Positions 1 through 64,000 of a stretch of 64,000 bases of DNA are shown piece by piece (position 1 is the stretch's first letter; every line of letters begins with the position of its first letter). The notes under the pieces were generated by a model. It was not told the origin of the DNA. It saw nothing but the letters and a program-made list of their open reading frames with translations, and searched no databases. This stretch comes from Candidatus Pacearchaeota archaeon (GTDB lineage: Archaea; Nanobdellota; Nanobdellia; Pacearchaeales; GW2011-AR1): the NCBI GenBank assembly GCA_017609535.1, contig JAFCDU010000001.1:4782-68781 (forward strand), written 5' to 3'. Made by a program: the position numbers and the translations under genes.

Positions 1-712
1 GCAAATCCTTATAATTAGAAACCTCAATCTGTTCAGTCGGCTCTCCTGCAATCTGAATCGGCAGATTCTCAGCCAAAAAAACAATCTCCTCCTCGCTGGG
101 AAGATATTGCAAATTCGTAACCCTCTCATGATAATCATAATTCTCAGTCACATATCTTCTAACCTCTTTTTCATCAGAATCATACTTAGCAAATCCAAAC
201 AACTCCCTCAAATAATCAATCAACATTAACACCATACAAGTTGCTGTTGTTCCTGCTGAACGAATAGGGCCTGAAAAATAGGCAATAAAATACCCCTCTC
301 CTTTTCTGGTTTTTCCCAATTTTAACTGAGTAAACCCCTCAATAGGAGAAGCAACAACACCCAAAGTATTATAAGCAAATCCAACCCTAATACCTGCCTC
401 AATCGCCTGCAACAAACTCTCAAATTTGCAAAATTTTTCTTTTGCAACCTCCTCTGCAATCTTAAAACTAACAGCAGCATCTAACTGCCCATACTGCTCC
501 TCTAATTCTAAAATCCTCTTAGTAACCCCAGAGCCCTTTAATTGAGGATACAATGTAGAAATCAAGCCAACAGCTTTCTCTGCAAGAGACATTGCCAACG
601 GAATCTCAACTTCATCAACTGGATCAAGCCCCTTTTTTCTTGCCTCCTCTGCAATTGCATACTCTCTCCTAACCCTCTTAACAAGCATTTCAAAATATTT
701 TTCAGTTTCCAT
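1..712 (-). CDS. DNA polymerase II (PolD) large subunit DP2, N-terminal ~237 codons only (gene continues beyond window start)
   Basis: Reverse-strand translation from ATG at 712 reads METEKYFEMLVKRVRREYAIAEEARKKGLDPVDEVEIPLA..., which closely resembles the DP2 N-terminus. The ORF track missed it because it runs off the window. It lies downstream of DP1 in an orc1-DP1-DP2 operon. Confidence 0.8.
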   Translation of the reverse strand, partial: METEKYFEMLVKRVRREYAIAEEARKKGLDPVDEVEIPLAMSLAEKAVGLISTLYPQLKGSGVTKRILELEEQYGQLDAAVSFKIAEEVAKEKFCKFESLLQAIEAGIRVGFAYNTLGVVASPIEGFTQLKLGKTRKGEGYFIAYFSGPIRSAGTTATCMVLMLIDYLRELFGFAKYDSDEKEVRRYVTENYDYHERVTNLQYLPSEEEIVFLAENLPIQIAGEPTEQIEVSNYKDL

Positions 713-759
713 ATCCCATCAATAACAATTTTTTTAACAAACCAAAATTTAATAAAAAA

Positions 760-2385
760 TTAATCATTTTCTATTTTCCCCTCAACAAAATTTTCATCTG
801 AAAAATCCAAAATCTTAATCTCGCGTGTTTTCAAATTAAACAGCGGAACCTTGCACGGATCCGGCTCATTCCCAACCTTCTCTTCAAAAGGGGTCTTCGA
901 CTGCCAGCAACTCCCAGAGACAAGCAGAATATTATTATAAGTTCCAACCTCACATCTATGCCAATCACCCGTCGCTACAATATCAGGAACCTGATTAATA
1001 CATAATGCATCTTCTTTTTCAGTTGGAATATAAGTTACTGCACTATGAGTAGGACACAAATGCCTCCTCTTCAAAATTTCCTTAACAACTCTCGGCGGGT
1101 TATTGTGCCCATAATTAAGTCTAATATCTTCAATCTCTTCAGCAAAAGTATGCATTCCTGCACCATGATACATTAAAATTCTAAACCCCCCCTCAATTTC
1201 AATTAAACACGGATTCGTAACCAAAACAACATTTTCCATGCTATTAAGTTCTGGTGCATATTCCTCTCCAATCATCGGCTGTGGCTCAGCAACCCTTACT
1301 GCATCATGCTGCCCAGGACAGATGATAATTTTAATATCTTTTCTAATCTTATTAAGAATTTCAGTTAATTTTCTATATTGGTCCCTGATATCTTCAAACT
1401 CTAAACTAAAATTCTGATTTGGATAAACCCCAACGCCATCAACATTATCGCCCAATAAAAAAAGATACTTGACTTTTTTGGCAATTTCTTTCTGCTTATT
1501 ATCATCATCCTCAAGATTAATCCACTTAACAAATTTCATAATCTCCTTTTCCAAGAACATCTTGCTCCCAACATGTAAATCAGATGTAAATGCAACCCAA
1601 ACATCATCAACATGTTTCCTCTTCTCATGAAGCACGCAGTCAGGAAAAATCACATCATTTGCATACAACCATTCAGAATCTCCTGAAACAGAAAACGCAA
1701 CAATATCATCAAGCAACAAATCCTTAGCCTTATTATAAACCTCTTTCTTATTCTGATTAATCAAAATTCTCGCACTTCCGCTTAAATCCTCAACTTCTAA
1801 CATCAAATTTTTATTTTTTGTAATTCTCTTATCAAAAACAGCAGCAATAATCGTATAATTCCCTCTTCCAGAAATTCTCCTTATTGAAGTCAAATTGTCA
1901 AATTGTCTCATTTGTAAAATCTTGCTGATAGTGTTATATCTTATCCTAAAATATTTAACAAAATCATCTACACAAACTTTTTTTGGAATAATATTTGGAG
2001 CTGAAATTAATTTAATTTTTTTATCGTTCTCCTTCTTTGTCTCCGCAAGCTCTGTTCTTTCATACCCAAAATTAATAAAAAATTTTTCCATTATCATTTT
2101 GCTCTTTCCATCAACAAAATTTCTAATTTTTTCCATATTCTTTGAAAAAACCGTTTTTGTAATCACCCTCTCCCCAATCCCCAAACCCTCAATGCTCTCA
2201 ATCACCTTTCTCGCTTCATCCTCTTCTAATTCAGAAAAAATCTCCAGCATCTCCCTATCTAACAAAAATCCCTTCTCCATACAAATCTTTAAAAGTTCTT
2301 TCTTGTTTTCAGCTTCCATTAAAACTCTTAAAATATTTATCAGATTGTAAATTATATCTTCCACATCCCAACATCTTAAATTCAT
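760..2385 (-). CDS. DNA polymerase II (PolD) small subunit DP1 (calcineurin-like phosphoesterase exonuclease subunit)
   Basis: 541-aa ORF with a C-terminal metallophosphoesterase domain (GDNVD, GQHD, TGDWH motifs). It sits between orc1 and the DP2 gene on the same strand. Confidence 0.8.
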   Translation of the reverse strand: MNLRCWDVEDIIYNLINILRVLMEAENKKELLKICMEKGFLLDREMLEIFSELEEDEARKVIESIEGLGIGERVITKTVFSKNMEKIRNFVDGKSKMIMEKFFINFGYERTELAETKKENDKKIKLISAPNIIPKKVCVDDFVKYFRIRYNTISKILQMRQFDNLTSIRRISGRGNYTIIAAVFDKRITKNKNLMLEVEDLSGSARILINQNKKEVYNKAKDLLLDDIVAFSVSGDSEWLYANDVIFPDCVLHEKRKHVDDVWVAFTSDLHVGSKMFLEKEIMKFVKWINLEDDDNKQKEIAKKVKYLFLLGDNVDGVGVYPNQNFSLEFEDIRDQYRKLTEILNKIRKDIKIIICPGQHDAVRVAEPQPMIGEEYAPELNSMENVVLVTNPCLIEIEGGFRILMYHGAGMHTFAEEIEDIRLNYGHNNPPRVVKEILKRRHLCPTHSAVTYIPTEKEDALCINQVPDIVATGDWHRCEVGTYNNILLVSGSCWQSKTPFEEKVGNEPDPCKVPLFNLKTREIKILDFSDENFVEGKIEND

Positions 2386-2399
2386 TTAATCTATCCATC

Positions 2400-3626
2400 T
2401 CACAACCCCAAACTTTCAATCATAATACTCTCAACTTTCCCATGTAAATTACTTGGAATTGACAGCTTAATCTCCCTCGTCCGCCCATGCCTGCCCTTAG
2501 AAATCACTTTAGCATTAATCAATCCAAGCATATCAATTTCAGCAATAATATCTGATACCCTCCTCTGAGTCAAAACCTCTGTCTTGATTCTATCGCACAG
2601 CTCCTGGTAATAATTATAAACATCACCTGTAAAAATCTTATCAAAATTCTTAGATTGCTTAATCTGTTTAGTCAGCTGAAAAATAGAATATAAAACAAGC
2701 TGAAACTGCTTCGGCTCTGTCTCAACAATATCTAAAATCTTGTCCCTCTCTATTTTTTCATTAGCCAAATCAATAAATCTCAGCTCAACATTCTTACTGC
2801 CCTCCCTTTCAGACAACTCTCCTGCAATTCTCATTAAATCCAATGCTCTTCGCGCATCACCATGCTCTCTTGCTGCATATGCTGCGCATTTCGCAATAAC
2901 CCCCTCATCCACCACCCCCTCTTTAAACGCTTTCTTGCACCTCTCCTGCAAAATATCCTGCAGCTGCAACGCATTGTAAGGTGGAAAAACAATCTCCTCC
3001 TCGCCAAGAGAACTTCTTACTCTCGGATCAACATTATCTAAGAAAGTTACATCATTTGAAATGCCAATCAAACTAATTTGTGCCTTGCTCAATTCTGAAT
3101 TCAATCTTGTCAAATTATAAATAAACCCGTCTGAAATTTTATTAACAGCATTATCAATCTCATCAAAAATTAAAACAACTAACTGATTTTTATTGTCAAT
3201 TAATTCAATAAATTTAGAATAAACATGGTCCGTAGGAAGCCCTGTTGCAGGAATGCTCCCTCCAAGCTCCTTAATCAAAGCAGCCAAAATCCGATATTCA
3301 GTATCTGCAATTTTCTTCAGTTTGCAATTAAGATACTCAATCCTAACATCCACCCCCATCTGATTCGCCTTTTTCAATAATTCATCCCGAACATACTGAA
3401 CAGATAATGTCTTTCCAGTCCCTGTCTTCCCATACAAAAACAAATTACTTGGCCTCTCTCCTCTTAAAATTGAAGCTAAAATTGAAGCAACCTGTTCAAT
3501 CTGCTTATCCCTATGTGGAATGCTTTCAGGAGTATGATTCGCCTGCAAAATACTCTTATCTCTAAATAAAGAATTCTCAACAGCAGATTCAAAAATATTG
3601 TCTAACTCAACAGCCATCTTCCTCAA
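2400..3626 (-). CDS. orc1: Orc1/Cdc6 replication initiator (AAA+ ATPase with C-terminal winged helix)
   Basis: Walker A YGKTGTGKT, Walker B LVVLIFDEID, 408 aa. A GGGGGTTGAGGAAG Shine-Dalgarno-like element precedes the ATG. Confidence 0.9.
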   Translation of the reverse strand: MRKMAVELDNIFESAVENSLFRDKSILQANHTPESIPHRDKQIEQVASILASILRGERPSNLFLYGKTGTGKTLSVQYVRDELLKKANQMGVDVRIEYLNCKLKKIADTEYRILAALIKELGGSIPATGLPTDHVYSKFIELIDNKNQLVVLIFDEIDNAVNKISDGFIYNLTRLNSELSKAQISLIGISNDVTFLDNVDPRVRSSLGEEEIVFPPYNALQLQDILQERCKKAFKEGVVDEGVIAKCAAYAAREHGDARRALDLMRIAGELSEREGSKNVELRFIDLANEKIERDKILDIVETEPKQFQLVLYSIFQLTKQIKQSKNFDKIFTGDVYNYYQELCDRIKTEVLTQRRVSDIIAEIDMLGLINAKVISKGRHGRTREIKLSIPSNLHGKVESIMIESLGL

Positions 3627-4049
3627 CCCCCTTTTAATCCTTCACAAAATACCCCCAATCTATTTAAACTTTCCTATACTTGAAAATATAAATTATCACC
3701 CCCATTTCAAATGGAGCAAAAAACTCAAAAAATCTAAAAAATCAATCTTAAATCGTCGAAAACATCAAAAAACCCCTACCCCCTTATTTCCTCTCCAAAT
3801 GAAATTAAAACAAACAAATTAACAACTAAAAGAATTCCATATAAATATAACATAACTATCAAACAAAAAAACAGCAATAATAAATCCCTAACTATTCAAC
3901 AAAAAACAAGTAATAATAAATCCATAATTGTATATAATTAATCTAACAAAACCTTCAACAAAAACTATAATAATCCATAATTCACATAAAACCCTTTTCA
4001 TATAATTTCACATAAAAAAATATTATAAAAAATAATTCTACAAAACTAA

Positions 4050-4125
4050 CTAAAACCAACTAAAACCATAAATCTAAAACCATAATCAATCAATAATAAC
4101 CATTTAACAAAACTATCTAAAACCA
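4050..4125. repeat. Four dispersed copies of CTAAAACCA(A/T)
   Basis: Copies at 4050, 4060, 4074 and 4117, read directly. Confidence 0.7.
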
Positions 4126-4199
4126 TATCTGATTTAACATATCCAAAAAACATAGAGAAATAGGCAGTATATAATAAAACAAAAAACATAGAGAAAAAG

Positions 4200-4237
4200 T
4201 TATAATTAATGGTTATAATTAATGGTTATAATTCAAT
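4200..4237. repeat. Tandem repeat TTATAATTAATGG, about 2.9 copies
   Basis: ttataattaatgg ttataattaatgg ttataattcaat, read directly. Confidence 0.8.
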
Positions 4238-4359
4238 ATATATAATAAAATATATAAAATCTTATAAATAAAAAATAAAAAACCCTCCAAACCTCCCTTT
4301 AAAAACATTTCCAAAAGAAATCATAGGGTGGGAGAACATATCTAATCATTTACAGAAAC

Positions 4360-4369
4360 ATTTATAAAA
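4360..4369 (+). promoter_or_regulatory. TATA-box-like element for the PRC-barrel gene
   Basis: catTTATAAAAac about 22-28 nt upstream of ATG 4390. Confidence 0.3.
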
Positions 4370-4389
4370 ACAATCAATTTAATTCTAAA

Positions 4390-4644
4390 ATGGAGAAACG
4401 CCCTCTAAAATTACTTTTAGGAAAACAAATAGTAACAAAAGAAGGTAAACGATTAGGTTCAATTAAGGACATAACCTTTGAAACAAAAACAGGAGAACTA
4501 ATTCATCTTGTTTTAAAGGACCTCACAACCTATACCTCAAACCTATCTTTAGAAAGAACAGCCGATAGGGAAGCTTTAGTCCCTTTCTCAGCAGTGATTG
4601 CTGTAGGGGATTTTGTTGTGGTTTCTGAAGAAGATTTAATATAA
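4390..4644 (+). CDS. PRC-barrel domain protein
   Basis: 84 aa with a GKxVxxxxGxxLGxIxD-like core typical of small archaeal PRC-barrel proteins. A TATA-like TTTATAAAA lies about 25 nt upstream, suggesting a leaderless transcript. Confidence 0.55.
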   Translation: MEKRPLKLLLGKQIVTKEGKRLGSIKDITFETKTGELIHLVLKDLTTYTSNLSLERTADREALVPFSAVIAVGDFVVVSEEDLI

Positions 4645-4847
4645 ATTATTTTTAATAATCATAAAATAATTCTAAAATAAATCTTAATAATCACCTTACA
4701 AACCCCCTAAAGACTCGCAAAATTCTAAAACATCGATTAATCCCTGCCCTTTTTACTTGCAATCCAAGCCATTTTTCTAAATATTCTGTTTATAACCACA
4801 TAAAACATCAACATAAAACTTAAAAACAATCCTTATCAACTAATATC

Positions 4848-5108
4848 ATGGAAGCAAAATTACTTGGATTTAATTTAACAAAAATTAATGTAGAAAAAAA
4901 TCAAGATTATCAAGGAGAAGTCCAGTTAAAATCAAACATCGATATAACATCCATTGAAAAACATGAATCAGAAATTAACACATTAATAATAAATATAATT
5001 CTTCAAAGATGCACCCTTCGTGCTCTGCAATTAGAAGAGGAACTTGCACTTCCATTCCATATTCAATTGCCACAGGCAAAATTACAGGCCCCAAAAGAAT
5101 CGAAATAA
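4848..5108 (+). CDS. Hypothetical small protein
   Basis: 86-aa ORF with no recognisable domain and no clear RBS. Confidence 0.25.
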   Translation: MEAKLLGFNLTKINVEKNQDYQGEVQLKSNIDITSIEKHESEINTLIINIILQRCTLRALQLEEELALPFHIQLPQAKLQAPKESK

Positions 5109-5120
5109 TTTTAATCCTTC

Positions 5121-5132
5121 TTTTCTATAATT
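5121..5132 (+). promoter_or_regulatory. A/T box (TTTTCTATAATT) upstream of tRNA-Ser
   Basis: Lies about 20-25 nt upstream of the tRNA 5' end, as is typical of archaeal tRNA promoters. Confidence 0.3.
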
Positions 5133-5146
5133 AATTATTAACTTTT

Positions 5147-5226
5147 GCCCGCATCGCATAATGGTATTGCACTGGTCTCGAAAACCAGGTCCTATGGACA
5201 TCTCCGTTCGATTCGGAGTGCGGGCG
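5147..5226 (+). tRNA. tRNA-Ser (anticodon CGA), type II with long variable arm
   Basis: Acceptor GCCCGCA/TGCGGGC. Anticodon stem CTGGT/ACCAG with loop CTCGAAA. Variable arm GTCC-TAT-GGAC. T arm CTCCG-TTCGATT-CGGAG. Discriminator G, CCA not encoded. Confidence 0.85.
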
Positions 5227-5251
5227 TTCTTTACTTTATTCTGCAAATGCG

Positions 5252-5953
5252 TTATTTCATCTTGCCAAAATCATAAACCTTATCAGCCACAACAAAAATC
5301 CTCCCCTTTAATCCAAACAAATCACTCCCCGCCTCAAGTGGAAAAAAACTCGGCACAATAATCCATTTCTTCTTTTTATATTTCCCAAAAACAAAACACT
5401 TAAACTTCTCTTGCTTCTCACCATCATTAATCTTAACAGCTGGATGAAAATGTCCTGTCACAATCAATTTTATTTTTTTGTCTTCAATCTTTCTCTGAAA
5501 TTTCTCAAAATCCCTCTTATTTCCATGAAAAAACAAAACTCCTTCAACATCATAAAAATCTTTCAAAAAAATTCTCCCCCTAAACTTATCTTTATTGACA
5601 ATTGGTTCTAAAATATTGTCATGATTTCCCTTGACAATTACAATCCTTCCAGATTTATACAAATGCTTCTTAAATATCTCAACTAATTTATAAAAATCCT
5701 CAAACTCCTTTTTCAAAATCCCGCCAAAATAATGCTTAACATCTCCAAGCAAAACAATTTTTTTAACCCTGCCAGTTTTTTTGAAAATTGCATCAAAAAT
5801 CTTGAGCGTCTCTTCCATCTGCGTCTTTGGAAAAACCCACCCCCTCTCATTTAAATAATTCTCATAACCCAAATGCAAATCTCCAATTATCAAAATCTTG
5901 TTTTCCTTCCAAAACAAACATCTGTCAATTGCATCAAACCTTTCTATTTTCAT
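5252..5953 (-). CDS. Metallophosphoesterase (calcineurin-like; MPE partner of the Lhr helicase)
   Basis: Motifs IIGDLHLG, LLGDV, VKGNHD, GHFH. Its start overlaps the helicase stop (ATGA). Confidence 0.75.
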   Translation of the reverse strand: MKIERFDAIDRCLFWKENKILIIGDLHLGYENYLNERGWVFPKTQMEETLKIFDAIFKKTGRVKKIVLLGDVKHYFGGILKKEFEDFYKLVEIFKKHLYKSGRIVIVKGNHDNILEPIVNKDKFRGRIFLKDFYDVEGVLFFHGNKRDFEKFQRKIEDKKIKLIVTGHFHPAVKINDGEKQEKFKCFVFGKYKKKKWIIVPSFFPLEAGSDLFGLKGRIFVVADKVYDFGKMK

Positions 5954-8553
5954 TTTCTTAACTCTGCATAAACCCTCCTAATAAACTCAATCTTATCTTC
6001 AATCTTAATAACATCAGCATAACCCTGCAGAATCAAATTAATTGCAAATGGACTAACAACGCGCGTGTTTTTTTTCACAATCTTAATTTTTCCAGATTCA
6101 ATCCATTCTAAAACTTTTTCTGCATTCTTAATATCCATCAAATCCTCTAAAACCTCTCGTCTAGCTTCTTTCAAAATTGGAAAATTCTTTGTTTTCTTCT
6201 TCACAGCCGCAAGAATAAAATGCGAGGACATCTCTTGTTTTCCAACTGACTTAATTCTCCCCTTATAGTTTCTTAAAATCATAAGGCCTCGAGCAGCACA
6301 ATGCCTAAACCTTCGTTTTAAAATCTCTGTCTTCTCAATTGCCTCATCCAAAATCTTCCGAATATTTTCCTTTCTCAATTTCTTAAATGCCTTTTCAACC
6401 TGATTCAAATCCCCTCCTGAAATATAAAATCCATTGTCAGTGATTCCAATCCCAACATCCCTGCCTCTGGCAGAAGCAACTAAATAGCCAACAGCCCGCG
6501 ATAAAGCGTCATTGACCCTCCTCCCAAACAAAGTATGAAACAGCAAGTAATTCTTTTCAGCCCGATATTCTTCAATTAAAATCTTATTCTCATTAGGAAT
6601 AATAGAAAATTCCTTCTGGTCTTTAAAATAATTATAAATTGTCTCAGCAGTCTTATTGTCGCAATACAAATAATCCTTAATAAATCGCAGAACATCTTTT
6701 TTCCCATCCTTCATTCGTTCATCCATATATTTTCTAAATTTCCCAATACTAACCGCAGTATCAAAACTCAATGGAAGCATTTCAGAAAACCATGAAGGAA
6801 TTGTCGGACTTTTAATCGAGCGCTTAACATAAACATTCATTCCTTTTGTATACATAAACTGATACCTGCTCCCTCCCAAAACAAAAACATCCCCCTTCTT
6901 CAGTTTTTCTAAAAACAATTCATCAATTTTCCCAACAATTTTCCCATTTTCAACAACATTAACATAACTTTCATCAGGAATAGTTCCAATATTAGTCATA
7001 TAAATAACTCTTGCTAATTTTCCTTTCTTCCCAATCTCCCTCCTTTCTTCATCATACCAAATCTTAGAATAAACATGGCTTTTTTCCAATTCATACTCTC
7101 CAGCAAGATACGAAACAACATTAAAAAAATCCTCTCTTGTCAAATTTCTATAGCAATAACTCCTTCTAATCAAAGAAAACATCTCATCAACATTCCATCT
7201 TTTATTAATAGCCATTCCATAAATATGCTGAGCCAAAACATCCAAACAATTTTCAGGAATGTGGATTTCATCAATTCTTTTCTCAATACTATTCTTCAAA
7301 ATTAAAGCACATTCAACCAAATCATCAACATCATAAACAACAAAACATCCTTTTGCAATTGCATGAAGCTTATGCCCTGCTCTTCCAATCCTTTGCATGG
7401 CTCTTGCTACGCCCTTTGGACTTCCTAATAAAATTACTAAATCAATAAAACCAATATCAATCCCCAATTCAAGAGAAGTAGAGCATACAACAGCCTTTAA
7501 TTTTCCATTCCTAAGCCGCTCTTCAATTGAAAACCTATGTTCTTTTGAAAGCGAAGAATGATGCGCCCCAATCAATGGCTCTGTTTCCCCGCTTTCAGAA
7601 TCAATATTCTCATACTTCCCAGGAAACTTTTCTTTTAAATTATGAACAACCCTCTCAGTCGCAGCCCGCGTATTAGTAAAAATTAATGTTGTTTTATGCT
7701 GTTCAATAAGTTCATCAATCAATCGATACAAATTGGAATCCAACTCAATAGGGTTAGTCTCTAAAAAATCCTTTACAGGAGTCGCAATACTTAAATTCAG
7801 CCTTTTTTCCAATTCAACAGACGCAATTTTGCAATCCCTATCCCCGACAAGATAATGAGCAACCCTCTCCAACGGTGCAATAGTAGCACTCAATCCAATT
7901 CTAGTAAACTCAATTTTTGACAGATTCTGCAATCTTTCTAAGGTCAAACTCAAATGAACCCCCCGCTTATTCTCAGCAAGCGAATGAATCTCATCAACAA
8001 TAACAAACTCCAGCAAAGAAAATTTTTCAGAAAACTTAGGAGAATTAATCATAATAGCCAAACTTTCAGGCGTTGTAACTAAAATATGAGGAACTTTTTT
8101 TAACATCTTTACTCGCTCCTTAGTTTCAGTGTCCCCTGTCCGCAGATTAACTTTAATCTCCTGCATTTCAATACCTTTTTCTTTAGCAAGTTTATTAATC
8201 TCCTCTAATGGACGAACAAGATTAACATATATATCATTGCTCAATGCTTTCAAAGGAGAACAATAAACAGCATAGACCCTATTATCTAACTCTTTTTTCT
8301 TAGCAATTGAAACAAGATAATTTAAAATACTTAAAAAGGCAGTCAGAGTTTTAGTCCCTCCTGTAGGAGCAGAAATCAATATATTTTTCCTATGAAATAC
8401 AGGCAATACACCATATAATTGAGTCCTGCTGAAATTCCTAAATCGCGAAAAAAACCACTCTCTAACTAAAGGGTCCAAACTATCAATAATCAACCTGCTG
8501 TCATATTCTTTAATGAACTCAAATCTCCCCATCTTATTTAGAATAATGAACAA
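5950..8553 (-). CDS. lhr: Lhr-type superfamily 2 ATP-dependent DNA helicase (DEAH/DEIH box)
   Basis: Motif I APTGGTKT, motif II VIVDEIHSL, motif III LSAT, HHSSLSKEHR, motif VI QRIGRAGH, and a long Lhr-like C-terminal domain. The true start may be the ATG at 8532 (MGRFEF). Confidence 0.8.
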   Translation of the reverse strand: MFIILNKMGRFEFIKEYDSRLIIDSLDPLVREWFFSRFRNFSRTQLYGVLPVFHRKNILISAPTGGTKTLTAFLSILNYLVSIAKKKELDNRVYAVYCSPLKALSNDIYVNLVRPLEEINKLAKEKGIEMQEIKVNLRTGDTETKERVKMLKKVPHILVTTPESLAIMINSPKFSEKFSLLEFVIVDEIHSLAENKRGVHLSLTLERLQNLSKIEFTRIGLSATIAPLERVAHYLVGDRDCKIASVELEKRLNLSIATPVKDFLETNPIELDSNLYRLIDELIEQHKTTLIFTNTRAATERVVHNLKEKFPGKYENIDSESGETEPLIGAHHSSLSKEHRFSIEERLRNGKLKAVVCSTSLELGIDIGFIDLVILLGSPKGVARAMQRIGRAGHKLHAIAKGCFVVYDVDDLVECALILKNSIEKRIDEIHIPENCLDVLAQHIYGMAINKRWNVDEMFSLIRRSYCYRNLTREDFFNVVSYLAGEYELEKSHVYSKIWYDEERREIGKKGKLARVIYMTNIGTIPDESYVNVVENGKIVGKIDELFLEKLKKGDVFVLGGSRYQFMYTKGMNVYVKRSIKSPTIPSWFSEMLPLSFDTAVSIGKFRKYMDERMKDGKKDVLRFIKDYLYCDNKTAETIYNYFKDQKEFSIIPNENKILIEEYRAEKNYLLFHTLFGRRVNDALSRAVGYLVASARGRDVGIGITDNGFYISGGDLNQVEKAFKKLRKENIRKILDEAIEKTEILKRRFRHCAARGLMILRNYKGRIKSVGKQEMSSHFILAAVKKKTKNFPILKEARREVLEDLMDIKNAEKVLEWIESGKIKIVKKNTRVVSPFAINLILQGYADVIKIEDKIEFIRRVYAELRK

Positions 8554-8612
8554 TTAAATAATCTAACTGCCCAATGTAATAAACTATAAAAACCGAATAA
8601 CTTTATAGATGT

Positions 8613-8897
8613 ATGCCAAAAATTAGCCAAGAAAAAAAACAAAAAATCCAAGAACAAATTTTATTTTATTTATATAATTCCTTCCCAACACCAAAGTTCA
8701 TATCAGATATTTCTAAAGAATTAGCAAGAGATGAGGAGTTTATAAAAATCCTAATAAATGAATTACTAAAAAAAGGGCTTGTTATAAAAATTGATAAAAA
8801 TCCAAAAGGCATAAAATACCTAAAAAGGCTTCGCTGGAGACTCTCAAATAAAGCCCATGAAGCATATTCAAAACAGCAAAGACTTAATCACAAATAA
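8613..8897 (+). CDS. Small winged-helix-like DNA-binding protein (hypothetical)
   Basis: 94 aa, basic, with a predicted HTH segment ISDISKELARDEEFIKILINELLKKGLV. Confidence 0.4.
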   Translation: MPKISQEKKQKIQEQILFYLYNSFPTPKFISDISKELARDEEFIKILINELLKKGLVIKIDKNPKGIKYLKRLRWRLSNKAHEAYSKQQRLNHK

Positions 8898-8927
8898 AAT
8901 TATAAACAATGACCCTCTTCTAAAAAA

Positions 8928-9545
8928 ATGGACCCAATTAAAGAAGCATTTCAAAAAGTCAAAGCTGAAATCTTAGATTTAAAGAAAGAAATTCAAGAAA
9001 TAAAACAAGAACTTCAACAGACAGACAATCCAACAGACAATCCAACACATATTCCAACACTTATCACTCTTTCAGAGCCTCTGAAACAGCCAAATTTGGC
9101 ATTTTCCACAAGAAACAGGGGGGTTCCAACAGACAATCCAACCAACAAACCAACACACCAACAGACAGACAAAAGCAATGAAAATCTATCATATCAAGCC
9201 AATTTTGATGATTTTGAACAAGCCCGCAAAATCTTAGATTCCTTAGATAACATAAAAAAGGAAATTCGCCTTAAATTTAAGCGCCTAACACCTAAGGAAA
9301 TGCTCGTTTTTTCCACAATTTATCAATTAGAAGAGAGAAATATAGAAGAGATTACCCATAAGATTTTGGCAAATATCCTTAATTTAAGTGAATCCTCTAT
9401 TAGAGAATATATAAATAAACTTACAAAAAAAGGGATCCCCATACTAAAAATACGCCAAAATAACAGGAAAATCCTCTTAAAAATCTCACAAGACCTCAAA
9501 AAAATTGCCAGTTTATCAACGATAATCCAATTAAGAGAACTATAA
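8928..9545 (+). CDS. Protein with N-terminal coiled coil, PTDNPT low-complexity repeats and C-terminal HTH (MarR/TrmB-like)
   Basis: 205 aa. Repeats TDNPTDNPTHIPT ... PTDNPTNKPT. C-terminal LTPKEMLVFSTIYQLEE...SESSIREYINKLTKKGI. Confidence 0.5.
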   Translation: MDPIKEAFQKVKAEILDLKKEIQEIKQELQQTDNPTDNPTHIPTLITLSEPLKQPNLAFSTRNRGVPTDNPTNKPTHQQTDKSNENLSYQANFDDFEQARKILDSLDNIKKEIRLKFKRLTPKEMLVFSTIYQLEERNIEEITHKILANILNLSESSIREYINKLTKKGIPILKIRQNNRKILLKISQDLKKIASLSTIIQLREL

Positions 9546-9641
9546 TGTCTGATTAATCGGTATACCGATTAAAAATATCCATCTTCTCTCCACTAAATTT
9601 CAATATCATCTCCTAATAAAACCTTCCTATGAAATCTAATG

Positions 9642-10250
9642 TTATTTCTCACCTTTCTTTGATTTTTTACCTGATTTAACTCTCACTTTTACACTTTTTA
9701 ACAAGATTTCCTTCTTGTTTTCAGGAATATACAACCTCTTTTTACCATTTTTTTCCCTTATCTCTCCTATCAAACCCTCACTTTTCTGTTTTATAGCATT
9801 TACTTGCCCTCTTATTGTGCTTTTATCCTTCCCTAAAAGAGCTGCCAAGTCCTCATAGCTTAGTTTTAACTCACTATTCAACAAAGCCCATACAATTGCC
9901 CTCTCCATTACTGTAAAATTAGATAAAATGGCTGTTTGGACACCCGTTTGGACAGGTGTTTGGACACCTTCAACACCTGTTTGTTTATCAACAGCTGTTT
10001 GTTGCTGTTTGGACAAAAACCATGGATTTTGGACAGAGACAATATTTCTTAATTCTTTCATCTCTTCTTGAAGTTGATAAATTAAATCTTTGAGAGATGA
10101 AATCTCATCTTCATAATTCTTATTTTTTCCGTCAATATGAGTAATCCATTGTCCTACTTTAACAAAATCCTCTCTTACTGCATCAAAAGATTTATGCATA
10201 TCATTCTTTAATTTTTCAATCTCCCTCTTTTTTCTAAGAAAACCAAACAT
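9642..10250 (-). CDS. Protein with N-terminal coiled coil, VQT repeats and C-terminal HTH
   Basis: 202 aa. QTGVEGVQTPVQTGVQT repeats are encoded by four copies of TGTCCAAACA. C-terminal winged-helix-like FTVMERAIVWALLNSELKLSYEDLAALLG. Confidence 0.5.
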   Translation of the reverse strand: MFGFLRKKREIEKLKNDMHKSFDAVREDFVKVGQWITHIDGKNKNYEDEISSLKDLIYQLQEEMKELRNIVSVQNPWFLSKQQQTAVDKQTGVEGVQTPVQTGVQTAILSNFTVMERAIVWALLNSELKLSYEDLAALLGKDKSTIRGQVNAIKQKSEGLIGEIREKNGKKRLYIPENKKEILLKSVKVRVKSGKKSKKGEK

Positions 10251-10331
10251 CTTAATAATTCCTGTTTGACGATATTTATAAATATTTCGTAAATATTTGC
10301 ATTAGGCAATGAAAAATTTTTATTTAAAATT

Positions 10332-10356
10332 TGTTCAAACACCTGTCCAAACACCC
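10332..10356 (+). repeat. Doublet of TGT(T/C)CAAACA motifs, intergenic copy 1
   Basis: tgttcaaacacctgtccaaacaccc. The same 10-mer occurs as a doublet at 12554-12575 and four times in reverse orientation inside the 9642-10250 CDS (9934-10015). Confidence 0.7.
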
Positions 10357-10388
10357 AACAATTAAATTTATCACGGCAAGTTCTTCTC

Positions 10389-10417
10389 TTTCACAAACCT
10401 AACCTAAGTGCATAAAA
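10389..10417 (+). repeat. 29-bp direct repeat, copy 1 (TTTCACAAACCTAACCTAAGTGCATAAAA)
   Basis: Identical to 11078-11106. Confidence 0.85.
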
Positions 10418-10495
10418 TCGCCGGAAGAAAAATAAAAATAAGGCCGCAAAAATGATAAACAGCAAATTTATAAACTTCAAACATCTTAAAATAAA

Positions 10496-10783
10496 ATGAG
10501 ATTTAATAAGCGGATTATATATTCCGGAGCAATCTCTTTAATTATTTTTTTCTTAGCAATGTCCATTAAAATAATCCCTTGCCAGACAGCTCCAAATGTT
10601 CCAAACCCCCAATATTCTTGGAAAATGTGCTCATTAAATCCCGACGCTGAGATAAAAACAGGAACTAAAAAACTATTCTTCGGTTTTAGTGAAAGCTTGT
10701 CAGAAACATATTTCATTGTCCTTTTAGTAACATTTATATTCTCAATGATACTATTACATTTTATAGGAAAAAGGAACATTTAA
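10496..10783 (+). CDS. Hypothetical small membrane protein (alternative: the overlapping minus-strand ORF 10486-10779)
   Basis: 95 aa with hydrophobic N- and C-terminal segments. A TATA-like aatttataaac lies about 25 nt upstream. It shares strand with the following genes. Overlapping ORFs exist on both strands, so the assignment is uncertain. Confidence 0.3.
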   Translation: MRFNKRIIYSGAISLIIFFLAMSIKIIPCQTAPNVPNPQYSWKMCSLNPDAEIKTGTKKLFFGFSESLSETYFIVLLVTFIFSMILLHFIGKRNI

Positions 10784-10819
10784 AAATATTAAAAACAAAT
10801 AAAATAAAGGAGGTGAAAA

Positions 10820-11014
10820 ATGAAAAAACAAGGAGCTGGTCCAGTGGGCATTGTTTTTTGGTTAGTTGGAATTATTGTTTCATTGGCAGTTGGCTTTGGC
10901 CTAATCAGTGGTAGTTTAGCTGTACCATACATAGGCCCAGTCAATCAAATAACTGGCTGGATTGTAGTGATTGGAACTGTTATCAATGTAATACTGGCCA
11001 TATTCAGTCAATAA
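10820..11014 (+). CDS. Small two-TM membrane protein (hypothetical)
   Basis: 64 aa. A strong AAGGAGGTGA RBS lies 6 nt upstream of the ATG. Glycine-rich TM helices. Confidence 0.55.
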   Translation: MKKQGAGPVGIVFWLVGIIVSLAVGFGLISGSLAVPYIGPVNQITGWIVVIGTVINVILAIFSQ

Positions 11015-11077
11015 ACTTACAATTTTCATTTTATTCTTTATTTTCTGATTTATTTCTTTTTCTTTTATTTAAACGAT

Positions 11078-11106
11078 TTTCACAAACCTAACCTAAGTGC
11101 ATAAAA
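11078..11106 (+). repeat. 29-bp direct repeat, copy 2
   Basis: Identical to 10389-10417. Confidence 0.85.
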
Positions 11107-11171
11107 AAATCCCCATAATAAAAAAATTAATCAAAAAATCCAAGAATTCTTCATAAAATACATAAAATTTA

Positions 11172-11227
11172 TATACTTAGGGCACCCTAAATAAACAGAT
11201 ACAACTAAATATAGATCCCTAAGTATA
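11172..11227 (+). promoter_or_regulatory. Inverted-repeat site upstream of the serine recombinase gene; candidate recombination or operator site
   Basis: TATACTTAGGG-CA-CCCTAAATA forms a palindrome with a 2-bp centre. A third half-site CCCTAAGTATA, an exact inverse of the first, lies 35 bp downstream and ends 5 nt before the ATG at 11232. Confidence 0.45.
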
Positions 11228-11231
11228 CAAA

Positions 11232-11990
11232 ATGACTTCATCAAAACCTCTCGCAGCAATTTATGTTAGGGTTTCAACACAAGAACAAGCCCAGCAAGGT
11301 TTTTCCCTCGCAGCACAACAAGAATCCTTGGAAAATTATGCAAAAGCCTTAGGTTATGAAATTTTTAAAATTTACAAGGATGAAGGAAAATCTGCAAAGG
11401 ACATAAAACACCGGCCAGCAATGGTCCAAATGCTTAAAGATGCAGAGAGCAAAAAATTTCAAGCAATATTTATTTACAAACTTGACAGATTTTCCAGAAG
11501 CTTAAAAGACCTTATCCTGACAATAGACAAACTAAAAGAATGGGGCATAGATTTTGTCTCTCTGCAGGATAAAATAGAAACTGCCTCTGCTTCAGGAAAA
11601 CTCATGTTTCACATAATCTCCGCATTCGCAGAATTTGAACGAAACATCATTGGTGACAGAACAAAATTCGGCATGGAGCGAAAAGCAAAAGAAGGAGGAT
11701 TTATAACAAAACCTCCAAAGGGCTACAGGCTAATAAACAAACAACTCGTGGTTGATGAAAAAGAAGCAGAAAGAGTCAAACAAATATTTGAACAATTTCT
11801 AAATACCAAGATATCCCTAACACAATTAGCAAAACAAAATAACATGACAACAGCAGGAGTTAAAAAGCTCCTCCAAAACACAACCTACATAGGAAAAGTT
11901 AAATTCGCAGGAAAAGAAAGCCAGGGAAATCATAAACCCATTATTTCTTTAGGACTATTCAACAAAGTTCAGAATAAATTAAATCTCTAA
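11232..11990 (+). CDS. Serine recombinase (resolvase/invertase catalytic domain plus recombinase domain)
   Basis: N-terminal catalytic motif AAIYVRVSTQEQ (nucleophile Ser), DGKSAKD, RxxxxLDRFSR. C-terminal recombinase-domain-like region ending NTTYIGKVKF...GNHKPIIS. Confidence 0.8.
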   Translation: MTSSKPLAAIYVRVSTQEQAQQGFSLAAQQESLENYAKALGYEIFKIYKDEGKSAKDIKHRPAMVQMLKDAESKKFQAIFIYKLDRFSRSLKDLILTIDKLKEWGIDFVSLQDKIETASASGKLMFHIISAFAEFERNIIGDRTKFGMERKAKEGGFITKPPKGYRLINKQLVVDEKEAERVKQIFEQFLNTKISLTQLAKQNNMTTAGVKKLLQNTTYIGKVKFAGKESQGNHKPIISLGLFNKVQNKLNL

Positions 11991-12521
11991 AACAGACAAT
12001 CCAACCCCCTTCTCTTTAGCCCAGCTAAGCAAAGCAAGCAACTCCTTCCCCCGCAATTCAATAAGAATTTCAGTATCCCCTTCATCACAGCGCTCAATTT
12101 CTTTATCACCCAAAGGAGGGGTCGCATAAAAATTATTAAATTTACAAGTATTATCGCAATATAAAATCCTATTTGTAACTCGCTCAACATCATCTTTTAA
12201 AATCTCAGGAATGTCATCAATTAGTTCAAGAGTTTCATTCAAACGTTCAGCAACCCCCCCTTCTTTAATTTTTTCTCTAATAAATTCTGGCAAATTTGTC
12301 AATTCTTCTTCATTATATTCCTTTAAAGTCAAATTTCCCTTAACATAATCCAAACAATAATCATTTGAATCGCATTTCACAAATAAATCCTCTTTCTCAT
12401 CCGTGACACAAACCCGCAAAACCTTAAAAACATAAAAATAATAAAAATAAACTCCAATAAACAAGATTAATAAAACTAAAATACCTACAATAATCAAAAA
12501 TATTTTCAAACCCCTGCCCAT
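11979..12521 (-). CDS. N-terminally anchored cysteine-containing protein (hypothetical)
   Basis: 180 aa with one N-terminal TM helix, then an acidic domain with 7 Cys. Confidence 0.4.
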   Translation of the reverse strand: MGRGLKIFLIIVGILVLLILFIGVYFYYFYVFKVLRVCVTDEKEDLFVKCDSNDYCLDYVKGNLTLKEYNEEELTNLPEFIREKIKEGGVAERLNETLELIDDIPEILKDDVERVTNRILYCDNTCKFNNFYATPPLGDKEIERCDEGDTEILIELRGKELLALLSWAKEKGVGLSVLEI

Positions 12522-12553
12522 TTAATTATTTAATAAGGCCTATTTATAAATGT

Positions 12554-12575
12554 TGTCCAAACACCTGTCCAAACA
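12554..12575 (+). repeat. Doublet of TGTCCAAACA motifs, intergenic copy 2
   Basis: tgtccaaacacctgtccaaacagcaa. Confidence 0.7.
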
Positions 12576-12595
12576 GCAAAATTTAAATCATCTCG

Positions 12596-13129
12596 TTGTT
12601 TAAACAACCTATGGTCTGTGAAAAATGTGGTTATGCAGAAGAAAAAGAAGCTGAAAAATTCTCTAAAAAACTATGTAAAATCTGTTTTCACTTTGCACCA
12701 GATGATAAACAACTGTTCAAACAATATATAAAAGAAAAAATTGATTGGAGAATTTTAGATACTTTTAGAAAATATCCAAAAGAAAATCCTCTTAAATTAG
12801 GGATGCAAAAAAAAGCAAAACATGGACAGCCAATGACCCGCCCTCCACTCGGCTATTCTCTCAAAGATGGAACGCTCAAACCAAATCAGGATGCATCAAA
12901 AGTCCATTCTCTTTTTAGGGTTTTTCTTGAAAAAAACTATTCCTTAAATTCTCTGGCAAAAAATTACGGGTTATCAGTAAATGGTATAAAAAAAATTCTC
13001 ACAAATCGCACTTATCTTGGAGAAATCAAATTCGCAGGCTCCCTGCATAAAGGGAATCATCATCCCTTAATCTCACCAGAAATCTTTTACGCAGTCCAAA
13101 GAAAATTGCGAACAATCTGTTCAAAATAA
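12596..13129 (+). CDS. Zinc-ribbon plus recombinase-domain protein lacking the catalytic domain (paralog of the C-terminal half of the 11232 recombinase)
   Basis: N-terminal CEKCG...CKIC. C-terminal TRPPLGYSL...TNRTYLGEIKFAGSLHKGNHHPLIS aligns with KPPKGYRL...NTTYIGKVKFAGKESQGNHKPIIS of the neighbouring recombinase. Confidence 0.55.
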   Translation: MFKQPMVCEKCGYAEEKEAEKFSKKLCKICFHFAPDDKQLFKQYIKEKIDWRILDTFRKYPKENPLKLGMQKKAKHGQPMTRPPLGYSLKDGTLKPNQDASKVHSLFRVFLEKNYSLNSLAKNYGLSVNGIKKILTNRTYLGEIKFAGSLHKGNHHPLISPEIFYAVQRKLRTICSK

Positions 13130-13160
13130 ATATAAAATAACCATAAATTACAAAAATCAC

Positions 13161-13901
13161 TTACTTTTTTGCTCTACTCAAACTATTCTGAATTTTTGAA
13201 AGATTAACTGGCCCAACTTTGTCAGGATCTGCCCCAACATATGTTGCAATATCCTTTAAAAAATCAATATATTTCATAGTTACATCAAATTTTTGAACTT
13301 CTGGAAGGTAATCCATTCGTCCTTGTGTATTTTTTCCAGCAGGTTTAAGTCTCACGTAATTTAAAAGAACATTATCTATGGTTGGCATATACTCAAAATT
13401 AATAAGATGAACATGCCCCTTATTTGCTAATCTATTAAGTGTATTGTTTCTATGGTGCCCTTTTTCTGCAAATCCAATAATCTTATAACTAAGGTGCTTG
13501 GCTAATTGCCTCCTATAATCTTCAAAAGTCCCCCCAGTTCTTTCTGATTTTTTCAAAGCCCTTTGTTCAAGAGATTTTCTAAATTGCCTATAACCCTTTA
13601 CAGCAGAAGCACCAGAAAGAACCTCATCTAAACAAATTATTTTCAGCTCTTCATCAGTTTCATACTCTTCAAAAAAATTATCATACCATCTGGACATTAA
13701 CTCATCTCTTTTTCTAAACCTGCTTGAATTTGGCGGGTATTCTACAATTTCTAATGGAAACTTTCTATCAACTATTTTTAAAATATCAATAAAAGGCACA
13801 GCCCCAACTACTGGAGCAAATACAACATCAGGTTTTTCCATATGTATAATGTCTGAAGCCTTCTTAAAACCCTTAACAAGATTCTCTATACTCCCTTTCA
13901 T
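13161..13901 (-). CDS. Phosphoribosyltransferase (PRTase)-fold protein of unknown function
   Basis: 246 aa. PRPP-binding-like motif KIICLDEVLSGASA, preceded by VVFAPVVGAVPF. Confidence 0.4.
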   Translation of the reverse strand: MKGSIENLVKGFKKASDIIHMEKPDVVFAPVVGAVPFIDILKIVDRKFPLEIVEYPPNSSRFRKRDELMSRWYDNFFEEYETDEELKIICLDEVLSGASAVKGYRQFRKSLEQRALKKSERTGGTFEDYRRQLAKHLSYKIIGFAEKGHHRNNTLNRLANKGHVHLINFEYMPTIDNVLLNYVRLKPAGKNTQGRMDYLPEVQKFDVTMKYIDFLKDIATYVGADPDKVGPVNLSKIQNSLSRAKK

Positions 13902-14006
13902 AATAAATCAACAAAAAATAACTATATAAATCTTTCCTTACTAAAAAGTAACAACATTGAAGCAATTTTAATAGAATTGAATATAACTGCCGAAATAAAA
14001 CTAAAA

Positions 14007-14423
14007 CTATCTGTAACTGGTCTGCCTCTTAGCTCTTGCTTTAGAATCATCTGGCTTATATGCTTCCTTTCTTCTAGTATCAGCAACTAAAAGATGCCTG
14101 TCATAAGCAAGATAGGCCCTCCTCAATTTTTCATCTTTAGTAAAAGCAACAATTGCCCTTGCAATCGCCAACCTCGCAGCTTCTATTCGAGAAGCCATCC
14201 CCCCTCCCTTTACAGAAACCCCAATATCAAAATTTAATTTACCCAAAACCTTTTCAGCAATTATCAACGGCTCTTTTAACTCCAATCTTTGCAATTCAGA
14301 AAAAAACTCCATAGGTTTTTTATTAATCCTCACTTTTCCAATTCCTTCTTTAATCGTTGCCTTTGCAATAGAAGTCTTTCTCTTTCCTGAAATAGTCAGA
14401 GTTTTCATTTCAATCGCTCGCAA
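14007..14423 (-). CDS. rps9: 30S ribosomal protein S9 (uS9)
   Basis: GGGMASRIEAARLAIARAI signature and C-terminal KRQTSYR. Downstream of L13. Confidence 0.9.
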   Translation of the reverse strand: MRAIEMKTLTISGKRKTSIAKATIKEGIGKVRINKKPMEFFSELQRLELKEPLIIAEKVLGKLNFDIGVSVKGGGMASRIEAARLAIARAIVAFTKDEKLRRAYLAYDRHLLVADTRRKEAYKPDDSKARAKRQTSYR

Positions 14424-14809
14424 ATTTGTTTAATTGTAACATATCTTAATGGAATCTTTGTCTTAATTTTTTTCACATTTTTCAAATCCTCTTCCTTCAA
14501 ATTTCCAAGCCCAATATAGCATTTTAATCTCCTATAAGCCTCTCGGCCTTTTGTTTTATCCCAAGGAAGCATTCCCCGAATCATCCTTTTCAATAATCTA
14601 TCAGGTAACTTAGAAATTTTTGGTCCTTTTTGAGAATGTAAACCTTTTGCTCTCCATTGCTCAATAACCCTTATTCTATTATTAGCATCTCCAGATAAAA
14701 GAGCGTTCTCAGAATTAATAACAACAACCTCCTCTCCTTTCAGCAAGTCCTTAGCAATATGACTCCCCAATCTTCCTACAATCGCATTTTCAGCATCGTA
14801 AATTATCAT
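14405..14809 (-). CDS. rpl13: 50S ribosomal protein L13 (uL13)
   Basis: MIIYDAENAIVGRLGSHIAKDLL N-terminus. L18e-L13-S9 order. Confidence 0.9.
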   Translation of the reverse strand: MIIYDAENAIVGRLGSHIAKDLLKGEEVVVINSENALLSGDANNRIRVIEQWRAKGLHSQKGPKISKLPDRLLKRMIRGMLPWDKTKGREAYRRLKCYIGLGNLKEEDLKNVKKIKTKIPLRYVTIKQICERLK

Positions 14810-15165
14810 TTCAAAATCTCCAACCCCTTTAATTTAGGATTTTCCTTTAGTTCATCTGCAAGATAAACAAACTCCCCCTTCTTTTTAATCTTTTCAATTG
14901 CACTTTTAGAAATATTCCACGCAACTATCTTAATCTTCTTATTCAAATCCCCCATACCCAAAACCTTTCCAGCAACCAAAACATCTTTTCCAATTTTATT
15001 AATATCATCTAAATTCCAAACCCTCTGCTTTTTAACCGGTTTAGCCAGCTCCTTCGCAACCAAAGGGTTATTCTTTTTCAAGAAAATGAGTGTTTTGACT
15101 AATTCAGGATTTTTTTTCTGCTTAATTCGCCTTTCAATTCTTGTTTTGCTTATTTTTTGTTCCAT
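14806..15165 (-). CDS. rpl18e: 50S ribosomal protein L18e (eL18)
   Basis: 119 aa, basic, conserved position upstream of L13. Confidence 0.75.
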   Translation of the reverse strand: MEQKISKTRIERRIKQKKNPELVKTLIFLKKNNPLVAKELAKPVKKQRVWNLDDINKIGKDVLVAGKVLGMGDLNKKIKIVAWNISKSAIEKIKKKGEFVYLADELKENPKLKGLEILK

Positions 15166-15304
15166 ATTATTTTTGTAGAAATCTATGATTCCTACTCCGC
15201 GCCGATCTCAAATGTTATAAGATTATAACAAGACTGGAAGCAAGCCAGTTTTCTCAGCTCGCAGGTATAATATTATTTAATCCTCCCTTTATAAAACTTC
15301 CCAA

Positions 15305-15388
15305 TGAGGAGAGAAGGATTCGAACCCTCGCAGGCACTAAGCCAACACGGCCTTAACGTGTCCCGTTTGACCACTCCGGCATCTCCTC
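15305..15388 (-). tRNA. tRNA-Leu, type II; anticodon loop TTAAGGC gives apparent anticodon AAG (unusual)
   Basis: Minus-strand acceptor GAGGAGA/TCTCCTC. Anticodon stem ACACG/CGTGT. Variable arm GGC-TTAGT-GCC. T arm GAGGG-TTCGAAT-CCTTC. Discriminator A. Confidence 0.75.
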
Positions 15389-15421
15389 ATAAAAAACTAA
15401 TAGAATTATAGCTTTTAACTT

Positions 15422-16117
15422 TTACTTAATCGCCTTTTTGACCTTCCCTAAATCCTCTTTTAGTGCCTTAACAGCTTCTAAAAAAATATCCTTAGCATTA
15501 ATCATTCCCCACGACTCAATAAAAAAAACCAACTCTTTACTCGGCTCAACTGAAATCCCCTTAAAATCTTCAACATCTTCCGGCTCTAAATCCCCTGCCC
15601 ACTCATTAACAACCCGCAATTTATCATCAAATTCAAAAATTTCAGGATAGAGCTCTGCCAATTCAGAATGTTTCTCACCTTCTTTATCAATTTTAATCTT
15701 ATTCAAATATTTATAATAAGCAAGGCCAGGAACAAATTTTGCATGCTCTTTGCCAGTCCCCTGCCGAGCCCTCGCAACCAATTCCAATTCATGTCCTTTT
15801 TCCAGATAAACAATTGGCATCTCAGGATAAACAACTTCTTTGCCTAATTCTCCTGCCAAAACCTCACCCCCTTTAACTTTCAATTTAAAATTTATACTTT
15901 TTCCAGAAGCAACTTTCTGATTTTTTAATGGGATTAATCCAAGTCTATGAGCCAAAACCTCGTCATATAAGGCAGAATCATTTTTGTAAATATCAACTTC
16001 ATCAATTGCAAGAATCGGAATGCTGTTTACACTTCTTCTTATTGCATTTGCCAGTCCAATCTCTATATCTGTAATAAAAATAATTTTTTCCTTGCTTTGT
16101 TCAATTTTTTTCATCAT
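15422..16117 (-). CDS. rpoD: DNA-directed RNA polymerase subunit D (Rpo3)
   Basis: 231 aa. Conserved position adjacent to S11/S4/S13. LGLIPL motif. Confidence 0.8.
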   Translation of the reverse strand: MMKKIEQSKEKIIFITDIEIGLANAIRRSVNSIPILAIDEVDIYKNDSALYDEVLAHRLGLIPLKNQKVASGKSINFKLKVKGGEVLAGELGKEVVYPEMPIVYLEKGHELELVARARQGTGKEHAKFVPGLAYYKYLNKIKIDKEGEKHSELAELYPEIFEFDDKLRVVNEWAGDLEPEDVEDFKGISVEPSKELVFFIESWGMINAKDIFLEAVKALKEDLGKVKKAIK

Positions 16118-16144
16118 TTTTTTTCGAAATTTTTATATTTAAAC

Positions 16145-16531
16145 TTATACCCTCCTCCCTCTTCTCCCGCCCTTCTTTTTTGATCCGCCCCTAGGAATTT
16201 TCGTTACATCTGAGATACTTAAAATTTTCATTCCCTCTTTTGTTAAAGTTTTGACAACTGCGTGTGCACCAGGCCCAGTCCCAGGACTTCCGGTTTGTGC
16301 GCGAATCCTTACATAAATATTTTTTATATTATACTCTTTAGCAAGCTCTACAATTCTTTTTGCAATAAACATAGCAATTGTGGGATTTGCCTTCAACCGA
16401 TTATGCTTTGTAACCTGCCCTCCAGAAACTCTTCCAATTGTATTTCCAGCTAAATCCGTAATTTGGGCAATTGTATTATTAAAACTAGTATAAATGCTCA
16501 CAATCCCAATCATTTCTTCCTTATTTGCCAT
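16145..16531 (-). CDS. rps11: 30S ribosomal protein S11 (uS11)
   Basis: GIVSIYTSFNNTIAQITDLAGNTI and C-terminal GGRRGRRV. Confidence 0.9.
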   Translation of the reverse strand: MANKEEMIGIVSIYTSFNNTIAQITDLAGNTIGRVSGGQVTKHNRLKANPTIAMFIAKRIVELAKEYNIKNIYVRIRAQTGSPGTGPGAHAVVKTLTKEGMKILSISDVTKIPRGGSKKKGGRRGRRV

Positions 16532-17054
16532 CTTGATTTTCTTTTGATTTATTTTCTTCTTGTTTTATTTCCTTCTTTTCAACATTCTCTGCTTTAATTC
16601 TTCCTTCTTTCAAACTAATTTTATTCTCTAAGTCAGTGTTGATAAAAAAACTTGGAACATTAACTATTTTTCCATCGACAAGAACATGTTTATGAACAAT
16701 TAATTGCCTCGCTTGCTTAATATTATTTGCAAGTTTTTTCTTGAATACAAATGTTTGCAATCTTCTATCAAGCCAGTTTTCAATCTTTAAACCCAAAACA
16801 TCGGCAATATCACTAATTTTAAATCCCATCTTATTCAATTTAGCAAAAAATTCTTGTTTTCTTTCTTCAGATTCTGGAATTAAACTCTTCGCCCGCCTTC
16901 TTATTTTAGAGATTTTAGAATCCGCCTTCCAAATCTCCTTTTTATTTTTTAATCCATATTTTTTAATAAGTTCATTTTCTTCTTCAATTCTCTCTTTGTC
17001 AAAAGGCTGTTTTGGCCTTCTGAATCCTTTTTGTTTTTTCTTTATGCCTCCCAT
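16521..17054 (-). CDS. rps4: 30S ribosomal protein S4 (uS4)
   Basis: 177 aa with an S4 RNA-binding domain (QLIVHKHVLVDGKIVNVPS). Confidence 0.85.
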   Translation of the reverse strand: MGGIKKKQKGFRRPKQPFDKERIEEENELIKKYGLKNKKEIWKADSKISKIRRRAKSLIPESEERKQEFFAKLNKMGFKISDIADVLGLKIENWLDRRLQTFVFKKKLANNIKQARQLIVHKHVLVDGKIVNVPSFFINTDLENKISLKEGRIKAENVEKKEIKQEENKSKENQDGK

Positions 17055-17536
17055 TATCTCCTCTTTGCTCCACGTTTAGATACACCAACAGCGCCCTTTT
17101 TCTTGTTCTTCCTAAAATTGGATTTTGTTCTCTGCCCTCTTACTGGAAGCCCCGAAGCATGTCTAACCCCCCTGTAGCATTTTATTTTTTTCATTCTTTT
17201 AATGTCAAACTCTTTCTGCAAATCTAAATCACTCCCATGCAAATGCTTGTTCTCACCGCTGTCCAAATCTTTTCTTCTGTTAACTAAAAAATCAGGAACA
17301 TTTCCATTATTTATAAATTCCTCAATTTTTTTAATTTCATCATTGCTCAATTCCTCAATTTTTTTTCTTTTATCAATCCCAAGTTTTTTGCATACAGCAT
17401 TTGAAAAAGCCCAGGAAATCCCTTTAATCAAAGTCAGTCCAGAATAAACATCCTTATTTCCGCGAATATCTTTTGCAAGTATTCTAACTACCCTTACAGG
17501 CTCCTCTGCTTGTGATTTTTCAGTTTCTGCTATCAT
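17054..17536 (-). CDS. rps13: 30S ribosomal protein S13 (uS13)
   Basis: RILAKDIRGNKDVYSGLTLIKGI and a basic C-terminus. Confidence 0.9.
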   Translation of the reverse strand: MIAETEKSQAEEPVRVVRILAKDIRGNKDVYSGLTLIKGISWAFSNAVCKKLGIDKRKKIEELSNDEIKKIEEFINNGNVPDFLVNRRKDLDSGENKHLHGSDLDLQKEFDIKRMKKIKCYRGVRHASGLPVRGQRTKSNFRKNKKKGAVGVSKRGAKRR

Positions 17537-18075
17537 TTAATAAATAAATTATGTCTTTTAATTTCAGTAAGTTCTTCAAAGATTCTTTTTTCAATGGCTT
17601 TTCGAGGGTCTGGGATATTCGGAACCCTCTTTCTAATATCCTCAAAACTTTCAAAAGGTTTTTCCTCTCGTGCTTTGAGAATAGCGATTGTATGTTTTTT
17701 TCCAAATCCCGGCAATAACTCAAACTGATGAAGCCGAGTATTTATTGCCTGAGCTTTATTGAAAAACTCTACAAATTTCTGTTCTTGTTCATTTATAACT
17801 TTTTCTACAAACTCCTTAAGCTGGGCTTTCGCACTTTCAGTTAATTTCTCTCTCGGGAGTCTCCCTTTGATAAACAAGACCTTATCTCTCTTGCCGTCTC
17901 CAATATAAACTTCCTCCTTAACTTCAAACTTAACACCGCGTCTTGGAACTAAATGTAATAGAATAAAATTCTTTTTACCTATAGCTTGCACTACAGGAAC
18001 CATGTCTTTTTCCAAAGGATAACCATATGGTAGGTAATCTAACACAATTGCATATTCTTCTTTCTCCATTTTCAC
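17533..18075 (-). CDS. DUF655/COG1491-family predicted nucleic-acid-binding protein
   Basis: N-terminus EEYAIVLDYLPYGYP. Conserved neighbour of rps13 in archaea. Confidence 0.6.
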   Translation of the reverse strand: MKMEKEEYAIVLDYLPYGYPLEKDMVPVVQAIGKKNFILLHLVPRRGVKFEVKEEVYIGDGKRDKVLFIKGRLPREKLTESAKAQLKEFVEKVINEQEQKFVEFFNKAQAINTRLHQFELLPGFGKKHTIAILKAREEKPFESFEDIRKRVPNIPDPRKAIEKRIFEELTEIKRHNLFIK

Positions 18076-18374
18076 TAATATTTCTTAACAACCTCAAGGA
18101 TTTTATTAACCTCATCTTGATCAAATGAAACATCCGGCACAATCTTCGTCAAATCTGCAGCATCAGTTGGCTTAAAATCTACAATCTTTACAATACCTTC
18201 TTCTTTCAATTTTAGGATGTTTAAGCCAGCAAGTTCTTCTTTCATTTCTTTAGCCTTCTTAACATCGCCCTTTACAAACAATTTAATGAAATCCTTCATC
18301 TTTCTCTCTTTCTCAGTATCTCCAGCTAAATCTGCAACTTCTAATAATGTCAATGCGGTTTGATTTTTTATCAT
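18075..18374 (-). CDS. Putative RNA polymerase subunit F (Rpo4/RpoF)
   Basis: 99-aa acidic protein between L21e and DUF655, where rpoF conventionally sits. The sequence evidence itself is weak. Confidence 0.4.
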   Translation of the reverse strand: MIKNQTALTLLEVADLAGDTEKERKMKDFIKLFVKGDVKKAKEMKEELAGLNILKLKEEGIVKIVDFKPTDAADLTKIVPDVSFDQDEVNKILEVVKKY

Positions 18375-18619
18375 ATCTTATTTAAATGGATTGGATGAAT
18401 TATAAATGTTTTCATCTTTTTCCCATCTTTAATTTTGACTTCCTTGAATCTTCCTCTGCTCCCTATGATTACCCCTGTATGCCCAACCAACCGAAGCGGA
18501 AAATTTGATTTAACCGCGGGGTTTTTCACAATCGCAACTTTATCGCCATCTTTATATTTTCGAAAATACGAACTAAGTTTAATCTTTCCCCGCTCCCGAA
18601 TATTTCTTTTCTTACTCAT
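18371..18619 (-). CDS. rpl21e: 50S ribosomal protein L21e (eL21)
   Basis: 82 aa with the KDGDKVAIV...GHTGVI pattern typical of eL21. Confidence 0.75.
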   Translation of the reverse strand: MSKKRNIRERGKIKLSSYFRKYKDGDKVAIVKNPAVKSNFPLRLVGHTGVIIGSRGRFKEVKIKDGKKMKTFIIHPIHLNKI

Positions 18620-18926
18620 TTTTGAATTTATTTTCTGTTTCTTTAATTATTTTTTGCATTACTTCATTAATTAGGATAAATGGATTAAAACCCTCTGCAG
18701 ATGCTTCTGCCCGCCCCCCGTCAAAAACAGCCAATCCATTAATTTCATATCTCTCTGTCTTGTTTTCTTTATTTTTTTTCATTGTCAAAAGAATTTCCTG
18801 ATATTCAGCAAAATGCCTCATTTTTTCAGCATATTTTCCAACCATTTTCTTAATAACAATTTTTTCAGCATTATCAATATCAAATCCGCTCAGTACAATA
18901 TTTCCGCCAAGCTTTTCACGAGCCAT
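18612..18926 (-). CDS. Hypothetical protein
   Basis: 104-aa ORF with no confident domain assignment. Confidence 0.35.
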   Translation of the reverse strand: MAREKLGGNIVLSGFDIDNAEKIVIKKMVGKYAEKMRHFAEYQEILLTMKKNKENKTERYEINGLAVFDGGRAEASAEGFNPFILINEVMQKIIKETENKFKNE

Positions 18927-18960
18927 AAAAATTTAAGTTGAAATTCATTTAAAAACATAT

Positions 18961-19290
18961 CTAATCAAGAAAATTATCAATTGGGGGCAGTTGTTCTACA
19001 AAAGTTTCATTAAAAGAATTATCAAATTTTTCAATCTTTGAAAACTCTTCTATTTGATTTTCTTCAATGCTAATCCCTCTTTTCTCAACTTCCTCCCCAA
19101 CCCTCCCCAATTCCATATTTCCTTTTTTCTTCTCTCTTTCCATCCCGGAAATAATTGCCTGAGACATCTTCGGCCCCCAAACCTTATACATGCATATTTG
19201 ACAAATATCCACAACAGAATTTTCTTCCAACTCAATATTGCAATAAATGCATCTTTTTATCATTTTCACCTCTTTTCTGCTAAAATGCAA
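18961..19290 (-). CDS. Zinc-ribbon protein (hypothetical)
   Basis: CIYCN...CQIC pair. A start at the internal MIKRC is likely. Confidence 0.4.
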   Translation of the reverse strand: MHFSRKEVKMIKRCIYCNIELEENSVVDICQICMYKVWGPKMSQAIISGMEREKKKGNMELGRVGEEVEKRGISIEENQIEEFSKIEKFDNSFNETFVEQLPPIDNFLD

Positions 19291-19333
19291 AACATTTCTT
19301 TTGTTATATTAAAAGCTTTATAAATTTTATGGA

Positions 19334-20545
19334 CTACTCATATCTCAAAGCATCAACAGGTCTCATATTTGCCGCCTGCATTGCAGGCAAAATTCCAGAT
19401 AAACTCCCAACTATAAATGAAAAAGCCAATGCACCAAATATAATCACAGGGCTTAAACTTGCCTGCAAAAGCTTAGTTCCCAAAGCCATTTCAGCCCCAA
19501 CCTCCACACCCTTTGCCAGCCCGATTCCAATCCCAACCCCAATCAAGCCCCCAACCAATCCCAATAAACCCGATTCAACTAAAAACAACAAAAGTATCTG
19601 AGAATTTCTCGCACCAATTGCCTTCATTGTTCCAATCTCCTTTGTCCTTTCTAAAACAGAAGTATACATCGTATTCATAATTCCGATTCCGCCGACAATA
19701 AGGGAGATGCTCGCAATTCCAATAAGAACTGTTTGCACAATTGAAAAAATATTCTTAAAACTATCTAAAAGCTGTTCAGAAGTTTGAATACTAAAAGTTT
19801 CTTCACCTTCTCTTTCCCCCCGACTCTGCCTCAATTTTCTTTTGATTGTCTCTGCAACATCTTCTGGGTCAAAGCCGTCTGCAACTTTCACGATAATGGA
19901 GCTCTCCTCATCTGGGATATTCAGCAACTCTCTCATAACTTCTTTTCTCATTAAAACAGCATTATCATCATAAGGATTCCCAATCTTTTCCAAAATTCCA
20001 ACAACCTTAAATTCCCGCCCTTCAAACTCAACCTTATTCTTCAATCTAACACCTTTATCAAATAAATCATCATAAAGCTTATAGCCGACAATAACCTTTG
20101 ATTCCTCGCCTTGTTTTACAATTCTTCCATCTAATAGTCTCTTTTCCAAACTTTCAGTTCCAAATGCCTCAACATAATTATCATCAAACCCAATAATATA
20201 ACCAATCTGCGTCTCATCTCTGAATGTAATTGGAGCTGTCTTCATAAGAAAGCCTGCCACAATTTTTACTCCCCGAACCTGCTCAATAACCTTGACATCT
20301 TTTTCAGTTAAAATTAAATCAGGATTTGTAACACTGCCTGGAACTGCAAATGTTTTTGACCCAATAGAGATAGTATTCCCCCCCAAATCCTCAAATTGTT
20401 TCTCAATATAATCCTGCATCCCTTGTCCTAATGAGATTAATGCAACAACCGCCGCAACCCCGATAAAAATCCCAAGCATAGTCAGCCAAGCCCTCAACTT
20501 TCTTCTCCGAAGATTATTCAATGAAAGACGCAAGAAATCCAGCAT
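19334..20545 (-). CDS. ABC transporter permease, FtsX/MacB-like with large extracytoplasmic domain
   Basis: 403 aa. N-terminal TM, large loop, then three C-terminal TM helices. Sits in a cluster with the ATPase gene. Confidence 0.8.
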   Translation of the reverse strand: MLDFLRLSLNNLRRRKLRAWLTMLGIFIGVAAVVALISLGQGMQDYIEKQFEDLGGNTISIGSKTFAVPGSVTNPDLILTEKDVKVIEQVRGVKIVAGFLMKTAPITFRDETQIGYIIGFDDNYVEAFGTESLEKRLLDGRIVKQGEESKVIVGYKLYDDLFDKGVRLKNKVEFEGREFKVVGILEKIGNPYDDNAVLMRKEVMRELLNIPDEESSIIVKVADGFDPEDVAETIKRKLRQSRGEREGEETFSIQTSEQLLDSFKNIFSIVQTVLIGIASISLIVGGIGIMNTMYTSVLERTKEIGTMKAIGARNSQILLLFLVESGLLGLVGGLIGVGIGIGLAKGVEVGAEMALGTKLLQASLSPVIIFGALAFSFIVGSLSGILPAMQAANMRPVDALRYE

Positions 20546-20546
20546 C

Positions 20547-21377
20547 CTACCTCCTATTTCGTCTTTTCTTAATTTTCCTGTAAATATACCACATAATCAC
20601 CAAGATGATAACAGCCCCAACATAAATTAATGTATTATCCCTTGGAATTAATCCAAGATTCTCAGCTTCTTCAATAGAATAAACCCTTAACTGCAAAACC
20701 TTGGATTCACTATAAACTTTATTTGTTGCATCTCTATAAGTCAAGGTAACAGGAATTGTCAATGCCCCGGGGTTCTTTGTAAAAATTTCAAATTTAGCAG
20801 AATCAAAATCATCGCTGTCTAAGTCGCCGATATAAACCTCCTCTTCAGACAAAATATCAAACCCCGCCCCAGAGATTTTAATCTCCAAAAACTTTGCTCT
20901 TGCAAGCCCCTTATTTGTAATTTCAATATCAACCTCATTTTTCTTCCCTGCAATTAATAAACTGTCACTGCCCAAAACAAATTCTGGCTGTGCATTCACA
21001 ACAACAGAAATTGTAAAATCCTTTGTCTTTCCTTCTCCATCTAATTCATAATCAACATGAACAGGAATTTTATAAGTCCCTGCCTCTGCACTCCCATCTG
21101 CAATCAAATCAAATTTAAAATTTTCAGAATCACCATCTCTAATTTTTTCTTCATAATCCTCAGAACTTGTTGTCGGAGCAAAGGGCAATTCTGCCAAATT
21201 TAAAGTAACGACAACATTTTCCGCATCAACATCAAAGTTGTTCTTAATTTCAATGTTAATATTAAATTCAGAACCAGGCACAACTTCTTCCGGACTAACA
21301 CAAACATCATTAACATTCAAACCACTAACTAATGAAATCAAAACAATTCCCAATATCAAACTAAACATCTTTTTCAT
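20547..21377 (-). CDS. Secreted, C-terminally anchored beta-rich protein associated with the ABC exporter
   Basis: Signal peptide [20 protein letters not shown]-terminal TM plus KIKKRRNRR. Confidence 0.5.
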   Translation of the reverse strand: MKKMFSLILGIVLISLVSGLNVNDVCVSPEEVVPGSEFNINIEIKNNFDVDAENVVVTLNLAELPFAPTTSSEDYEEKIRDGDSENFKFDLIADGSAEAGTYKIPVHVDYELDGEGKTKDFTISVVVNAQPEFVLGSDSLLIAGKKNEVDIEITNKGLARAKFLEIKISGAGFDILSEEEVYIGDLDSDDFDSAKFEIFTKNPGALTIPVTLTYRDATNKVYSESKVLQLRVYSIEEAENLGLIPRDNTLIYVGAVIILVIMWYIYRKIKKRRNRR

Positions 21378-22039
21378 ACAATCCTCCCGTCTTTTAATCT
21401 TATAATCTTCTTTGCTTTCTTCGCCAATTCCATATCATGAGTAACCATAATAATTGTCTTCCCTTCTTTATTTAATCTTACAAACATATCCAAAACTTCC
21501 TTCCCTGTCTTGCTGTCCAAATTCCCTGTTGGTTCATCAGCCAAAATAATGTCAGGGTCATTTGCCAAAGCCCGCGCAATCGCAACTCTCTGCCTCTGCC
21601 CTCCAGACAGCTCATTAGGTAAATGATTTGCTCTGTCTCCAAGCCCAACTTTTTCTAATAATTCCAAGGCTCTCTCCTCTCTTTCTGTTTTCCCAATTTC
21701 TTGAAACATCATAGGCAATGCAACATTCTCTAATGCAGTCAAGGTGGGAACTAAATTAAAAGTTTGAAAAACAAAACCAATCCTCCTCCCGCGAATCTGT
21801 GCAAGCTCTGATTCTTCCAAGTGTTCAATATCAACCTCCCCAAGATAGATATTCCCTTCACTAGCAATATCCAAAGCCCCAACCATATTCATCATAGTGC
21901 TTTTTCCAGAACCGCTCGGCCCAACAATAGCAATAAAATCACCTTTCTTAATCTCCAAGTCAATGCCATCTAAAGCCTTGACTAAGGAATCGCCCATCTT
22001 ATACTCCTTATGCACATTCTTAAGCTTAAGTTGTGTTGT
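21374..22039 (-). CDS. ABC transporter ATP-binding protein (MacB/LolD-like)
   Basis: Walker [18 protein letters not shown], Walker [12 protein letters not shown]. Start taken at the internal ATG (MTTQLKL) rather than the ORF-track start 22078. Confidence 0.85.
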
Positions 22040-22131
22040 CATTCTTGGTACTAGAATAAGGCCTCCAGTTGCCACCACCTCAAAATTCCCCTGTTAATAA
22101 ACTTTATAAACCTTTCTCGAATCAAATTAAT

Positions 22132-22329
22132 ATGATAATCCCAATAAGATGTTTTTCATGCGGAAAACCCATCGCTCATTTATGGAAAACATACAAAGAA
22201 AAAATCCAGCAGGGGAAAGAACCAGGACAAGTTTTGGATGAGCTTGGATTAGAAAAAGCATGCTGTAGAGCAATGTTCCTCGGACAAGTAGACCTTCTTA
22301 ATTTAGTTAATAAATTTAAAAAATTCTAA
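22132..22329 (+). CDS. rpoN: DNA-directed RNA polymerase subunit N (Rpo10/RpoN)
   Basis: MIIPIRCFSCGKPIAHLW...CCRAM zinc-binding motif. Start at the internal Met of ORF 22069-22329. Confidence 0.85.
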   Translation: MIIPIRCFSCGKPIAHLWKTYKEKIQQGKEPGQVLDELGLEKACCRAMFLGQVDLLNLVNKFKKF

Positions 22330-22338
22330 TTTTCTTTA

Positions 22339-22479
22339 TGAGGGGAGAAGGATTCGAACCCTCGTAGGCACTAAGCCAACAGCTTTCTCGCGATTCACTC
22401 TTCAAATATTATTTCTCAATTGTAAGAGCAAATACGCTCGTCTTGAGGCTGTCCCGTTTGACCGCTCCGGCATCCCCTC
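22339..22479 (-). tRNA. tRNA-Leu (anticodon CAA) with an about 57-nt intron in the anticodon loop
   Basis: The exons match tRNA-Leu at 15305-15388 (acceptor GAGGGGA/TCCCCTC, same D, variable and T arms). Anticodon stem ACAGC...GCTGT with loop CTCAAG[intron]A. Confidence 0.75.
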
Positions 22480-22591
22480 ACTAAAAATTAAAGCAAGTTT
22501 TAATTTTTAAGGTTTTCCAGAGAAACCTCTTTTGTTATAATTTTTAAGTGTAAAACAACATTTAAATACCCTAATATCATCACTAAATTAA

Positions 22592-22648
22592 GGTCGGCAG
22601 AACAATTTAAGACGAGCTTCGGTTTGTCTTAAGCTTCGGATGCCGGTT
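22592..22648 (+). ncRNA. Structured RNA element, unit 1 (8-bp closing stem plus UUCG-capped hairpin)
   Basis: GGTCGGCA...TGCCGGTT closing stem. Internal hairpin GACGAGC-TTCG-GTTTGTC. Covariation with unit 2. A TATA-like TTTAAATA lies about 30 nt upstream. Confidence 0.45.
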
Positions 22649-22650
22649 TA

Positions 22651-22707
22651 GGCCAGCAGAACAATTTAATAAAATCTTCGGATTTTATTAAGCTTCGGAT
22701 GTTGGCC
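22651..22707 (+). ncRNA. Structured RNA element, unit 2
   Basis: GGCCAGCA...TGTTGGCC closing stem. Hairpin TAAAATC-TTCG-GATTTTA. Conserved CAGAACAATTTAA and TTAAGCTTCGGATG single-stranded blocks. Confidence 0.45.
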
Positions 22708-22755
22708 TTCCTTTTAATCATTAATTTTATAAAGTTAAATTTTCTCTAATTATTA

Positions 22756-22864
22756 AGACAGCCATAATCGGTTGGTAACACCTGTTCCCTTTCCGAACAC
22801 AGAAGTTAAGCTTCCGATGTTTATGCCGGTACTGTTGAAAAATGGGAAAGCATAAAGCTGTCTT
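22756..22864 (+). rRNA. 5S rRNA (divergent, about 109 nt)
   Basis: TAACACCTGTTCCCTTTCCGAACACAGAAGTTAAGC matches the 5S consensus (...CCGAAC.C.GAAGTTAAGC). Terminal helix AGACAGCC/GGCTGTCT. Confidence 0.7.
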
Positions 22865-22908
22865 TCTTTTTAGATACCTTTTTAATTCTAAGTTATTTGC
22901 TAATTTTA

Positions 22909-22982
22909 GCCCTTGTAGCTCAGCTGGATAGAGTGCGTCCCTCCTAAGGACGAAGTCGAAGGTTCAAATCCTTCCAAGGGCG
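22909..22982 (+). tRNA. tRNA-Arg (anticodon CCT)
   Basis: GCCCTTG acceptor. D arm GCTC-AGCTGGATA-GAGT. Anticodon loop CTCCTAA. T arm AAGGTTCAAATCCTT. Discriminator G. Confidence 0.85.
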
Positions 22983-23022
22983 TATAAAAATTTTAAAAAC
23001 CCAGAAATACTCACAATAATAA

Positions 23023-23128
23023 GCGTGGGTAGTTCAGTGGCAGAATCTCTGCCTTCCATGTTGAAAATTCCACAAGAATTTTCTTGCGGAGTTAGCAGAT
23101 GACCCGGGTTCAAATCCCGGCCCGCGCA
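23023..23128 (+). tRNA. tRNA-Gly (anticodon TCC) with an about 35-nt intron after position 37
   Basis: Acceptor GCGTGGG/CCCGCGC. Anticodon stem TCTGC/GCAGA with loop CTTCCAT[intron]. T arm CCGGG-TTCAAAT-CCCGG. Discriminator A. Confidence 0.7.
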
Positions 23129-23150
23129 TCGCGCACAAACATAAACAAAA

Positions 23151-24188
23151 ATGGAAGAAATACAAGAACAAAAAAAATTCATAAATTGGCATAATAAAAA
23201 CTATAAAAAACTTTTATTAGTTCCAGGGATAATCCTTCTCCTGTCATTAATATACATTTTAGTTTTTTATTTTCAAACTGGAGATTTGATTCATAAAGAT
23301 GTTTCATTAACAGGAGGAACAACAATCACCATCTTTACAGATGTTCCAGAAGCAAAATTAGAATCCGCCCTCTCAGAAAACTTCCCAGATTTATTAATCC
23401 GAACAATCTTAGATAACACAGGAAAACAAACGCAATTAATCGTAATTGTTCCAAACCCCCCGGAAGAAATCCGCCCCGCAATAGAGAAAATTCTCAACTT
23501 CAAATTGACAGAAGACAATTCCACTATTGAATTTACAGGTTCAACTTTATCAGAAAATTTTTATAAACAATTAATTGTTGCAGTCCTTCTGGCGTTCTTC
23601 TGGATGGCTGCAGTAGTTTTCATAATTTTCTCAAAAGGAGCCAAATTAAAATTCTGGACAATAATATTAAACATAATCTTCGGAATCCTTATTGGAAGTT
23701 TATTTTTTAAATATGGGATAATTTCATTTATTCTTATTATACCATTAATGGCATTATTAATTTACATCTATATAAAAAATTCAGTTCCAGCATTCGCAGT
23801 TATGCTTTCAGCATTCGCTGATATTGTGATGACTCTTGCAGTAGTTGACCTTATTGGCATGAAGTTATCAACTGCTGGAATAGTCGCCTTCCTTATGCTT
23901 ATTGGTTATTCAGTAGATACAGACATTTTATTAACAACCCGTGTTTTAAAAAGAAAACACAATGTAAATGAAGCCCTTTTCTCAGCCTTTAAAACAGGAA
24001 CATTAATGACTCTTACTTCAATTATCGCAATTACAACCGCCCTAATAATCGTTTTCTCATTTTCAACAGTACTTAATCAAATATTCATAATTCTTCTTAT
24101 TGGTCTTGGCTTTGACCTAATTAACACTTGGCTTACAAATGCCTCAATAATTAAATGGTATGCGAGCAATTCGCTCCATACAAATTAA
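23151..24188 (+). CDS. secF: Protein-export membrane protein SecF
   Basis: 345 aa. N-terminal TM, periplasmic domain with LTGGTTITI, then six C-terminal TM helices. Adjacent to SecD. Confidence 0.7.
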   Translation: MEEIQEQKKFINWHNKNYKKLLLVPGIILLLSLIYILVFYFQTGDLIHKDVSLTGGTTITIFTDVPEAKLESALSENFPDLLIRTILDNTGKQTQLIVIVPNPPEEIRPAIEKILNFKLTEDNSTIEFTGSTLSENFYKQLIVAVLLAFFWMAAVVFIIFSKGAKLKFWTIILNIIFGILIGSLFFKYGIISFILIIPLMALLIYIYIKNSVPAFAVMLSAFADIVMTLAVVDLIGMKLSTAGIVAFLMLIGYSVDTDILLTTRVLKRKHNVNEALFSAFKTGTLMTLTSIIAITTALIIVFSFSTVLNQIFIILLIGLGFDLINTWLTNASIIKWYASNSLHTN

Positions 24189-24277
24189 AACGCAAAATGA
24201 ATGGAGCAAATTGTGAGTTAGAGCAATTCGCTCCATACAAATTAAAACGCAAAATGAATGGAGTAAATTGCGAGTTA
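24164..24277. repeat. Tandem duplication of a 57-bp hairpin-forming unit (two copies, 2 mismatches)
   Basis: The unit is GAGCAATTCGCTCCATACAAATTAAAACGCAAAATGAATGGAGCAAATTGTGAGTTA. Each copy contains a 13-bp inverted repeat CAATTCGCTCCAT / ATGGAGCAAATTG around a 21-nt loop. Copy 1 overlaps the last 8 codons of secF. Confidence 0.85.
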
Positions 24278-24285
24278 GAAAGAAC

Positions 24286-25824
24286 ATGAAAATTACATTA
24301 AGAATCTGGATTTTGATTGCATTCATTTTATTTGCATTAATCTCAATTTTCTCGATTCCCCCAAAATTTCTTCAATCAGGTGTAGTTGTAAAATCTGTAG
24401 AACAAAATTCAACAATCTTTAATGATGGATTAAGAAGAGGGATGATAATAACTGCAATAAATAATCAGCAGATAAAAACTATAGAAGATTATGCAGATGC
24501 AATGTCAATTTTTGATGATTTGCAGGCACACAAATTATCAATACAAACATCTTCAGAAGAATTTTTCAACATCTATGGCCCAGAAATAAAAGACCAGATT
24601 ATAGTTGATAAAATTTCAAAAACAAGGATAAAAACTGGATTAGATATCAGTGGAGGAGCGAGAGCTCTGATTACTGGTTTAGACCATGACTTAACATCCT
24701 CTGAAGTAGACGACCTTGTTGCAATCTCACAACAAAGATTTAATGTCTATGGATTAACTGATGTAAGGCTAAGTAAGGTATCCGATTTATCAGGAAATAA
24801 TTTTATGTTAATTGAGATAGCCGGCTCATCTCCGCAGGATTTGGAAGAATTAATTACACAACAAGGGGTATTCGAAGCGAAAATTGGAAATGAAACAGTT
24901 TTTACTGGAGGAAAAAAAGATATAACTTATGTCGGTCGGTCAGGTCCTAATGCCGGAATTTACGAATGTCTTGAAGTTCAAGGTGGTGAAGTCTGCAATT
25001 TCAGATTTGTAATCCACTTAACAGAACAGGCGGCAAGAAGGCATGCTGATATAACATCCAAATTAGAAACAAACGGCTCACATCTATCAAAACCTCTTGA
25101 CCTGTATCTTGATGGAGTTTTAACAAGCTCTCTTCAAATCTCTTCCAACCTGAAAGGGCAGATTGCAACTAAAATCGAAATTTCTGGACCTGGCTATGGT
25201 CAAGACAGAAAAGAAGCATACGACAATGCAAAAGCAGAGATGAAAAAACTTCAAACAATCCTCATTACTGGCTCACTCCCCTTTAAATTAAAAATAGAAA
25301 AAATTGATATTGTTTCACCAAAACTAGGAGACCAATTTACACAAAATCTTCTTATTGCAGGGTTATTTGCAGTTATCGCAGTATCGCTTCTAATTTTTGT
25401 AAGATATAAAAAATTCAAAATTTCAATAGCTATTTTAGCAGTTTCCTTCTCTGAAGTATTAATTATCTTGGGATTAGCGTCCTTCATACATTGGAATCTT
25501 GACCTTCCTTCAATTGCAGGTATAATTGCAGCAATAGGAACAGGAATAGACAGCCAGATTATTATATTAGATGAATCAAGAGTAAGAGATGAATCAATAA
25601 AACAAAGAGTAAAAAAAGCTCTTTTCATTATTATGACAGCATTTGCAACAACTTTTGTAGCATTAATCCCATTGACAGGAACCCTTTCATTCATGGGAAT
25701 TGGAGCAGCCTCCGCTGGATTGTTAAAAGGTTTCGCAATTACCACTCTAATCGGAATTTCAGCAGGAGTTTTCATAACTCGTCCTGCTTTCGCAGACATT
25801 ACAAGACAACTGGAGGGAGAATAA
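24286..25824 (+). CDS. secD: Protein-export membrane protein SecD
   Basis: GLDISGGARALI motif. Large periplasmic domain plus six C-terminal TM helices. The ORF track starts at TTG 24268. The ATG at 24286 (MKITLRIWILIAF) is preferred. Confidence 0.75.
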   Translation: MKITLRIWILIAFILFALISIFSIPPKFLQSGVVVKSVEQNSTIFNDGLRRGMIITAINNQQIKTIEDYADAMSIFDDLQAHKLSIQTSSEEFFNIYGPEIKDQIIVDKISKTRIKTGLDISGGARALITGLDHDLTSSEVDDLVAISQQRFNVYGLTDVRLSKVSDLSGNNFMLIEIAGSSPQDLEELITQQGVFEAKIGNETVFTGGKKDITYVGRSGPNAGIYECLEVQGGEVCNFRFVIHLTEQAARRHADITSKLETNGSHLSKPLDLYLDGVLTSSLQISSNLKGQIATKIEISGPGYGQDRKEAYDNAKAEMKKLQTILITGSLPFKLKIEKIDIVSPKLGDQFTQNLLIAGLFAVIAVSLLIFVRYKKFKISIAILAVSFSEVLIILGLASFIHWNLDLPSIAGIIAAIGTGIDSQIIILDESRVRDESIKQRVKKALFIIMTAFATTFVALIPLTGTLSFMGIGAASAGLLKGFAITTLIGISAGVFITRPAFADITRQLEGE

Positions 25825-26318
25825 TGCAACCAAAATGGCATATTTTGATAGGATTCATTGTGAGTTACATTCTCGTATATTTCTTTAATTTCTCATTACT
25901 CGCAGGAATGATAATTTTCCTCTCATCATTCCTAATTGATTTTGACCATGTAATAAGATATATATTCCTGAAAAAAGACATTAATCCAAAGAAATTTTGG
26001 AATTGGTCAATGAATTCAAAAAAATCTTGGTGCTCTCTCTCCTGCAACCAAAAGAGAAAAATTAAATTTCCAATTTTCTTTTTTCATGGAATTGAATTTT
26101 GGATTATAATCCTCATTCTTGCAATTTTCTCTCCTTTTTTTCTTTGGATTCTTATCGGAATATTAATTCATATGATTGCAGACATCTCTTTTCTCATCTA
26201 TAATCATGACCCATTGTATTTTAAATTATCAACAATTTATACAATAATAACAAATAAGAATAAAATTTCTATTTCAAAACTCTCAGCTTCACATAAATCT
26301 GTGAAATCAACCCGTTAA
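25824..26318 (+). CDS. Polytopic membrane protein (possible DUF457/YdjM-like membrane hydrolase)
   Basis: 164 aa, 4-5 TM helices, HxxxG...DFDH motifs. Its start overlaps the secD stop. Confidence 0.35.
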   Translation: MQPKWHILIGFIVSYILVYFFNFSLLAGMIIFLSSFLIDFDHVIRYIFLKKDINPKKFWNWSMNSKKSWCSLSCNQKRKIKFPIFFFHGIEFWIIILILAIFSPFFLWILIGILIHMIADISFLIYNHDPLYFKLSTIYTIITNKNKISISKLSASHKSVKSTR

Positions 26319-26618
26319 AAAATAAAGAAAGTTTTTCTCTTAATTTTTTTGGAAAAAGACGGCCAACATTTGTAGGCAAAAGTTCTAATTGCACAATCTC
26401 AAATCTAGATACCTTGTTTATAACAGCCACCTGTTCAACAAGTTCTTTATCAATTGTTCTAGGATTGACATTTTATTCAACCCTTAGCCTTTTACTTCTC
26501 TTTAATAATATAGAGTTTTAAGGGTTGATAGATTTTTTGGTTTTGTATTATCGCTTCAGAAAGCGAGTAATTACCTATAATAAATAATTTTAATAAATCC
26601 CTACCGTTTTAAAAAGCC

Positions 26619-27437
26619 TCATTTTGATTTCATTGGGCCTGGTTTTGAAAGTTTAATTTTAATATTAAAATTTTTATTAGGAAATTGTGGAAATTTTAAA
26701 ACTTTAGATTTAATTGGAAAAGGATAGTAAATAGCACACATTGTATTTGAAACCTTATAAACATATTTTCTTCTTTCTTTTGGTGTCCCGTCTAAAATCC
26801 CTGCAAGTGTTGTCCAATTAGTATTCTCATTATCTTTTCCAGCATCATGCCATACTATCATTGAATTTTTATGAATTACTTTAAATACATTTTTCGTATC
26901 TATTTTAACACCAGTATAACTATGGTCACCATCTACAAATATTAAATCGAATTTTTCTTTGAATTTAGTGTAATCAAAAGTATGAGAGTCCTGTTTTATA
27001 TGTTTTACATTTTTCAAATTTTTAGAAAAAAATCTTTGCAACCGAATATACTCTTCTTTCCTACCATATTTTCTTAATTCATCGTCTGATAAGCTAATGG
27101 AAACACATTTATCTGCAACTTGAGAAACATTTGCTATGCTTTCACCCCTCCACGTACCTATTTCTAAATATCTACACTTCTTATACTTTCTTGCCATTTG
27201 TTTTAATAAAGCTAAATCTATAGGCTGGCAGGTTTGAGCTAAATAAGTATAAGGTTCAATTGTTTCCTTAAAATTAGGGGATAAATCTAATAAATCAACT
27301 GTTGGTATTTTTCCATATTTGGCTAAAACATAATCTTTCTTGGATTTCTCCATGGAATTTTCATAACCACCCCTAATAAAAGGTTTTAATTTAAAATTTC
27401 TAATTGCTTGTATAAATTTCTCAACTTTAATTTTCAT
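26619..27437 (-). CDS. Class I SAM-dependent methyltransferase (TylF/Methyltransf_24-like)
   Basis: LEIGTWRGESIANVSQ and DLIFVDGDHSYTGV motifs. Confidence 0.65.
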   Translation of the reverse strand: MKIKVEKFIQAIRNFKLKPFIRGGYENSMEKSKKDYVLAKYGKIPTVDLLDLSPNFKETIEPYTYLAQTCQPIDLALLKQMARKYKKCRYLEIGTWRGESIANVSQVADKCVSISLSDDELRKYGRKEEYIRLQRFFSKNLKNVKHIKQDSHTFDYTKFKEKFDLIFVDGDHSYTGVKIDTKNVFKVIHKNSMIVWHDAGKDNENTNWTTLAGILDGTPKERRKYVYKVSNTMCAIYYPFPIKSKVLKFPQFPNKNFNIKIKLSKPGPMKSK

Positions 27438-27449
27438 GTTTCAATCCTA

Positions 27450-28109
27450 TCAAGTATTTTTATTTTTTCCAATTAAGTATTTAAATGGATAATTAAACAA
27501 CATTCTAATTTTAGCAAAAGCATATAAAACTAGCAAGGCTAATTTAAACTTTAATTTATAAGGCAGAGTTAATCTTTTAAGAAAAATTAAAAAACTAGAC
27601 TTCCCATTTTTTACATAAAATTGTAATCCAGCATAATAATTTGGATTATTTATCCAAGGGTATTCTTCAGTTTTGTATCCACCATTTTCTTTAAAATATG
27701 CTTTCCATCTCTCTAAATTTTTAGGCACTTTCCAACTATAATTTTTAACAACAAAATCTATACTTTTGTGCTTAATTGTTTGTTGGGGATATAATCTACA
27801 ATGAACCCCTCCCAAAACTATTTTAATTTTTGGATTTAGTTTTTTAATCATTCTTGTTTTTTTCAAGGCATTTGGGATGCATAAACTCATTACAGATAGA
27901 CCAACAACAAATGTATTTTTAATTTCTCTTTTTATTAATTCTTTATAGTCTTTTTCTACAACACAATCAATAAAACAAACTTCAAAATTATTTCTTTTCT
28001 TTATCCAGGTAGCAATCGAAAGTAATTCTAAGGGAAAATTTGTTTTTTTATCTGCCCTGATTAAGGAGGCAGGAATTGTATTTATTAACAAGATCTTTTT
28101 CTTTAGCAT
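27450..28109 (-). CDS. Cobalamin (B12)-binding-domain protein lacking a radical-SAM core; possibly a truncated B12-rSAM paralog
   Basis: N-terminal KILLINTIP...LLSIATWIKK...VVGLSVMS...IVLGGVH resembles the B12-binding domain of B12-rSAM enzymes. No CxxxCxxC cluster. Confidence 0.45.
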   Translation of the reverse strand: MLKKKILLINTIPASLIRADKKTNFPLELLSIATWIKKRNNFEVCFIDCVVEKDYKELIKREIKNTFVVGLSVMSLCIPNALKKTRMIKKLNPKIKIVLGGVHCRLYPQQTIKHKSIDFVVKNYSWKVPKNLERWKAYFKENGGYKTEEYPWINNPNYYAGLQFYVKNGKSSFLIFLKRLTLPYKLKFKLALLVLYAFAKIRMLFNYPFKYLIGKNKNT

Positions 28110-28206
28110 ATTGATGTGATCTAATAATGTTTATTTAAATATATTGCCCTTTTTCTTTAATATATTATAAAAAAAATTAAGGCTGTTAAGTATTTAAAAT
28201 TTGATC

Positions 28207-28980
28207 TTAGATTGATTTTAAAATCGCTAATGTATCAGATTTGTTTGTTGTTAAGGAATATCCTTGATCTTTAAGCAAATTTTCACATTCTTTCACATCT
28301 TTTTTATTTAAGTGCATATGTTCATAAAAAATCATCTTTGGTTTCAATTTTGTAAAATCAATTAATTTAATAATTTCATAATCAAAACCTTCTGTATCAA
28401 GGTGTAATAAGTCTATTTTTTTAACCTTATTTCTTTTTATCAATTCTTTAAAAGTTATACATCTAACTTTTTCAACAACAAGATATTTTTCAATGTTTGC
28501 AATTATTCTCTTATTTTTTAAAACTGTTTTTTTATCAAAACTCCCTATTTGTTCATACCAACGTGGCATCCCTTTAAGATTTCTTTTAAGGCGATAAAGA
28601 TTTCTGTATTGGTTCTTATTTGATATAGCAACATTTTCAAATATTAATCTTTTATATATATCTGGAGCCCTTTTTCTATAATTCTGAATAAGTCTTTTAA
28701 ATATATACTTAACGGGTTCTATAAGAATACCATCCCACCTGTATTTTATAATAATTCTATGTATAGGGTCTCCACTAAAACCATCATTAGAACCAATTTG
28801 TATAAAGAAAAAATTATCTATCTTTTTTGAATAATGCTCCACAATTACCCCAAAATCCTTAAAATTATCTGGCAAAGAATCATAAAGTTTTTTTGATAAA
28901 AAAGAAATTAGAATTTTATTTAAGGACAATTTTAAAAGATTTTTAACATCTTTAATTTTTCTTTTAATGTCCATTATCAT
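28207..28980 (-). CDS. FkbM-family methyltransferase
   Basis: IQIGSNDGFSGDP and LLHLDTEGFDYEI motifs typical of FkbM. Confidence 0.65.
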   Translation of the reverse strand: MIMDIKRKIKDVKNLLKLSLNKILISFLSKKLYDSLPDNFKDFGVIVEHYSKKIDNFFFIQIGSNDGFSGDPIHRIIIKYRWDGILIEPVKYIFKRLIQNYRKRAPDIYKRLIFENVAISNKNQYRNLYRLKRNLKGMPRWYEQIGSFDKKTVLKNKRIIANIEKYLVVEKVRCITFKELIKRNKVKKIDLLHLDTEGFDYEIIKLIDFTKLKPKMIFYEHMHLNKKDVKECENLLKDQGYSLTTNKSDTLAILKSI

Positions 28981-29867
28981 TTTAATTTATGCCCCCTCTT
29001 CCTTATTTCAACTTTCAAATTCCTTCCTGAAAATCCTGGAGGGTTTTCATCAACATGAATTATCCTCTTTTTAAATCCAAAGGGCATTGGCTTTGCCTGA
29101 GTCCACGAATAGCTAGGGTCAACAGTATAGACATCTTTTTTATTATCAATAAGATATTTATTTAAAAAAGATTCATCCCACCATTTGGCGATAATTCCAT
29201 TCTTAATGTCTATCTCAGTATCCTTTTCCAACTTTTCAGTTGCTTTCAAAAAATCTTTACTTTTCCCTCCCCAGAAACATGCCTGCCAATAAGTAGACAA
29301 ATCATCCCCTTCTTTTACACTCGCTAAAGATTTAGGATTCTGTTCAAACTGTTCAGGCGAAATCTTATTTACAAAATTAAAATGTTGAACAGCAAAAAGT
29401 GGTTTGTCATGGCAAAAAAACTCCTTCTCAGAAATCACAGAAACAGCATACATGTCTGCATCAATATAAATAATATGAGAATAATTTTTCAATTTTTTCT
29501 TTGCTTTATTGATAAACTTAAATTTTCTAAGATTAACAAAAGGAAATTTTTCATGTTTGATTGGAACAATAATTACATCCTCTTTTCCATTAAAAAATTC
29601 AAAATTCGTTTGGTCTGTGAACACAAAAAAATCTTTTTTTGTTTTAGGTAAAAAAAATTTCTTAAAAGTCGTATAATATCGAGGAAAGAAATGAATATAT
29701 TTGTTTGTGCCAATAAATAAGATAGCGACTTTTGTAGGAAATTGCATTTGCTCTCTATAAGTTACAGAAAGAGCTTTTTTCAAGGCTCTATAATCAATGA
29801 TAGTCCGCCAACAATGGGCAATCCTCCCACCAAATACTTTTCTTATTGCAAGCTTAATTTTTTTCAT
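28977..29867 (-). CDS. Glycosyltransferase family 6-like (alpha-1,3-Gal/GalNAc transferase fold) with DxD motif
   Basis: VAILFIGTNKYIHFF...FFVFTDQ, IIYIDADMYAVS (DxD) and KWWDESFLNKYLIDNKK resemble the GT6 signatures (FAIKKY...YYVFTD, YCVDVDM, WHDESHLNKY). Confidence 0.55.
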   Translation of the reverse strand: MKKIKLAIRKVFGGRIAHCWRTIIDYRALKKALSVTYREQMQFPTKVAILFIGTNKYIHFFPRYYTTFKKFFLPKTKKDFFVFTDQTNFEFFNGKEDVIIVPIKHEKFPFVNLRKFKFINKAKKKLKNYSHIIYIDADMYAVSVISEKEFFCHDKPLFAVQHFNFVNKISPEQFEQNPKSLASVKEGDDLSTYWQACFWGGKSKDFLKATEKLEKDTEIDIKNGIIAKWWDESFLNKYLIDNKKDVYTVDPSYSWTQAKPMPFGFKKRIIHVDENPPGFSGRNLKVEIRKRGHKLK

Positions 29868-29935
29868 ATCTTAGTTAGAATTTTATCATTTTTATAATTA
29901 CTTATGTTTAAATATATCTTATTTCACCTATAATT

Positions 29936-31432
29936 ATGGGAGATTTAAAAGAAAAAACACTAAAAAATTCATTTTGGAACCTTTTAGCAACATTATCAAA
30001 TCGTCTTGGAGGATTGGTATTTACAATAATTTTAGCAAGATTTCTTTTGCCGGAAACTTTTGGGGTCTATTCAATTATAATCTCCATTGCAATGGTTTTT
30101 TTCACATTTGCCGATTTAGGAGTTAATGGCGCCTTGGTAAGATACGTTTCTTATGCTCTTGCATATGAAAAAAGAAAAATCCCCTCTTATTACAGATACT
30201 TGCTGAAACTAAAACTATGTTTTGCCCTGATTGCATCTACATTACTAATTGCCTTGTCTTATCCAATCGCATTTAATTTATATAAAAATCCGCAATTATT
30301 TCAACCGCTCCTTATATGTGGAATCTATATATTCATCTTATCATTTGAAAATTTTTATTCGCAGATTTTTTATGCAGCTGAAAAAGTAAGATACTTAAGC
30401 ATCAAGGAATTCCTTCATCAGGCAATAAGAATTTCTTTAGCATTCTTTGTTTTCTTTTTTGTTACAGCATCATATCAAATAATCGGAATAATCCTGGCTC
30501 TTATTTTAACTGCAATGCTGATGATTATATTCGGAATTTATTATTCTTACAAATTAATTCCTGAAATGTATAAAAAACCAACAGAGAAAATCAATAAAAA
30601 AAGAATTCGAACTTTCCTTAGCTTTCTAACAATCGCGAGCATTTCAAGCATCTTTTTTTCATATATAGATTCTTTAATGCTCGGACTTTTTACTCCAACC
30701 GAGTTTGTAGGATTTTACAGGGTTTCTTTTTCTTTAGTTTTCGGGGTAATTGGTCTGGCATCATTTGCGAATTTAATTTTTCTTCCGATTTTCACAAAAT
30801 TAAAAAAAGAAAAAACAAATCAAGTCTTGAATCTGGCATTTAAATATATCTCATTAATTTCAATTCCAGCGGTATTTGGCGTGCTCATCCTCGGAAAATA
30901 CTTCATCAAGTTCCTTTATGGACAAAGTTATCTGCCCGCAGCCTTGTCACTCCAATTCCTCTCCTTCCTTATTTTTCCCGCAGTTTCTGTAGGCCTCTTT
31001 CTCTCACTCTTTTCAGCTGAAGAAAAACCTCAAATTTTTGCAAAGCTGATAATTTTAGCAACAATTATCAACATAATCCTTAATTTTATCTTCATAAAAT
31101 CATTCCTTGCCATTTCTCCATTATGGGCGACAGCAGGAGCCGCAATAGCCACTTTAATTAGTTGGACCTTTTATTTCATTTCCGCAGTCATCACTATAAG
31201 AAAAGAGTTTAATCTGAAGATAATTTTCAAGCCACTATTAAAGCCGCTATCTGCCTCATTAATTATGGCGATTGTCATAAGGTTGATTTTAATTAAAGGT
31301 TTAAATCTTATTTCAGGAATAGGAACAATATTTGTCGGATTCTTTGTTTATAGTCTTATCATGATTTTAATAGAGAAAAATATAAAAAAGGAAATTCGGA
31401 AATTGATAAAATACATTCTCAAAAACAAATAA
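29936..31432 (+). CDS. Polysaccharide biosynthesis protein / oligosaccharide flippase (Wzx-like, MOP superfamily)
   Basis: 498 aa, about 12-14 TM helices, typical Wzx topology. Sits in a glycan cluster. Confidence 0.65.
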   Translation: MGDLKEKTLKNSFWNLLATLSNRLGGLVFTIILARFLLPETFGVYSIIISIAMVFFTFADLGVNGALVRYVSYALAYEKRKIPSYYRYLLKLKLCFALIASTLLIALSYPIAFNLYKNPQLFQPLLICGIYIFILSFENFYSQIFYAAEKVRYLSIKEFLHQAIRISLAFFVFFFVTASYQIIGIILALILTAMLMIIFGIYYSYKLIPEMYKKPTEKINKKRIRTFLSFLTIASISSIFFSYIDSLMLGLFTPTEFVGFYRVSFSLVFGVIGLASFANLIFLPIFTKLKKEKTNQVLNLAFKYISLISIPAVFGVLILGKYFIKFLYGQSYLPAALSLQFLSFLIFPAVSVGLFLSLFSAEEKPQIFAKLIILATIINIILNFIFIKSFLAISPLWATAGAAIATLISWTFYFISAVITIRKEFNLKIIFKPLLKPLSASLIMAIVIRLILIKGLNLISGIGTIFVGFFVYSLIMILIEKNIKKEIRKLIKYILKNK

Positions 31433-31464
31433 ATCTTTTTAAATTAGAGGAATTTTAAATTAAA

Positions 31465-32676
31465 ATGGGAGAAGAACGAACCAACAAAAAACTAAAAATC
31501 CTATTTTTTGGACAATTTACAATTAATCATGATTATGGCGGTCAAGGCCTTGCATACCCAATTATGGAATATCTAGATAAATTTTTTGATATAGAATATT
31601 CCTTTATGGTTTCTGAAAAATATTATCAAGAAAATCTTCCTTATGCAGAAAAAAAGGGCTTCAAATTAGTTCCATTTCCTTATCCAAAAATTTTCATAAA
31701 AAATCAGGATTTGATTAATGCGATAAAAGAAACAGATATTATAATTGATGTAGATGGAATTGAGTATATTGGAAATCTTCCTAAAATAAAAAAATGGTTT
31801 CATTTTTATAGAACTTCTTATATCCAAGATTTAGCAAAAAAATATAAAAAAATTTATTTAAAATCTCCAAAATCTTATGGCCCAATACAAGGCAAGATAT
31901 TCAAGATGCTTGTCAAAAGAAAGTTGAACAAAGTGCCTTTCATATTAGTAAGAGGGAAAGAAAATTTTGAAAATTTAAAAAATCTAAATCTAAAAACCCC
32001 AATTTACAATTGCCCCGATGTATCCTTAATCCTCAAACAAAAACAGCAAGAATGGGCAATAGAATATCTTGAAAAGTTAGGAATTAATCCGAGGAAAGAA
32101 TTAATCGGAATCTCTCCGAGTTATGTAATGAATAATAAAAACGAAGACCATTTAGAACTTTCAAAAAAAATAATTAAATATTTTCAATCAAAAGGCCTAC
32201 AAATTTTGATTATTCCTCATGCAATTAATGATAGTGCAGATATAAGCTCTTGTGACCTTGCTCTTTGCAAATATCTTTACGAAGACTTAGAGGATAAACA
32301 AAATGTCTTTCTAATTACAGACACAGATTTAGAATATAAAGAAATAAGAAGCATAATCGGACGATTATCTTTTTACATTACTGCAAGATATCATGGATTG
32401 GCCTCAGCATTATATATGAAAATCCCCACCGTTATCTGGTCCTGGCATACAAAATATAAAGATATGGCTTCATTATATCTATCAGAACCAAAAATAATTT
32501 CAGAGGAAATGACTCCTGAGCAGGCCATTGAGTTTGTAAAAAGTTCTTATGAAAATCAATCTTGGTTTGATAAAACTAAAATGGAAGAAAAACAAAAGAA
32601 TGTAGAATCAGAAATAAATAAGAACTTGAATTTATTTGTAGAAAAAATAAAGGAAAGAACAAATGAATCTACTTGA
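31465..32676 (+). CDS. Polysaccharide pyruvyl transferase family protein (CsaB/WcaK-like)
   Basis: 403 aa. C-terminal ITARYHGLASALYMKIPTVIWSWHTK resembles the conserved RxHxxI...G(I/V)P block. Confidence 0.5.
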   Translation: MGEERTNKKLKILFFGQFTINHDYGGQGLAYPIMEYLDKFFDIEYSFMVSEKYYQENLPYAEKKGFKLVPFPYPKIFIKNQDLINAIKETDIIIDVDGIEYIGNLPKIKKWFHFYRTSYIQDLAKKYKKIYLKSPKSYGPIQGKIFKMLVKRKLNKVPFILVRGKENFENLKNLNLKTPIYNCPDVSLILKQKQQEWAIEYLEKLGINPRKELIGISPSYVMNNKNEDHLELSKKIIKYFQSKGLQILIIPHAINDSADISSCDLALCKYLYEDLEDKQNVFLITDTDLEYKEIRSIIGRLSFYITARYHGLASALYMKIPTVIWSWHTKYKDMASLYLSEPKIISEEMTPEQAIEFVKSSYENQSWFDKTKMEEKQKNVESEINKNLNLFVEKIKERTNEST

Positions 32677-33277
32677 TTTAATAAAGAAACGAAGAAGTAT
32701 AAGGATATTTACAGGCAAAAAAATCCCAGAGGAAGAATTAAAACAAATACTTGAAGCAGGAGTTTGGGCACCCTCTGGGTGCAATAATCAAGAATTAAGA
32801 TTCCTCGTTTTGGAAGATATAACACCAATACTTGAGTTCAAGCCTTACCTAAAGGGGGTTTCTCATTTCATCATTATCTTTTGCGATACTTCTCTCAAAG
32901 GAAGCAAGATGTATAAAAATAAAAATCAAAGACATTTAAAATTCATCGATACTGGTCTTGCCCTTCAAAACATGGTTATATTTGCAAAAAGTAAGGGGAT
33001 TGATAGTTGTATTTGCAATTTATCAAAATATCACTTCAAATTAAAAGGAAAAATATGGGAGAAAATCTTGCGAAGAATTCTGATAAAACTCAATCTTTAT
33101 AGTTTTTCAAAATCAAATTTTGAATACATAGTTAGAAATAAATTAAAAATTCCAAAACATCTTGAAATAACTGGGGCAGTGGCTCTTGGCTATGGAAAAG
33201 TTTTTCCTGATTTAAGTATAGCAATGCATGATGGTAAAAAAATTAAAAGAAATCCAGTAGATTTTTATAGATTATAA
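32663..33277 (+). CDS. Nitroreductase-family protein
   Basis: RRSIRIF...EELKQILEAGVWAPSGCNNQ N-terminal signature. Confidence 0.6.
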   Translation: MNLLDLIKKRRSIRIFTGKKIPEEELKQILEAGVWAPSGCNNQELRFLVLEDITPILEFKPYLKGVSHFIIIFCDTSLKGSKMYKNKNQRHLKFIDTGLALQNMVIFAKSKGIDSCICNLSKYHFKLKGKIWEKILRRILIKLNLYSFSKSNFEYIVRNKLKIPKHLEITGAVALGYGKVFPDLSIAMHDGKKIKRNPVDFYRL

Positions 33278-33894
33278 TGAAAGATATAAATGCGACAATT
33301 TTAGTTGACCTTACACCAACTGAAGAAGAAATTTTCCAGAATATTCACAAGGATGCGAGATGGGGGATAAAAAAGGCGCTAAAAAACGGCTTGAAAGTAA
33401 AACAAACAGAAGATTGGGAAACTTTTTATCCAATTTATCAAAAAACAATGGCTACAGGAGGCGGTTTTATTCATTCCCTCAAGACTGTTAAAGAAACTTC
33501 CGCAATCCTCTTTTTATGTTATTACAAAAATAAACCAATTGCAGGATTGTCTATCGGATTCAGGGATGACAAATACGATAAAAATCTACCAAGCCTTTCA
33601 AAATTAGCATCATTAAAAGAATATCAAAATCTTCAACCAAATAACCTTCTCGTTTGGGAAGCAATAAAATGGAGTAAAAAAAAGGGCTACAAAAAATTTG
33701 ATATGGGGGGCTGGCAGATAAAGGCACAAGGCCATCTTGTCGGAATAAACAAATTCAAAGAAAGATGGGGAGAACTAACTTACTATTATAAAGATTATCC
33801 AATAAAAATCGCAATTGGAAGAAAGTTAGTTAGAAATTTCCCATTAATAAAAAAAATCTGGGATAAAATAAAAAAGGAAGTTAAAAAGAATTAA
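33277..33894 (+). CDS. GNAT/FemAB-like acyltransferase (Acetyltransf_6-like)
   Basis: 205 aa. WEAIKWSKKKGYKKFDMGG resembles the FemAB/BioF2-like C-terminal motif. Confidence 0.4.
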   Translation: MKDINATILVDLTPTEEEIFQNIHKDARWGIKKALKNGLKVKQTEDWETFYPIYQKTMATGGGFIHSLKTVKETSAILFLCYYKNKPIAGLSIGFRDDKYDKNLPSLSKLASLKEYQNLQPNNLLVWEAIKWSKKKGYKKFDMGGWQIKAQGHLVGINKFKERWGELTYYYKDYPIKIAIGRKLVRNFPLIKKIWDKIKKEVKKN

Positions 33895-34026
33895 AGTGAT
33901 TAACACAAATAATCTTGAAAAGCAGAATATTGAAATTTATAGAAGCTCTAGGGCTATTACCCATTATAATCGTGTCGGTCTAAACCTATTGAAGAAGTAA
34001 TAATCAATAAATATTTTAAGAAAAAT

Positions 34027-34559
34027 ATGAAGATTTTAGACCTCGGGTGCGGAGTTGGAAGAACAACAAAACCATTGTATGACCTAGGATATAATGTGAT
34101 TGGTGTCGAGATAATTAAAGAGATGATTGATCTTGCCAAAAAGAAATATCCTAATATTGATTTTAGGGTGGGTGATGCTTGTAATCTAAAATTTAAAGAT
34201 GCAGAATTTGATATTGTTTTCTTTTCATTTAACGGTATGGATTACATTTTTCCAGAAAAAAAATAGTTGCATTAAAAGAGATTAATCGAGTTCTTAAAAA
34301 AGGAGGTTATTTTATATTCAGTAGCCATAACGCTAAGGGCTTATTTTTTAAGTTCAGACCTTTCTTTTTTCTTAGAAACCTGTTTAAAGGAACTTTGTTT
34401 TCAAGATATAAAATAGATACAAATAAAGACTTTGATGCTCTTTATACTTTTTATGCTTCGCCGAAATATAATATTAAACAAATAGAAAAAGCTACTAACC
34501 TAAGATTTATGGAATTTTTTAAACCTTATCTCACACCTTATTATGTATTTAAAAAATAA
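34027..34559 (+). pseudogene. Class I SAM-dependent methyltransferase interrupted by a -1 frameshift in an A8 homopolymer (34256-34263)
   Basis: Frame 1 reads MKILDLGCGVGRTT...DIVFFSFNGMDYIFPEKK then stops. The +2 frame continues IVALKEINRVLKKGGYFIFSSHN...YYVFKK. Nine A's would restore a single ORF. Confidence 0.65.
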
Positions 34560-34809
34560 ATAGTAAGAAAAATCTTGATTATTTGACACAATAAAAAAAA
34601 CATATGATGACCGCCCAAATCTATCATATCTATGGGAGCAGTTTTAAAATTAAGAAATTTGAAATTGTAAAAATTGCAGAGGGAAGAAGGTTTCCAGTTG
34701 TAAGTAAGATAATAAAGATTTTAGACAAACCCTTCTTTTGGTTGGGCATTGGAGGAAAATTTATGTATGCATTATGTGAGAAGATTTAGTTGTCCTGAAA
34801 ACATTTATA

Positions 34810-35493
34810 TTGGTTCTTTCCTTATCCCTCTTTATGAAAATTTTACTTACAATAGATGTTGAAACTACTCGCGAAATTCCAGAAATGATAGGAATCTTGA
34901 AAAAGAAAAAAATTGAAACAATTTTTTTTGTTCCAGCTCAACTTTTGGAATCTAAACCTCACCTCAAAAAACTTACTAAATATGGAAAAATAGGTTTACA
35001 TGGCTATCAACACGAAAGATTTGACTTACTTGATTATAAAGAAAAGGAAGAGCTGATTAAAAAATCAGTTAAAGTTTATAAAAAAATTTTTAATAGAGAC
35101 CCAGAATATTTCAGAGCACCACAATTCTCTGCTGATTTTGAATTGTTGAAAATTCTTGAAAAATACGGATTCAAAAAGGATTTTTCTGTCACAGAATTCC
35201 CTCTTTTTCAGACAATATTCTTTCCTACCCATTTTTTAACTTATCTTAAACAAATAAAAATTGACAAAAAACTTAAAGAAAAAGGCATGAAAATTAAAGA
35301 AATTAAACTTTCTTCTGCTGTTTTCCCCTTTAGTATGTTTTTTCTAAAACTCCTACCTTTGCCGATTTTTTTAATTTTTGCTAAAATTTATTTTGTTTTT
35401 AAAAAAACCAAGAAACTTGTTTTCCTAGCTCACTCTTACGAATTTGGCAATAAAAAATTAAGAAAAAAATTTTTAAGATTCTATCATATTTAA
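34810..35493 (+). CDS. Polysaccharide deacetylase (NodB-like)
   Basis: LLTIDVETTRE...ETIFFVPAQ...GLHGYQHERF. Confidence 0.55.
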   Translation: MVLSLSLFMKILLTIDVETTREIPEMIGILKKKKIETIFFVPAQLLESKPHLKKLTKYGKIGLHGYQHERFDLLDYKEKEELIKKSVKVYKKIFNRDPEYFRAPQFSADFELLKILEKYGFKKDFSVTEFPLFQTIFFPTHFLTYLKQIKIDKKLKEKGMKIKEIKLSSAVFPFSMFFLKLLPLPIFLIFAKIYFVFKKTKKLVFLAHSYEFGNKKLRKKFLRFYHI

Positions 35494-35561
35494 AGAGAAC
35501 CTAAAACCTGAGAATCTAATTATAATTAACTTTTTATATTGCAACTATTAAGTATTGAAAA

Positions 35562-36692
35562 ATGAAAAGGAAAAAAATTTTAGAAATTTGTAATTTCTCT
35601 TCTGGAATTTCTGGGGTTTGGACAAGGGTTTTAGAGGAAAGTAAAATTTTTTCAAAAAAAAACGAAGTTTGGATTTTTTCGTCTAATCTTAAAAATGAAA
35701 AAGAAAAAGTTAAAGATTATGAAAAAATTGAAAAAATAAAAATCAGAAGATTCCCTGTGAGATTCAGAGCAGGTTACGCTTTATTTTTTGACTTTTATAA
35801 AGAAGCTTTGATTTTAAAGCCCGACATAATTATAGCCCATGGTTTTAGAAAACCTTATTTAAACCAGGTTATCAGGCTTAAGAAAAAATTAGAAAAGAAA
35901 GGAAAAAAAATTAAAATCTTCCTTGTTACTCATGCACCTTTTTTAGAAAAAGGTTTAAGAAATAAATTGATTGAGTTTATTGTTAAATGTTATGATTTTT
36001 TTTATGCAAAAAAAATTTTGAATTCTTTTGATAAGGTTATAGCAATAACAAAATGGGAAATCCCTATTTTATTAAAATTAGGGTGTGAAAAAGAAAAAAT
36101 AGTTTATATTCCGAATACTATTCCAGAAAATTTTTTTAAAGAAAAGAAGGGAAGAGAAATTAAAGGGAGAATTTTGTTTTTCGGAAGGATAAACAGGATA
36201 AAAAATTTAGAAACCCTCATTTTGGCTTGTTCAAAATTAAAACATTCAAGATATAGTTTAAATATAACTGGCCCAGCTGATGAAAAATATTTAGAGGAGC
36301 TGAAAAGCCTGACAGAAAAATCAAAAGTTAAAGTTAAATTTTCTAAACCCCTTTATGCTCTAAAAGAAAAAATTAAAAAAATAGATTCCTGCGAGATTTT
36401 TGCCTTACCTTCTAAAAGAGAAGGCTTACCTTTATCAATAATTGAAGCCATGGCAAGGAGCAAAGTAGTGATAAGTTCAAATACTCAGGGTGCAAAAGAA
36501 CTTATTGAAGATGGTAAGAATGGATTTTTATTTAAAATTGGAGATTATAATGAACTATCTGAAATCTTGAAATTTTGTTTAAATGAAAAAAACTCAAAAC
36601 AATTAAAAAAAATTAAAGAAAATGCAAGAAAAAGCGTAAAAAACTTTAAATTATCAAACATTATGAAAAAATACAATCAATTATTAAGATGA
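35562..36692 (+). CDS. Glycosyltransferase family 4 (GT-B, retaining)
   Basis: C-terminal EGLPLSIIEAMARSKVVISSNTQGAKELIEDGKNGFLF (EX7E motif). Confidence 0.8.
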   Translation: MKRKKILEICNFSSGISGVWTRVLEESKIFSKKNEVWIFSSNLKNEKEKVKDYEKIEKIKIRRFPVRFRAGYALFFDFYKEALILKPDIIIAHGFRKPYLNQVIRLKKKLEKKGKKIKIFLVTHAPFLEKGLRNKLIEFIVKCYDFFYAKKILNSFDKVIAITKWEIPILLKLGCEKEKIVYIPNTIPENFFKEKKGREIKGRILFFGRINRIKNLETLILACSKLKHSRYSLNITGPADEKYLEELKSLTEKSKVKVKFSKPLYALKEKIKKIDSCEIFALPSKREGLPLSIIEAMARSKVVISSNTQGAKELIEDGKNGFLFKIGDYNELSEILKFCLNEKNSKQLKKIKENARKSVKNFKLSNIMKKYNQLLR

Positions 36693-37549
36693 TAACAATC
36701 GGAATTCCAACCTACAATGAAGAAAAAGTTATAGCAAAATGCATAAAATCTGTATTAAATCAAATCTCTCCTGATGATGAAATAATTGTTGTAGCATCAG
36801 GATGCACAGATAACACTGTTCAGGAAGTTAAAAAAATAAAAGATAAACGAGTAAAATTAATTATAGAAAAAGAAAGGAATGGAAAATCTTCTGCATTAAA
36901 TTTGATAATAAAGAATGCTAAATCAGATATAATAGTTCAGACAGATGGTGATGTTGAGATAAAACAAGATTCAATTTCAAAGTTAATAAGACATTTCAAG
37001 GACCCAAAGATAGGAGGGGTTTCCGGAAACCCAATTCCAATTTTACCAAAAAATAATTTATTTTATGATTGGACAATGATGAGTTACAGAAAATCAGGCG
37101 AATTAAGAAAACAGCAGTCTGAACAAGGAACCTTTTGGCATATGTCAGGATATCTTCTTGCTTTCAGAAAAAAAGCCCTCCCTCAAGTGCCTTTTGCAAA
37201 AGGAGCAGTTGATGCTTGGATGGGCAAAATAATAAAAAATAATGGATACAAAATCGTCTATGAACCAGAAGCAAAGGTGCTTGTCAAAACCCCATTAACA
37301 ATAAAGGATTTCATTAGGCAAAAAGCCAGAGTTAGAGCAGGATATAATCTGATTCCCAACCCCCCAAGAACTGCAGGTTCAGAAATAATTTATCTTCCAA
37401 AAGAACTCTTAAAAATTCCAATCACCCGCTACCCCAAATTTCTTCTCTCTGGTTCTATCTACTTATTTAGCTGGATAAAAGGGTGGTATCTTGCAAAAAC
37501 AAATAAATCACTCAACCAAATTTGGAAGGTTCCAGAATCTACAAAATAA
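36689..37549 (+). CDS. Glycosyltransferase family 2
   Basis: IGIPTYNEEKVI, IIVVASGCTDNT and QTDGD (DxD) motifs. Confidence 0.8.
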   Translation: MITIGIPTYNEEKVIAKCIKSVLNQISPDDEIIVVASGCTDNTVQEVKKIKDKRVKLIIEKERNGKSSALNLIIKNAKSDIIVQTDGDVEIKQDSISKLIRHFKDPKIGGVSGNPIPILPKNNLFYDWTMMSYRKSGELRKQQSEQGTFWHMSGYLLAFRKKALPQVPFAKGAVDAWMGKIIKNNGYKIVYEPEAKVLVKTPLTIKDFIRQKARVRAGYNLIPNPPRTAGSEIIYLPKELLKIPITRYPKFLLSGSIYLFSWIKGWYLAKTNKSLNQIWKVPESTK

Positions 37550-37583
37550 CAACAAATAAAAATCATATAAATAATTAACAATT

Positions 37584-39173
37584 ATGGAAAAACAATCAAA
37601 TGAGGGAATAAAAGAAAGAAAGAAAAAAATACAAACATGGCTTAAAAATCCTTATGTGATTTTGTTTATTTTAATTATTCTGCTTGCAATTATCCTTAGA
37701 GTAATCATATTTTCTAAGACAACATCTCAGGGATTATGGTGGGATGAAGCAGAATATATGGCAAAGGCAAAGTACATCGCCTATGGATACGACTGGATAG
37801 ATTTTTGGAATCCTCATAAACCGATTTTATTGAGTTTAATCGCAGTTCCAATCTTTCTATCAGGAATAGGAGAAATTGGGGTCAGATTTTTGATTCTTAT
37901 CCTTTCAATCGCCGGTGTCATTTTTATGTATTTTGCCGCAAAAGAATTTTTCAATAGTAAAAAAATTGGATTGTTCTCAGCCTTTTTAATGGCAATATAT
38001 TGGGTTCATTTATTTTTTACCGGCCGAATTCTCGTAGGACTCCCTGCAACAACTTTCTTTTTATTATTTTGGTTTTTCTTCACAAAAGGATTCATCAAAA
38101 AACAAAACCCAAAATATATCTGGCTTGCAGCTTTTTTCTTTGGCATTGGGTTCATGATAAGAGTTGTATATGGGATGATGGCAATCCCCATTTTTCTTTA
38201 TGCATTATATGAAGAAAAACTAAAAATTTTTAAAGATAAAAATAATTGGATTGCACTCGGAATTTTAATTTTAACTCTTTCCCCAATGTTAATTTTTCTT
38301 ATTTCTTCATATCCGCAGGACCCAATAGGAGAATTTATTGGATTTAAACACCATAGATTTTCAGAATCTTCAGGAGCAATGGGTTTTTCAGGAATTCCAA
38401 AATATTTTACAGGATTAGTTTATGGAATCGCCGGCCAATTCCCAATCTCCAAATGGATTTTCTTTGGACTATTTTTAATAGGCTGTTTGATTTATTTTTC
38501 CGACCTGGTTTTCGCATATGACAGAATCTCAAAATCAAAAAGATTAAGAAAAAAATTATTTGTCATCTTTTTTATAATCTTTCTTTTTTTTGTATGGGGG
38601 TATACAAGGGCATATGTTGAGCAGCGGGATTATCTTTCAATGGCTGTTTTCCTTTTCGGAATTTCTGGGATTGGTTTTTTTAGATTAAAATCCATAATCT
38701 CACAATACGATAAGACACTCGCATTTATTTTAATGTTCGGTTTATTATTAATAGGCGCCTATTACAATATAGATTGGGGGATTAAACTAACAGAAGTAAA
38801 AGCAATCTCCCCTTATAATTCTATAAAAGAAGCAGGACTTTGGTTAAAAGAAAATTCCAATGAGAATGATATAATCTATACTACTGCACGGAAACAAATT
38901 ATGTATTATGCGGATCGAGAAGTACTTGACCCAATGGCAGTTGATTACAAGACACCTCAAAAAACTCCCGAAGAAATTGATGAAGAGTTAAAAAACAATA
39001 AGAATATAAAATTCATAGAAATGGATGTCATAGAAAAACGATATCCTGCTTCAGAATATCTATATAATTGGATTCAAAATAATTCAGAGATAGTAAAACC
39101 AATTATCACATGGTATGCAGATGAGCAAAAAACCCAGCCAGTAGTAGTTATTTACAAACTAATGGATAGATAA
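37584..39173 (+). CDS. GT-C fold membrane glycosyltransferase (ArnT/PMT-like)
   Basis: 529 aa. N-terminal TM then WWDEAEYMAKAKY (DE-x-x-Y loop). Multiple TM helices and a C-terminal soluble domain. Confidence 0.65.
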   Translation: MEKQSNEGIKERKKKIQTWLKNPYVILFILIILLAIILRVIIFSKTTSQGLWWDEAEYMAKAKYIAYGYDWIDFWNPHKPILLSLIAVPIFLSGIGEIGVRFLILILSIAGVIFMYFAAKEFFNSKKIGLFSAFLMAIYWVHLFFTGRILVGLPATTFFLLFWFFFTKGFIKKQNPKYIWLAAFFFGIGFMIRVVYGMMAIPIFLYALYEEKLKIFKDKNNWIALGILILTLSPMLIFLISSYPQDPIGEFIGFKHHRFSESSGAMGFSGIPKYFTGLVYGIAGQFPISKWIFFGLFLIGCLIYFSDLVFAYDRISKSKRLRKKLFVIFFIIFLFFVWGYTRAYVEQRDYLSMAVFLFGISGIGFFRLKSIISQYDKTLAFILMFGLLLIGAYYNIDWGIKLTEVKAISPYNSIKEAGLWLKENSNENDIIYTTARKQIMYYADREVLDPMAVDYKTPQKTPEEIDEELKNNKNIKFIEMDVIEKRYPASEYLYNWIQNNSEIVKPIITWYADEQKTQPVVVIYKLMDR

Positions 39174-39424
39174 TCTTTTAAATTTTAAAATAATAAAAAT
39201 ATCGGGCCGAGTAGAATAAACTCTAATGGGTCCATTCAAAAACATAAATCTTCCCTACACTAAAAAAATCAAAACATCTTTTCAATTTAAAATTATTTTC
39301 TAAAACTCTCACAATAAGTCTATGATTTGTTATATGTTCTTTAGGAACTTCTGGCTTTCCAACAAATTTTCTCATTTTTCTTGAAATGAAATTTTCAGTT
39401 GAACAGAAACAATCAGCTCAAATT

Positions 39425-39600
39425 GATTATTCATAATTTAAATTCATTTAAGATGTTTTGAATTTCCGTCGGAGAGATATGCTCAAAAACATCAAGGGCA
39501 AAAATCTTGTGGGCTTTATTTTTTATAATCATCAATAAAGGTTTTAGCAGGATTAATATCAAATCCATAAATTTCAAAATTTTTTAACTTCTTATCCATA
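39425..39600 (-). pseudogene. Degenerate remnant of a class I methyltransferase gene
   Basis: Minus-strand frames read MDKKLKNFEIYGFDINPAKTFIDDYKK (stop) and, shifted, KAHKIFALDVFEHISPTEIQNILNEFKL. There is no intact ORF. Confidence 0.35.
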
Positions 39601-39672
39601 CTACAATCCATTTACCTTTCGCTTGATATTTCCTATGAATTTAATCATTGCTGTTATTCCTTATAAGTTTTA

Positions 39673-40761
39673 TTATACTAAACTCTTCCCATCAACATTT
39701 CCCCTAAACTCAAGCCCCATCAAATCAACAATTGTCGGAAAAAAATCAACCATCTTGGCATTCTTTTTCCCTTTTGCCTTTTCATTTTTTAAAACATAGT
39801 ATGTTCTCTGCTCTTTTGGATTCCAACCGTGCATTGCCTTGGGTTTCTTATCAGAAAAAAAATTAGGATAGAAACAAGTTTTATAATCTGCCAAAAAAAT
39901 CAAAGAATTTGTTTTCAAATGAAACTTTTTCTGTTCAACAACCCTCCCATAATCAAGCCATTCCAAAAATTCTCGCACTTTTCTCTCTGCTTCTTTATTC
40001 TTAAACCAAAATTCAACAGTGGTTGAACCAACAATATAAATAAAATCCTTTCCATATTTCAAATCAAGTTTCCTTAATTCCTTCCAGATATCTATATTCC
40101 TTTGAATATCATCCATACCATGGTCAGAAAATAGTAAGGCATTTTTATGTTTCTTGCAGAGTTTTTCAACTGCTTTGTCAATAATGCTCGCAATTTTTTT
40201 AATCCTTCTCCCGCGAATTCCAATTTCATGTGCGAGTTCTAAATCTAAAAAATGAACAAAAACAAAATCTTCCTTAGATTTTATGGCTAATTCATAACTT
40301 TTTCTCCATTCTTTTGAAAAGAATATTCTTCCCTTTCTATTTTTAAAATAATTAGGCCAATCAATTAAAACAAAACTTTTCCCATTCTCCTCTAAAACAT
40401 CAAAAATTGTTTTGTGATTCAAACAACCCCTTTGAGCCCATGATTTATCTAAACTAGGTTTGAAAAATCCCATGTGGGGGCACTTTGGGGGTGTAAAGAA
40501 AATCCGTTTTCCCTGTAAATATCTTATTGCCCCCCAAAACCATTTACTTTTTGGTTTCTTCCTATAATGAGAATCTGGAACAAACAAATCAAAAATTCCA
40601 TGCTTGTCAGGCCAAACACCCGTCATAAAGGAAGCAATATTTCCAGTATATCCAAGTGGAACCTCCAAGTATCCATGCCGGGACTTTTTCCTTAGTGAAT
40701 CAATAAATGGCATATATTTTAAATATTCTGGATTCCACGCATCAATGAAAACACATAACAT
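39673..40761 (-). CDS. Alkaline-phosphatase-superfamily enzyme (type I phosphodiesterase/nucleotide pyrophosphatase-like)
   Basis: N-terminal VFIDAWNPEY and LFSDHGMDD metal-binding motifs. Confidence 0.55.
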   Translation of the reverse strand: MLCVFIDAWNPEYLKYMPFIDSLRKKSRHGYLEVPLGYTGNIASFMTGVWPDKHGIFDLFVPDSHYRKKPKSKWFWGAIRYLQGKRIFFTPPKCPHMGFFKPSLDKSWAQRGCLNHKTIFDVLEENGKSFVLIDWPNYFKNRKGRIFFSKEWRKSYELAIKSKEDFVFVHFLDLELAHEIGIRGRRIKKIASIIDKAVEKLCKKHKNALLFSDHGMDDIQRNIDIWKELRKLDLKYGKDFIYIVGSTTVEFWFKNKEAERKVREFLEWLDYGRVVEQKKFHLKTNSLIFLADYKTCFYPNFFSDKKPKAMHGWNPKEQRTYYVLKNEKAKGKKNAKMVDFFPTIVDLMGLEFRGNVDGKSLV

Positions 40762-40762
40762 C

Positions 40763-41965
40763 TTAAATCAACTTTTGGGAATAATATTTGTCAAAAGCAA
40801 AAAGCACCCCCTTTCTTAAATCTTCCCATCTTTTTCCCTTGACAGGTGCAAAACTCTTGATGTAATCATAAGCAGGCTCCAGCAATCTTTTCTCATCAAG
40901 TCCATGGAGCACCAAAAGTCCAGCCAAAATAATCTTAATCCCTACATCTTTCCACCCATATAAGACCTTGGAATATCCTGAGCGTATGAAATAAAACAAA
41001 TTTAAACAATATTGTGAAAAAAAAGCTGCACGCGCAAAAAATCCGGGCAGAGGAATATATGGTTCAAAATAAACATAAGGAAGTTTTTTATATAATTTTC
41101 TGCACAAGTCCAAAACATTTTTAGAGCGGATGCCATAATTTTTTTCAGCAATAAATTTCATCACAAAAGTTAGGTCATCTCTTGCAACAAACCACGCCTT
41201 CACAATATCTTTAACATTCCTTTTCTCTGGATGGAGTTTCATATCCAACGCATGTTTTATTTTTTTCATCAATTCAGGAAATTTCTTTCCATAAATTTCA
41301 TCACATAATTTAACTGTTTCAGAATAAGTCGGCTCAAATTTTCCTGCAGAAATAATCAGAGATGAAGCACAAGCCAGATAAGTCTTGACAATATGATGAA
41401 GCGCATAAAACTTCTCATCTTTTTTAAAATTTCCTTTAAGTCTCCGCTCATCCATGCACAAAAGCAGGTGTCCAACAGGATTTGTTAGATATCTAAAAGA
41501 TTCTGATAAAGGAATCTTAATATCATTAATCTTCTTTCTTATATCTTCGCCATAGATAACTGTGCTCCCATATTTTAATTCATAAGTCCGATTAACCCTT
41601 TTCATCCTGCCAAGTTTATTATAATCAAGCCATCTTAAATCAACATGAAAATATTCATTCTTATCATAAACCTTTTCATAATTCTCAACAAATTCCCCCC
41701 CGCCTTTGCCCAACATTGCAGAACATTTTTCACCAACTCTCTCCAATTTCTCATCCGGAATCCTATTCTTAGTCACAACATAAACATCATAATCATTCAA
41801 AGGCACAATCCGGCCATTAACAATTTCATATGTTCCTTCTCCCTTTCCAAACCCGCCGAATAAGATTATTGAAATTGGATTAAACTCATCAATTAAAACT
41901 TTTTTAATTTTTTCTAAGTCTTCTTCAACTTTCTTATCAGCTTTCTTGGATTTCGTGTATTTCAT
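40763..41965 (-). CDS. Nucleotidyltransferase-fold protein (hypothetical)
   Basis: LFGGFGKGEGTYEI...NDYDVYVV matches the G[GS]x9-13D-h-[DE] minimal NTase motif. Confidence 0.45.
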   Translation of the reverse strand: MKYTKSKKADKKVEEDLEKIKKVLIDEFNPISIILFGGFGKGEGTYEIVNGRIVPLNDYDVYVVTKNRIPDEKLERVGEKCSAMLGKGGGEFVENYEKVYDKNEYFHVDLRWLDYNKLGRMKRVNRTYELKYGSTVIYGEDIRKKINDIKIPLSESFRYLTNPVGHLLLCMDERRLKGNFKKDEKFYALHHIVKTYLACASSLIISAGKFEPTYSETVKLCDEIYGKKFPELMKKIKHALDMKLHPEKRNVKDIVKAWFVARDDLTFVMKFIAEKNYGIRSKNVLDLCRKLYKKLPYVYFEPYIPLPGFFARAAFFSQYCLNLFYFIRSGYSKVLYGWKDVGIKIILAGLLVLHGLDEKRLLEPAYDYIKSFAPVKGKRWEDLRKGVLFAFDKYYSQKLI

Positions 41966-43008
41966 TTTTTAATTTTTAGTGAGTAATAAATTCCCAATAA
42001 TATTGGTAAAATGCAGGTAATAAAAATATTCAATAATGACATTGAAAATACTTTAATAGCAGGAATTTCAAATAATCCAAATAATCCAATCATCGTTGCC
42101 TCTCGCGTCCCAATCCCCCCAATAGTTATAGGAATTTGAGCCACTAAAGTTGAAATAGGCATAATTGCAAGATAGTAAATAAAGTCAATTTCAATTCCAA
42201 GCGACAACCCAATCAAATAACCAACAAAATAAAGAAAAATCCATATAAAAAGATTTATTATAAAAATAAAAAATAATTCATCGTGACGGGGCATATTCTC
42301 ATAAAAATCATCAAAGGCCTTTCCAACCTTTTTTCTTAATCTTATTGGCAAAAAATTATAAAAGATTCTCCCAAAAAAACGCATTGCCCTTTTATTAATA
42401 AAAATAAACAAACCAAAAATCAAGCAAAAAAATATTGCAATAAGATACCATAACGATATTATCTCAAACCTGCTTCGAAAAATAATTGCAAATACAATAG
42501 CAAGAAAAAACACAGAAATTAAATCAAAAACCTTCTCTAAAATAAAGTTGCTCACCCCCTTTGCAATTGTTCCCGAATATTTCTTAATATACTCTGTTCG
42601 CATAACTCTGCCGATTTGTGATGGTGTAACAAATGCATAGAAATTACTTATCAAATCAATCTTAAATGCCTCTAAATAAGGAATCCTAATTTTTTGTTTT
42701 CTGGCAATTACATACCACTTCAATGGCTGGGCAAACGTATAGATTGCAGCCAGAACAATCGCAAGAATCAAAAAGCCAGGTTCAGCACTAATAAGTTGCT
42801 TCCAAACTTTTACAACATCAAGTTTAACAAGAATATACAAAAAAAGCAGTATACCAATTATTGGAAGATACCTTTTAATTTTGGCCCATTTCATAAAAAA
42901 CATTGCAGATAATAAATTAAAAAGCTTTCTAAATTCTATATGAATCTTTATAAAGCTTTCAAATATCGAAGTTTTATGGAAGGATTGTCTCTTGTTGTTC
43001 CGATTCAT
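41962..43008 (-). CDS. Flippase-like integral membrane protein (LPG_synthase_TM/UPF0104 family)
   Basis: 348 aa, about 8 TM helices. This family is commonly paired with GT2 genes. Confidence 0.55.
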   Translation of the reverse strand: MNRNNKRQSFHKTSIFESFIKIHIEFRKLFNLLSAMFFMKWAKIKRYLPIIGILLFLYILVKLDVVKVWKQLISAEPGFLILAIVLAAIYTFAQPLKWYVIARKQKIRIPYLEAFKIDLISNFYAFVTPSQIGRVMRTEYIKKYSGTIAKGVSNFILEKVFDLISVFFLAIVFAIIFRSRFEIISLWYLIAIFFCLIFGLFIFINKRAMRFFGRIFYNFLPIRLRKKVGKAFDDFYENMPRHDELFFIFIINLFIWIFLYFVGYLIGLSLGIEIDFIYYLAIMPISTLVAQIPITIGGIGTREATMIGLFGLFEIPAIKVFSMSLLNIFITCILPILLGIYYSLKIKK

Positions 43009-43668
43009 AATGGAGAAGAAGTGATTGAAAAATCAATAAAGGAGTACTATGAATCCTTTTCTAAAAAATTCAAAAATTTTGAGATTATAGCAGTTTGCAA
43101 CGGCTGTAGAGATAATAGTGCAAAAATCTGCCATTCTCTAAAATCAACATTTCCAATAAAAGTCATAGAGATAACTCAGAGCGGAAAAGGCCTGGCGCTT
43201 GTAAGCGGATTTAATAATTGTAAATTTGATTATATTGGCTTCCTTGATGGCGATAATCCTTTTGATTTAGACAAAATAATTAAAATGATTGATTATCTAA
43301 AAGATTATGATGTTGTGATTTCAACAAAATATCTCAGAGGAAAAGCAAAAACCCAGGATTCATGCCTTAGAAGATTAATCTCCCTGGGCGGAGGCATTTT
43401 TTCACGCATTATTTTTAATTTAAATTTCAGGGACACCCAAGCAGGAGCCAAATTCATGAAAAGAGAAGTCTGGCGTTCAATTGACAGAAAATTTATTTGT
43501 ATAGGATTTGACTTTGATATAGAATTACTCTACAAATTAAAAAAATCAAAATTTAAAATCGTAGAAGTTTATACGCCAGTAATAAAAAAAGAGAAATTTA
43601 GCACATTAAGATTAAAATATCTCCCTTCAATGATTTATCGGCTAATAAAATTAAAATTCAAAAAATGA
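42940..43668 (+). CDS. Glycosyltransferase family 2 (dolichyl-phosphate hexose synthase-like)
   Basis: LSLVVPIHNGEEVI, FEIIAVCNGCRDNS and FLDGDNPFD motifs. Confidence 0.75.
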   Translation: MNLYKAFKYRSFMEGLSLVVPIHNGEEVIEKSIKEYYESFSKKFKNFEIIAVCNGCRDNSAKICHSLKSTFPIKVIEITQSGKGLALVSGFNNCKFDYIGFLDGDNPFDLDKIIKMIDYLKDYDVVISTKYLRGKAKTQDSCLRRLISLGGGIFSRIIFNLNFRDTQAGAKFMKREVWRSIDRKFICIGFDFDIELLYKLKKSKFKIVEVYTPVIKKEKFSTLRLKYLPSMIYRLIKLKFKK

Positions 43669-44426
43669 AAATACTTCTTACAATAGATTTAGAAGAATTT
43701 GACCTCCCATTGGAATTTGGGATTCAATTGAGAAAATCAGAACAATTCAAAATTTCAAAATTAGGATTAGATAATCTATTGAAAATATTAGATAAATATC
43801 AAATTAAAGCAACCTTTTTCACAACCTCGGCATTTGCATCAAAATATTCAAAACAAATAAAACAGCTTTCTCAAAAACATGAAATTGCCTGCCATGGTTT
43901 ATCCCATTCAGAAACCTGCACTTTAGATTCATTAAAAATCGCAAAAACAAAAATAGAAAAAATAATTAATAAAAAACTTTCAGGTTTTCGTGCTCCAAGA
44001 TACAATTTCAAAAAAATAAAGGAATTAGAACTTCTTAATTTTAAATATGATTCCTCAATCCACCCCACCTGGCTCCCCGGACGATATTGCAATATATTAA
44101 AAAAAAGAACAATGCATAAAATAGGAAATATAATAGAAATCCCCCCTTCAACGCTCCCTTTCTGCCGTCTTCCAATCTATTGGCTCGCATTCAAAAATTT
44201 TCCGCTGATTTATTCAATCGCTTTCACAAAAATAAATTTTCTTTTTTCAGATTACATAATGCTGGTCTTCCATCCTTGGGAATTTACGAACTTAAAAAAA
44301 TTTAAAATACCAAGATATATAAAACATCCAATAATAAAAAAATTAGAAAAATATATCCGATTTTGCAAAAAAAATAATTATCAGTTTACAAGCATCTCAA
44401 ATTATCTCCAAAAATCCATCAAGTGA
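43665..44426 (+). CDS. Polysaccharide deacetylase (NodB-like)
   Basis: LLTIDLEEFD...ATFFTTSAF...ACHGLSHSE. Confidence 0.6.
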   Translation: MKILLTIDLEEFDLPLEFGIQLRKSEQFKISKLGLDNLLKILDKYQIKATFFTTSAFASKYSKQIKQLSQKHEIACHGLSHSETCTLDSLKIAKTKIEKIINKKLSGFRAPRYNFKKIKELELLNFKYDSSIHPTWLPGRYCNILKKRTMHKIGNIIEIPPSTLPFCRLPIYWLAFKNFPLIYSIAFTKINFLFSDYIMLVFHPWEFTNLKKFKIPRYIKHPIIKKLEKYIRFCKKNNYQFTSISNYLQKSIK

Positions 44427-45877
44427 CCAGCAACCGCTTTAACTCCACGGAGATTAAACTTAAAATCATCAAAATTTTTTACATTTTTAATTCTCTGAAA
44501 AACATATCTTGGAGTCAGAAAAATTGTATAAATTTTTCCACAAACTGCTGCAACTTCATCTGCATCCCCATCAACTTTTAATACTGGTTCCCTCATATCG
44601 TATCTTTCATATTCTAATGGATTAAATAAAAACCAACCTTTTTCATTTGCCTCGTTCCATAATTTGGTTCCTGGATAAGGAATTAAAATAGTTGCTTGCA
44701 GAACATCTGCGAATCCAGATTGCATTAATCTTTTAGCAAGTTTAAAAGTCCTTAAAGCATCTTCTTTGCTTTCCCAAGGATAACCAACAATCATAGTTAA
44801 ATGAACAGTCAAACCAGATTTATGAGCCATTTTGCATCCATCAATAATATCTTGAACCTTAATCCCCTTGTTTAATCTATCCAATGTCTCTTGATTAGCA
44901 CTCTCAAGCCCAAACTTAAGCAGTCTAAATCCTGCCTTTTTCATCAAATCATAATCATCCTTCTTCAAAGCACCAAATCTCATATTGCAGGAATATTTTA
45001 TCCTCTTATTATATCCCCTTTTAATCAGCCCATTACATAATTCTCTTAACCAGTTCCCGACAGATAATGTCCCAGAATCATCAAAAATTTCTTTAACATT
45101 ATATTTCTTAATCAGCTCTCCGATTTCATCTAAAACATTTTTCGGGCTTCTATTTCTAAAACAAGGATACATACGGGGCCATGAACAAAATTTGCACTTC
45201 CCCCACCAGCAGTCCCTTCCAGACATAATGTAAAAATAAGGCCTGCCCCACATATTATATTCTCTCTGATAATTTCTCCACTTTGTCAACTCGCGGTCAA
45301 TGTAAGGGGCATCATCAAGTTTATGCTTCAATTCAAACTTTCCAGAATTTTTTATTTTTCCTTTCTCCCTATACCAAACCCCCTTGGGAAGTTTGCCCCC
45401 CTTAATCCAATCAACTAATTCAGAGGATAAAAAATCAAAATCCCCCCCAGTCAACACAAAATCCGCCTTAGAATTTTTCATAGTTTCTTCAGGAAAAGAA
45501 GTAACATGGTCGCCGCAAATTGCAATCTTCATCTCAGGAAATTCTTCCTTTAACCGATTAATTATCCTCCAATGAAGCTTAACAACAGGGGTTTTTGTTT
45601 CAAAAATAAATAACTCTGGATGTTCTTTTTCAAGTAATTTAAAAAACTCATCATTATTAATGCCTTCAGCAACGCAATCAACCCATTTAATTTCATGTCC
45701 TTTCTGCTTCAGCATTGTTGCAGCAGTCCCCATAACAACAGGAAAAATCAAACAAGGATTATTAAACCATTGAAACTGCCGATTCTGACCCAAAGTAGCA
45801 GTTCCTTTTTCAGATTTTGTGGGAGGATATCCAATAAATATTTTCATTTTTGTCTGAAAAACATTGCATAAAGCCAT
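44402..45877 (-). CDS. B12-binding radical SAM enzyme (probable methyltransferase class B)
   Basis: N-terminal B12-binding domain. SGRDCWWGKCKFCS cysteine cluster with CX4CX2C spacing. C-terminal rSAM TIM-barrel-like region. Confidence 0.65.
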   Translation of the reverse strand: MALCNVFQTKMKIFIGYPPTKSEKGTATLGQNRQFQWFNNPCLIFPVVMGTAATMLKQKGHEIKWVDCVAEGINNDEFFKLLEKEHPELFIFETKTPVVKLHWRIINRLKEEFPEMKIAICGDHVTSFPEETMKNSKADFVLTGGDFDFLSSELVDWIKGGKLPKGVWYREKGKIKNSGKFELKHKLDDAPYIDRELTKWRNYQREYNMWGRPYFYIMSGRDCWWGKCKFCSWPRMYPCFRNRSPKNVLDEIGELIKKYNVKEIFDDSGTLSVGNWLRELCNGLIKRGYNKRIKYSCNMRFGALKKDDYDLMKKAGFRLLKFGLESANQETLDRLNKGIKVQDIIDGCKMAHKSGLTVHLTMIVGYPWESKEDALRTFKLAKRLMQSGFADVLQATILIPYPGTKLWNEANEKGWFLFNPLEYERYDMREPVLKVDGDADEVAAVCGKIYTIFLTPRYVFQRIKNVKNFDDFKFNLRGVKAVAGHLMDFWR

Positions 45878-46776
45878 CCAAAGCCATATGCAAAATGAGT
45901 CATAATCCCCATCATAGTAACAAATCCAGTTGTTTTTAAGTTTTTATGTAAACTAGAGAATAACATTACAAAAAAGTAAGCAACAACAAAAGTAAAAAAC
46001 CAAAATCTAATAAACCTGCTAAAAAAAGAAGCAATAAATCCAGCAATAAACCCCACTGAAAAAAGACTGAGTAGCATAAAAAATAATTTATCAGAAGAAA
46101 ATTCTTTCTTAGTAAGCCATCCAATATCTCTTCCATAAATGAACATCTGTTTTAGATGTTTCCAAAAGCTGTTCCTTCTATGATGATAAACAATAACATC
46201 CCCAGCATATAGAATTTTATATCCTTTTTCAGCGACATCAAAGCAAAATTTAGAATCCTCTGCAGTAAGAAAATCAGAATCAAACTTCGGAGAAATCTCC
46301 TTCCTTGAAATATAATTGCAGCTTGGAAGTTCTCTGACAAATTGATTTTTGGCAATCTTATATCTTACAGAAGCTGGACCGCTTACAAAAAAATTTCCTA
46401 AAACATAACCAGAAACATGTTCTGCAAAATTGCCTTCATTAGGCGTAAGATTAGGGCCCCCAACAATTCCGATTTTTTCATTTTTAAAATATTTTAAAGA
46501 ATTCTCCAACCAACTTCTTTTCGGATAAGCATCAGAATCAATAAATGCAAAAAATTCCCCTCTTGCCTTTTTCATTCCCAAATTCCGTTTTACTGACGGC
46601 AGAACCTTGCCTGTTTCAATAACCTTAATACGTTTATCTTTGAATTTTCTATTCCCACTATCAGGAAGGACAAGTAATTCAAAATCATCAAAACTTTGTT
46701 TAATCACCTCTTGAATGCATTTCTCACAATATTTATCAATCTTTTTGCAGGGAACAATCACAGAAAATTTTACCAT
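45844..46776 (-). CDS. Glycosyltransferase family 2 with C-terminal TM helices
   Basis: FSVIVPCKKIDKY and FIDSDAYP (DxD). Confidence 0.75.
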   Translation of the reverse strand: MVKFSVIVPCKKIDKYCEKCIQEVIKQSFDDFELLVLPDSGNRKFKDKRIKVIETGKVLPSVKRNLGMKKARGEFFAFIDSDAYPKRSWLENSLKYFKNEKIGIVGGPNLTPNEGNFAEHVSGYVLGNFFVSGPASVRYKIAKNQFVRELPSCNYISRKEISPKFDSDFLTAEDSKFCFDVAEKGYKILYAGDVIVYHHRRNSFWKHLKQMFIYGRDIGWLTKKEFSSDKLFFMLLSLFSVGFIAGFIASFFSRFIRFWFFTFVVAYFFVMLFSSLHKNLKTTGFVTMMGIMTHFAYGFGWLYAMFFRQK

Positions 46777-47810
46777 ATTAATGAACCTCCAAAGATAAAT
46801 AATGAAAGAAGACAGATTATAATTTGAAATGAAAAAATCAAATAAACAACATCATCTTCATAAACCTTCTTTTTAACTTTTTTAAGGATAAATAAAGATA
46901 AATGAGTCAAGCCATAAATTTTATCATAAGGCATTTCTAAACTGCCATCTGAATTGGGCTTCCCAAAAGAGTATTTTCTCAGCCTCCCACGCAATTTTAA
47001 AATTGTTTCAATTATATAAGGAATAAAAACAAAAACAGCGATTCTCTCAAAATTTCCCAAAATTGCCATACAAGCAATCAATCCTCCAATAGGATATGTA
47101 AGAACATCTCCTGGGAAAACTTTAGCAGGGAATTTATTTTTTAAATAAAATGCAATTAATGAAAATACCATGCATAATCCAATTAAAGCAAGCCACGAAG
47201 AACCAGTTGTATATGCAATAAAAGATAAGAAAGTAAGAATAATAATTCCCTGTCCAGCTTCAAGTCCATTAAATCCTGCCAAGAAGTTATACGTTGTCGT
47301 AGCCCCTGCAACACCTAATGGAATCAAGAACAATGGATAGAAGAGTCCAAAATCAATCAAACCAACAAAAGGAAAATTCATCATATGGACCCCCGCATTT
47401 ATAACAACTAAGGGAATGGATGCAAAAATAGCCAAAAAAATCCTGAACTTTGAAGAAAGCCCAGTAACATGAATTTCCTCTCCAGAAGCTCTTCTAAAAT
47501 CCAATAAATCATCAGTAATTCCAATAATTCCAAGAATTAGAATAACACTCAACAAAGAAAAAATCTGCACATTTACATCTCCCAAATTAGGCATAAGAAA
47601 TGTTCTAAAGGCAACATAAAGCAAAACACCAAGAGTAAAAGCCATAATAACAACCAATCCCCCAGATGAAACAACATTTTTCTTCCTTTCAGGTTTATTC
47701 ATATCTTCCCACAAAAGGCCTAATTGTTTCCCTTTCCTTATCCATTTAGGAAGAAAAACAGCAGTTAATACAAAGCTTATCAATATTGGCAAAATCAAGA
47801 GCCATTTCAT
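46770..47810 (-). CDS. aglH: Dolichyl-phosphate HexNAc-1-phosphate transferase (AglH/Alg7/MraY-WecA family)
   Basis: GITDDLLDFRR (DDxxD) and NFLAGFNGLEAGQG, the archaeal/eukaryotic GPT signature. About 10 TM helices. Confidence 0.75.
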   Translation of the reverse strand: MKWLLILPILISFVLTAVFLPKWIRKGKQLGLLWEDMNKPERKKNVVSSGGLVVIMAFTLGVLLYVAFRTFLMPNLGDVNVQIFSLLSVILILGIIGITDDLLDFRRASGEEIHVTGLSSKFRIFLAIFASIPLVVINAGVHMMNFPFVGLIDFGLFYPLFLIPLGVAGATTTYNFLAGFNGLEAGQGIIILTFLSFIAYTTGSSWLALIGLCMVFSLIAFYLKNKFPAKVFPGDVLTYPIGGLIACMAILGNFERIAVFVFIPYIIETILKLRGRLRKYSFGKPNSDGSLEMPYDKIYGLTHLSLFILKKVKKKVYEDDVVYLIFSFQIIICLLSLFIFGGSLIW

Positions 47811-47842
47811 AAATCAAAGACAAAAATTTAATTTTAAAATTT

Positions 47843-50728
47843 TTATAGTTTCCAATCTATATATTTAGAATAGTCTGTATCCAGATATTCCTCCTTCACC
47901 ACCTCCTCCCCCGTATATTGAATTTCCCAAATTTTAATCGGACCTTGTATGCCGTAATAATCCACAAACTCATGAACAGGAACGCCGTTATTAATTAGCT
48001 CTTTAACAGCAAGAGAATCCTGCGTATGTTTAATAACAAAAGCTGGGAAATTCCCAAATGGGTCATCTAATAGATATATTTGAGCCATAAGCCCCCTTAA
48101 AACTTTTGGAGAAATATAAATTAAAGTTCCATAATCATCAATAGTCAATCCAGTTGAAGATGGCTCAACTTTTTTGATAATTTTAAGTGTAGCTTCCAAA
48201 CCAGAACCAAAGTCATAGAATTCCCCATTATATTCAATGTATCTTATAGGAATCTCATATTGGATACCATTATAAAAATAAACACCTGTTGGCTGTTTAA
48301 ATGAAAGATTATTCATTATCTCAACTTTAAATCCAACAACTCCTGCCCGATTTTGAGGTAGAAAGACATTGGTTCCATTTAATTCATAATTAATATCCTC
48401 ATCAAGATATTGAATTCCATAACCCCCTGAGACTGGAAGTTGATAAATTTTAATAATTCCATCAGAAGTTTCATGAATTTGATTTTTTTTAGAAACAAAA
48501 CTTGAAATTCCGCTGTATCTGTCCATTTCTTTATTAGAACCAATAGAAGAATAAGCCCCATATTTTCCAATATCAGACGAGTCAATTAGTAAGTGGGTGG
48601 CATTATGCGAATATAAGAAATCTAAAGCATCTTTTTGATTATCGCCTGTCAAAACCAACCTGCCCATTAGATAATTCCAATAAACAATAGAATTGCTTCC
48701 ATCTAAAACAGTCGCCCTTTCACCAATACTTTGAACCCAGTAGCCGTAATCCCACCAATGAGCAAAAACAGAATTTTCAGGAGTTTCATCTCTCACCCAG
48801 GCCATTGCCTCCTGCCATTGTTGATTATAATAAGAAGGAATCATCCCCTTGGCAGTTGCAGACGATTCTTTATAAAAAGCGATAAAACAATGTATAGTTG
48901 AAATTAAGACCAAAATCATAAATGTACCAACCACAATCTTCCATGTGGAATCCCTAACCTCTCTAAAATAATCAAAACTTTTTACAGCTAAAAATCCTGC
49001 GAAAATCACAGAAACAGGAGCAAGAATCATAATCAATCTCACAGCACTCCTTGCAGTAATTAAACACAAGATAAATAGAGTAAATAAAAATAAGTAGTTA
49101 TAATTGATTTTTTTAAAACTATAATTCCCCTGTTTTGAGTAATTCCAAAGAATATGAATAGCAACCCCCAAAAACAACAATGCAGAGCCATAATAGAAAA
49201 ATTTACTTAAGAAATTTGTTCCATTGAATACACTATTAGAAGAATATCTGGAAAAAACAAGTCCAATAAAGAATAAGATATATAACCCTGTCAAAATCCA
49301 ACCATCCTTTTTCCTTAAAGGTTTTAACATTTTCTTAAACAAGAATATAGAACCAATAAAGAATAACCAGAATAAAACAGGAATGTTTTTTACATAAGGT
49401 CCAAAACGTTTCCCCCATTGAATAAAATAAGGTTGGTTGTTTTCAGCAACAGTGACCTTCCATCTTCCCGTAACTGGAGTAAATAATGCTTGGTTCAATT
49501 CAGAAATCTTGCTAAAAATAAATCCCGGTCCAAATAAAATAGAAACGAGAATAATCCCAGCAATAATTGCAAAAATAACTGATATGAAATTTTTAGGCAG
49601 TTTGATATTTTCAATTAATCTGTTTTTAGATAATTTTGTTTTCCACAGCATTAAATGGATAATAAATAAAAAGGCAACAAAAAAACTAAATCCAATATAA
49701 AGTGTTTTAATCAATCCAAGCAGACTAAATCTGGCAGAAAAAGCCAAAAGAATTATAGTCGAAGAAATAAACCAACAAAAATAAATAAAAATTTCTTTTT
49801 CTTTAACCTTTCCAAGAGCAAATGCAATCAATGAGGAAACAGAAATTGCAACAAAAACATAAACCATCCCCCCCCAGATTAATCCCATAAGCCCTGTCGC
49901 AATTCCTGCCCCAATTCCAAATAGGAGGGATTTCTTAATATTTTTAATTCTCCATGCCTTGAGAAATAGATAAAAGGCAAGAAACATAAAGAAAAAACCA
50001 GCAGATTCTTTTTCAGGAATCCCCGCAATAGTTCTTGAAATAAAAACAGGAATGACAATCATTAGAAAGGTTGAAATTAATGCAATAATATTCGCCCGTA
50101 ATCTTTTTTTCTTGTCTGAATAAATAAAAATCTCCCTAACAAAAAGAAAGAATACCAAAATTGTAAACCCAAACATAATAACAGGAAATAATGCAGCTGC
50201 ATATTCAACACTGCCGCCAACTAAACTATGTGTCCAGGCAATCATATAAGGAAGCAATCGCGTCTCTCTTGAAGGTTCATATCCTAAAGGCACATATCTA
50301 AATTTATCAACCTCAGGCAGACCTCCTTCTTCAACAATGGTCTTAGCATATCTTGTAAATAACCAAGGATCTAAGTCAGGCCCTAATGTCCAATTATTTT
50401 TTGTAAAGTCCCATAATCCTGGTTTGCCAGTATCAGGCCGGACATGCATAGGCAGACTTCTAATATACACTCCAAGAATAACAGCAATAATAACTAAACA
50501 AACAACCCATATTTTAGGATTTTTAAGAAAATTAACTACTTTTTCTTTTCTTTCTTTTATAATTATTTTTTGGTCTCTTGCCTCTATTTTAGAATCAGGA
50601 GTTTCAACTTTAAAATCCCCAACAGGCCCTTTAATAGAGATTTTATCATCCTGTGTTTTGATATTAATCCCATCTTTTTTAATCCTGACTTCATTAGAAC
50701 CTATGTCAATTTCTTTAAAATCTTCCAT
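47843..50728 (-). CDS. aglB: Oligosaccharyltransferase AglB (STT3 homolog)
   Basis: WWDYGYW motif, 13 TM N-terminal domain and a large C-terminal soluble domain. An about 70-aa hydrophilic N-terminal extension precedes the first TM. Confidence 0.9.
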   Translation of the reverse strand: MEDFKEIDIGSNEVRIKKDGINIKTQDDKISIKGPVGDFKVETPDSKIEARDQKIIIKERKEKVVNFLKNPKIWVVCLVIIAVILGVYIRSLPMHVRPDTGKPGLWDFTKNNWTLGPDLDPWLFTRYAKTIVEEGGLPEVDKFRYVPLGYEPSRETRLLPYMIAWTHSLVGGSVEYAAALFPVIMFGFTILVFFLFVREIFIYSDKKKRLRANIIALISTFLMIVIPVFISRTIAGIPEKESAGFFFMFLAFYLFLKAWRIKNIKKSLLFGIGAGIATGLMGLIWGGMVYVFVAISVSSLIAFALGKVKEKEIFIYFCWFISSTIILLAFSARFSLLGLIKTLYIGFSFFVAFLFIIHLMLWKTKLSKNRLIENIKLPKNFISVIFAIIAGIILVSILFGPGFIFSKISELNQALFTPVTGRWKVTVAENNQPYFIQWGKRFGPYVKNIPVLFWLFFIGSIFLFKKMLKPLRKKDGWILTGLYILFFIGLVFSRYSSNSVFNGTNFLSKFFYYGSALLFLGVAIHILWNYSKQGNYSFKKINYNYLFLFTLFILCLITARSAVRLIMILAPVSVIFAGFLAVKSFDYFREVRDSTWKIVVGTFMILVLISTIHCFIAFYKESSATAKGMIPSYYNQQWQEAMAWVRDETPENSVFAHWWDYGYWVQSIGERATVLDGSNSIVYWNYLMGRLVLTGDNQKDALDFLYSHNATHLLIDSSDIGKYGAYSSIGSNKEMDRYSGISSFVSKKNQIHETSDGIIKIYQLPVSGGYGIQYLDEDINYELNGTNVFLPQNRAGVVGFKVEIMNNLSFKQPTGVYFYNGIQYEIPIRYIEYNGEFYDFGSGLEATLKIIKKVEPSSTGLTIDDYGTLIYISPKVLRGLMAQIYLLDDPFGNFPAFVIKHTQDSLAVKELINNGVPVHEFVDYYGIQGPIKIWEIQYTGEEVVKEEYLDTDYSKYIDWKL

Positions 50729-50767
50729 TTTAATTACTCAATTTTTATACTTAAAAATATATGCATA

Positions 50768-51706
50768 TTAAAATAATGTTGGTGTCACAAATACCTCTAA
50801 TAAAGTAGCAATTATAAGGATAACTATTGCAATTATAATAAGGATTAGCGAGTCTTGTAAAATTTTCCAGAGTCTTTCTCCTCTTAAGTCCTTTCTGATT
50901 ATTGCAACAGAAATAACCCCTCCAGCCAGTGCAGCTATAAAGTAAGATGCAATTTCCAATCCTCCATGAAGCATATATCTAAAGAAACTGAGAAAAAATC
51001 CCGCGATATGAAACCCTCCATAAAAATTATCTTTGAAAAAAATCCCAATAGCAACTGCTATAACAGATGCATTCCAAGCAAGCACAAAAATAGCCCCTGC
51101 CCCAAAAGCTAAAGAAAAAAGTAATGTAAAAATTAACACATAAATATTATTTGCAAAAATATTCATAATCAATTCAGGACGAGTGGCACTTCCAGTAACA
51201 GGAGAAATTCCCTGTCGCTCAATGCAATAATCAAAATTAGCAGGGCTGTTGATTGCACAAAAAACCTTTATTTGAGCATTGAAATTAACAGCAGTATGTG
51301 AAGGGAGAATTATGTACAATAATGACAAGCCGACTAAAATCCCTGCAAATAAGAACATTAATGACCAAAGAGCTTTTGAATGTTCCTTAATTAATTTCCC
51401 TTCATTAGATATTTGAATATCTTTCTCTTCTTCAAGTTTGATAAGATAATACATAAAAGGCAGGGTGCATAATACAATAAAGAGAAGAACAAAAATTCCG
51501 CCGTAATCTCTTAAAATATTATCCTTCCCAAAAACAAAACTAACAACTAACAATGAAACACTCGCATAAAGAAGCCCTATAAAAAACATTTCCCAAGGGC
51601 GCCTTTCAGCTCTTTTTGGATTAATCAGCGATTCTAACATTCTCTTTTTAACATAATTTATTTTTATATATCTGTCGGAATTTATAAAAAATCTTTCCCT
51701 AACCAA
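50768..51706 (-). CDS. Polytopic membrane protein (SpoIIM/DUF95-like?)
   Basis: 312 aa, about 6 TM helices. Confidence 0.35.
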   Translation of the reverse strand: MVRERFFINSDRYIKINYVKKRMLESLINPKRAERRPWEMFFIGLLYASVSLLVVSFVFGKDNILRDYGGIFVLLFIVLCTLPFMYYLIKLEEEKDIQISNEGKLIKEHSKALWSLMFLFAGILVGLSLLYIILPSHTAVNFNAQIKVFCAINSPANFDYCIERQGISPVTGSATRPELIMNIFANNIYVLIFTLLFSLAFGAGAIFVLAWNASVIAVAIGIFFKDNFYGGFHIAGFFLSFFRYMLHGGLEIASYFIAALAGGVISVAIIRKDLRGERLWKILQDSLILIIIAIVILIIATLLEVFVTPTLF

Positions 51707-51778
51707 TATTCCGCGGATTGTAGCTTTTTAAAGTTTTAGGATAATAACCTTTTTATACTCGCCAAAATTAATAAAAAT

Positions 51779-52594
51779 ATGAAGAGGTTTGACAGGATTC
51801 TTGAAGATATAAAATCCCTTAAGATTCAGGGAGCAAATGACGTTGCAAAATCCGGTATTAGAGCTTTTTTATTGAAGCCGGATAAAAAATCTGCAAAAAA
51901 AATTTTAGCAACCCGCCCAACAGAACCAATGATGCAAAATGCAATAAAATATTTATTAAAATCTGAAAATCCGCACAAAGATGCGAAAAAATTTTTCTCT
52001 TATATAAAAATGGCAGAGATAAAAACAGCCCGGGCTGGTTCAAAATTAATTAAAAATGATATGAATATCTTTACCCATTGCCACTCATCAACTGTCGCAT
52101 CAATTTTAAAATATGCTAAACAAAAACAAAAAAAGAAATTTGTAGTATATAATACAGAAACAGACCCATCACTGCAAGGCAGAAAAATGGCAAGAGAACT
52201 CGCAAAGGCAAGAATAAAGGTTGTCCATGTCGCAGATACAGCAACAGAATACTCTCTAAAAAAATGCGACTTATTCCTTTTTGGAGCAGATGCCTTCACC
52301 CCCTCTTATATGGTGAATAAAGTTGGAACTTCAGCATATTCTGAACTTGCAAAATTATATAATATTCCAAGATATTCTGCAGGAATCTCATTAAAGTTCA
52401 CAAAGAAAGCGAGGTTAGAAAATAGAAATCCTTCAGAAGTATGGAAAGAAAATAAAAAACTAATCATAACAATTAATCCTATCTTTGACAAAATAAAAAA
52501 GAAACTTTTAACAGGGGTTATCTCTGAATTTGGAATTCTCCCTTACAATAAATTCATTAAAAAAGCTAAAAAGAATTTAAAGAATTGGAAATGA
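51779..52594 (+). CDS. eIF-2B alpha/beta/delta-like protein (aIF-2BII / ribose-1,5-bisphosphate isomerase family)
   Basis: 271 aa. IFTHCHSSTV...FLFGADAF...VNKVGT family signature. Confidence 0.65.
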   Translation: MKRFDRILEDIKSLKIQGANDVAKSGIRAFLLKPDKKSAKKILATRPTEPMMQNAIKYLLKSENPHKDAKKFFSYIKMAEIKTARAGSKLIKNDMNIFTHCHSSTVASILKYAKQKQKKKFVVYNTETDPSLQGRKMARELAKARIKVVHVADTATEYSLKKCDLFLFGADAFTPSYMVNKVGTSAYSELAKLYNIPRYSAGISLKFTKKARLENRNPSEVWKENKKLIITINPIFDKIKKKLLTGVISEFGILPYNKFIKKAKKNLKNWK

Positions 52595-52977
52595 AAATTT
52601 ATACAGATGGCGGTTCTCGAAAAAATCCAGGCAAATCTGCAGCCGCATTTGTCGTCGTAAAAAACAACAAAATCCTTGCACAAGATTCAAAATATCTTGG
52701 AATAAAAACAAATAACGAGGCGGAATATCTTGCAATAATTTTTGCCTTAAAAAATTCTCATGAAAAAGAAGCAGAAATAATCTCTGATTCAGAACTCGTC
52801 ATCCGTCAATTGAGAGGCGAGTATAAAATAAAAAAACAACATCTGAAAAAACTTAAAGATAAAATAGACAGCTTAACGAAAAATAGAAAAATAAAATTCT
52901 CGCATCTCAGACGAAAAAATAAATTCATATCTCAGGCAGATAGATTAGTCAATCAAGAACTTGATAAGCATAAGTAA
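52585..52977 (+). CDS. rnhA: Ribonuclease HI
   Basis: IYTDGGSRKNPG...NNEAEYLAIIFAL...D catalytic motif layout. Confidence 0.75.
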   Translation: MEMKIYTDGGSRKNPGKSAAAFVVVKNNKILAQDSKYLGIKTNNEAEYLAIIFALKNSHEKEAEIISDSELVIRQLRGEYKIKKQHLKKLKDKIDSLTKNRKIKFSHLRRKNKFISQADRLVNQELDKHK

Positions 52978-53098
52978 TTCACTTAATTATTTCCCTTAAA
53001 CCCCTCCACCAGTATATTTCTGCATCGCTAGCTTAATTAGCAATCATCTGCCAGAATAATCCTATATTATTATCAAAAAACTATCTGTGTTTAAAGCA

Positions 53099-53500
53099 CT
53101 AAGCCACCTTTAAAACTTTCCTCCAAATTATCCCCGCAATCAAACTCCCACCCAAATACCACCAAAACCACCCAAACCCCATTATTGGAGTATAGATGCT
53201 TCTTACCCAATAAAATAAAAGTAAGAAGGGAATCATCGTAACTAACATAGGTTTAAAAGAAGATTTCATCATAGTTCCAGTAATTTGAAGCATCTCAGTT
53301 TGAAGTTCAGCAAAAACTTTCGGGTCATCTCTTTTTTCCTTCACTTCTTTCTGAATCTGCTTCTGCCTCTCTTTCAATGCCTTCAAATTTTCTTGATTAG
53401 TAAATAATTTTGTAACAAGAGTAGAAACAAAAGTTATAATCGTAGATAAAATTACAATTGAAATTCGGGGATTTGTCTGCATCAATTCAACAATCGCCAT
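53099..53500 (-). CDS. DUF106 family membrane protein (archaeal Oxa1/YidC-like)
   Basis: 133 aa with TM, coiled coil, TM, TM. Conserved position downstream of secY in archaea. Confidence 0.5.
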   Translation of the reverse strand: MAIVELMQTNPRISIVILSTIITFVSTLVTKLFTNQENLKALKERQKQIQKEVKEKRDDPKVFAELQTEMLQITGTMMKSSFKPMLVTMIPFLLLFYWVRSIYTPIMGFGWFWWYLGGSLIAGIIWRKVLKVA

Positions 53501-53533
53501 TCTTATTTACTTAACAAAAAAGGTTATTTAAAC

Positions 53534-54907
53534 TTACCCTCCAAACATCCCTCTTAAAGCAGGATGCATATCCACCGCATGTTGTTGTGTAATATTTTGA
53601 GATAATTGGTATAAAACCATAATAACCAACAAGATAGCAGTCCCACCAACCAATGCTCCAAGCAAATTTGCAAGTGAAGCCAGCAGACCAATCGCAGCCC
53701 CACCCATAATTGTCAAGGGAGTGATATATCTTTTCAAGATAGTCTCTAAAACCCTCTCATCTCTTCTAAATCCAGGAATATTAAATCCAGACGACATGAT
53801 GTTTTTTGCCTGAGATGAGGCATCCATACCAGAAGTTGTCACCCAAAAAAATGCAAAAATAATTGAGAATACAACATAAAATAAAACATGAAAAATACTT
53901 TGTGGGATTGACCTTAAAACAAAACTATTTGTCAGCAGGGATTCAACTAACGAAGGAGTTGGATAATGAATCCAAAAAGCCAATCCAGAAACAGGATGTC
54001 CATTCAAAAAACCACCGAGTATAGTTGGAGCCCCGTCTCTTGCATTTTGTAGCAAACTCCCAACTAATTGAAAATTTGCAGCAAGTGCAGAAACTAAAAT
54101 AACAGGGATAACACCTGCATAAAAAAATGCCAAAGGCCATCTTACCCCATAACCTCTAACTCTATCAAAAGATACCGGGATTTCAACTTTCAAACCCTGT
54201 GCATAAACAACAATAAAGAACAAAACAACCGTTACAATAATGGGAAACAAAGCCAAACCTGCACCGGTCGGGTCAGAAGCAATTAAAGATGAAATAAATA
54301 CTAAAATCTTTCCGCTCGCTTCAAAACCTCCCTGAGTCCCTATAAACTGGAATAACTGGGCAAACAATCTCCACGCAATCCCGCCGGCAATGAATAAACT
54401 AACCCCAGAACCAAAACCCCATTTTTGCACAACTTCATCCATAAAAATAATTAAAAAACCTCCAACGCATAACTGCACAATTACAATTAGAGTCATACCA
54501 GGAGCAGGAGCAAGCCCCCTCATTAAAACATAAACAATTGCTTCAAAAATCACAAAAGCAAAAGCAAGTAGTTTCTGCAAACCTTGAAAAAATTTCTTTC
54601 CCTCATCAGTATGCAGATCAATATCTAAAATCTTAACACCAACCAGCAGCTGCAAAATAATAGAAGCCATTACAATCGGCCCAATACCAAGCGAGATAAT
54701 TGAACCAAAAGATGTTCCAAGCAAAATAGCCAAATATTCAAATCTTTCTAATGCACTTGGAAGAAGCCCAAAAAGAGGAATATTCGCTAAAACAAAAAAG
54801 CTTGTTAAAATAATAAATGTCCATTTTAATTTAACATTAAAACTTAATTTTTTTTCAGTCGGCGATTCTACTTCAGGCAAATTATGAAGTAAATCTCTCA
54901 ACGCCAT
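53534..54907 (-). CDS. secY: Preprotein translocase subunit SecY
   Basis: 457 aa, 10 TM helices, conserved position after L15. Confidence 0.9.
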   Translation of the reverse strand: MALRDLLHNLPEVESPTEKKLSFNVKLKWTFIILTSFFVLANIPLFGLLPSALERFEYLAILLGTSFGSIISLGIGPIVMASIILQLLVGVKILDIDLHTDEGKKFFQGLQKLLAFAFVIFEAIVYVLMRGLAPAPGMTLIVIVQLCVGGFLIIFMDEVVQKWGFGSGVSLFIAGGIAWRLFAQLFQFIGTQGGFEASGKILVFISSLIASDPTGAGLALFPIIVTVVLFFIVVYAQGLKVEIPVSFDRVRGYGVRWPLAFFYAGVIPVILVSALAANFQLVGSLLQNARDGAPTILGGFLNGHPVSGLAFWIHYPTPSLVESLLTNSFVLRSIPQSIFHVLFYVVFSIIFAFFWVTTSGMDASSQAKNIMSSGFNIPGFRRDERVLETILKRYITPLTIMGGAAIGLLASLANLLGALVGGTAILLVIMVLYQLSQNITQQHAVDMHPALRGMFGG

Positions 54908-54908
54908 G

Positions 54909-55361
54909 TCACTTATCCTCTTTTTTTATTTGTAATTTTTTATTTGCAATAATTATTTTGCCGCCAGCATTATTCATCTTTTCAATTGCGCTCTTTGAAG
55001 CCGATGTGGCTTTTATTTCTCCTTTAAATCCTTTTCCTTCACCCAAAATCTTATATCCAATAAGATTAATTTCTTTTTCTCCATTAAATTTCAGAACAAT
55101 ATCTCTTAAATTAATCTTCTTTTCTCTTTTCTTTTCTGTCTTTGAACTAGTGAATCCTCTTTTTCCAAAATAATTTCTAGCCCCCGCCGATTTTGCAATT
55201 CTTAATGCTTTTTGCTTTTTATGGTCTGCTCTCTTGCCAGACCCCGCCATCCCACTTCCGCCTTTATTTCCCTTCCCTCCCTTATGTTTCTGCCTAAATC
55301 CATAACCGCAGGTTCTTGCTCCCCTGATTCTTGATTTTTTACTTCTTTTGACTATCTTCAT
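54909..55361 (-). CDS. rpl15: 50S ribosomal protein L15 (uL15)
   Basis: Glycine/lysine-rich N-terminus GGKGNKGGSGMAGSGKR. Operon position. Confidence 0.85.
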   Translation of the reverse strand: MKIVKRSKKSRIRGARTCGYGFRQKHKGGKGNKGGSGMAGSGKRADHKKQKALRIAKSAGARNYFGKRGFTSSKTEKKREKKINLRDIVLKFNGEKEINLIGYKILGEGKGFKGEIKATSASKSAIEKMNNAGGKIIIANKKLQIKKEDK

Positions 55362-55702
55362 AACATCCTCTCCACCAATTTATCAATATTTTCATGTCTC
55401 CCCAAGATGCCTTTGGGAAACATAATTTTTGTAGATTTCTTAAATCCTCCGCGAGGAGGATGCAGATTATAAAATTTATCTCCTTTCCTCCCTCTTTTAT
55501 CTTTCAATTTCTTTATCATTTCATCGCTAATCGCGCCATAAGAAACAAGATGCTTTACTTTTTCAATCATCCCTTTTCTTATTTTATCTTTTTCATCTAC
55601 CAAAATGCAACTAAACTTCGTGTTTAAATTTAATCTTTTCAAAGTTTCTTTTTCATCGGCTTTCCGTCCAACTCTCCCTGCAATTCTAATAACGCAAATC
55701 AT
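55358..55702 (-). CDS. rpl30: 50S ribosomal protein L30 (uL30)
   Basis: MICVIRIAGRVG N-terminus. Operon position. Confidence 0.8.
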   Translation of the reverse strand: MICVIRIAGRVGRKADEKETLKRLNLNTKFSCILVDEKDKIRKGMIEKVKHLVSYGAISDEMIKKLKDKRGRKGDKFYNLHPPRGGFKKSTKIMFPKGILGRHENIDKLVERML

Positions 55703-56493
55703 AGTTTAACCTCCTCAAGTTTCTTCAAAGCTTTCAGGCATGCCTTGACAGTATTGATGGTTGTTTTAGTTGGCCCAAATGTTTTGGTGTAAATATCTTT
55801 AATTCCAGCTAATCTTAAAATTTTCTTTAATTCATCTCCTGCAACCAGGCCGGTTCCTTGAGGTGCAGGCATTAATTTTACCTTAACCGCAGAATTTTTC
55901 CCCTCAACACTCATTGGAATGCTGTGCAATTCATCACATGAACAATCATAACTGCCGCAACCACGTATAACCTTAAAAATATTCAATTTTGCTTTTCTAA
56001 TTGCCTTTTCTCTTGCAGGCAATGTTTCCTTTGCACGCCCGGTTCCAATTCCAATATATCCATTTTCATCGCCGACAACGGCCATTACAGAGAAAGTTAC
56101 AACAGTTCCTTCTTCTCTTTTTTTCTGTGTTTGTTTAAATGCTCTTCTCTTGCCGCCGCCAAACTTCCCTTTTGATTGTCCAATATTAAGCAATTCTGTC
56201 TTCAAATTCAAAAGTTTATCAACAATTTCAGCTTCTAAAATCTTTTTATTTGATTTAAAAATTTCTTCAATATTAGTTATCCTTCCAGCGAGAACATCCT
56301 TTCCAAGCTGAGTTTTTGGAACCCATCTTTCCAGCCTCTCCCGAGTATCCCGTTCCTCCATAGTTTCTTCTTTAACCTGCGCCCCCTCTTTTTCCATCTC
56401 CTTGTCAATCTCTTTTGAAACCTCCTCATCTTCATCAATCCCCGCAATCTCTTCTTCTGGTTCTGTTTCTTTCTTTCTTTTTGTTTCACTCAT
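55699..56493 (-). CDS. rps5: 30S ribosomal protein S5 (uS5) with about 60-aa acidic N-terminal extension
   Basis: The S5 dsRBD and C-terminal domain (VVGDENGYIGIGTGRAKE) follow a Glu/Lys-rich leader. Confidence 0.85.
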   Translation of the reverse strand: MSETKRKKETEPEEEIAGIDEDEEVSKEIDKEMEKEGAQVKEETMEERDTRERLERWVPKTQLGKDVLAGRITNIEEIFKSNKKILEAEIVDKLLNLKTELLNIGQSKGKFGGGKRRAFKQTQKKREEGTVVTFSVMAVVGDENGYIGIGTGRAKETLPAREKAIRKAKLNIFKVIRGCGSYDCSCDELHSIPMSVEGKNSAVKVKLMPAPQGTGLVAGDELKKILRLAGIKDIYTKTFGPTKTTINTVKACLKALKKLEEVKL

Positions 56494-56975
56494 TTTAATT
56501 TCTCCATAATTTTATTTATTACAGATTTGTCAATCTTTAAATGTTCTCCGTTAATTCTCTCTTGTGAAGGAAAAACCTCCTCAGCAACATTAATCTTAAC
56601 ACCGCCATCAACAAGCCCCTTAGCAACAGCATAAATCCTCCCGCCTTTCTTATGAATTGCCATACCAATATCCAAAATAAATTCATCATCAATTTTCTTT
56701 TCTCTTAATTTTTTCGCAGTCAAGAGTCCAGTTAAATAACCAGCGGGGATTGATTTCAAGCTCCCATTACCTGTCCAGCCGAACTTTAATAATTCTTTTG
56801 AAGTTAAACCAACTAAGATTCTATCTTTAGCATTCTCGCTTGCAACTGCTTGGACAATTAAATACCGATTTGTCTTTCTAACAACAATTCTTTTTTTTCC
56901 AGATTTTAAAAGCCCAAGTCTAAGTTTATAATCTGTTTTCTTTTCTCGTCTTCTCTTAAAGTTTACTTTTTTCAT
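56490..56975 (-). CDS. rpl18: 50S ribosomal protein L18 (uL18)
   Basis: Operon position. RLGLLKSGKKRIVVRKTNRYLIVQ. Confidence 0.85.
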   Translation of the reverse strand: MKKVNFKRRREKKTDYKLRLGLLKSGKKRIVVRKTNRYLIVQAVASENAKDRILVGLTSKELLKFGWTGNGSLKSIPAGYLTGLLTAKKLREKKIDDEFILDIGMAIHKKGGRIYAVAKGLVDGGVKINVAEEVFPSQERINGEHLKIDKSVINKIMEKLK

Positions 56976-56976
56976 T

Positions 56977-57378
56977 TTACAATTCTTCTAAACTTTCATT
57001 TAAATGGCGATTGCTTCTAAACTTTCTTCCTTTAATCATCATACGAATCCTTCTATACTTTTCTTTGTCAATTTTCTTCTGAAATAATAACTCCTTCGCC
57101 GCCTTTCGCAATTTTCTTGTCAATTTAACATAATCCTGTTTTCTTTTCTTTACCTTTTTCCTAACACTTCCTGTCTTTCTTCTATGTTTTCTCTTAACAT
57201 TCTTTTTTCTTCCAGCAACATCTTTTATCTTAATAGCGCCGAGATTATGCAAATCCAAAATGTCTTGTCGTGTAATTGCTTCCTTGATTTCGTCTTCTCT
57301 TTCAGCACTAAAAACAATCCGATTCTTTCCGACCTTCAAAACTTTTGCAGCAAGTTCCTTCTTTTTAGTCAATTGCAT
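56977..57378 (-). CDS. rpl19e: 50S ribosomal protein L19e (eL19)
   Basis: MQLTKKKELAAKVLKVGKNRI N-terminus. Operon position. Confidence 0.85.
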   Translation of the reverse strand: MQLTKKKELAAKVLKVGKNRIVFSAEREDEIKEAITRQDILDLHNLGAIKIKDVAGRKKNVKRKHRRKTGSVRKKVKKRKQDYVKLTRKLRKAAKELLFQKKIDKEKYRRIRMMIKGRKFRSNRHLNESLEEL

Positions 57379-57724
57379 TTGTTTCCTCCTTATATTTGTT
57401 TAAAATTTCTAATTTCATTTCACCTGCTTTCTTAATTATCTCCAATCTCTTTTTCTTCCCAATATTTCCAATAACAATTCCTTTTGTCTTCACTTTCTCT
57501 AAATCTTTCAAATTCTCAACTCTCACAAAATCAATTCCCTTAATTTTTCCTTTATCTTTTTTGGGATTTCCATATCCAATTCTTGGAATTGCAGCATATC
57601 CCTTCTTCTTCAATCGTCTTTGATTATCCCCGCCATAAGCCCGCCTCCATTTCAATTTTTTCTTAGTTCTAAATTTCTTTATTTTATTCCATGCACTTCG
57701 GTAAAATTTTGGTTTCTTGTTCAT
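57365..57724 (-). CDS. rpl32e: 50S ribosomal protein L32e (eL32)
   Basis: The start is revised to the ATG at 57724 (MNKKPKFYRS), preceded by an AGGAGGA RBS. The ORF track extended it to TTG 57748. Confidence 0.8.
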   Translation of the reverse strand: MNKKPKFYRSAWNKIKKFRTKKKLKWRRAYGGDNQRRLKKKGYAAIPRIGYGNPKKDKGKIKGIDFVRVENLKDLEKVKTKGIVIGNIGKKKRLEIIKKAGEMKLEILNKYKEETNAID

Positions 57725-57744
57725 CAGATAGTCCTCCTGATTTT

Positions 57745-57866
57745 TCAATTATCCTTTAAATATTTTCTAACATTCCTCTTGCCAAGATTTAATTTTCTAG
57801 CCATCATGCTTGTTCCATATCCTTCTTTATATAGATTTATTATTTGTTTTTCAATATTTAAATCAA
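57745..57866 (-). CDS. 40-aa resolvase-type HTH mini-protein inserted between L6 and L32e
   Basis: MNKVDLNIEKQIINLYKEGYGTSMMARKLNLGKRNVRKYLKDN. A GGAGAT RBS lies 7 nt upstream. It resembles the C-terminal HTH_7 of serine recombinases and is not in the ORF track. Confidence 0.4.
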
Positions 57867-57877
57867 CTTTATTCATT

Positions 57878-58438
57878 TTAAATCTCCTTACCAGCGCGGC
57901 TAACTATGTAAATGCCATCCTGGTAGATTCTTCTATCTTTTCCTTTCAGGTTTGTCGCCTTTTCTATATTAGCAGCGGTCTGTCCTGCAGATTCTTTTTC
58001 ATGAGAACTCACAATAATTTGATTTCCTTTAACTTCAACCTTAACTTTTGGAAGAACCTTCGCAATTCTTTCAATTTTCTCTCCTAAAAAATTCTTAATA
58101 ATAATTTTGTCTCCTTCAACTTTTACATTCATAGGAAAATGAACATTAACAATTTCAAGTTTGTAAATAAAATCTTCTTTAATTCCAGAAATCATATTTT
58201 TAATATGAGAACTCACCGTTCCAATCATCTTGCCTTCGCGTTTAGTCGCCTTTTTTGCAAAAACTTTAATCATATTATCTGTTTTCTCAATTTTAAAATT
58301 CTTCAAATCAAACTTCCTTTTTGCTTCTTTTCCATTTCCTTTTACAATAACTTCTCCCTCATTAACAGAAACTTCAACTCCTTCAGGGATTTCAATAATC
58401 TTTTCAATATCTTGTTTCATTTTAATAGAAATAAGCAA
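57878..58438 (-). CDS. rpl6: 50S ribosomal protein L6 (uL6)
   Basis: 186 aa with two L6 repeats. Operon position. Confidence 0.9.
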   Translation of the reverse strand: MLISIKMKQDIEKIIEIPEGVEVSVNEGEVIVKGNGKEAKRKFDLKNFKIEKTDNMIKVFAKKATKREGKMIGTVSSHIKNMISGIKEDFIYKLEIVNVHFPMNVKVEGDKIIIKNFLGEKIERIAKVLPKVKVEVKGNQIIVSSHEKESAGQTAANIEKATNLKGKDRRIYQDGIYIVSRAGKEI

Positions 58439-58820
58439 TTAAAGCCCCTCCGAGTTTATTTTCTTCAGCATCATGATGGCTCATCAACCCTTTATTTGTG
58501 GAAACAACTAAAACTCCAAAATTCCTCGATGGCAGATATCTTCTAAGATATTTTTCAATTTTATCTCTCTTAACATAATATCTCGGCTTAATAGCCTTGC
58601 ATTCATTTAATTTCAGTAAGGTAATCTTCGCAACAGGTTGTTTATCCCCTTCAATTTTAAAATCTATCATTCCATCTGTCTTCATCATTTTAAGAAGCCC
58701 AATTAAAACTTTTGAGATTTGTTTAATCTCTACTTCATTCTTTCCTGCCTTTTTTGCATTCATGATTTCATTCAATGCATTTGATACGATATCTTGTTTC
58801 ATTTTAACTATATTTTTCAA
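58422..58820 (-). CDS. rps8: 30S ribosomal protein S8 (uS8)
   Basis: Operon position. C-terminal GGALIAYFY. Confidence 0.9.
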
Positions 58821-59034
58821 ACCCTAATTCAACAGCCAAGTTCCTAAAGCAATGTCTGCATAAGTTTAGTCCATATTGCCCGACTCTTGCTCCGAATCTT
58901 CCACAGTTTTCGCATTTCTTAGCAGCAATGCCAAACTTCCTTTCTTTCGGCTTGTTATGTTTCAAAAACTTTTTCCAAATAGCCGGCTTTGCTTTCAGTT
59001 GCTTTCTCATTTTCTTCCAGTCGCTTGCAGTCAT
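58804..59034 (-). CDS. rps14: 30S ribosomal protein S14 type Z (uS14)
   Basis: [22 protein letters not shown] zinc-binding motif. Confidence 0.85.
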
Positions 59035-59567
59035 TTTTTCTTCTTTAAGATTTGGGTTTTAAATTTATTTATCATAATATCTTCAATTTCCTCTTTGCTT
59101 ACATCCTGCCTTCTCATTTTCCCCCTTTTTATCTTCTTCCTCTCAACCCTCTTTCCAGCCCTGGCAAAAACAATTGTAACTTCAAACCCCATAATCCCAA
59201 CCTCTCGAATATATTCAACGCCAGGAATTTCAATATATTCATGAATCCCAAATGAAACAAAATTATCTTTAATTTGTTTTTCTTTTAAAGTATTATTAAT
59301 CGCAGGCAAAACTTTCTTAATAAAATCTTCAGCTTCCTTTCCTCTTAATGTAACCTTCGTGCCGACTTCCAGTCCTGGACGTACGCCCCATGCAGGAATT
59401 CTTTTTGTTGCCTTAATTTTAACCGGCTGTTTTCCCGTCAATGTTTTCAGTAATATAACTCCTTTCTCAAGTTTCTCTCCAGTCCCGCCTACATTCAAGA
59501 CAACCTTTTCAATCATAATTTTTCTCATTATATTTTCTTGTTTTGGTTTTTCAAGTTTTTGTTCCAT
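59031..59567 (-). CDS. rpl5: 50S ribosomal protein L5 (uL5)
   Basis: Operon position. [13 protein letters not shown]. Confidence 0.9.
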
Positions 59568-60226
59568 TATTCAATCACCAAAATTGTTTTCAAAGGAAGT
59601 TCAACTTCCTTCTCCTTTAATTTAATAATGTATCTTTTCTCCCTCATAAGTGTTTTAATCTCTTTAACCTGTCCTCTCTCACCAGCATGCTTTCCAGACA
59701 TAATCTCAACATTAGCACCCTCTTTAAGAGGAAGAATATTCTCAATTGTTCCTTTTTTTGTATTTACAACAACAGAATCTCCAAGTCCGAATTTTTCCTT
59801 TGTGATAAAATTCTGCCCATCTTCAAGATTCATCTGAACTCCATTCGATAAAATTTTCTTTCCAATAATTTTTACAATCTTCTTTTCAGCATCCTTCCCA
59901 GACACCTCTTTCAAGATAAATTTCTTATTTTCAATCTCAACTCTATAATTCTTTCCTATTTTCTCCAACCCAATAACATCAAAAACCTGTAATGGAAATT
60001 TTTCATTTTTCCTTATTTTATTATTAATCTTAACTTCTCCATTCAAACACATAAATCTTGCTTCTTTCCTTGTTCTCGCAATTCCAAGCATCTCCCGCAA
60101 AACAAAAACTAATGGAATGCTCTTGCTCTTCGCATGACTGGCTACAGCTAAATATTTTGTCCCTTTCCGTGCAATCGGCCAGGTTTTAAGCATTGTTTGT
60201 CTCTTCTGATGCATTTTTCCCTCCAA
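59567..60226 (-). CDS. rps4e: 30S ribosomal protein S4e (eS4)
   Basis: HQKRQTMLKTWPIARKG N-terminus and C-terminal KOW region. The true start may be ATG 60214. Confidence 0.85.
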   Translation of the reverse strand: MEGKMHQKRQTMLKTWPIARKGTKYLAVASHAKSKSIPLVFVLREMLGIARTRKEARFMCLNGEVKINNKIRKNEKFPLQVFDVIGLEKIGKNYRVEIENKKFILKEVSGKDAEKKIVKIIGKKILSNGVQMNLEDGQNFITKEKFGLGDSVVVNTKKGTIENILPLKEGANVEIMSGKHAGERGQVKEIKTLMREKRYIIKLKEKEVELPLKTILVIE

Positions 60227-60437
60227 ATATTTTTTCTAATTTATTGATAACTTCCTTGCTCTCTCTGCGATTTTCTCTTTCCAACTTTTCCAACAATTCT
60301 TCAGAATACATTTCTGATAAATCCCCGCCCCTCTTCAATTGATGCCCGTAACCGCAGGTGCAAATCCCGTCTTCAGGCATTCCATTCATTAAGGACGAAT
60401 AGATGCTGCAGTCCCCATCATGTCTTGTTTTTCTCAT
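60186..60437 (-). CDS. Unassigned 83-aa small protein encoded between L24 and S4e (Cys-X16-Cys-X-Cys-X3-His motif)
   Basis: MRKTRHDGDCSIYSSLMNGMPEDGICTCGYGHQLKRGGDLSEMYSEELLEKLERENRRESKEVINKLEKIFGGKNASEETNNA. A GGAGGG RBS lies 4 nt upstream of the ATG. It fills the 190-nt gap between two ribosomal protein genes and slightly overlaps both. Confidence 0.4.
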   Translation of the reverse strand: MRKTRHDGDCSIYSSLMNGMPEDGICTCGYGHQLKRGGDLSEMYSEELLEKLERENRRESKEVINKLEKIFGGKNASEETNNA

Positions 60438-60858
60438 TCTTCCCTCCAGATTTATCCTTCTTATCTTTACTTGATTTATCTTCACTTTTCTTAATTCGTT
60501 TAAATCTCCTTTCATCTTCTAAATTTAATGCAGTTATCATCAATTTTGAGGGATGAAACCAAACAGCAACTTTGCTTCCATCTTTCTTGCTTCTTTGGAT
60601 TCCTTCAATAGAAACCTTCATTTTTTTCATATTTATGCTCGCAACTTTCCCTGTTTTTTTCTTAAACTCCCCTCTCATCACAACAACAGAATCCCCTTTC
60701 CTAATTTCAGCATTCCTTCCATATCTTTCCCTCAACTCCTTGCTCAAAATAGCAGACATCATCTTTCTCTTCAAGTGCAACGGAGCATTTGCTGTGTATT
60801 TCCTTTTCTTTCTTGGTTGTTTGCTTTCTTTCCATTTAGTTGAAAACTTTTGTTTCAT
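60418..60858 (-). CDS. rpl24: 50S ribosomal protein L24 (uL24) with Lys-rich C-terminal tail
   Basis: KQPRKKRKYTANAPLHLKRKMMSAILSKELRERYG...GDSVVVMRGEFKKKTGKV. Start taken at the internal ATG next to L14. The ORF-track start 60963 overlaps L14. Confidence 0.85.
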   Translation of the reverse strand: MKQKFSTKWKESKQPRKKRKYTANAPLHLKRKMMSAILSKELRERYGRNAEIRKGDSVVVMRGEFKKKTGKVASINMKKMKVSIEGIQRSKKDGSKVAVWFHPSKLMITALNLEDERRFKRIKKSEDKSSKDKKDKSGGKNEKNKT

Positions 60859-60859
60859 T

Positions 60860-61261
60860 TTAATACACAACTGACGCCAGCTTTGCAACCTCCTTCCATC
60901 TTTCCTGAACTTCCCTTGCAATAGGCCCTTTAATTTGCGTCCCTTTAGGATTTCCTTTTTCATCTTTCAAAAGCACAACAGCATTATCACTAAAACAAAC
61001 CCTCTCGCCTGTTTTCCTTCTCCATGGCTGTTTCTGTCTTACAATAACTGCATCAAAAACTTCTCCTTTCATCTTCGGATTCCCAGAACGAACAGAAACT
61101 TTAACCCAGTCTGCAACCCTTGCAGGAATCTGTCTTCCTTTTCTTGTCTTTTGTTTTTTTACAGCAACAATTTTAACAATCCTCGCTCCGCTATTATCAC
61201 ACGCTTCCATTTGGCTGCCAATATTCAATCCTCTGCTCACTTTAGCGCTAATTGCTTTCAT
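60860..61261 (-). CDS. rpl14: 50S ribosomal protein L14 (uL14)
   Basis: MKAISAKVSRGLNIGSQMEACDNSGARIVKIV N-terminus. Confidence 0.9.
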   Translation of the reverse strand: MKAISAKVSRGLNIGSQMEACDNSGARIVKIVAVKKQKTRKGRQIPARVADWVKVSVRSGNPKMKGEVFDAVIVRQKQPWRRKTGERVCFSDNAVVLLKDEKGNPKGTQIKGPIAREVQERWKEVAKLASVVY

Positions 61262-61347
61262 TTTTAACCTGATAAAATTTTAGTTCTTCTTTAAGATTTA
61301 TCAAATGAGGGAGATTATCCCGCTTTAATTTCAGATATTCTGTTAAA

Positions 61348-61695
61348 TTATTCATCGCTCCCTCCTGAAGTTTTATCAATTACAACAAAATGAATCATCT
61401 TACTAATTGGCCTGCATTCAGCAATTCTTATTGTATCTCCGACATCAATCTTGTCTTTTAGGCAGTCCGGCAACCGAGCATGAATTTTTGTTTTTCTCTT
61501 TTCATATCTTTCATACTTTCTAACATAGAACATTCTTTCAAAACTGATGACTGCCCTTTTAGGAAACTTTTTAATAACTTCGCCTTGAAAAATCCTGCCT
61601 CTTAATTTCAAAGGTTTCTCTCCATGTTTAGGACAAAATTTATCCGCACAGCTAACTTTTTCTTCTCTTGCTACTTCTTTCACTTTCTTTGCCAT
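61348..61695 (-). CDS. rps17: 30S ribosomal protein S17 (uS17)
   Basis: Operon position. OB-fold VIDKTS... Confidence 0.85.
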   Translation of the reverse strand: MAKKVKEVAREEKVSCADKFCPKHGEKPLKLRGRIFQGEVIKKFPKRAVISFERMFYVRKYERYEKRKTKIHARLPDCLKDKIDVGDTIRIAECRPISKMIHFVVIDKTSGGSDE

Positions 61696-61708
61696 TTTTT
61701 GTGTTTGT

Positions 61709-62002
61709 TTAATCCTTTATTTGTTCATCACTAAAACCTGCTTCAATTAAAACAGGCCTGACCTTGTCTTTGTGATTCCCTTGAAGTTCTATGACTCCGT
61801 CCTTAACCGTTCCCCCGCACGCCAACTCGTTCTTCAGTTTTTTAGCAATCTCCTTGACATCTCCTTCCAATCCAGTAATCAAGGTGGTTATCTTACCGAA
61901 CCTTCGTTTCTCTGTCTTCACTTCAATCTGCTGGTCTTTTTTTGCAATTTCTTTGCAAACACATGCCTCTATAGGCAAACCGCAATTGGGACATATAGTC
62001 AT
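61709..62002 (-). CDS. Translation initiation factor SUI1 (aSUI1/eIF1 family)
   Basis: 97 aa. N-terminal CPNCG...C zinc knuckle plus SUI1 domain (RRFGKITTLITGLEG...CGGTVKDGVIELQGNH). Start overlaps the L29 stop (ATGA). Confidence 0.75.
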   Translation of the reverse strand: MTICPNCGLPIEACVCKEIAKKDQQIEVKTEKRRFGKITTLITGLEGDVKEIAKKLKNELACGGTVKDGVIELQGNHKDKVRPVLIEAGFSDEQIKD

Positions 62003-62148
62003 TGTTTATTTTCTTCTCCAAGTTTATTTTGGAGTGTAATAATCTTCGCAATCTTCCTTTTAATAGTTGTCCTTTTCATTGGTTGTTTCAAATATTCAAT
62101 TTTTAATTCTTTAATTTTATCTTTTTCCTTATCTTTTTCTTCTGCCAT
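61999..62148 (-). CDS. rpl29: 50S ribosomal protein L29 (uL29), short 49-aa form
   Basis: MAEEKDKEKDKIKELKIEYLKQPMKRTTIKRKIAKIITLQNKLGEENKQ. Its ATG overlaps the S3 stop (TAATG). It sits in the expected position between S3 and SUI1 and is not in the ORF track. Confidence 0.5.
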   Translation of the reverse strand: MAEEKDKEKDKIKELKIEYLKQPMKRTTIKRKIAKIITLQNKLGEENKQ

Positions 62149-62822
62149 TATTTGCTCCTCCTATTAGGTTTGGTTTCTAATTTAGATTCTTCTTCAAAAG
62201 CAATATTTTTTTTGATTTCAGTCAAAATATCTTCATTCAAATTAATCTTGTCATGAATCTTTTTTTCAGGAGCCAAAATTGCAACCTTGACCCCGACAAT
62301 ACCAGATTTTGTTTCAGCAACACTCTCTGCCCTGTCAACAATCTTTGAAGCATGCCCAGTTTTCTTTAAATAACCAAATGCAAATCTCCAAGCCCTTGCT
62401 CTATCACTTGGCAGTTTCCCAGATAATCTTAATTCAGCACCCAAAGCCCCCGCTTTTTCAATCCTTGTCAAAACTTTATAGGCAATTGCTTTAAATCTCA
62501 TTGAACCAAATCTTTCCAAAGATAATGCAATTTCATCTGCAACTAATTGAGCATCAAATTCAGGTTGCATAATTTCTTCAATATCAATATGAGGGTTTTC
62601 CATCTTAAATTTTTTCTTAAGAATTTCTGTCAATTCAGCAACTTTCTCCCCGCGCTTTCCAATAACAATTCCTGGTTTGTGAGTTGCAACTATGATTTTC
62701 TCACCGACAGGAGTGTAATCTATCTTAACAGATGAAATTCTGCCTTTTCCAAATGTACGTTTGACGAATTCCTTAATAGCATATTCATTCTTTCGAACTT
62801 GTATAAATTTTCTTTCTTCCAT
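62148..62822 (-). CDS. rps3: 30S ribosomal protein S3 (uS3)
   Basis: KH domain plus S3 C-terminal domain. Operon position. Confidence 0.9.
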   Translation of the reverse strand: MEERKFIQVRKNEYAIKEFVKRTFGKGRISSVKIDYTPVGEKIIVATHKPGIVIGKRGEKVAELTEILKKKFKMENPHIDIEEIMQPEFDAQLVADEIALSLERFGSMRFKAIAYKVLTRIEKAGALGAELRLSGKLPSDRARAWRFAFGYLKKTGHASKIVDRAESVAETKSGIVGVKVAILAPEKKIHDKINLNEDILTEIKKNIAFEEESKLETKPNRRSK

Positions 62823-63397
62823 TATTTCTTTTTTCTTATTTTAGTTTTATCTTTAACTTCAATATAAACATGACACCTTTTTGCCCTTCGTCTATTTCTC
62901 TTAAATGGCATAGATGCTTTATTTGCCTTTGCAATCACAATAACAGGATTTTCAACCATACTAACATTTGCATTTGCACCGACCTGCTTTAATAGATTAA
63001 TAATTTCCAAAGATGCTTTTCTTGGGAACCTTCCGCCGGCCATTCCCTTTCCTTTTCGATGCCCGACTTCTAATGTTGGCATAGGTACAGCCCTTTTGCC
63101 ATTGACAACTTCCGTTAACATTTCAATAGCTTTTTCAGGAGTCTTTCCCTTAATCATTCGGCAAATCCATTTACAATGCTTCAAGCTTAAACGCATAGAA
63201 TTTCCATTTACAAATGCCTTCTCCTTTGGTTTAATCTCAACTTTTGCAGGTTTCTTTTTCTCTTTATTCTCGTTTTCTCCTCTCTTTGAAATTTCCTTTT
63301 CTTTATTTTTCAGATTAACATTTACATCGGTCTTTTCAATTTTTCTTTGATTCAATTTCTTTTCCCTTGCACTTGGGGAATATTCTTTTTCAGTCAT
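62822..63397 (-). CDS. rpl22: 50S ribosomal protein L22 (uL22) with about 50-aa Lys-rich N-terminal extension
   Basis: L22 core LKHCKWICRMIKGKTPEKAIEML... Confidence 0.85.
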   Translation of the reverse strand: MTEKEYSPSAREKKLNQRKIEKTDVNVNLKNKEKEISKRGENENKEKKKPAKVEIKPKEKAFVNGNSMRLSLKHCKWICRMIKGKTPEKAIEMLTEVVNGKRAVPMPTLEVGHRKGKGMAGGRFPRKASLEIINLLKQVGANANVSMVENPVIVIAKANKASMPFKRNRRRAKRCHVYIEVKDKTKIRKKK

Positions 63398-63398
63398 T

Positions 63399-63803
63399 CT
63401 ATTTCACACTTAAAGCAGCACTTGATTTAGTTGCCCCAACACCCGCCGCCCCGTGCTTTACCCCCTTCCTGGTCATTGAGAATTCTCCTAACCTATGTCC
63501 AAGCATCTCAATTGAGATTTTCACAGGTACAAAGTTATTTCCATTATGAACATGAATTGTCCAGCCAACAAATGCAGGCACAATAACAATTTCTCTTAGA
63601 TGAGTTTTTATTGCTTTTCCTTTTGCAATTTTCTTCTCACTTCTTCTGATAAAATCCTCAATAACATTAAAATTTCTCATCACAAATCTTCTGGGCCTTG
63701 ATTTTAAAAATTTCGCAAACTCTCTTACATCTAACTTTTTCAATTCCTCCAAACTTTTCCCTCTGAATAATCTTTCTTTTCCAGAAACTACTACTTTGCT
63801 CAT
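63399..63803 (-). CDS. rps19: 30S ribosomal protein S19 (uS19)
   Basis: IVPAFVGWTIHVHNGNNFVPVKI signature. Confidence 0.9.
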   Translation of the reverse strand: MSKVVVSGKERLFRGKSLEELKKLDVREFAKFLKSRPRRFVMRNFNVIEDFIRRSEKKIAKGKAIKTHLREIVIVPAFVGWTIHVHNGNNFVPVKISIEMLGHRLGEFSMTRKGVKHGAAGVGATKSSAALSVK

Positions 63804-64000
63804 CGTTTCTTCCTCCCAGTCCTTCTCGGTCTTAACAATCCAACTTTTCTTCCAGCAGGTGCATTTCTCTTTGCAATCTTGCTTTTAATTCTCTTTCCCC
63901 TCCCGCCTCCAAATGGATGGTCAATCGCATTAACTTTAACCGGCGAAGTTCTAGGCCATAACTTGGATTTAGTTTTCATTATATAATATTTCTTTCCAGC
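63800..64000 (-). CDS. rpl2: 50S ribosomal protein L2 (uL2), C-terminal 66 codons (gene starts beyond window end)
   Basis: Reverse translation gives ...VNAIDHPFGGGRGKRIKSKIAKRNAPAGRKVGLLRPRRTGRKKR*. HPFGGG is the L2 hallmark. Its stop overlaps the S19 start. Confidence 0.85.
   Translation of the reverse strand, partial: AGKKYYIMKTKSKLWPRTSPVKVNAIDHPFGGGRGKRIKSKIAKRNAPAGRKVGLLRPRRTGRKKR

Follow-up and report, generated by a model that had tools for sequence, protein, structure and literature searches.

A conserved promoter palindrome upstream of an archaeal serine recombinase gene: a putative auto-operator and candidate crossover site

In the Tn3/gamma-delta res, ParA-res of RK2 and beta recombinase 'six' systems, the recombinase binds just ahead of its own gene, at sites that extend into the promoter. 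Tn3-type res contains a symmetric site with a central 2-bp crossover position and a neighbouring inverted pair of different spacing, and Tn3/gamma-delta resolvase represses transcription from res. Large serine recombinases (LSRs), which include the TP901-1 and SPbeta integrases, CcrA/B/C and XisF, are proteins of about 450-700 aa, with a coiled coil embedded in a zinc-ribbon domain, that act on pairs of att sites (attP/attB or attL/attR). These sites, of ~40-50 bp, share a non-palindromic central dinucleotide, which lies at the middle of an imperfect inverted repeat. In the XerS/difSL and XerH/difH systems, a single conserved site per chromosome region directly precedes a chromosomal recombinase gene that is itself conserved; their enzymes are tyrosine recombinases, and their sites have 6-11-bp central regions and are located at the terminus. 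Archaeal repressor operators are classically found at or just downstream of the TATA box, and those of the regulators MDR1, Phr, LrpA and TrmB, all classical HTH proteins, are palindromes that abut the TATA box and cover the DNA up to the transcription start, where blocking of TBP/TFB or RNA polymerase recruitment is expected.

Here we describe a palindromic element that combines features of these systems. It lies in a 64-kb stretch of archaeal DNA of low GC content (about 0.27-0.37), referred to as the window, immediately upstream of a serine recombinase gene that we call c0. The features discussed below are as follows.

11164 to 11175, plus strand: BRE-like purine run and TATA box (AAAA TTTATATA), with a consensus, aAAATTTATATA, that is highly conserved among 94 elements.
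11175 to 11192, no strand assigned: palindrome P, ACTTAGGG-CA-CCCTAAAT here and ACTTAGGG-CA-CCCTAAGT in the consensus; predicted dimer site and auto-operator, and candidate crossover site.
11183 to 11184, no strand assigned: central dinucleotide CA of the palindrome.
11196 to 11202, plus strand: block C, conserved in relatives with the consensus CGTGAAC and degenerate here (CAGATAC), overlapping the predicted transcription start.
11217 to 11229, plus strand: block D, the third half-site, CCCTAAGTATACA here and CCCTAAGTTYACA in the consensus, in the predicted 5′ untranslated region.
11232 to 11990, plus strand: type-A serine recombinase c0, 252 aa, with catalytic and recombinase domains (Pfam).
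12596 to 13129, plus strand: c0′, a paralogue without the catalytic domain, with a Cys-rich N-terminus, the end of helix E and a recombinase domain (PF07508, 30 bits).
10389 to 10417, plus strand: M copy 1, a 29-bp direct repeat with its core, AACCTAAGTGCA, at 10401-10412.
11078 to 11106, plus strand: M copy 2, identical to copy 1 at 29/29 positions and located 62 nt upstream of the TATA box.

As in the res, ParA-res and 'six' systems, the putative binding sites here immediately precede the recombinase gene and overlap its predicted promoter. The 2-bp-centred symmetric site and its neighbouring inverted pair of different spacing are reminiscent of Tn3-type res, and autorepression would likewise be expected. 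Unlike Tn3 resolvase (~185 aa), c0 has an LSR-type recombinase domain, and the C-terminal HTH_7 domain (PF02796) was not found in it by Pfam; the gene belongs to the chromosome, rather than to a transposon or plasmid, and is syntenic across an archaeal clade in which it seems to be inherited vertically. In addition, the element consists of one full palindrome and one looser pair, with no third site, and recombination is here a candidate role. With the LSRs, c0 shares similarity in both its catalytic and recombinase domains, and the palindrome resembles an att site in being arranged around a non-palindromic dinucleotide. In contrast to the LSRs, however, c0 has ~250 aa and is host-encoded in a conserved position, and its site is ~18-26 bp long, with no attP/attB pair seen. 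The locus resembles the XerS and XerH systems in having one site immediately upstream of a conserved chromosomal recombinase gene, but differs in that c0 is a serine recombinase and in that the palindrome lies ~7 kb from Orc1/Cdc6. As for the archaeal operators, the expected block on TBP/TFB or RNA polymerase recruitment is common to both, whereas the probable binder in our case would be a site-specific recombinase or its DNA-binding paralogue.

The first-pass annotation of the window had identified the downstream gene as a serine recombinase, and this identification holds. The protein matches the Pfam models PF00239 (150 bits) and, following helix E, PF07508 (37 bits against a cut-off of 21), and nothing else. 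In its catalytic region, YVRVSTQEQ aligns with YTRVSTTNQ and DRFSRS with DRLSRS of the TP901-1 integrase, the catalytic domain of which is the best solved relative (E 9e-30); residues 21-233 match the SPbeta integrase. The best NCBIfam models are CcrB, CcrC and XisF, matched over their N-terminal halves only and far below their cut-offs (for CcrB, 153 bits against 900). Neither a zinc ribbon nor a coiled coil is present in c0, which ends at residue 252, directly after the recombinase domain. Judged by these matches, c0 is a short relative of LSRs, composed of catalytic and recombinase domains only. A database look-up returned no record of the exact protein, and homologues number ~2000 (E <= 1e-10). 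The best 120 of these are 76-84% identical to c0, with one at 99%, and come from MAGs of Woesearchaeota, Pacearchaeota and 'Nanoarchaeota' and from metagenomes. Our genome scan covered 47 archaeal loci as well as distant relatives in Clostridia and Bacilli. Clostridia relatives (L048-L059) proved not to be comparable, as the conserved inverted repeats upstream of them finish in runs of T and so resemble terminators that belong to the genes before them.

Gene-order clustering placed c0 in a conserved frame, which starts with a PRC-barrel protein, c7 and the HTH proteins c3, c2 and c1 (c1 on the minus strand), continues through variable small ORFs, the element, 0-6 ORFs, c0, further variable ORFs and c0′, and ends with an S9-L13-L18e-RpoD operon on the minus strand. 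The paralogue c0′, which is 39% identical to residues 123-250 of c0 and is kept downstream of it in most loci, is a candidate second DNA-binding partner. By this gene order, c0 is syntenic and apparently vertically inherited, lies inside a variable hotspot, and does not look like the cargo of a mobile element. In the window, ribosomal proteins S9 and L13 and an RNA polymerase subunit are encoded at 14-16 kb. Orc1/Cdc6 is encoded at 2400-3617 (505 bits against a cut-off of 501), and an AT-rich intergenic region of 773 bp with 36-nt-spaced repeats, located ~7-8 kb from the palindrome, is a putative origin.

Direct reading of the window, which from 11164 onward runs AAAATTTATATACTTAGGGCACCCTAAATAAACAGATACAACTAAATATAGATCCCTAAGTATACAAAATG, confirmed an inverted repeat around CA, as the first-pass annotation had described, with small corrections to its coordinates. 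The left arm, TATACTTAGGG, occupies 11172-11182, the CA centre 11183-11184 and the right arm, CCCTAAATA, 11185-11193, so that the longer version of the palindrome originally noted spans 11172-11193. The first and second arms are complementary at 9/11 positions, the mismatches being C11176/A11191 and A11173/A11194. The third half-site, CCCTAAGTATA at 11217-11227, is indeed a perfect inverse of the first arm; 34 nt separate it from that arm and 4 nt from the recombinase ATG (11232) downstream, where 35 bp and 5 nt were first given. Judged inside the window alone, the inverted repeat could be due to chance: the window has four perfect inverted repeats of 11 bp with spacers of <=40 nt, against 3.85 expected from Markov-1 simulations, and two or more matches to the 11-mer, allowing up to one mismatch, were found in 14/100 shuffles. 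The significance of the palindrome derives instead from its conservation across relatives.

Searching for other copies showed that orthologous genes are preceded by the same palindrome and third half-site, again at a fixed spacing. In aligned upstream regions from different MAGs, a unit consisting of TTTATATA / ACTTAGGG-CA-CCCTAAGT / CGTGAAC / CCCTAAGTTCACA (at a fixed 41-nt offset) / AAAGAGG / ATG, the centre of which varies (NN), heads the recombinase operon in ~45/47 Woese- and Pacearchaeota genome loci, and the palindrome precedes the same recombinase gene in more than 100 DPANN genomes and contigs. A profile built from 94 distinct elements of the overall set has the consensus C-r-n-AAaATTTATATACTTAGGGCACCCTAAGTagaCGTGAACtAGc-(N9)-aCCCTAAGTTcACA-(N3-5)-AAAGAGGAAAATG. 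Across these 94, the inner six arm pairs are invariant and block D begins 41 nt from the A that forms the first base of ACTTAGGG in 92 cases; the window element is the single case with an offset of 42. Where present, the element occurs once in an archaeal genome locus. In about half of the loci it lies ~70 nt before the recombinase ATG, and in the others 1-6 translationally coupled ORFs intervene, the last stop overlapping the recombinase start (TAAAATG), such that the element can be up to ~3 kb from the recombinase gene. The flanks of the element are otherwise unalignable across >100 loci.

The association with the recombinase was also apparent when we scanned 241 M metagenome records with the bare 18-mer ACTTAGGGCACCCTAAGT, using neither TATA nor gene information. 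In the 80 loci analysed, ~70 matches were low-GC contigs with the full element; no recombinase-free contig occurred among those with more than ~600 nt of gene-side flank, and the orientation of the recombinase relative to the element always matched. Eight high-GC matches came from unrelated bacterial contexts. A second copy of the palindrome was absent from the 64-kb window (<=2 mismatches to the 14-bp core) and from the regions within +-4 kb at 47 loci (381 kb of genome loci). At L026, L029, L030 and L042, the element is kept beside the recombinase where c1-c3 are not nearby. Sequence comparison thus supports the view that the palindrome and its third half-site form a cis element that is conserved and linked to the recombinase.

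The location of the palindrome within the promoter suggests how such an element may act. The conserved AAAATTTATATA is a standard archaeal BRE/TATA motif, and the last A of the TATA box is also the first base of the arm ACTTAGGG in nearly all elements. Window genes with a recognisable TATA box are mostly leaderless, with the TTTATA(A/T)A 8-mer 19-24 nt before the ATG, which would place the start of the recombinase operon just after the palindrome, at ~11195-11200 and inside block C. On this basis the palindrome, which abuts and overlaps the TATA box and reaches up to the predicted start, would lie at about -22 to -5, and block D would lie ~20-30 nt into the 5′ untranslated region. In most relatives the leader carries a strong AAAGAGG Shine-Dalgarno (SD) motif. 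In the window, the leader shows decay, with a degenerate block C, an insertion of 1 nt and the loss of the SD motif through a 12-nt deletion relative to L021. The degraded state of this downstream part implies that not all parts of the element are indispensable. A scan for sigma-70 promoters and terminators found no terminators, and the sigma-70 model is irrelevant to an archaeon.

We propose that a dimer of the serine recombinase encoded downstream binds the palindrome, which is built into the archaeal promoter of its own gene. With the left half-site overlapping the TATA box and the whole palindrome extending from there to the transcription start, occupancy of the site would compete with TBP/TFB and RNA polymerase and lead to auto-repression of the recombinase operon, in the manner of Tn3/gamma-delta resolvase at res. 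Block D may offer an additional site to a protein with a recombinase domain, which could be c0 itself or c0′, and the symmetric, 2-bp-centred geometry would also allow strand exchange at CA as a secondary possibility. That the element is a conserved protein-binding promoter element of some kind seems to us very probable. For the whole model, with the recombinase as the binder and repression as the effect, our preference is a modest one: where transcription starts, which protein binds and that repression follows are all predicted. At the level of sequence, the model draws on a palindrome that is conserved, keeps a fixed geometry, accompanies only the recombinase operon, varies with recombinase type and overlaps the promoter. 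The first-pass annotation had suggested a crossover site together with accessory or autoregulatory sites; the autoregulatory part of this suggestion fits best, given the TATA overlap and the position before the predicted start, while the crossover part has so far found no support.

The dimensions of the site are those that such a dimer would need. The recombinase domain of LSRs contacts ~12 bp flanking the crossover dinucleotide, and a dimer therefore needs a symmetric site of ~24-28 bp with a 2-bp centre, which matches TATATACTTAGGG-CA-CCCTAAGTAnAC. The serine-recombinase geometry originally noted is thus upheld, in that arms of 8-13 bp around a non-palindromic 2-bp centre correspond to the needs of a dimer with catalytic and recombinase domains.

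A natural comparison is provided by a second, large and paralogous clade of recombinases, type B, the members of which are 42% identical to type A and 82% identical among themselves. Type-B genes are found where type-A genes would otherwise be, between c1 and the S9 operon, and again have c1-c3 as neighbours. In type-B upstream regions the TATA box and block D are mostly kept and an SD motif is present in most loci, but the type-A palindrome TTAGGG-CA-CCCTAA gives way to AAGGG-AA-CCCTT at 26 nt ahead of block D, a change that affects both arms symmetrically. Since recombinases of two types in one chromosomal position differ in their GGG-NN-CCC palindromes, the palindrome appears to track the catalytic recombinase. 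Block D persists in most type-B loci without P. The c0′ proteins of type-A and type-B loci belong to a single orthologous group, at 66% identity, and type-B loci also encode an HNH/zinc-ribbon protein with a recombinase domain that is 62% identical to that of type-A c0 and 32% identical to that of type-B c0. CCTAAGT-type half-sites thus appear to persist wherever A-like recombinase domains persist, whereas the 2-bp-centred palindrome seems to follow the catalytic protein. As evidence for the recombinase as binder, the contrast between types A and B is suggestive and represents essentially one evolutionary event.

Blocks C and D are themselves related by symmetry. GTGAAC, from block C, is the inverse of GTTCAC, from the outer portion of block D, and 19 nt separate the two (GTGAAC-N19-GTTCAC). 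Among 83 distinct elements, the two are paired in 85% of cells, compared with 13-40% in slid controls, and double-sided changes number 48, against 23.6 +- 7.8 in shuffles, none of 500 of which reaches 48. Because covariation exceeds both shuffles and slid controls, we conclude that the symmetry of C and D is selected. Read as DNA, GTGAACTAGG ... CCCTAAGTTCAC looks like a second, more widely spaced half-site pair, or 'site II'.

This arrangement raises the possibility, tentative in our judgement, that the palindrome is a working crossover site, with the recombinase cutting at CA and strands being exchanged within a pair of copies. Such a pair might be located on sister or dimeric chromosomes, in a res- or dif-like reaction in which C and D act as accessory site II, or be divided between the chromosome and a circular element that enters the cell, and autoregulation would be a by-product, as it is at Tn3 res. 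The symmetric arms and 2-bp centre have the geometry of site I, and in ~100 elements the centres seen are CA, TG, CT, GA and AA, never a palindromic pair. Beside it, the inverted pair GTGAAC ... GTTCAC, maintained by covariation at a different spacing, resembles the unequally spaced sites of res. The catalytic residues look intact in a protein that is ~80% conserved, both recombinase types have a GGG-NN-CCC palindrome, and a single site per locus is what dimer resolution needs. A partner copy, however, was found neither in the window, nor at 47 loci, nor in viral contigs or metagenome matches. No pair of att sites sharing a centre was found, there being one palindrome per locus and per 64-kb window, and no attP-like copy was detected in viral contigs, where a scan with ACTTAGGGNNCCCTAA gave 26 chance-like matches of unrelated GC content or context; none of these had a recombinase nearby save for one distant match, 7 kb away. 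Where ORFs separate the element from c0, they sit downstream of block D and the SD motif and not at the centre of the palindrome, which also speaks against crossover.

Alternative junctions, which had been suggested as a sign of recombination at these positions, were also not seen in the one population-level comparison available, as contig L171 from the same population (the 99% relative P0001) has identical junctions. It had been held that a lack of other copies and of junction heterogeneity, together with proof of a mere operator role, would speak against a crossover site; no further copy was seen in the window or at the 47 loci and no heterogeneity in this one comparison, and the operator function is one that we infer. 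The chromosomal position of the site, ~7 kb from Orc1/Cdc6 and the candidate origin, is also not terminus-like, since GC skew is negative on both sides of the site and shows no switch, and a dif-like terminus site is disfavoured for these reasons.

The central dinucleotide behaves oddly. CA and TG centres are scattered over the recombinase tree, with ~15 changes of centre state, all types included (Fitch parsimony, 77 sequences), and L158, which has a TG centre, is 95% identical in protein sequence to L008, L009 and L122, which have CA. The single-step intermediates between them, TA and CG, were never seen, in a collection of which the metagenome set was selected for CA and TG centres. Template switching at palindromes is an established mutational mechanism, and the simplest explanation for the CA/TG flips is inversion of the spacer by template switching at a perfect palindrome. 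These flips indicate that the orientation of the centre relative to its flanks is not constrained. Taken on its own, a true recombination role for the site is in our estimation a minority prospect. More specific versions, in which the palindrome serves a host-encoded, vertically inherited module of c0 and catalytic-domain-less partners beside the origin, acting either in Xer-free multimer resolution or in an integron-like capture, by a serine recombinase, of the M-bounded array of small genes, strike us as improbable.

It is also conceivable, although unlikely, that block C and the third half-site act as RNA, forming a 5′-terminal mRNA hairpin that affects stability or translation, in which case the DNA site would be the 18-bp palindrome only. 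The C/D stem is present in the minimum-free-energy fold of 80/94 predicted leaders, with a mean of -6.2 kcal/mol (z = -2.3, single-sequence folds), and the covariation includes G-U states; at one pair, GC occurs 35, AU 23 and GU 18 times. RNAalifold, on the other hand, returns no consensus structure for the predicted leaders, and the leader of the window itself does not fold. The loop would contain the invariant CCCTAA, a sequence that also makes up the DNA half-site in the palindrome, and the SD motif falls outside the stem. An Rfam search of the region 9500-13500 gave no match at the element, the single hit being a weak, chance snoRNA-like match elsewhere.

A protein other than the recombinase may also occupy the operator, with c0′ or the winged-helix neighbours c1-c3 as the binder and the recombinase merely as the regulated gene, an arrangement that we regard as distinctly unlikely. 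The DNA-binding domain of c0′ is of the same kind as that of c0, its N-terminus is a coiled coil in many genomes and would suit dimerisation, and the HTH proteins c1-c3 are adjacent in most loci. Moreover, the presence of related M motifs at several intergenic places and on a virus-like contig is more reminiscent of a regulon than of a recombination system. Yet c0′ and c1-c3 are common to types A and B, while the palindrome differs with the catalytic recombinase; the element is present where c1-c3 are not nearby; and c1 and c0′ are preceded by a separate TATA-proximal motif (TGTCCAAAC repeats). Finally, that the palindrome arose by chance and is without function in AT-rich intergenic DNA, a reading with which the unremarkable within-window statistics would agree, has a negligible probability and is already refuted by the retention of sequence and spacing across >100 loci with unalignable flanks.

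Archaeal serine recombinases have 'never been fully investigated', as stated in a 2021 review (PMC8371274), and we found no description of this recombinase family or system in the literature searched. The arrangement of the sites is res-like or that of an auto-operator, and what would be novel is the setting, a chromosomally fixed, short LSR-like DPANN family with catalytic-domain-less paralogues and an array of M sites. A site of 18-26 bp with a type-B counterpart provides a direct handle for biochemistry on organisms that are not culturable alone. If the palindrome is an operator only, it would be a clear archaeal case in which the DNA-binding domain of a recombinase is used in transcription control; if it recombines, it would represent a new housekeeping use of serine recombination.

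The 29-bp direct repeats upstream of the element had been noted to contain a related CCTAAGT core. They do, and they prove to be members of a related, conserved motif family, M, a quasi-palindrome with the consensus [G/T]CACTAAG-nTAAC-CTWAGTG[C/A]AC. In the window, M copies 1 and 2 flank 689 bp that encode a 95-aa ORF and a 64-aa membrane ORF, and four of the five CCTAAGT heptamers of the 64-kb window are located within 10403-11224. A profile search of 48 loci gave 89 matches, 84 on the recombinase strand and 76 between c1 and the element, with none downstream of c0. M copies typically occur 0-40 nt after the stop codon of a small plus-strand ORF, often one encoding a membrane protein (c11, c13, c37), and ~60-110 nt before the next ORF, and the gene content around the array is variable. 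This layout is reminiscent of a cassette array. Cassette breakpoints at M cores found no support in the one informative replacement, L008 versus L009, where homology runs ~50 nt past the core (a single comparison, with 84% background identity). The idea that M copies are TATA-plus-operator promoters was set aside, since an upstream TATA-like box accompanies 17% of them, compared with 10% of controls, which is not a clear enrichment. Proteins with a recombinase domain may bind M, which would then serve in regulation or provide accessory sites. Separately, a virus-like low-GC contig, which encodes no recombinase in the 14 kb examined, carries two M copies.

The 2-bp centre of the inverted repeat in the promoter of c0, the type-A serine recombinase gene (window 11183-11184), can be CA or its reverse complement TG, and the two states alternate among closely related lineages (L011, L015, L024, L025, L158 and other loci), the difference being seen at protein divergence as low as 5%. 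Because these flips in close relatives are many and independent, and because neither single-step intermediate, TA or CG, occurs among the elements compared, the metagenome set of which had been selected for CA/TG centres, comparison of the sequences suggests that the centre changes by spacer inversion and not by point mutation.

In the window lineage the leader that follows this palindrome is degraded. Deletion of 12 nt between AAAAT repeats has removed the AAAGAGG ribosome-binding motif conserved elsewhere (window 11193-11231 versus L021 3950-4000), a loss shared by the 99%-identical contig L171. A 1-nt insertion unique to this lineage lies between the palindrome and conserved block D, and conserved block C is degenerate. 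The ORF of the recombinase is intact.

In L046, L047 and L172-L181 the same syntenic position is occupied by a paralogous clade of recombinases, 'type B', which is 42% identical to type A and has its own palindrome, AAGGG-AA-CCCTT. Type-B loci carry an additional HNH/zinc-ribbon protein; its recombinase domain shares 62% identity with that of the type-A recombinases.

The 18-mer ACTTAGGGCACCCTAAGT is also found in high-GC bacterial or phage contigs (L088, L090, L108, L112, L115, L145, L152 and L154, GC 0.65-0.74, and the viral L083, GC 0.57), several of them having a second related copy close by, such as GTTAGGGCACCCTAAC in L112. These contigs contain no recombinase homologue, and the occurrences probably represent an unrelated bacterial operator with an identical core. 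The M motif, a quasi-palindrome family that includes the 29-bp repeats upstream of c0, occurs twice on the same strand (positions 1585 and 2120), flanking an 84-aa ORF, in L183, a virus-like IMG/VR contig (GC 0.30) with genes for DNA methyltransferases and a SWIM-type protein. The 14 kb of L183 examined contain no recombinase homologue; it could be a DPANN virus that has the M motif in common with its host.

Further features lie around c0:

8613-10250: conserved HTH proteins c3 (94 aa), c2 (205 aa) and c1 (202 aa)
9931-9966, 10332-10352, 12554-12574: second motif family, TGTCCAAAC(ACC)TGTCCAAAC
12068-12113, minus strand: match to the C/D-box sRNA-like Rfam family sR2 (19.7 bits, E 0.31)

The HTH proteins, which have coiled-coil N-termini and low-complexity linkers with PT/QT repeats, adjoin the variable region in every case. 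Copies of the second motif lie immediately 3′ of TATA boxes in two divergent intergenic regions (c1/ORF95 and ORF180/c0′, the latter gene encoding a paralogue without the catalytic domain), inverse copies lie in the repetitive linker part of the c1 coding sequence, and related CTGTTTAAACAG-like motifs hold the corresponding position at other loci; the family may be a separate operator of its own. The sR2 match, weak against a gathering score of 42 and located within a 180-aa ORF, is probably due to chance.

The recombinase locus has a candidate replication origin only some 7 kb away:

2400-3617, minus strand: Orc1/Cdc6 gene (NF001625, 505 bits)
3845-3927 and 4144-4199: direct repeats with 36-nt spacing

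The repeats fall within a 773-bp AT-rich intergenic region that comes after the Orc1/Cdc6 gene (2400-4389 overall).

Follow-up and report, generated by a model that had tools for sequence, protein, structure and literature searches.

The window analysed here, a stretch of 64 kb, contains two genes for proteins with a recombinase domain (RD), which are designated SER (ORF1) and RDZ (ORF2). They are separated by a convergent membrane-protein gene, and SER is preceded by a conserved DNA element. The following features could be identified:

11168–11228, forward strand: conserved element upstream of SER, a candidate crossover site or operator of the res/dif type
11232–11990, forward strand: SER (ORF1), a compact serine recombinase of the large serine recombinase (LSR) lineage, 252 aa, identified by Pfam, sequence comparison and Foldseek
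11979–12521, reverse strand: MEM, a convergent gene whose product is a single-pass membrane protein of 180 aa; a conserved neighbour
12541–12575, forward strand: putative promoter region of the RD-only gene itself, with a TATA box TATTTATAAA (12541–12550) followed by a direct repeat TGTCCAAACA (12554–12563 and 12566–12575)
12611–13129, forward strand: RDZ (ORF2), an RD-only paralog without catalytic domain, 172 aa, identified by Pfam, BLASTP, a PDB match and AF2/Foldseek

An earlier sequence-only reading of this DNA had described both ORFs and the membrane-protein gene in between, and all three exist as described, apart from the start of RDZ. This is likely to be ATG 12611 (172 aa) and not TTG 12596, because all homologues begin with M-x-C-x-K-C. 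Identical protein calls for SER and RDZ were made on independent contigs. Neither ORF has the characteristics of a pseudogene, as lengths and conserved residues agree with those of hundreds of homologues.

Domain composition and kinship of SER and RDZ

SER has a catalytic domain (residues 8–156; Resolvase, PF00239, E 4.9e-44), the helix alphaE (about 122–153) and an RD (about 160–251) that is matched by the Recombinase profile PF07508 over residues 176–250 (E 3.8e-9, profile positions 1–99 of 102). Catalytic domain and RD are as originally read from ORF1, with Ser15 in the motif YVRVSTQEQ as the nucleophile. Residues R13, S15, D85, R86 and R89 are invariant throughout the SER family, which comprises more than 120 protein clusters of 249–272 aa with 76–84% identity to SER. 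The nearest solved structure by sequence is the catalytic domain of the TP901-1 integrase (E 8.6e-30), and the best Foldseek matches of the SER model are the SPbeta, Bxb1, phiC31 and A118 integrases. In the AF2 model, which is of low confidence in the catalytic part, the RD has a pLDDT above 90 and matches 4kis at an rmsd of 2.5–3.1 Å.

SER has the type of catalytic domain, the helix alphaE and the RD in common with LSRs (A118, TP901-1, phiC31, Bxb1, SPbeta SprA, CcrB and XisF), and the RD of A118 matches at an rmsd of about 2.5 Å. However, LSRs are proteins of 450–700 aa with a C-terminal zinc-ribbon domain and a coiled coil, whereas the SER chain stops at the RD: no match to Zn_ribbon_recom (PF13408) at E <= 0.1 and no coiled-coil domain could be found. 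Because both are missing, SER would be expected to act without attP/attB discrimination or RDF-controlled directionality. Its NCBIfam scores are far below the equivalog cutoffs (e.g. 153 bits for CcrB, with a cutoff of 900). Classification as a small serine resolvase or invertase was considered and rejected, as the C-terminal domain is a PF07508 domain with the fold of an LSR RD and not HTH_7 (PF02796); matches to gamma-delta and Tn3 resolvases are weak (E 1e-7 to 1e-9).

RDZ begins with a Cys4 zinc ribbon of about 28 aa (C3, C6, C22 and C25); its linker (about 45–72) keeps the C-terminal part of alphaE, and an RD follows (about 75–171; PF07508, E 5e-7). The repeat of the C-terminal region of ORF1 behind a CxxC...CxxC pattern is thus real, and 45 columns are invariant among 27 homologues, including all four cysteines. 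The RD of the A118 integrase is matched by sequence in the PDB (E 1.6e-5), and Foldseek aligns the AF2 model (pLDDT 85.7) to 4kis with E 2.5e-7 and an rmsd of 1.9–2.7 Å over about 118 residues. The ribbon had been taken for the zinc-ribbon module of an LSR. It is not this module, because it is N-terminal and about 28 aa long, has no PF13408 match and is not accompanied by a coiled coil in RDZ; Foldseek does not align it to the LSR zinc-ribbon domain either. Of the domains expected at the outset, Resolvase and PF07508 could therefore be assigned, and Zn_ribbon_recom could not. A classical RDF role for RDZ is unlikely, because the coiled coil and zinc-ribbon domain on which it would act are both missing from SER; the RDFs of LSRs are unrelated small proteins that bind these two domains.

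The RDZ family comprises 455 matching proteins of about 168–189 aa with 60–74% identity. RD-only proteins overall vary from about 135 to 190 aa and differ in their N-termini, which carry a Cys4 ribbon, a single CxxC or a coiled coil; other RD proteins without catalytic domain are fusions to HTH or wHTH domains. With this composition, RD-only proteins look like DNA-binding regulators.

The similarity noticed between the two C-terminal regions holds up in a pairwise comparison: residues 123–250 of SER and 48–171 of RDZ are 39% identical over 128 residues (BLASTP, E 2e-28). The alignment reaches into the C-terminal part of alphaE, and the similarity is far above chance. RDs of SER proteins share 39–45% identity with those of RD-only proteins, and in neighbour-joining (NJ) trees of short alignments, without bootstraps, the two groups form a single clade that is separate from the RDs of other LSRs. 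By sequence, the RDs of SER and RDZ are paralogous. The helix motif differs, being LSVNG in RD-only proteins and MTTAG in SER. A natural SER/RD-only chimera is found in L072/L166, the only clear case counted, where the C-terminal 41 residues of SER are of the RDZ type and S9 follows directly; these chimeric SERs keep the same upstream DNA element. L077 was rejected as a further chimera, as its RD has 46% identity to an RD-only protein compared to 45% for the SER of the window; only its helix motif is RD-only-like.

The upstream element, the gene neighbourhood and XerA

The element upstream of SER is composed of a TATA box TTTATATA (11168–11175), a left arm ACTTAGGG (11175–11182), the central dinucleotide CA (11183–11184), a right arm CCCTAAAT (11185–11192) and, in direct orientation, a third half-site CCCTAAGTATAC (11217–11228). 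The near-invariant palindrome ACTTAGGG-CA-CCCTAAGT overlaps the TATA box and the transcription start of SER, and the third half-site is 31 bp away. The element adjoins SER in 78 loci, always overlapping the TATA box and with one copy per locus. Relative to the centre, half-sites are found at -8 in 72/72, at +2 in 71/72 and at +33 in 61/72 loci, the third one being solitary, without a symmetric partner, in most loci. In the 64-kb window one match to the element was observed, with 0.02 expected by chance; a partner recombination site was not found in this window, where half-sites occur at chance level. The possibility that the element is an RNA was ruled out by the absence of an Rfam match and by a non-significant fold (z -0.98). 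As in res/dif-type systems, the recombinase gene here has next to it a conserved site, present in a single copy, whose palindromic core is centred on a dinucleotide. In the structure of A118 integrase with DNA, the RD extends to about position 13 and the zinc-ribbon domain lies over positions 16–24 (PMC3783163); the latter domain is absent from SER, and the size of the element fits coverage by alphaE and the RD.

The gene order HTH205, cc210 (a coiled-coil protein), SER, variable cargo, RD-only gene and a convergent S9-L13-RpoD operon is conserved in Pacearchaeota, Woesearchaeota and Nanoarchaeota; it was found in the window, in L084–L086 and in most of 80 metagenomic loci. Homologous gene pairs do occur elsewhere: among the 30 informative loci, defined as those with at least 3 kb of downstream sequence, an RD-only gene lies 3' of SER on the same strand in 23 and is absent in 7, and the spacing between the two genes varies from 0 to 2.7 kb. 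The MEM gene overlaps the 3' end of ORF1 by 12 bp and has homologues at the same position in 29/72 loci, beside XerA or SER; no Pfam, NCBIfam, PHROG or PADLOC match was found. It is not a recombinase component; its place is the variable zone that separates the recombinase gene from the RD-only gene. Most RD-only genes have a TTTATAAA-type TATA box about 25–60 nt upstream of their start. The direct repeat TGTCCAAACA is found in the window only, plus a similar form in L086, and neither a conserved operator nor SER-type half-sites were found near RD-only genes.

Archaeal XerA occupies the slot of SER in 50/72 related species, the protein in this slot passing the NCBIfam equivalog cutoff for archaeal XerA (233–273 bits, cutoff 220). 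Linked xerA/dif modules have been described in some archaea (PMC5357621). In an S9+L13 tree (NJ, without bootstraps) the SER-type loci, including that of the window, are nested among XerA-type loci. RD-only genes, with 60–74% identity, are kept in at least 50 species that have XerA and no SER at the locus. The element is absent from XerA-type loci, and CCCTAAG is not enriched there. In the 64-kb window no XerA was found, and no dif-like motif above chance; in about 19/66 SER loci a dif-like 9-6-9 motif is present upstream of the element, and XerA could still be acting at these loci. SER and XerA need not be functionally redundant, because L096 carries both in tandem.

The median pairwise identity of SER is 75.6%, compared to 58.6% for S9+L13 of the same loci, SER being higher in 99% of 231 pairs. 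Within SER, conservation is highest in the catalytic part, which has a median identity of 84.8%. The identity of SER is flat at about 76% whatever the divergence of the hosts, which could reflect either ancient horizontal spread or strong constraint, and near-identical SER pairs between distant genomes were not found. A search of 2.9 million viral contigs revealed neither family members nor the element, and the locus has no compositional island or GC shift around SER and RDZ, no terminal repeats, flanking repeats or target duplications, and no defence-system matches. On these grounds, and because of the constant syntenic position, a mobile element (phage, ICE or IS) was rejected; in this SER differs from the LSRs named above, being fixed in the chromosome and not carried by a phage or mobile element. 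The best reading is that SER and RDZ belong to the chromosome of a DPANN archaeon as two intact genes that are inherited vertically, and are not fragments of one gene.

Proposed function and comparison with known systems

We propose, on the basis of the sequence comparisons, that the locus represents a fixed, autoregulated res/dif-type recombination module together with an exapted DNA-binding paralog, which is the best explanation and one that is held with moderate confidence. SER would act autonomously, as a compact LSR-lineage serine recombinase that ends after the RD, and a SER dimer would bind the palindrome ACTTAGGG-CA-CCCTAAGT of about 28 bp through alphaE and the RD, presumably repressing its own transcription. 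The single-copy palindrome would be a res/dif-like crossover site, cut by SER at the central CA. Recombination of two copies of the site would then take place only in a dimeric replicon, a role that XerA/dif plays in those sister lineages that have XerA in this gene slot. RDZ may have originated by duplication of the C-terminal half of SER, loss of the catalytic domain and gain of an N-terminal zinc ribbon, a coiled coil having been gained instead in other lineages of RD-only proteins. It would now be a sequence-specific DNA-binding protein, possibly a regulator or architectural factor that cooperates with SER at SER-type half-sites, such as the third half-site, or that acts on separate targets.

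The sites of LSRs have a non-palindromic central dinucleotide and G/C-rich inner arms, as has the SER element. Small serine resolvases (Tn3/gamma-delta TnpR, Sin, beta and RP4 ParA) have their res site in their own promoter; the presumed site of SER likewise lies directly upstream, overlaps the promoter and is present in one copy per replicon, and, as with Sin site II, an extra half-site in direct orientation accompanies its palindromic, crossover-type core. Autoregulation and dimer resolution would be the expected outcome for SER too. However, these resolvases bind DNA by an HTH_7 domain instead of an LSR-type RD, are found in transposons and plasmids instead of an archaeal chromosome, and have more complex accessory sites, whereas the SER element mostly has one extra half-site. 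XerA/dif has in common with SER the gene slot, the single-copy nature and a housekeeping level of conservation, but uses tyrosine chemistry with an unrelated fold, and its 11-6-11 dif site differs from the palindrome at SER, which is centred on 2 bp. From position and conservation we infer that SER and XerA may be functionally equivalent. RDZ can be compared with inactive accessory subunits, as it is non-catalytic, has the recombinase's own DNA-binding fold and is encoded beside the recombinase, and it could fill accessory or regulatory sites. In contrast to res sites II/III, for which the same resolvase protein is used, it would be a dedicated paralog; RD-only proteins also occur without SER.

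Several observations at these loci count against a recombination module of this kind. The element and SER are within a few kb of cdc6 and the probable oriC, and not at the terminus, where dif is typically located. RD-only genes persist in at least 50 species without SER, lack nearby SER-type half-sites and have the distinct LSVNG motif, and 7/30 SER loci have no RD-only gene. The 9-6-9 motif in about 19/66 SER loci, the presence of both enzymes in L096, and the flat SER identity of about 76%, which also fits ancient horizontal spread, belong here as well. The more specific claim that a subset of DPANN archaea resolves dimers by a compact serine recombinase at a res-like palindrome in its promoter, with the dead RD paralog as a dedicated partner of architectural or regulatory kind, and not by XerA/dif, is tentative and in our estimation unlikely.

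Alternative explanations

Among the alternatives, the one that survives best is an obligatory two-component recombinase made up of SER and RDZ, in which RDZ would be bound at accessory half-sites or paired with SER via its alphaE remnant, and SER would depend on it for recombination or directionality. The sequence-only reading had suggested a recombinase with a DNA-binding accessory protein, and the adjacency in 23/30 loci, the common RD clade and the chimeras speak for this association. The retained part of alphaE in RDZ would suit the idea too, as would the solitary third half-site at 31 bp, which fits a binder without catalytic-domain dimer, and the retention of the same element by chimeric SERs. 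An obligatory two-subunit enzyme is nevertheless unlikely: RD-only proteins are conserved at 60–74% identity in XerA species without SER, their genes have a separate promoter and are 0–2.7 kb away from SER, and no RD-only gene is found near 7/30 SER genes, nor before S9 in L072/L166. In addition, CCCTAAG is not enriched in XerA-type loci, and the coiled coil that a mechanism of the RDF type would use is missing.

The palindrome could also be only an operator, with SER domesticated mainly as a DNA-binding regulator and RDZ as an independent transcription factor or nucleoid protein, found beside SER simply because the gene order near the S9 operon is conserved. The overlap of the palindrome with the TATA box and transcription start would agree with this, as would the absence of a partner site within 64 kb, the RD-only gene with its own promoter and its persistence without SER, and the RD-wHTH fusions among the other proteins without catalytic domain. 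Moreover, the region is syntenic throughout, so that adjacency alone is weak evidence for a functional link. However, none of the catalytic residues varies and no other part of SER is as conserved as the catalytic domain, which argues for retained chemistry, and res/dif-type resolution requires precisely one site per replicon. We regard the operator-only explanation as distinctly unlikely.

A different possibility is that SER serves a mobile element, or one that captures genes, as its integrase or resolvase, inserting cargo at an integron-like hotspot, with RDZ being either unrelated or an excision factor. In 24/69 loci an unrelated ORF is present between the element and the start of SER, at exactly the same nucleotide position, and these ORFs belong to at least 12 families; the stretch from the recombinase to the RD-only gene forms a second variable zone, and SER identity is uncoupled from host divergence. 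Yet the cargo ORFs share no flanking motif beyond AAAATG, a translation start context, the same kind of cargo is found upstream of XerA, and each locus has a single copy of the element, the junction of cargo and SER being free of a second, hybrid att-like site. On both sides there are housekeeping genes in conserved order, without terminal repeats or target duplications, and neither viral or mobile copies nor near-identical SERs in distant hosts were found, which makes gene capture very doubtful.

The notion of a decayed or split large serine integrase, which the sequence-only reading had considered, would make ORF1 what is left of the N-terminal part and ORF2 a frameshifted or truncated piece of the C-terminal part, with the zinc ribbon coming from ORF2. 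It could appeal to the PF07508 domain in both proteins, to the phrog_95 integrase family as the best PHROG match of both, and to a catalytic domain nearest to the LSRs TP901-1, SPbeta and Bxb1, but is scarcely credible, as both families are conserved in length with hundreds of homologues under strong purifying selection and with invariant catalytic residues and Cys4, neither ORF is truncated or frameshifted relative to its family, the RD is present twice and not divided between the genes, the short ribbon without PF13408 match or coiled coil precedes the RD and is thus in the wrong order for one LSR, and several species show this arrangement with a gene in between.

Serine recombinases of archaea have been described as uninvestigated and as known from transposons only (PMC8371274). 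In the literature searched, nothing relevant was found on DPANN serine recombinases or on chromosome resolution by serine recombinases, and no description of the RD-only family. New here is a serine recombinase whose conservation exceeds that of the ribosomal proteins encoded at the same loci. It is fixed next to a ribosomal-protein operon and within a few kb of cdc6/oriC, has a near-invariant candidate site, and alternates with XerA in one and the same gene slot. The RD-only family appears to illustrate the exaptation of a recombinase DNA-binding domain into stand-alone DNA-binding proteins. An LSR-lineage enzyme of 250 aa with a defined candidate site of about 28 bp is, moreover, an attractive minimal scaffold for recombinase engineering. 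If SER does resolve chromosome dimers, it would have taken the place of Xer/dif as a non-orthologous substitute, and the serine family would have a new housekeeping role. Such a system would be the first in which a serine recombinase resolves a cellular chromosome as a housekeeping function, with one recombinase superfamily exchanged in place for an unrelated one.

Domain architecture of SER and RDZ

The serine recombinase SER and its paralog RDZ are both real open reading frames, and the membrane-protein gene (MEM) that the sequence-only reading had placed convergently between them is real as well. The features of the locus and of its surroundings are as follows.

Features of the window (coordinates, strand where applicable, description)
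760–2385, minus: PolD small subunit
2400–3626, minus: Cdc6/Orc1
3627–5145: 1.5-kb intergenic spacer of about 25% GC, candidate replication origin
5146–5227: tRNA-Ser
8928–10250: HTH205 and cc210, conserved divergent pair upstream of the recombinase slot
9642–10250: cc210, flank common to loci with XerA in the place of SER (XerA-type loci)
10496–10783: m96, flank common to XerA-type loci
10820–11014: m64, flank common to XerA-type loci
11168–11228: conserved DNA element upstream of SER
11232–11990, plus: SER, 252 aa
11979–12521, minus: MEM, convergent membrane-protein gene, 180 aa
12554–12575: two direct copies of TGTCCAAACA separated by CC, just 3' of the RDZ TATA box
12596/12611–13129, plus: RDZ, 172 aa from the ATG at 12611
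13161–13901, minus: 246-aa ORF between RDZ and S9

As had been proposed, SER combines a Resolvase catalytic domain (PF00239, residues 8–156, E 4.9e-44) with a Recombinase domain (RD; PF07508, residues 176–250, E 3.8e-9). It matches 1992 proteins at E <= 1e-10, the best 120 of which are 76–84% identical and 249–272 aa long, and R13, S15, D85, R86 and R89 are invariant in the family. The nearest solved relative by sequence is TP901-1 (E 8.6e-30), and by fold SPbeta, Bxb1, phiC31 and A118, all of them large serine recombinases (LSRs). SER thus belongs to the LSR lineage as a compact enzyme: its closest solved relatives are LSRs, and yet the family terminates at the RD. Further Resolvase-plus-Recombinase families of about 250 aa also exist.

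In RDZ, PF07508 is the sole Pfam domain (E 5e-7). Translation likely starts at the ATG at 12611, judging from the homologues, all of which begin with M-x-C-x-K-C. Residues 67–169 match the RD of A118 integrase (E 1.6e-5), and the AF2 model (pLDDT 85.7) superposes on the LSR–DNA complex 4kis at 1.9–2.7 Å over about 118 residues. Residues 123–250 of SER and 48–171 of RDZ share 39% identity (BLASTP, E 2e-28), a similarity that reaches the C-terminal part of helix alphaE; the C-terminal repeat noticed earlier is thus genuine. The zinc ribbon proposed for RDZ also exists, as an N-terminal Cys4 ribbon whose four cysteines are among the 45 invariant columns of 27 aligned homologues, but it is not the LSR module: neither protein matches Zn_ribbon_recom in Pfam, and the ribbon has no counterpart in the LSR zinc-ribbon domain when the model is compared with 4kis. 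RDZ matches 455 proteins, the best 120 of which (60–74% identity, 168–189 aa) come from Pacearchaeota, Woesearchaeota and Nanoarchaeota. The idea of a split or degraded LSR, or of a fragment, is refuted by this conservation of length, both proteins being full-length family members with invariant conserved residues; they are very probably intact, chromosomally fixed genes.

RDZ belongs to an RD-only family, whose DPANN representatives carry a Cys4, single-CxxC or coiled-coil N-terminus. A zinc ribbon or coiled coil stands in place of the catalytic, dimerising domain, which suggests that these are self-standing, probably dimeric, DNA-binding proteins. The direct repeat at 12554–12575, a possible operator, has a similar copy otherwise only in the closely related locus L086. 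Other RD proteins that lack a catalytic domain (P0258, P0277, P0299) have tandem double RDs (246 aa) or fusions to HTH_23 or TrmB/MarR-type wHTH domains (356–422 aa), and the RD seems to have been exapted several times into transcription-factor-like proteins.

Genomic context and alternation with XerA

The spacer at 3627–5145 is likely oriC, and with PolD, Cdc6 and this likely origin at 760–5227 the recombinase locus is origin-proximal. The distance from SER to Cdc6, which is located upstream, is about 7.6 kb, a proximity also seen in three other SER loci (L072, L084 and L085).

Scanning GTDB species representatives with an RDZ profile yielded 72 loci with full-length RDZ. A convergent S9 gene lies downstream in 61 of them (median 468 bp), followed by L13, L18e and RpoD. 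Upstream, on the same strand, 50 of the 72 have a tyrosine recombinase of about 277 aa that exceeds the NCBIfam cutoff for the archaeal XerA equivalog (233–273 bits versus 220); leaving aside loci retrieved via SER itself, a Resolvase catalytic domain was present in just one (L015). Context look-ups and a SER-profile scan of metagenomes gave 83 SER loci, with the order HTH205(+), cc210(-), [m96, m64], SER(+), 0–2.7 kb of variable genes, RD-only(+), S9(-), L13(-). Homologous gene pairs occur elsewhere: an RD-only gene is present in 23, and S9 in 21, of the 30 SER loci whose downstream sequence extends to at least 3 kb.

XerA is present in one of the 83 SER loci (L096) and nowhere in the 64-kb window, where SER occupies the place of XerA between flanks identical in kind to those of XerA-type loci and is followed, as there, by MEM, RDZ and S9. 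In a neighbour-joining tree of S9+L13, 21 SER loci form one clade, while the pairs window+L086 and L072+L166 are nested among XerA-type loci. The topology implies that the two enzymes were switched repeatedly or, alternatively, that they were differentially lost from an ancestor with both SER and XerA, resembling L096.

In L096 (7964–16707), SER, a 189-aa cargo ORF and XerA stand in tandem, and the entire L21e...S13-S4-S11-RpoD-L18e-L13-S9 operon has the opposite orientation to that in all other loci. The HTH205/cc210 pair occupies homologous positions in more than 50 loci, SER-type and XerA-type alike; HTH205 consists of a coiled coil, a Pro/Thr/Asn-rich repeat and a wHTH, and cc210 of a coiled coil, a QTAVQT repeat and a wHTH. 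The 246-aa ORF at 13161–13901 is unmatched in Pfam, NCBIfam, PHROGs and PADLOC, and has a homologue at that position in L086 only.

A conserved DNA element upstream of SER

A DNA element comprising a TATA box, a palindrome and a third half-site was found in 78 loci, beside SER every time, and is absent from XerA-type loci and viral contigs. It reads ATTTATATA-CTTAGGG-(CA; TG in 11 loci)-CCCTAA(A/G)T...AC, with CCCTAAGTTYAC about 22 nt further on and, in most loci, a AAAGAGGAAAA Shine-Dalgarno before the ATG. Half-sites lie at -8, +2 and +33 from the palindrome centre, and in 8 loci also at -39. In the window the element is packed more tightly: the third half-site ends 3 nt before the ATG, and an AAAGAGG-type Shine-Dalgarno is lacking. 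The palindrome occurs once in the 64 kb, against 0.02 matches expected. As RNA, the element matches no known RNA and its folding is not significant.

Among 68 loci the centre (11183–11184 in the window) is CA in 54 and its reverse complement TG in 11. The dinucleotide differs even between loci with near-identical flanks (L120 versus L119 and L123). The spacer appears to have flipped within a perfect palindrome, and the centre is evidently free to face either way relative to the gene.

In the A118 integrase–DNA structure, alphaE and RD contacts extend as far as about position 13, with positions 16–24 occupied by the zinc-ribbon domain (PMC3783163). By analogy, a dimer of an enzyme ending at the RD would cover about 26–28 bp, the size of the palindrome. 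SER may well bind the palindrome and autoregulate, a prediction that we somewhat favour. In res-type systems (Tn3/gamma-delta, Sin) the site overlies the recombinase's own promoter and has a palindromic core and a directly oriented extra half-site, with one site per replicon. The element resembles these in promoter overlap, palindromic core, direct extra half-site and single copy, and the palindrome is a tentative candidate for a res/dif-like resolution site.

About 19 of 66 SER loci (e.g. L120, L149, L136) have a dif-like 9-6-9 motif, ACTTCGTACAA-CCTATA-TTGnnnnAACT, 46–70 nt 5' of the palindrome; in 3 of these it forms a near-perfect inverted repeat. The window lacks the motif. The left arm, AGTTCGCACAAT, recurs in XerA-type loci, where it lies between the TATA box and the start of xerA. 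The motif may represent a dif, linked or relic, or else a promoter element.

Outside the window, 24 of 69 SER loci (within L087–L159; e.g. L089, about 7372–8004, L136 and L122) carry one unrelated cargo ORF at exactly the same nucleotide position, between the Shine-Dalgarno/ATG position of the element and the SER start. The end of each overlaps the SER start codon via ATGA or TAAAATG. At least 12 families are represented, including HAD, NUDIX, 2H-phosphoesterase, nucleotidyltransferase, dCMP deaminase, P-loop kinase, PD-(D/E)XK-like and membrane proteins. A similar HAD-like cargo immediately precedes XerA in L011.

Conservation of SER and its relation to RD-only proteins

Median identity is 75.6% for SER against 58.6% for S9+L13 from the same loci, and SER is the better conserved in 99% of 231 pairs; within SER, the catalytic part has a median identity of 84.8% and the RD of 61.5%. 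SER identity stays flat near 76% while that of S9+L13 ranges from 40% to 70%, and is higher only between very close genomes. Very strong constraint, with the free positions saturated, is our reading of this pattern. Such a plateau may also arise from ancient horizontal spread; near-identical SERs in distant hosts were not found among the compared loci.

The RDs of SER and of all DPANN RD-only proteins form one clade, separate from other LSR RDs (neighbour-joining tree). In L072 and L166 the last 41 residues of SER are of RDZ type (NRTYLGEIKFAG...SPEIFYAVERKL) and S9 follows directly, without a separate RD-only gene, which looks like a deletion or fusion between two tandem RDs; the upstream element is unaltered. 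The earlier suggestion of a recombinase with a DNA-binding paralog is correct as anatomy, and functional coupling is plausible. Several observations speak against an obligatory partnership: RD-only genes have their own TATA promoter, stand at varying distance from SER or XerA and are retained in loci without SER, their family has a specific LSVNG helix motif where SER has MTTAG, and a search for recognisable local target sites of RD-only genes found none. That RDZ acts together with SER is less likely than not.

According to a 2021 review (PMC8371274), the serine recombinases of archaea are recorded from transposons and have never been studied. Our literature search found no description of the SER or RD-only families or of a SER plus RD-only module. 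Conservation at housekeeping level and alternation with XerA make the module more than a routine case.

Follow-up and report, generated by a model that had tools for sequence, protein, structure and literature searches.

A sugar-chain-building gene cluster adjacent to AglB in a Pacearchaeota/Nanoarchaeota-type archaeon

Archaeal aglB clusters, such as aglJ-aglM of Haloferax volcanii, place the oligosaccharyltransferase gene beside transferases, a Wzx-type flippase and tailoring enzymes, and the content of such clusters differs among close relatives (PMC11407970). In the AglD/AglR/AglS system of Haloferax, the N-glycan is finished at the outer face by a transferase that uses a Dol-P-sugar (PMC3871713). 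Related families occur in bacterial lipid pathways: the hexSDF (C. difficile) and gpgSDF (P. aeruginosa) operons have been demonstrated in experiments to produce HexN lipids, with HexNAc as the intermediate (PMC10128005, PMC12713373), and the hopanoid side-chain (hpn) pathway also uses a deacetylase (PMC13459092).

The aglB-type arrangement is found again in a 24-kb, AglB-adjacent cluster of sugar-chain-building genes within a 64,000-nucleotide stretch of DNA (the whole stretch analysed, hereafter the window) from a Pacearchaeota/Nanoarchaeota-type DPANN archaeon. The cluster is a genuine surface-glycan/N-glycosylation locus of an ordinary kind, and by both features tested it belongs to a class already known, the aglB-based variable N-glycosylation gene cluster. 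Within 26619-50728, each of the 21 ORFs that reach 200 aa or more bears the domains that a sequence-only reading of this DNA had named, every identity being reproduced by Pfam or NCBIfam. Contiguous with AglB-AglH, the 21 ORFs include transferases, flippase and tailoring genes, among them three GT2 enzymes (Pfam, 3e-33, 2e-18 and 2e-15), a GT4 (2e-30), a GT6 (2e-18) and a PMT_2 GT-C (1e-13); none of the 16 flanking ORFs tested was glycan-related, so the clustering is not due to chance. No locus protein reached a pathway-specific NCBIfam equivalog cut-off, and substrates are assigned by family analogy throughout. Our favoured reading, to which we give a probability of about 0.6, is a surface-glycan locus in a fixed slot that would pair an N-glycan pathway with a parallel lipid-monophosphate branch, its content being modular and hypervariable.

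The AglB-AglH anchor and its chromosomal slot

AglB/STT3 (961 aa; 47843-50728, - strand; Pfam STT3 3.2e-12) scores 47.1 bits against PF02516, the STT3 N-terminal membrane domain (cut-off 24.5), and has more than 1000 homologues at >50% identity. Its DLD (118-120), TVAE (426-429), WWDYGYW (658-664) and DIGK (719-722) motifs occupy invariant columns across 25 homologues. DLD, TVAE and DIGK are taken as the acidic first-loop, TIXE-type loop-5 and DK motifs of AglB/PglB structures, and by its sequence the enzyme is catalytically complete. The neighbouring AglH-type polyprenyl-phosphate HexNAc-1-P transferase of the GPT family (46770-47810, - strand; PF00953 9.9e-29, 100.8 bits against a cut-off of 27) carries DDLLD at 100 and NFLAGFNGLEAG at 175 (DDxxD / NxxxGxNGxE type; NFLAGFNG), and passed none of the NCBIfam equivalogs (MraY, 43 bits, cut-off 192). 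The complete AglB motifs and the GPT motifs of AglH uphold the assignment of the region to glycan biosynthesis and N-glycosylation.

Among relatives, AglH lies directly downstream of AglB in 43/49 loci. Upstream of AglB, a SpoIIM-like 7-TM protein (50768-51706, - strand; PF01944 4.8e-14), for which we know of no glycan role, is conserved in 39/42 loci, as are aIF2B (31/42) and SecY (30/42). AglB-AglH is a conserved anchor ending a ribosomal-protein/SecY/aIF2B/SpoIIM block, and the glycan genes occupy a variable-content slot from AglB-AglH to SecDF/YdjM; AglB and YdjM/SecD are separated by 6.0 kb in one relative (L012), 8.8 kb in another (L038) and 21.5 kb in the window.

Recurring modules within the slot

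One module, recognized by its gene content (Module A), comprises an LPG-synthase-TM flippase, a DPMS-like GT2 with or without a NodB deacetylase, a GT2/B12-radical SAM pair, an ANT-like nucleotidyltransferase and an AP phosphodiesterase. The phosphodiesterase, a cytoplasmic member of the alkaline-phosphatase superfamily (39673-40761, - strand; PF01663, Phosphodiest, 3.2e-11) with a DHG motif at 213, is accompanied in 7/7 loci by the nucleotidyltransferase (NTase; 40763-41965, - strand), which combines MNT with a HEPN-like helical domain, matches the Pfam Polbeta NTase family weakly (2e-3) and had its fold later confirmed by structure. The NTase family is uncharacterised and so far comes mainly from DPANN MAGs. 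The LPG_synthase_TM protein (LPG-TM; 41962-42903, - strand; PF03706 3.6e-45), an MprF-flippase-like membrane protein whose gene starts at 42903 and not at the longer ORF start, scores 112 bits against TIGR00374 'flippase-like', above the cut-off.

Divergent from LPG-TM runs an operon of two genes. GT2b (42940-43668, + strand) has a DPMS/GtrB/ArnC-like polyprenyl-phosphate glycosyltransferase catalytic domain; among solved structures it is closest to the Dol-P-Man synthase of P. furiosus (5MLZ, 3.8e-14, residues 16-237), with GtrB and ArnC next, and its NCBIfam matches are PpgS, ArnC and AglJ. NodB2 (43665-44426, + strand; PF01522 1e-11; TIGR03006 3.6e-20), a cytoplasmic NodB/CE4 deacetylase with HGLSH and RAPRY motifs and neither a TM segment nor a signal peptide, overlaps the GT2b stop codon. 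The two are adjacent in 8-9 related loci, the count varying with the E-value cut-off, and roughly one in two LPG-TM-type loci lacks NodB2, so that deacetylation is optional. GT2c (45844-46776, - strand; PF00535 1.6e-15), with two C-terminal TM segments by TM scan, overlaps the gene for the B12-binding radical SAM enzyme (rSAM; 44402-45877, - strand; Pfam B12-binding radical SAM 8e-21), and this pair also recurs. The rSAM has an unusual Cx4Cx2C motif; its nearest named family is HpnJ (TIGR03471 9e-53, near full length; 180 bits against a cut-off of 578; 28% identity over 384 aa to annotated HpnJ), and, in keeping with a role in glycan synthesis, the bacterial proteins most similar to it are encoded in GT2/GalE/methyltransferase glycan clusters.

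Further from the anchor, a GT4-GT2-GT-C set (Module B, again defined by recurrence) consists of a GT4 (35562-36692, + strand; PF00534 2.3e-30) whose nearest named family in NCBIfam is Agl16 (2.9e-24, 86 bits, cut-off 575), the cellulose-synthase-like minimal GT2a (36689-37549, + strand; PF00535 2.6e-33; best solved relative 6YV7, 6e-14) and the PMT_2/ArnT-like GT-C (37584-39173, + strand; PF13231 1.4e-13), a putative polyprenyl-phosphate-sugar-dependent transferase with ~12 TM segments, a WWDEAEY loop motif and DE at 54. The GT-C occurs in 25/49 related loci, its pairing with GT2a recurs, and the full trio is present in two relatives (L023 and L064). The sequence-only reading had taken the GT-C as a sign of O-mannosylation or another separate route; the AglD/AglR/AglS precedent and an Arn-like branch account for it equally well. 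Beside this trio lies NodB1 (34834-35493, + strand; PF01522 1.2e-14), a NodB/CE4 deacetylase that starts at 34834 and not at the longer ORF start, with HGYQH and RAPQF motifs and one C-terminal TM segment by TM scan.

The distal part of the locus holds several tailoring genes: a class I SAM methyltransferase (26619-27437, - strand; PF13578 4.6e-15), an FkbM-family methyltransferase (28207-28980, - strand; PF05050 1.3e-17; TIGR01444 above cut-off), a CsaB-like polysaccharide pyruvyl transferase (31465-32676, + strand; PF04230 8.5e-18; TIGR03609 1.4e-16), a nitroreductase-family flavoprotein (32663-33277, + strand; PF00881 3.2e-22) whose gene overlaps the preceding one by 14 nt, the pair being retained in a strain variant (L088), and a half-size FemAB/GNAT-like acyltransferase (33277-33894, + strand; Pfam FemAB 4e-11). 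The first of these had been called TylF-like: its methyltransferase identity stands (Methyltransf_24, 5e-15), with likeness to TylF at clan level only. Between them lie a soluble GT6-family glycosyltransferase (28977-29867, - strand; PF03414 2e-18, 66.7 bits, cut-off 25; NCBIfam Gltr_6 155 bits, under the 250-bit cut-off) with a DAD (DxD) motif at 136 and no TM segment by TM scan, and a 498-aa Wzx/MOP flippase (long Wzx; 29936-31432, + strand; Pfam Polysacc_synt 1.6e-28). GT6 orthologues adjoin long Wzx in two other Pacearchaeota, L089 and L090 (long-Wzx E 1e-147 and 1e-151), and the L090 locus is bounded by YdjM-SecD; GT6 and long Wzx make up Module C. The Methyltransf_24, FkbM, GT6, pyruvyl transferase and nitroreductase genes have no homologues within 10 kb of AglB, the distance to which 49 relatives were compared, and in the window the distal genes sit >18 kb from AglB.

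Comparing agl cluster content across genomes, a check proposed along with the sequence-only reading, revealed different cassettes across 49 related species, and the locus is a hypervariable mosaic of recurring modules that are swapped whole between species. With relatives' loci viewed up to 10 kb from AglB, LPG-TM was accompanied by the NTase in 11/12 loci (p 5e-9) and never co-occurred with a short Wzx (0 loci, against 28 with the short Wzx and 12 with LPG-TM among 49; p 3e-6), these p-values coming from Fisher tests that ignore phylogenetic non-independence. A close rSAM orthologue accompanied LPG-TM in 10/12 loci. The GT-C was negatively associated with the LPG-TM module (1/12 loci, within 10 kb of AglB), which may reflect module length only. 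Distribution is patchy, requiring 15 parsimony changes on an AglB tree of 50 tips, itself a single-gene NJ tree.

Gene decay and strain polymorphism

The two methyltransferase pseudogenes noted in the sequence-only reading are both real, and there is a third decayed gene. In the Methyltransf_11 pseudogene (33896-34559, + strand), spliced fragments match full-length PF08241 (3.4e-22) across a 4-nt deletion after 34261; a sister assembly, in which AGAG is retained there, has a 178-aa ORF, and two assemblies carry the frameshift while a third, 99.8% identical, does not. The class I methyltransferase relic at 39223-39611 (- strand), with two frameshifts and its 5' third missing, is matched in two frames by an intact 189-aa Methyltransf_23 protein of a relative (L076:21975-22541; tblastn E 7e-23). 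The third is a truncated B12-binding radical-SAM remnant (27450-28109, - strand; Pfam B12-binding only, 3e-11), in which just the first ~100-140 aa of ~490-aa B12-radical SAM enzymes align, with no CxxxCxxC motif or radical-SAM core.

The L088 sequence diverges completely beyond 33875 and another assembly (L086) has 11 mismatches within 33756-33848, pointing to a strain-level recombination junction at ~33.8-33.9 kb, at the 3' end of the FemAB-like gene. Genes are being lost by frameshift and deletion inside a single population, and the suggestion of ongoing turnover is strengthened by the three decayed genes, the segregating frameshift, the strain breakpoint and the cassette differences.

A two-branch reading, its alternatives and known systems

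On the favoured reading, AglH would load HexNAc-1-P on dolichyl phosphate at the cytoplasmic face; the soluble or peripheral GT4, GT2c, GT2a and GT6 would lengthen the chain, and the pyruvyl transferase, the FkbM and Methyltransf_24 methyltransferases, the B12-radical SAM enzyme and the FemAB-like acyltransferase would modify it. Wzx would then flip the lipid-linked oligosaccharide and AglB move it to Asn of secreted proteins. In parallel, as family composition and gene adjacency suggest, a lipid-monophosphate branch would run from GT2b, a likely source of Dol-P-hexose or Dol-P-HexNAc, to the co-transcribed NodB2, which would remove the N-acetyl group, and to the LPG-TM protein, which would flip the product; at the outer face the GT-C could transfer the (amino) sugar to the N-glycan, in the manner of AglS, or to protein or lipid. 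The weakest step concerns the NTase and the AP phosphodiesterase: both always travel with this branch, and they probably attach a nucleotide or phosphodiester handle to the sugar and subsequently process it.

The sequence-only reading instead took the genes to encode one 'heavily decorated' glycan; in such a single pathway LPG-TM would be a second or alternative flippase for the same lipid-linked oligosaccharide, and the GT-C would add the last sugar outside, as AglS does. Every gene is contiguous with AglB-AglH; in LPG-TM-type loci the LPG-TM gene directly follows AglH, the position that short Wzx takes elsewhere, with mutual exclusion of the two; and outer-face completion has its Haloferax precedent (PMC3871713). 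However, the recurrence of one module is not tied to that of another, and the two flippases are unrelated; the window, and probably one related genome (L052), hold both LPG-TM and long Wzx, so LPG-TM is not a simple Wzx replacement, and a GT2b of the Dol-P-sugar-synthase type implies a separate lipid-monophosphate intermediate. We regard a single pathway as unlikely. A further reading, in which the low-GC distal part (26.6-37 kb) came recently from bacteria by horizontal transfer and has no connection with the glycosylation system native to the lineage, is highly improbable. GC is 0.24-0.29 in the 26-29 kb interval and 0.26 in the 35-37 kb interval, compared with 0.33-0.36 in the flanks, GT6 homologues include bacterial ones (an Acidobacteriota protein, 53% identity), and the five distal gene families named above lack homologues within 10 kb of AglB in relatives. 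Yet glycan loci are typically low-GC, the relatives were covered to a distance that falls short of the distal genes, GT6 and long Wzx have orthologues in other Pacearchaeota, once in the same SecD-bounded slot, GT4-GT2a-GT-C recurs in relatives, and no integrase, tRNA or flanking repeats mark the segment bounds.

DPANN cells scavenge membrane lipids, and Module A (GT2b/GT2c, NodB2, rSAM, LPG-TM, NTase and AP phosphodiesterase) might act outside protein glycosylation, remodelling such lipids to an outer-leaflet amino-glycolipid or amino-cyclitol lipid, analogous to the hexSDF/gpgSDF aminoglycolipids, the HpnI/K/J/L bacteriohopanetetrol cyclitol ether or, by analogy, calditol. HpnJ is the best named family of the rSAM; Paraburkholderia has contiguous hpnJ-hpnI-LPG-synthase genes, the three families of GT2c-rSAM plus LPG-TM; GlcN lipids are made by synthase-deacetylase-flippase operons (PMC10128005, PMC12713373); and HpnJ and Cds ring-contraction chemistry has been reviewed (PMC13459092). 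Against this, the rSAM lies far under the HpnJ cut-off, and since similarity networks place HpnJ together with Fom3 and MoeK5, both C-methylases (PMC9204698), a best match to HpnJ is no indication of ring contraction. GT2c matches HpnI at E 0.013 and LPG-TM matches HpnL at E 0.003, the deacetylase is NodB type and not YdjC-type HpnK, closer bacterial rSAM homologues sit beside methyltransferases in ordinary polysaccharide clusters, and Module A is always attached to AglB-AglH. A dedicated glycolipid system is doubtful, a shade more so than a single pathway.

Compared with hpnJ-hpnI-hpnL(-hpnK), the locus likewise sets a B12-radical SAM enzyme, a membrane GT2 and an LPG_synthase_TM protein side by side, but real sequence similarity is confined to the rSAM, whose motif differs from the Cx3Cx2C of HpnJ; LPG-TM scores 28 bits against the HpnL model (cut-off 196), and the window has no YdjC-type HpnK or hopanoid genes. 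Archaea are not known to offer a hopanoid substrate. As in hexSDF and gpgSDF, a glycosyltransferase, a polysaccharide deacetylase and an MprF-like flippase are neighbours, but the resemblance is one of composition only: the synthase there is MGDG-synthase-type or GT4-type, whereas here it is a DPMS-like GT2 in a module within an AglB locus, and GlcN_PG_flip (26.5 bits against 320) and GlcN_PG_synth (matching only GT4, 28.6 against 480) fall below the GpgF and GpgS equivalogs. The Arn pathway (ArnC/ArnD/ArnEF/ArnT) and mycobacterial PpgS/Rv3779 follow the same logic, from GT2 polyprenyl-P-sugar synthase through NodB-family deacylase and flippase to a GT-C that places an amino sugar at the outer face. 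The GT2 polyprenyl-P transferase, NodB-family deacylase and GT-C were all found here, at family level only; the flippase is LPG_synthase_TM in place of the small ArnE/F type, and neither ArnE/F-type nor ArnA/ArnB sugar-nucleotide genes occur in the window. By analogy, DPMS-like GT2b, NodB2 and LPG-TM beside the GT-C are just as consistent with an Arn-like branch for a Dol-P-amino-sugar, and because the family composition of Module A is that of Arn-type, hexSDF-type and hpnJ-hpnI-hpnL pathways, its product may be a lipid-linked amino sugar instead of a mere decoration of the N-glycan.

Relative to described aglB clusters, the locus adds B12-radical SAM enzymes, GT6, an LPG-synthase-TM flippase, an ANT-like NTase and an AP phosphodiesterase, none of which, to our knowledge, belongs to a characterised Agl pathway. 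With Haloferax volcanii it shares a Dol-P-sugar synthase, a flippase and an outer-face transferase of the kind that completes the glycan (PMC3871713), but the host is a DPANN archaeon, and the initiator there is the GT2 AglJ, whereas here it is the GPT AglH, implying Dol-PP-HexNAc. Bacterial O-antigen and capsule loci, which occupy fixed chromosomal slots, offer a further parallel in their conserved flanks, low-GC modular recombining cassettes, Wzx, frequent pseudogenes and strain-level replacement; the present locus differs in that it lacks a Wzy polymerase, a chain-length regulator and a ligase, and, its transfer enzyme being AglB, it probably yields an oligosaccharide linked to protein and not a polymer.

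Gene content of the glycan island

Our ORF listing and Pfam/NCBIfam scans of 26619-51706 reproduced every domain call of the sequence-only reading, and they bear out its view of the locus as one for glycan biosynthesis and N-glycosylation, with AglB and AglH clustered among transferases, flippases and tailoring genes. The anchor genes encode a GPT-family AglH and an STT3/AglB of 961 aa. That reading had given an AglB that is not STT3-like as an example of what would refute it; the protein has every motif that an active enzyme should have (DLD at residues 118-120, TVAE at 426-429, WWDYG at 658-662 and DIGK at 719-722), each invariant in an alignment with 24 homologues. More than 1000 AglB homologues share >50% identity, the named ones coming from Pacearchaeota, 'Woesearchaeota' or Nanoarchaeota MAGs. 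The glycosyltransferases are a GT6, a GT4, three GT2 enzymes and one PMT_2-type GT-C, and the flippases are a Wzx/MOP protein and an LPG_synthase_TM protein (LPG-TM; gene start corrected to 42903). Both a Methyltransf_24 and an FkbM methyltransferase are present, the former having been called TylF-like, a description that holds at the level of the clan only. The remaining modifying enzymes comprise a pyruvyl transferase, a nitroreductase, a half-size FemAB/GNAT protein, two NodB deacetylases (NodB1 starting, as corrected, at 34834), an alkaline-phosphatase-superfamily (AP) phosphodiesterase, a weakly matching Polβ-type nucleotidyltransferase (NTase) and a B12-binding radical SAM enzyme. The genes for the pyruvyl transferase and the nitroreductase-family flavoprotein (31465-33277) overlap by 14 nt, and their staying together in a strain variant, L088, suggests a functional pair. 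Genes for Alg13/Alg14, which act on the chitobiose core, are absent from the window and present in L001 and three other related loci.

None of 16 flanking ORFs tested was glycan-related (these included SecF, SecD, YdjM-like, aIF-2B, RNase H, YidC/EMC3-like, PolD small subunit, Cdc6, Lhr helicase, recombinase, RpoD and MacB transporter genes), and the clustering of glycan genes is therefore not due to chance. The GC content of the window is ~0.32, with dips to 0.24-0.29 at 26-29 kb and to 0.26 at 35-37 kb compared with 0.33-0.36 in the flanks. Elsewhere in the window, a serine recombinase (Resolvase and Recombinase domains, 5e-44) is encoded at 11232-11990 near an HTH protein and two ORFs without a Pfam match, and this region (8.9-14 kb) may be an integrated element unrelated to the island. 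The genes for the PolD small subunit and Cdc6/Orc1 (760-3626) are followed by a ~1.5-kb stretch (3626-5146) that has no ORF of >=150 aa and ends at a tRNA-Ser, a candidate replication-origin region.

On the established roles of these families, with completeness of the catalytic motifs as the observed part, AglH would start a chain as Dol-PP-HexNAc, the transferases would lengthen it at the cytoplasmic side while the tailoring enzymes modify it, Wzx would flip the lipid-linked chain, and AglB would transfer it to Asn. We are highly confident of this canonical N-glycosylation core. The locus as a whole is best explained, with a probability of about 0.6, as an AglB-anchored surface-glycan locus that is modular and hypervariable and has a Dol-P-(amino)sugar branch running in parallel. 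The locus type and turnover proposed from sequence alone thus stand, while a single heavily decorated glycan and O-mannosylation were not established.

Variation between lineages and within the population

Comparison of agl cluster content across related genomes, proposed as a check in the sequence-only reading, revealed content that varies around the AglB-AglH anchor. We fetched 84 related loci and used the window's proteins as queries against their stop-to-stop ORFs; relatives were covered to 10 kb from AglB, and downstream counts (n=49) refer to that 10 kb, with n=42 upstream. The order before AglB is conserved (ribosomal-protein operon, SecY, YidC-like, sometimes RNase H, aIF-2B, SpoIIM, AglB), with aIF-2B in 31/42 loci and SecY in 30/42; the SpoIIM-like protein, a 7-TM membrane protein encoded at 50768-51706 in the window, lies immediately upstream of AglB in 39/42. 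Downstream, AglH is the sole conserved gene (43/49 loci). Among the other families, GT2 enzymes occur in 45 of the 49 loci, B12-radical SAM enzymes in 27, GT-C in 25, LPG-TM in 13, the NTase in 12, NodB2 in nine, the AP phosphodiesterase in seven and GT4 in five. The far boundary, a YdjM-like gene and then SecD, was met within 10 kb in two species, where the slot measures 6.0 kb (L012) and 8.8 kb (L038) as against 21.5 kb in the window.

Directly after AglH, 28 loci have a short (~410-aa) Wzx and 12 have LPG-TM, and the two never share a locus (Fisher p 3e-6, in a test that ignores relatedness). These locus types are interleaved on a neighbour-joining tree of the single gene AglB (15 parsimony changes over 50 tips), which argues for repeated exchange of cassettes. 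The idea that LPG-TM replaces Wzx is weakened by a different, long Wzx that is found distally in the window and also near the GT6 orthologue of another LPG-TM-type genome. In one related island (L003, 17766-18635), a LAGLIDADG homing-endonuclease ORF is situated between GT2 and B12-radical SAM genes.

By the recurrence of its parts in relatives, the island can be resolved into three modules. Module A (39.7-46.8 kb) consists of LPG-TM, the GT2 enzyme GT2b with or without NodB2, a further GT2 paired with the radical SAM enzyme (GT2c-rSAM), the NTase and the AP phosphodiesterase; LPG-TM accompanies the NTase in 11/12 loci (Fisher p 5e-9, relatedness ignored) and a close rSAM orthologue in 10/12, and the phosphodiesterase accompanies the NTase in 7/7. 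Module B (35.6-39.2 kb) is GT4-GT2a-GT-C; all three genes occur together in L023 and L064, and the GT2a-GT-C pair recurs in many loci. The core of Module C, GT6 with a 498-aa Wzx, recurs in two other Pacearchaeota (E 1e-79 and 1e-81 for GT6, 1e-147 and 1e-151 for Wzx), in one of which the stretch ends at YdjM-SecD, like that of the window. In the other of the two (L089, 6510-7832 and neighbours; JGI Ga0366824_1001365), the GT6 orthologue adjoins a phosphonate cassette (PEP mutase fused to a cytidylyltransferase, TPP decarboxylase, Fe-ADH and NTP transferase) with a B12-rSAM also there, which suggests phosphonate-decorated glycans in the Pacearchaeota lineage; the window has no PEP mutase.

Turnover, which the sequence-only reading had proposed from two methyltransferase pseudogenes, also extends to the strain level. 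Both are real, and the decayed genes number three. At 33896-34559 a Methyltransf_11 gene is broken by frameshifts, its spliced version matching the whole Pfam model (3e-22). The relic at 39223-39611 had no Pfam match when spliced and scanned alone; its recognition required homology to L076, where an intact counterpart (Methyltransf_23) stands beside the phosphodiesterase (two-frame tblastn, E 7e-23). In the third, at 27450-28109, the B12-binding domain is all that remains of a radical SAM enzyme of ~490 aa, and there is no Cys motif. Between the first pseudogene and NodB1, a 61-aa ORF (34604-34789), called a gene by JGI and lacking a Pfam domain, may be another remnant.

Near-identical strains differ in this region. 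JGI contig Ga0366834_1000729, which is 99.8% but not fully identical to the window, has four extra bases (AGAG) after position 34261 that restore a 178-aa methyltransferase ORF, and these bases are missing both from the window and from an independent assembly, L086 (sample 3300033148). Random assembly noise would be the alternative; a frameshift that two assemblies have in common, and that a third with 99.8% identity lacks, is, to judge from these sequences, a segregating allele. L088, a 4.5-kb contig from sample 3300033148, matches the window at 99.7% over Wzx-PyrT-NitroR-FemAB up to 33875 and continues into unrelated sequence with a NodB remnant and a different methyltransferase, while in L086, whose sequence stops at 33752, the last 93 nt contain 11 mismatches compared with 0.35% divergence elsewhere. 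Together these mark the 3' end of the FemAB-like gene as a putative junction of strain-level recombination. The GT4 gene of L086 has a 24-nt in-frame deletion (NEKEKVKD) relative to 35694-35717. A search for mobile-element boundaries found no tRNA, integrase or flanking repeats bounding the island; the nearest tRNA is a tRNA-Arg at 22909, beyond SecF, and repeat matches around the island proved to be short AT-rich chance matches.

A putative lipid-linked sugar pathway in Module A

We propose, tentatively and at somewhat less than even odds, that Module A supplies a second, Dol-P-(amino)sugar branch. Among solved structures, the best match to GT2b (42940-43668) is 5MLZ, the Dol-P-Man synthase of Pyrococcus (4e-14, spanning the entire catalytic domain); GtrB and ArnC come next. 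GT2b also matches PpgS, ArnC and AglJ in NCBIfam, and given this kinship it probably charges a polyprenyl monophosphate. NodB2 (43665-44426) overlaps the GT2b stop codon, has the CE4 His and Arg-Pro motifs and lacks both a TM segment and a signal peptide. The LPG-TM protein scores above the cut-off of TIGR00374, a 'flippase-like' model, and the GT-C (37584-39173) has an Asp-Glu loop motif as in PMT/ArnT-type enzymes. The logic of GT2b, NodB2, LPG-TM and GT-C resembles that of the ArnC/ArnD/ArnEF/ArnT and PpgS/Rv3779 pathways. GT2b-NodB2-LPG-TM is likewise composed as are hexSDF and gpgSDF, experimentally characterised synthase-deacetylase-flippase operons (PMC10128005, PMC12713373), and the branch together with GT-C follows a logic like that of archaeal AglD/AglR/AglS (PMC3871713).

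The NTase (40763-41965; 400 aa) belongs to a family without a Pfam domain, with 215 homologues, the named ones from Pacearchaeota/Nanoarchaeota MAGs, and 149 cluster representatives at E<=1e-30. Its predicted structure is confident (pLDDT 92.9), whereas the single-sequence AlphaFold model of the AP phosphodiesterase (39673-40761) was unusable (pLDDT 40.5); neither the phosphodiesterase nor the GT-C had a sequence match in the PDB. Speculatively, the NTase may work with the cytoplasmic AP phosphodiesterase, its obligate partner, to attach a nucleotide or phosphodiester handle that is afterwards processed.

The rSAM enzyme (44402-45877) could in principle carry out ring contraction or sugar C-methylation. 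Of the named families, HpnJ comes nearest to it (9e-53; 28% identity over 384 aa), and Paraburkholderia has hpnJ, hpnI and a gene with an LPG-synthase domain side by side, the same three families as rSAM, GT2c (45844-46776) and LPG-TM. The HpnJ score is 180 bits against a cut-off of 578, and GT2c and HpnI, like LPG-TM and HpnL, are not significantly similar, which makes the hpn link one of analogy only. HpnJ itself co-clusters with the C-methylases Fom3 and MoeK5 (PMC9204698), and the closest bacterial rSAM homologues occur in ordinary GT2/GalE/methyltransferase clusters. On these grounds sugar C-methylation is more likely than ring contraction. The cluster motif (residues 223-231, CWWGKCKFC) is Cx4Cx2C, not the canonical Cx3Cx2C seen in other B12-rSAMs of the same loci and in an annotated HpnJ; at least 11 close orthologues share the additional residue.

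An improbable reading, by analogy with Hpn and calditol, is that Module A would be an undescribed archaeal pathway converting a lipid-linked HexNAc to a free-amine sugar or a ring-contracted amino-cyclitol head group, for which the bacteriohopanetetrol cyclitol ether and calditol would be the models. Were it true, the product would be carried on dolichol or a host-derived membrane lipid and exposed at the surface of a DPANN cell that scavenges lipids, and a transient nucleotide handle would be used, as in Fom1/Fom3/FomD.

Comparison with known glycosylation loci

To our knowledge, no characterised archaeal Agl pathway contains an equivalent of the LPG-TM/B12-rSAM/nucleotidyltransferase module. 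Haloarchaea and others are known to have AglB-based clusters whose content differs among close relatives (PMC3871713, PMC11407970), and a full-text literature search found no published description of such an agl cluster arrangement in Pacearchaeota. What goes beyond the known is the swapping of modules within a fixed SecDF-AglB slot in DPANN, the existence of Module A, and how commonly these AglB loci contain B12-radical SAM enzymes. As a defined six-gene set, Module A is amenable to heterologous expression to learn which lipid-linked sugar is made. As DPANN archaea spend their lives attached to host cells, the glycans on their surface likely mediate host recognition and escape from viruses, and the AglB-anchored locus offers a concrete genomic marker of surface diversity in this uncultured group. 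In having a fixed anchor, modules that are exchanged and genes that decay within a population, the N-glycosylation locus of DPANN archaea behaves as the O-antigen loci of bacteria do.
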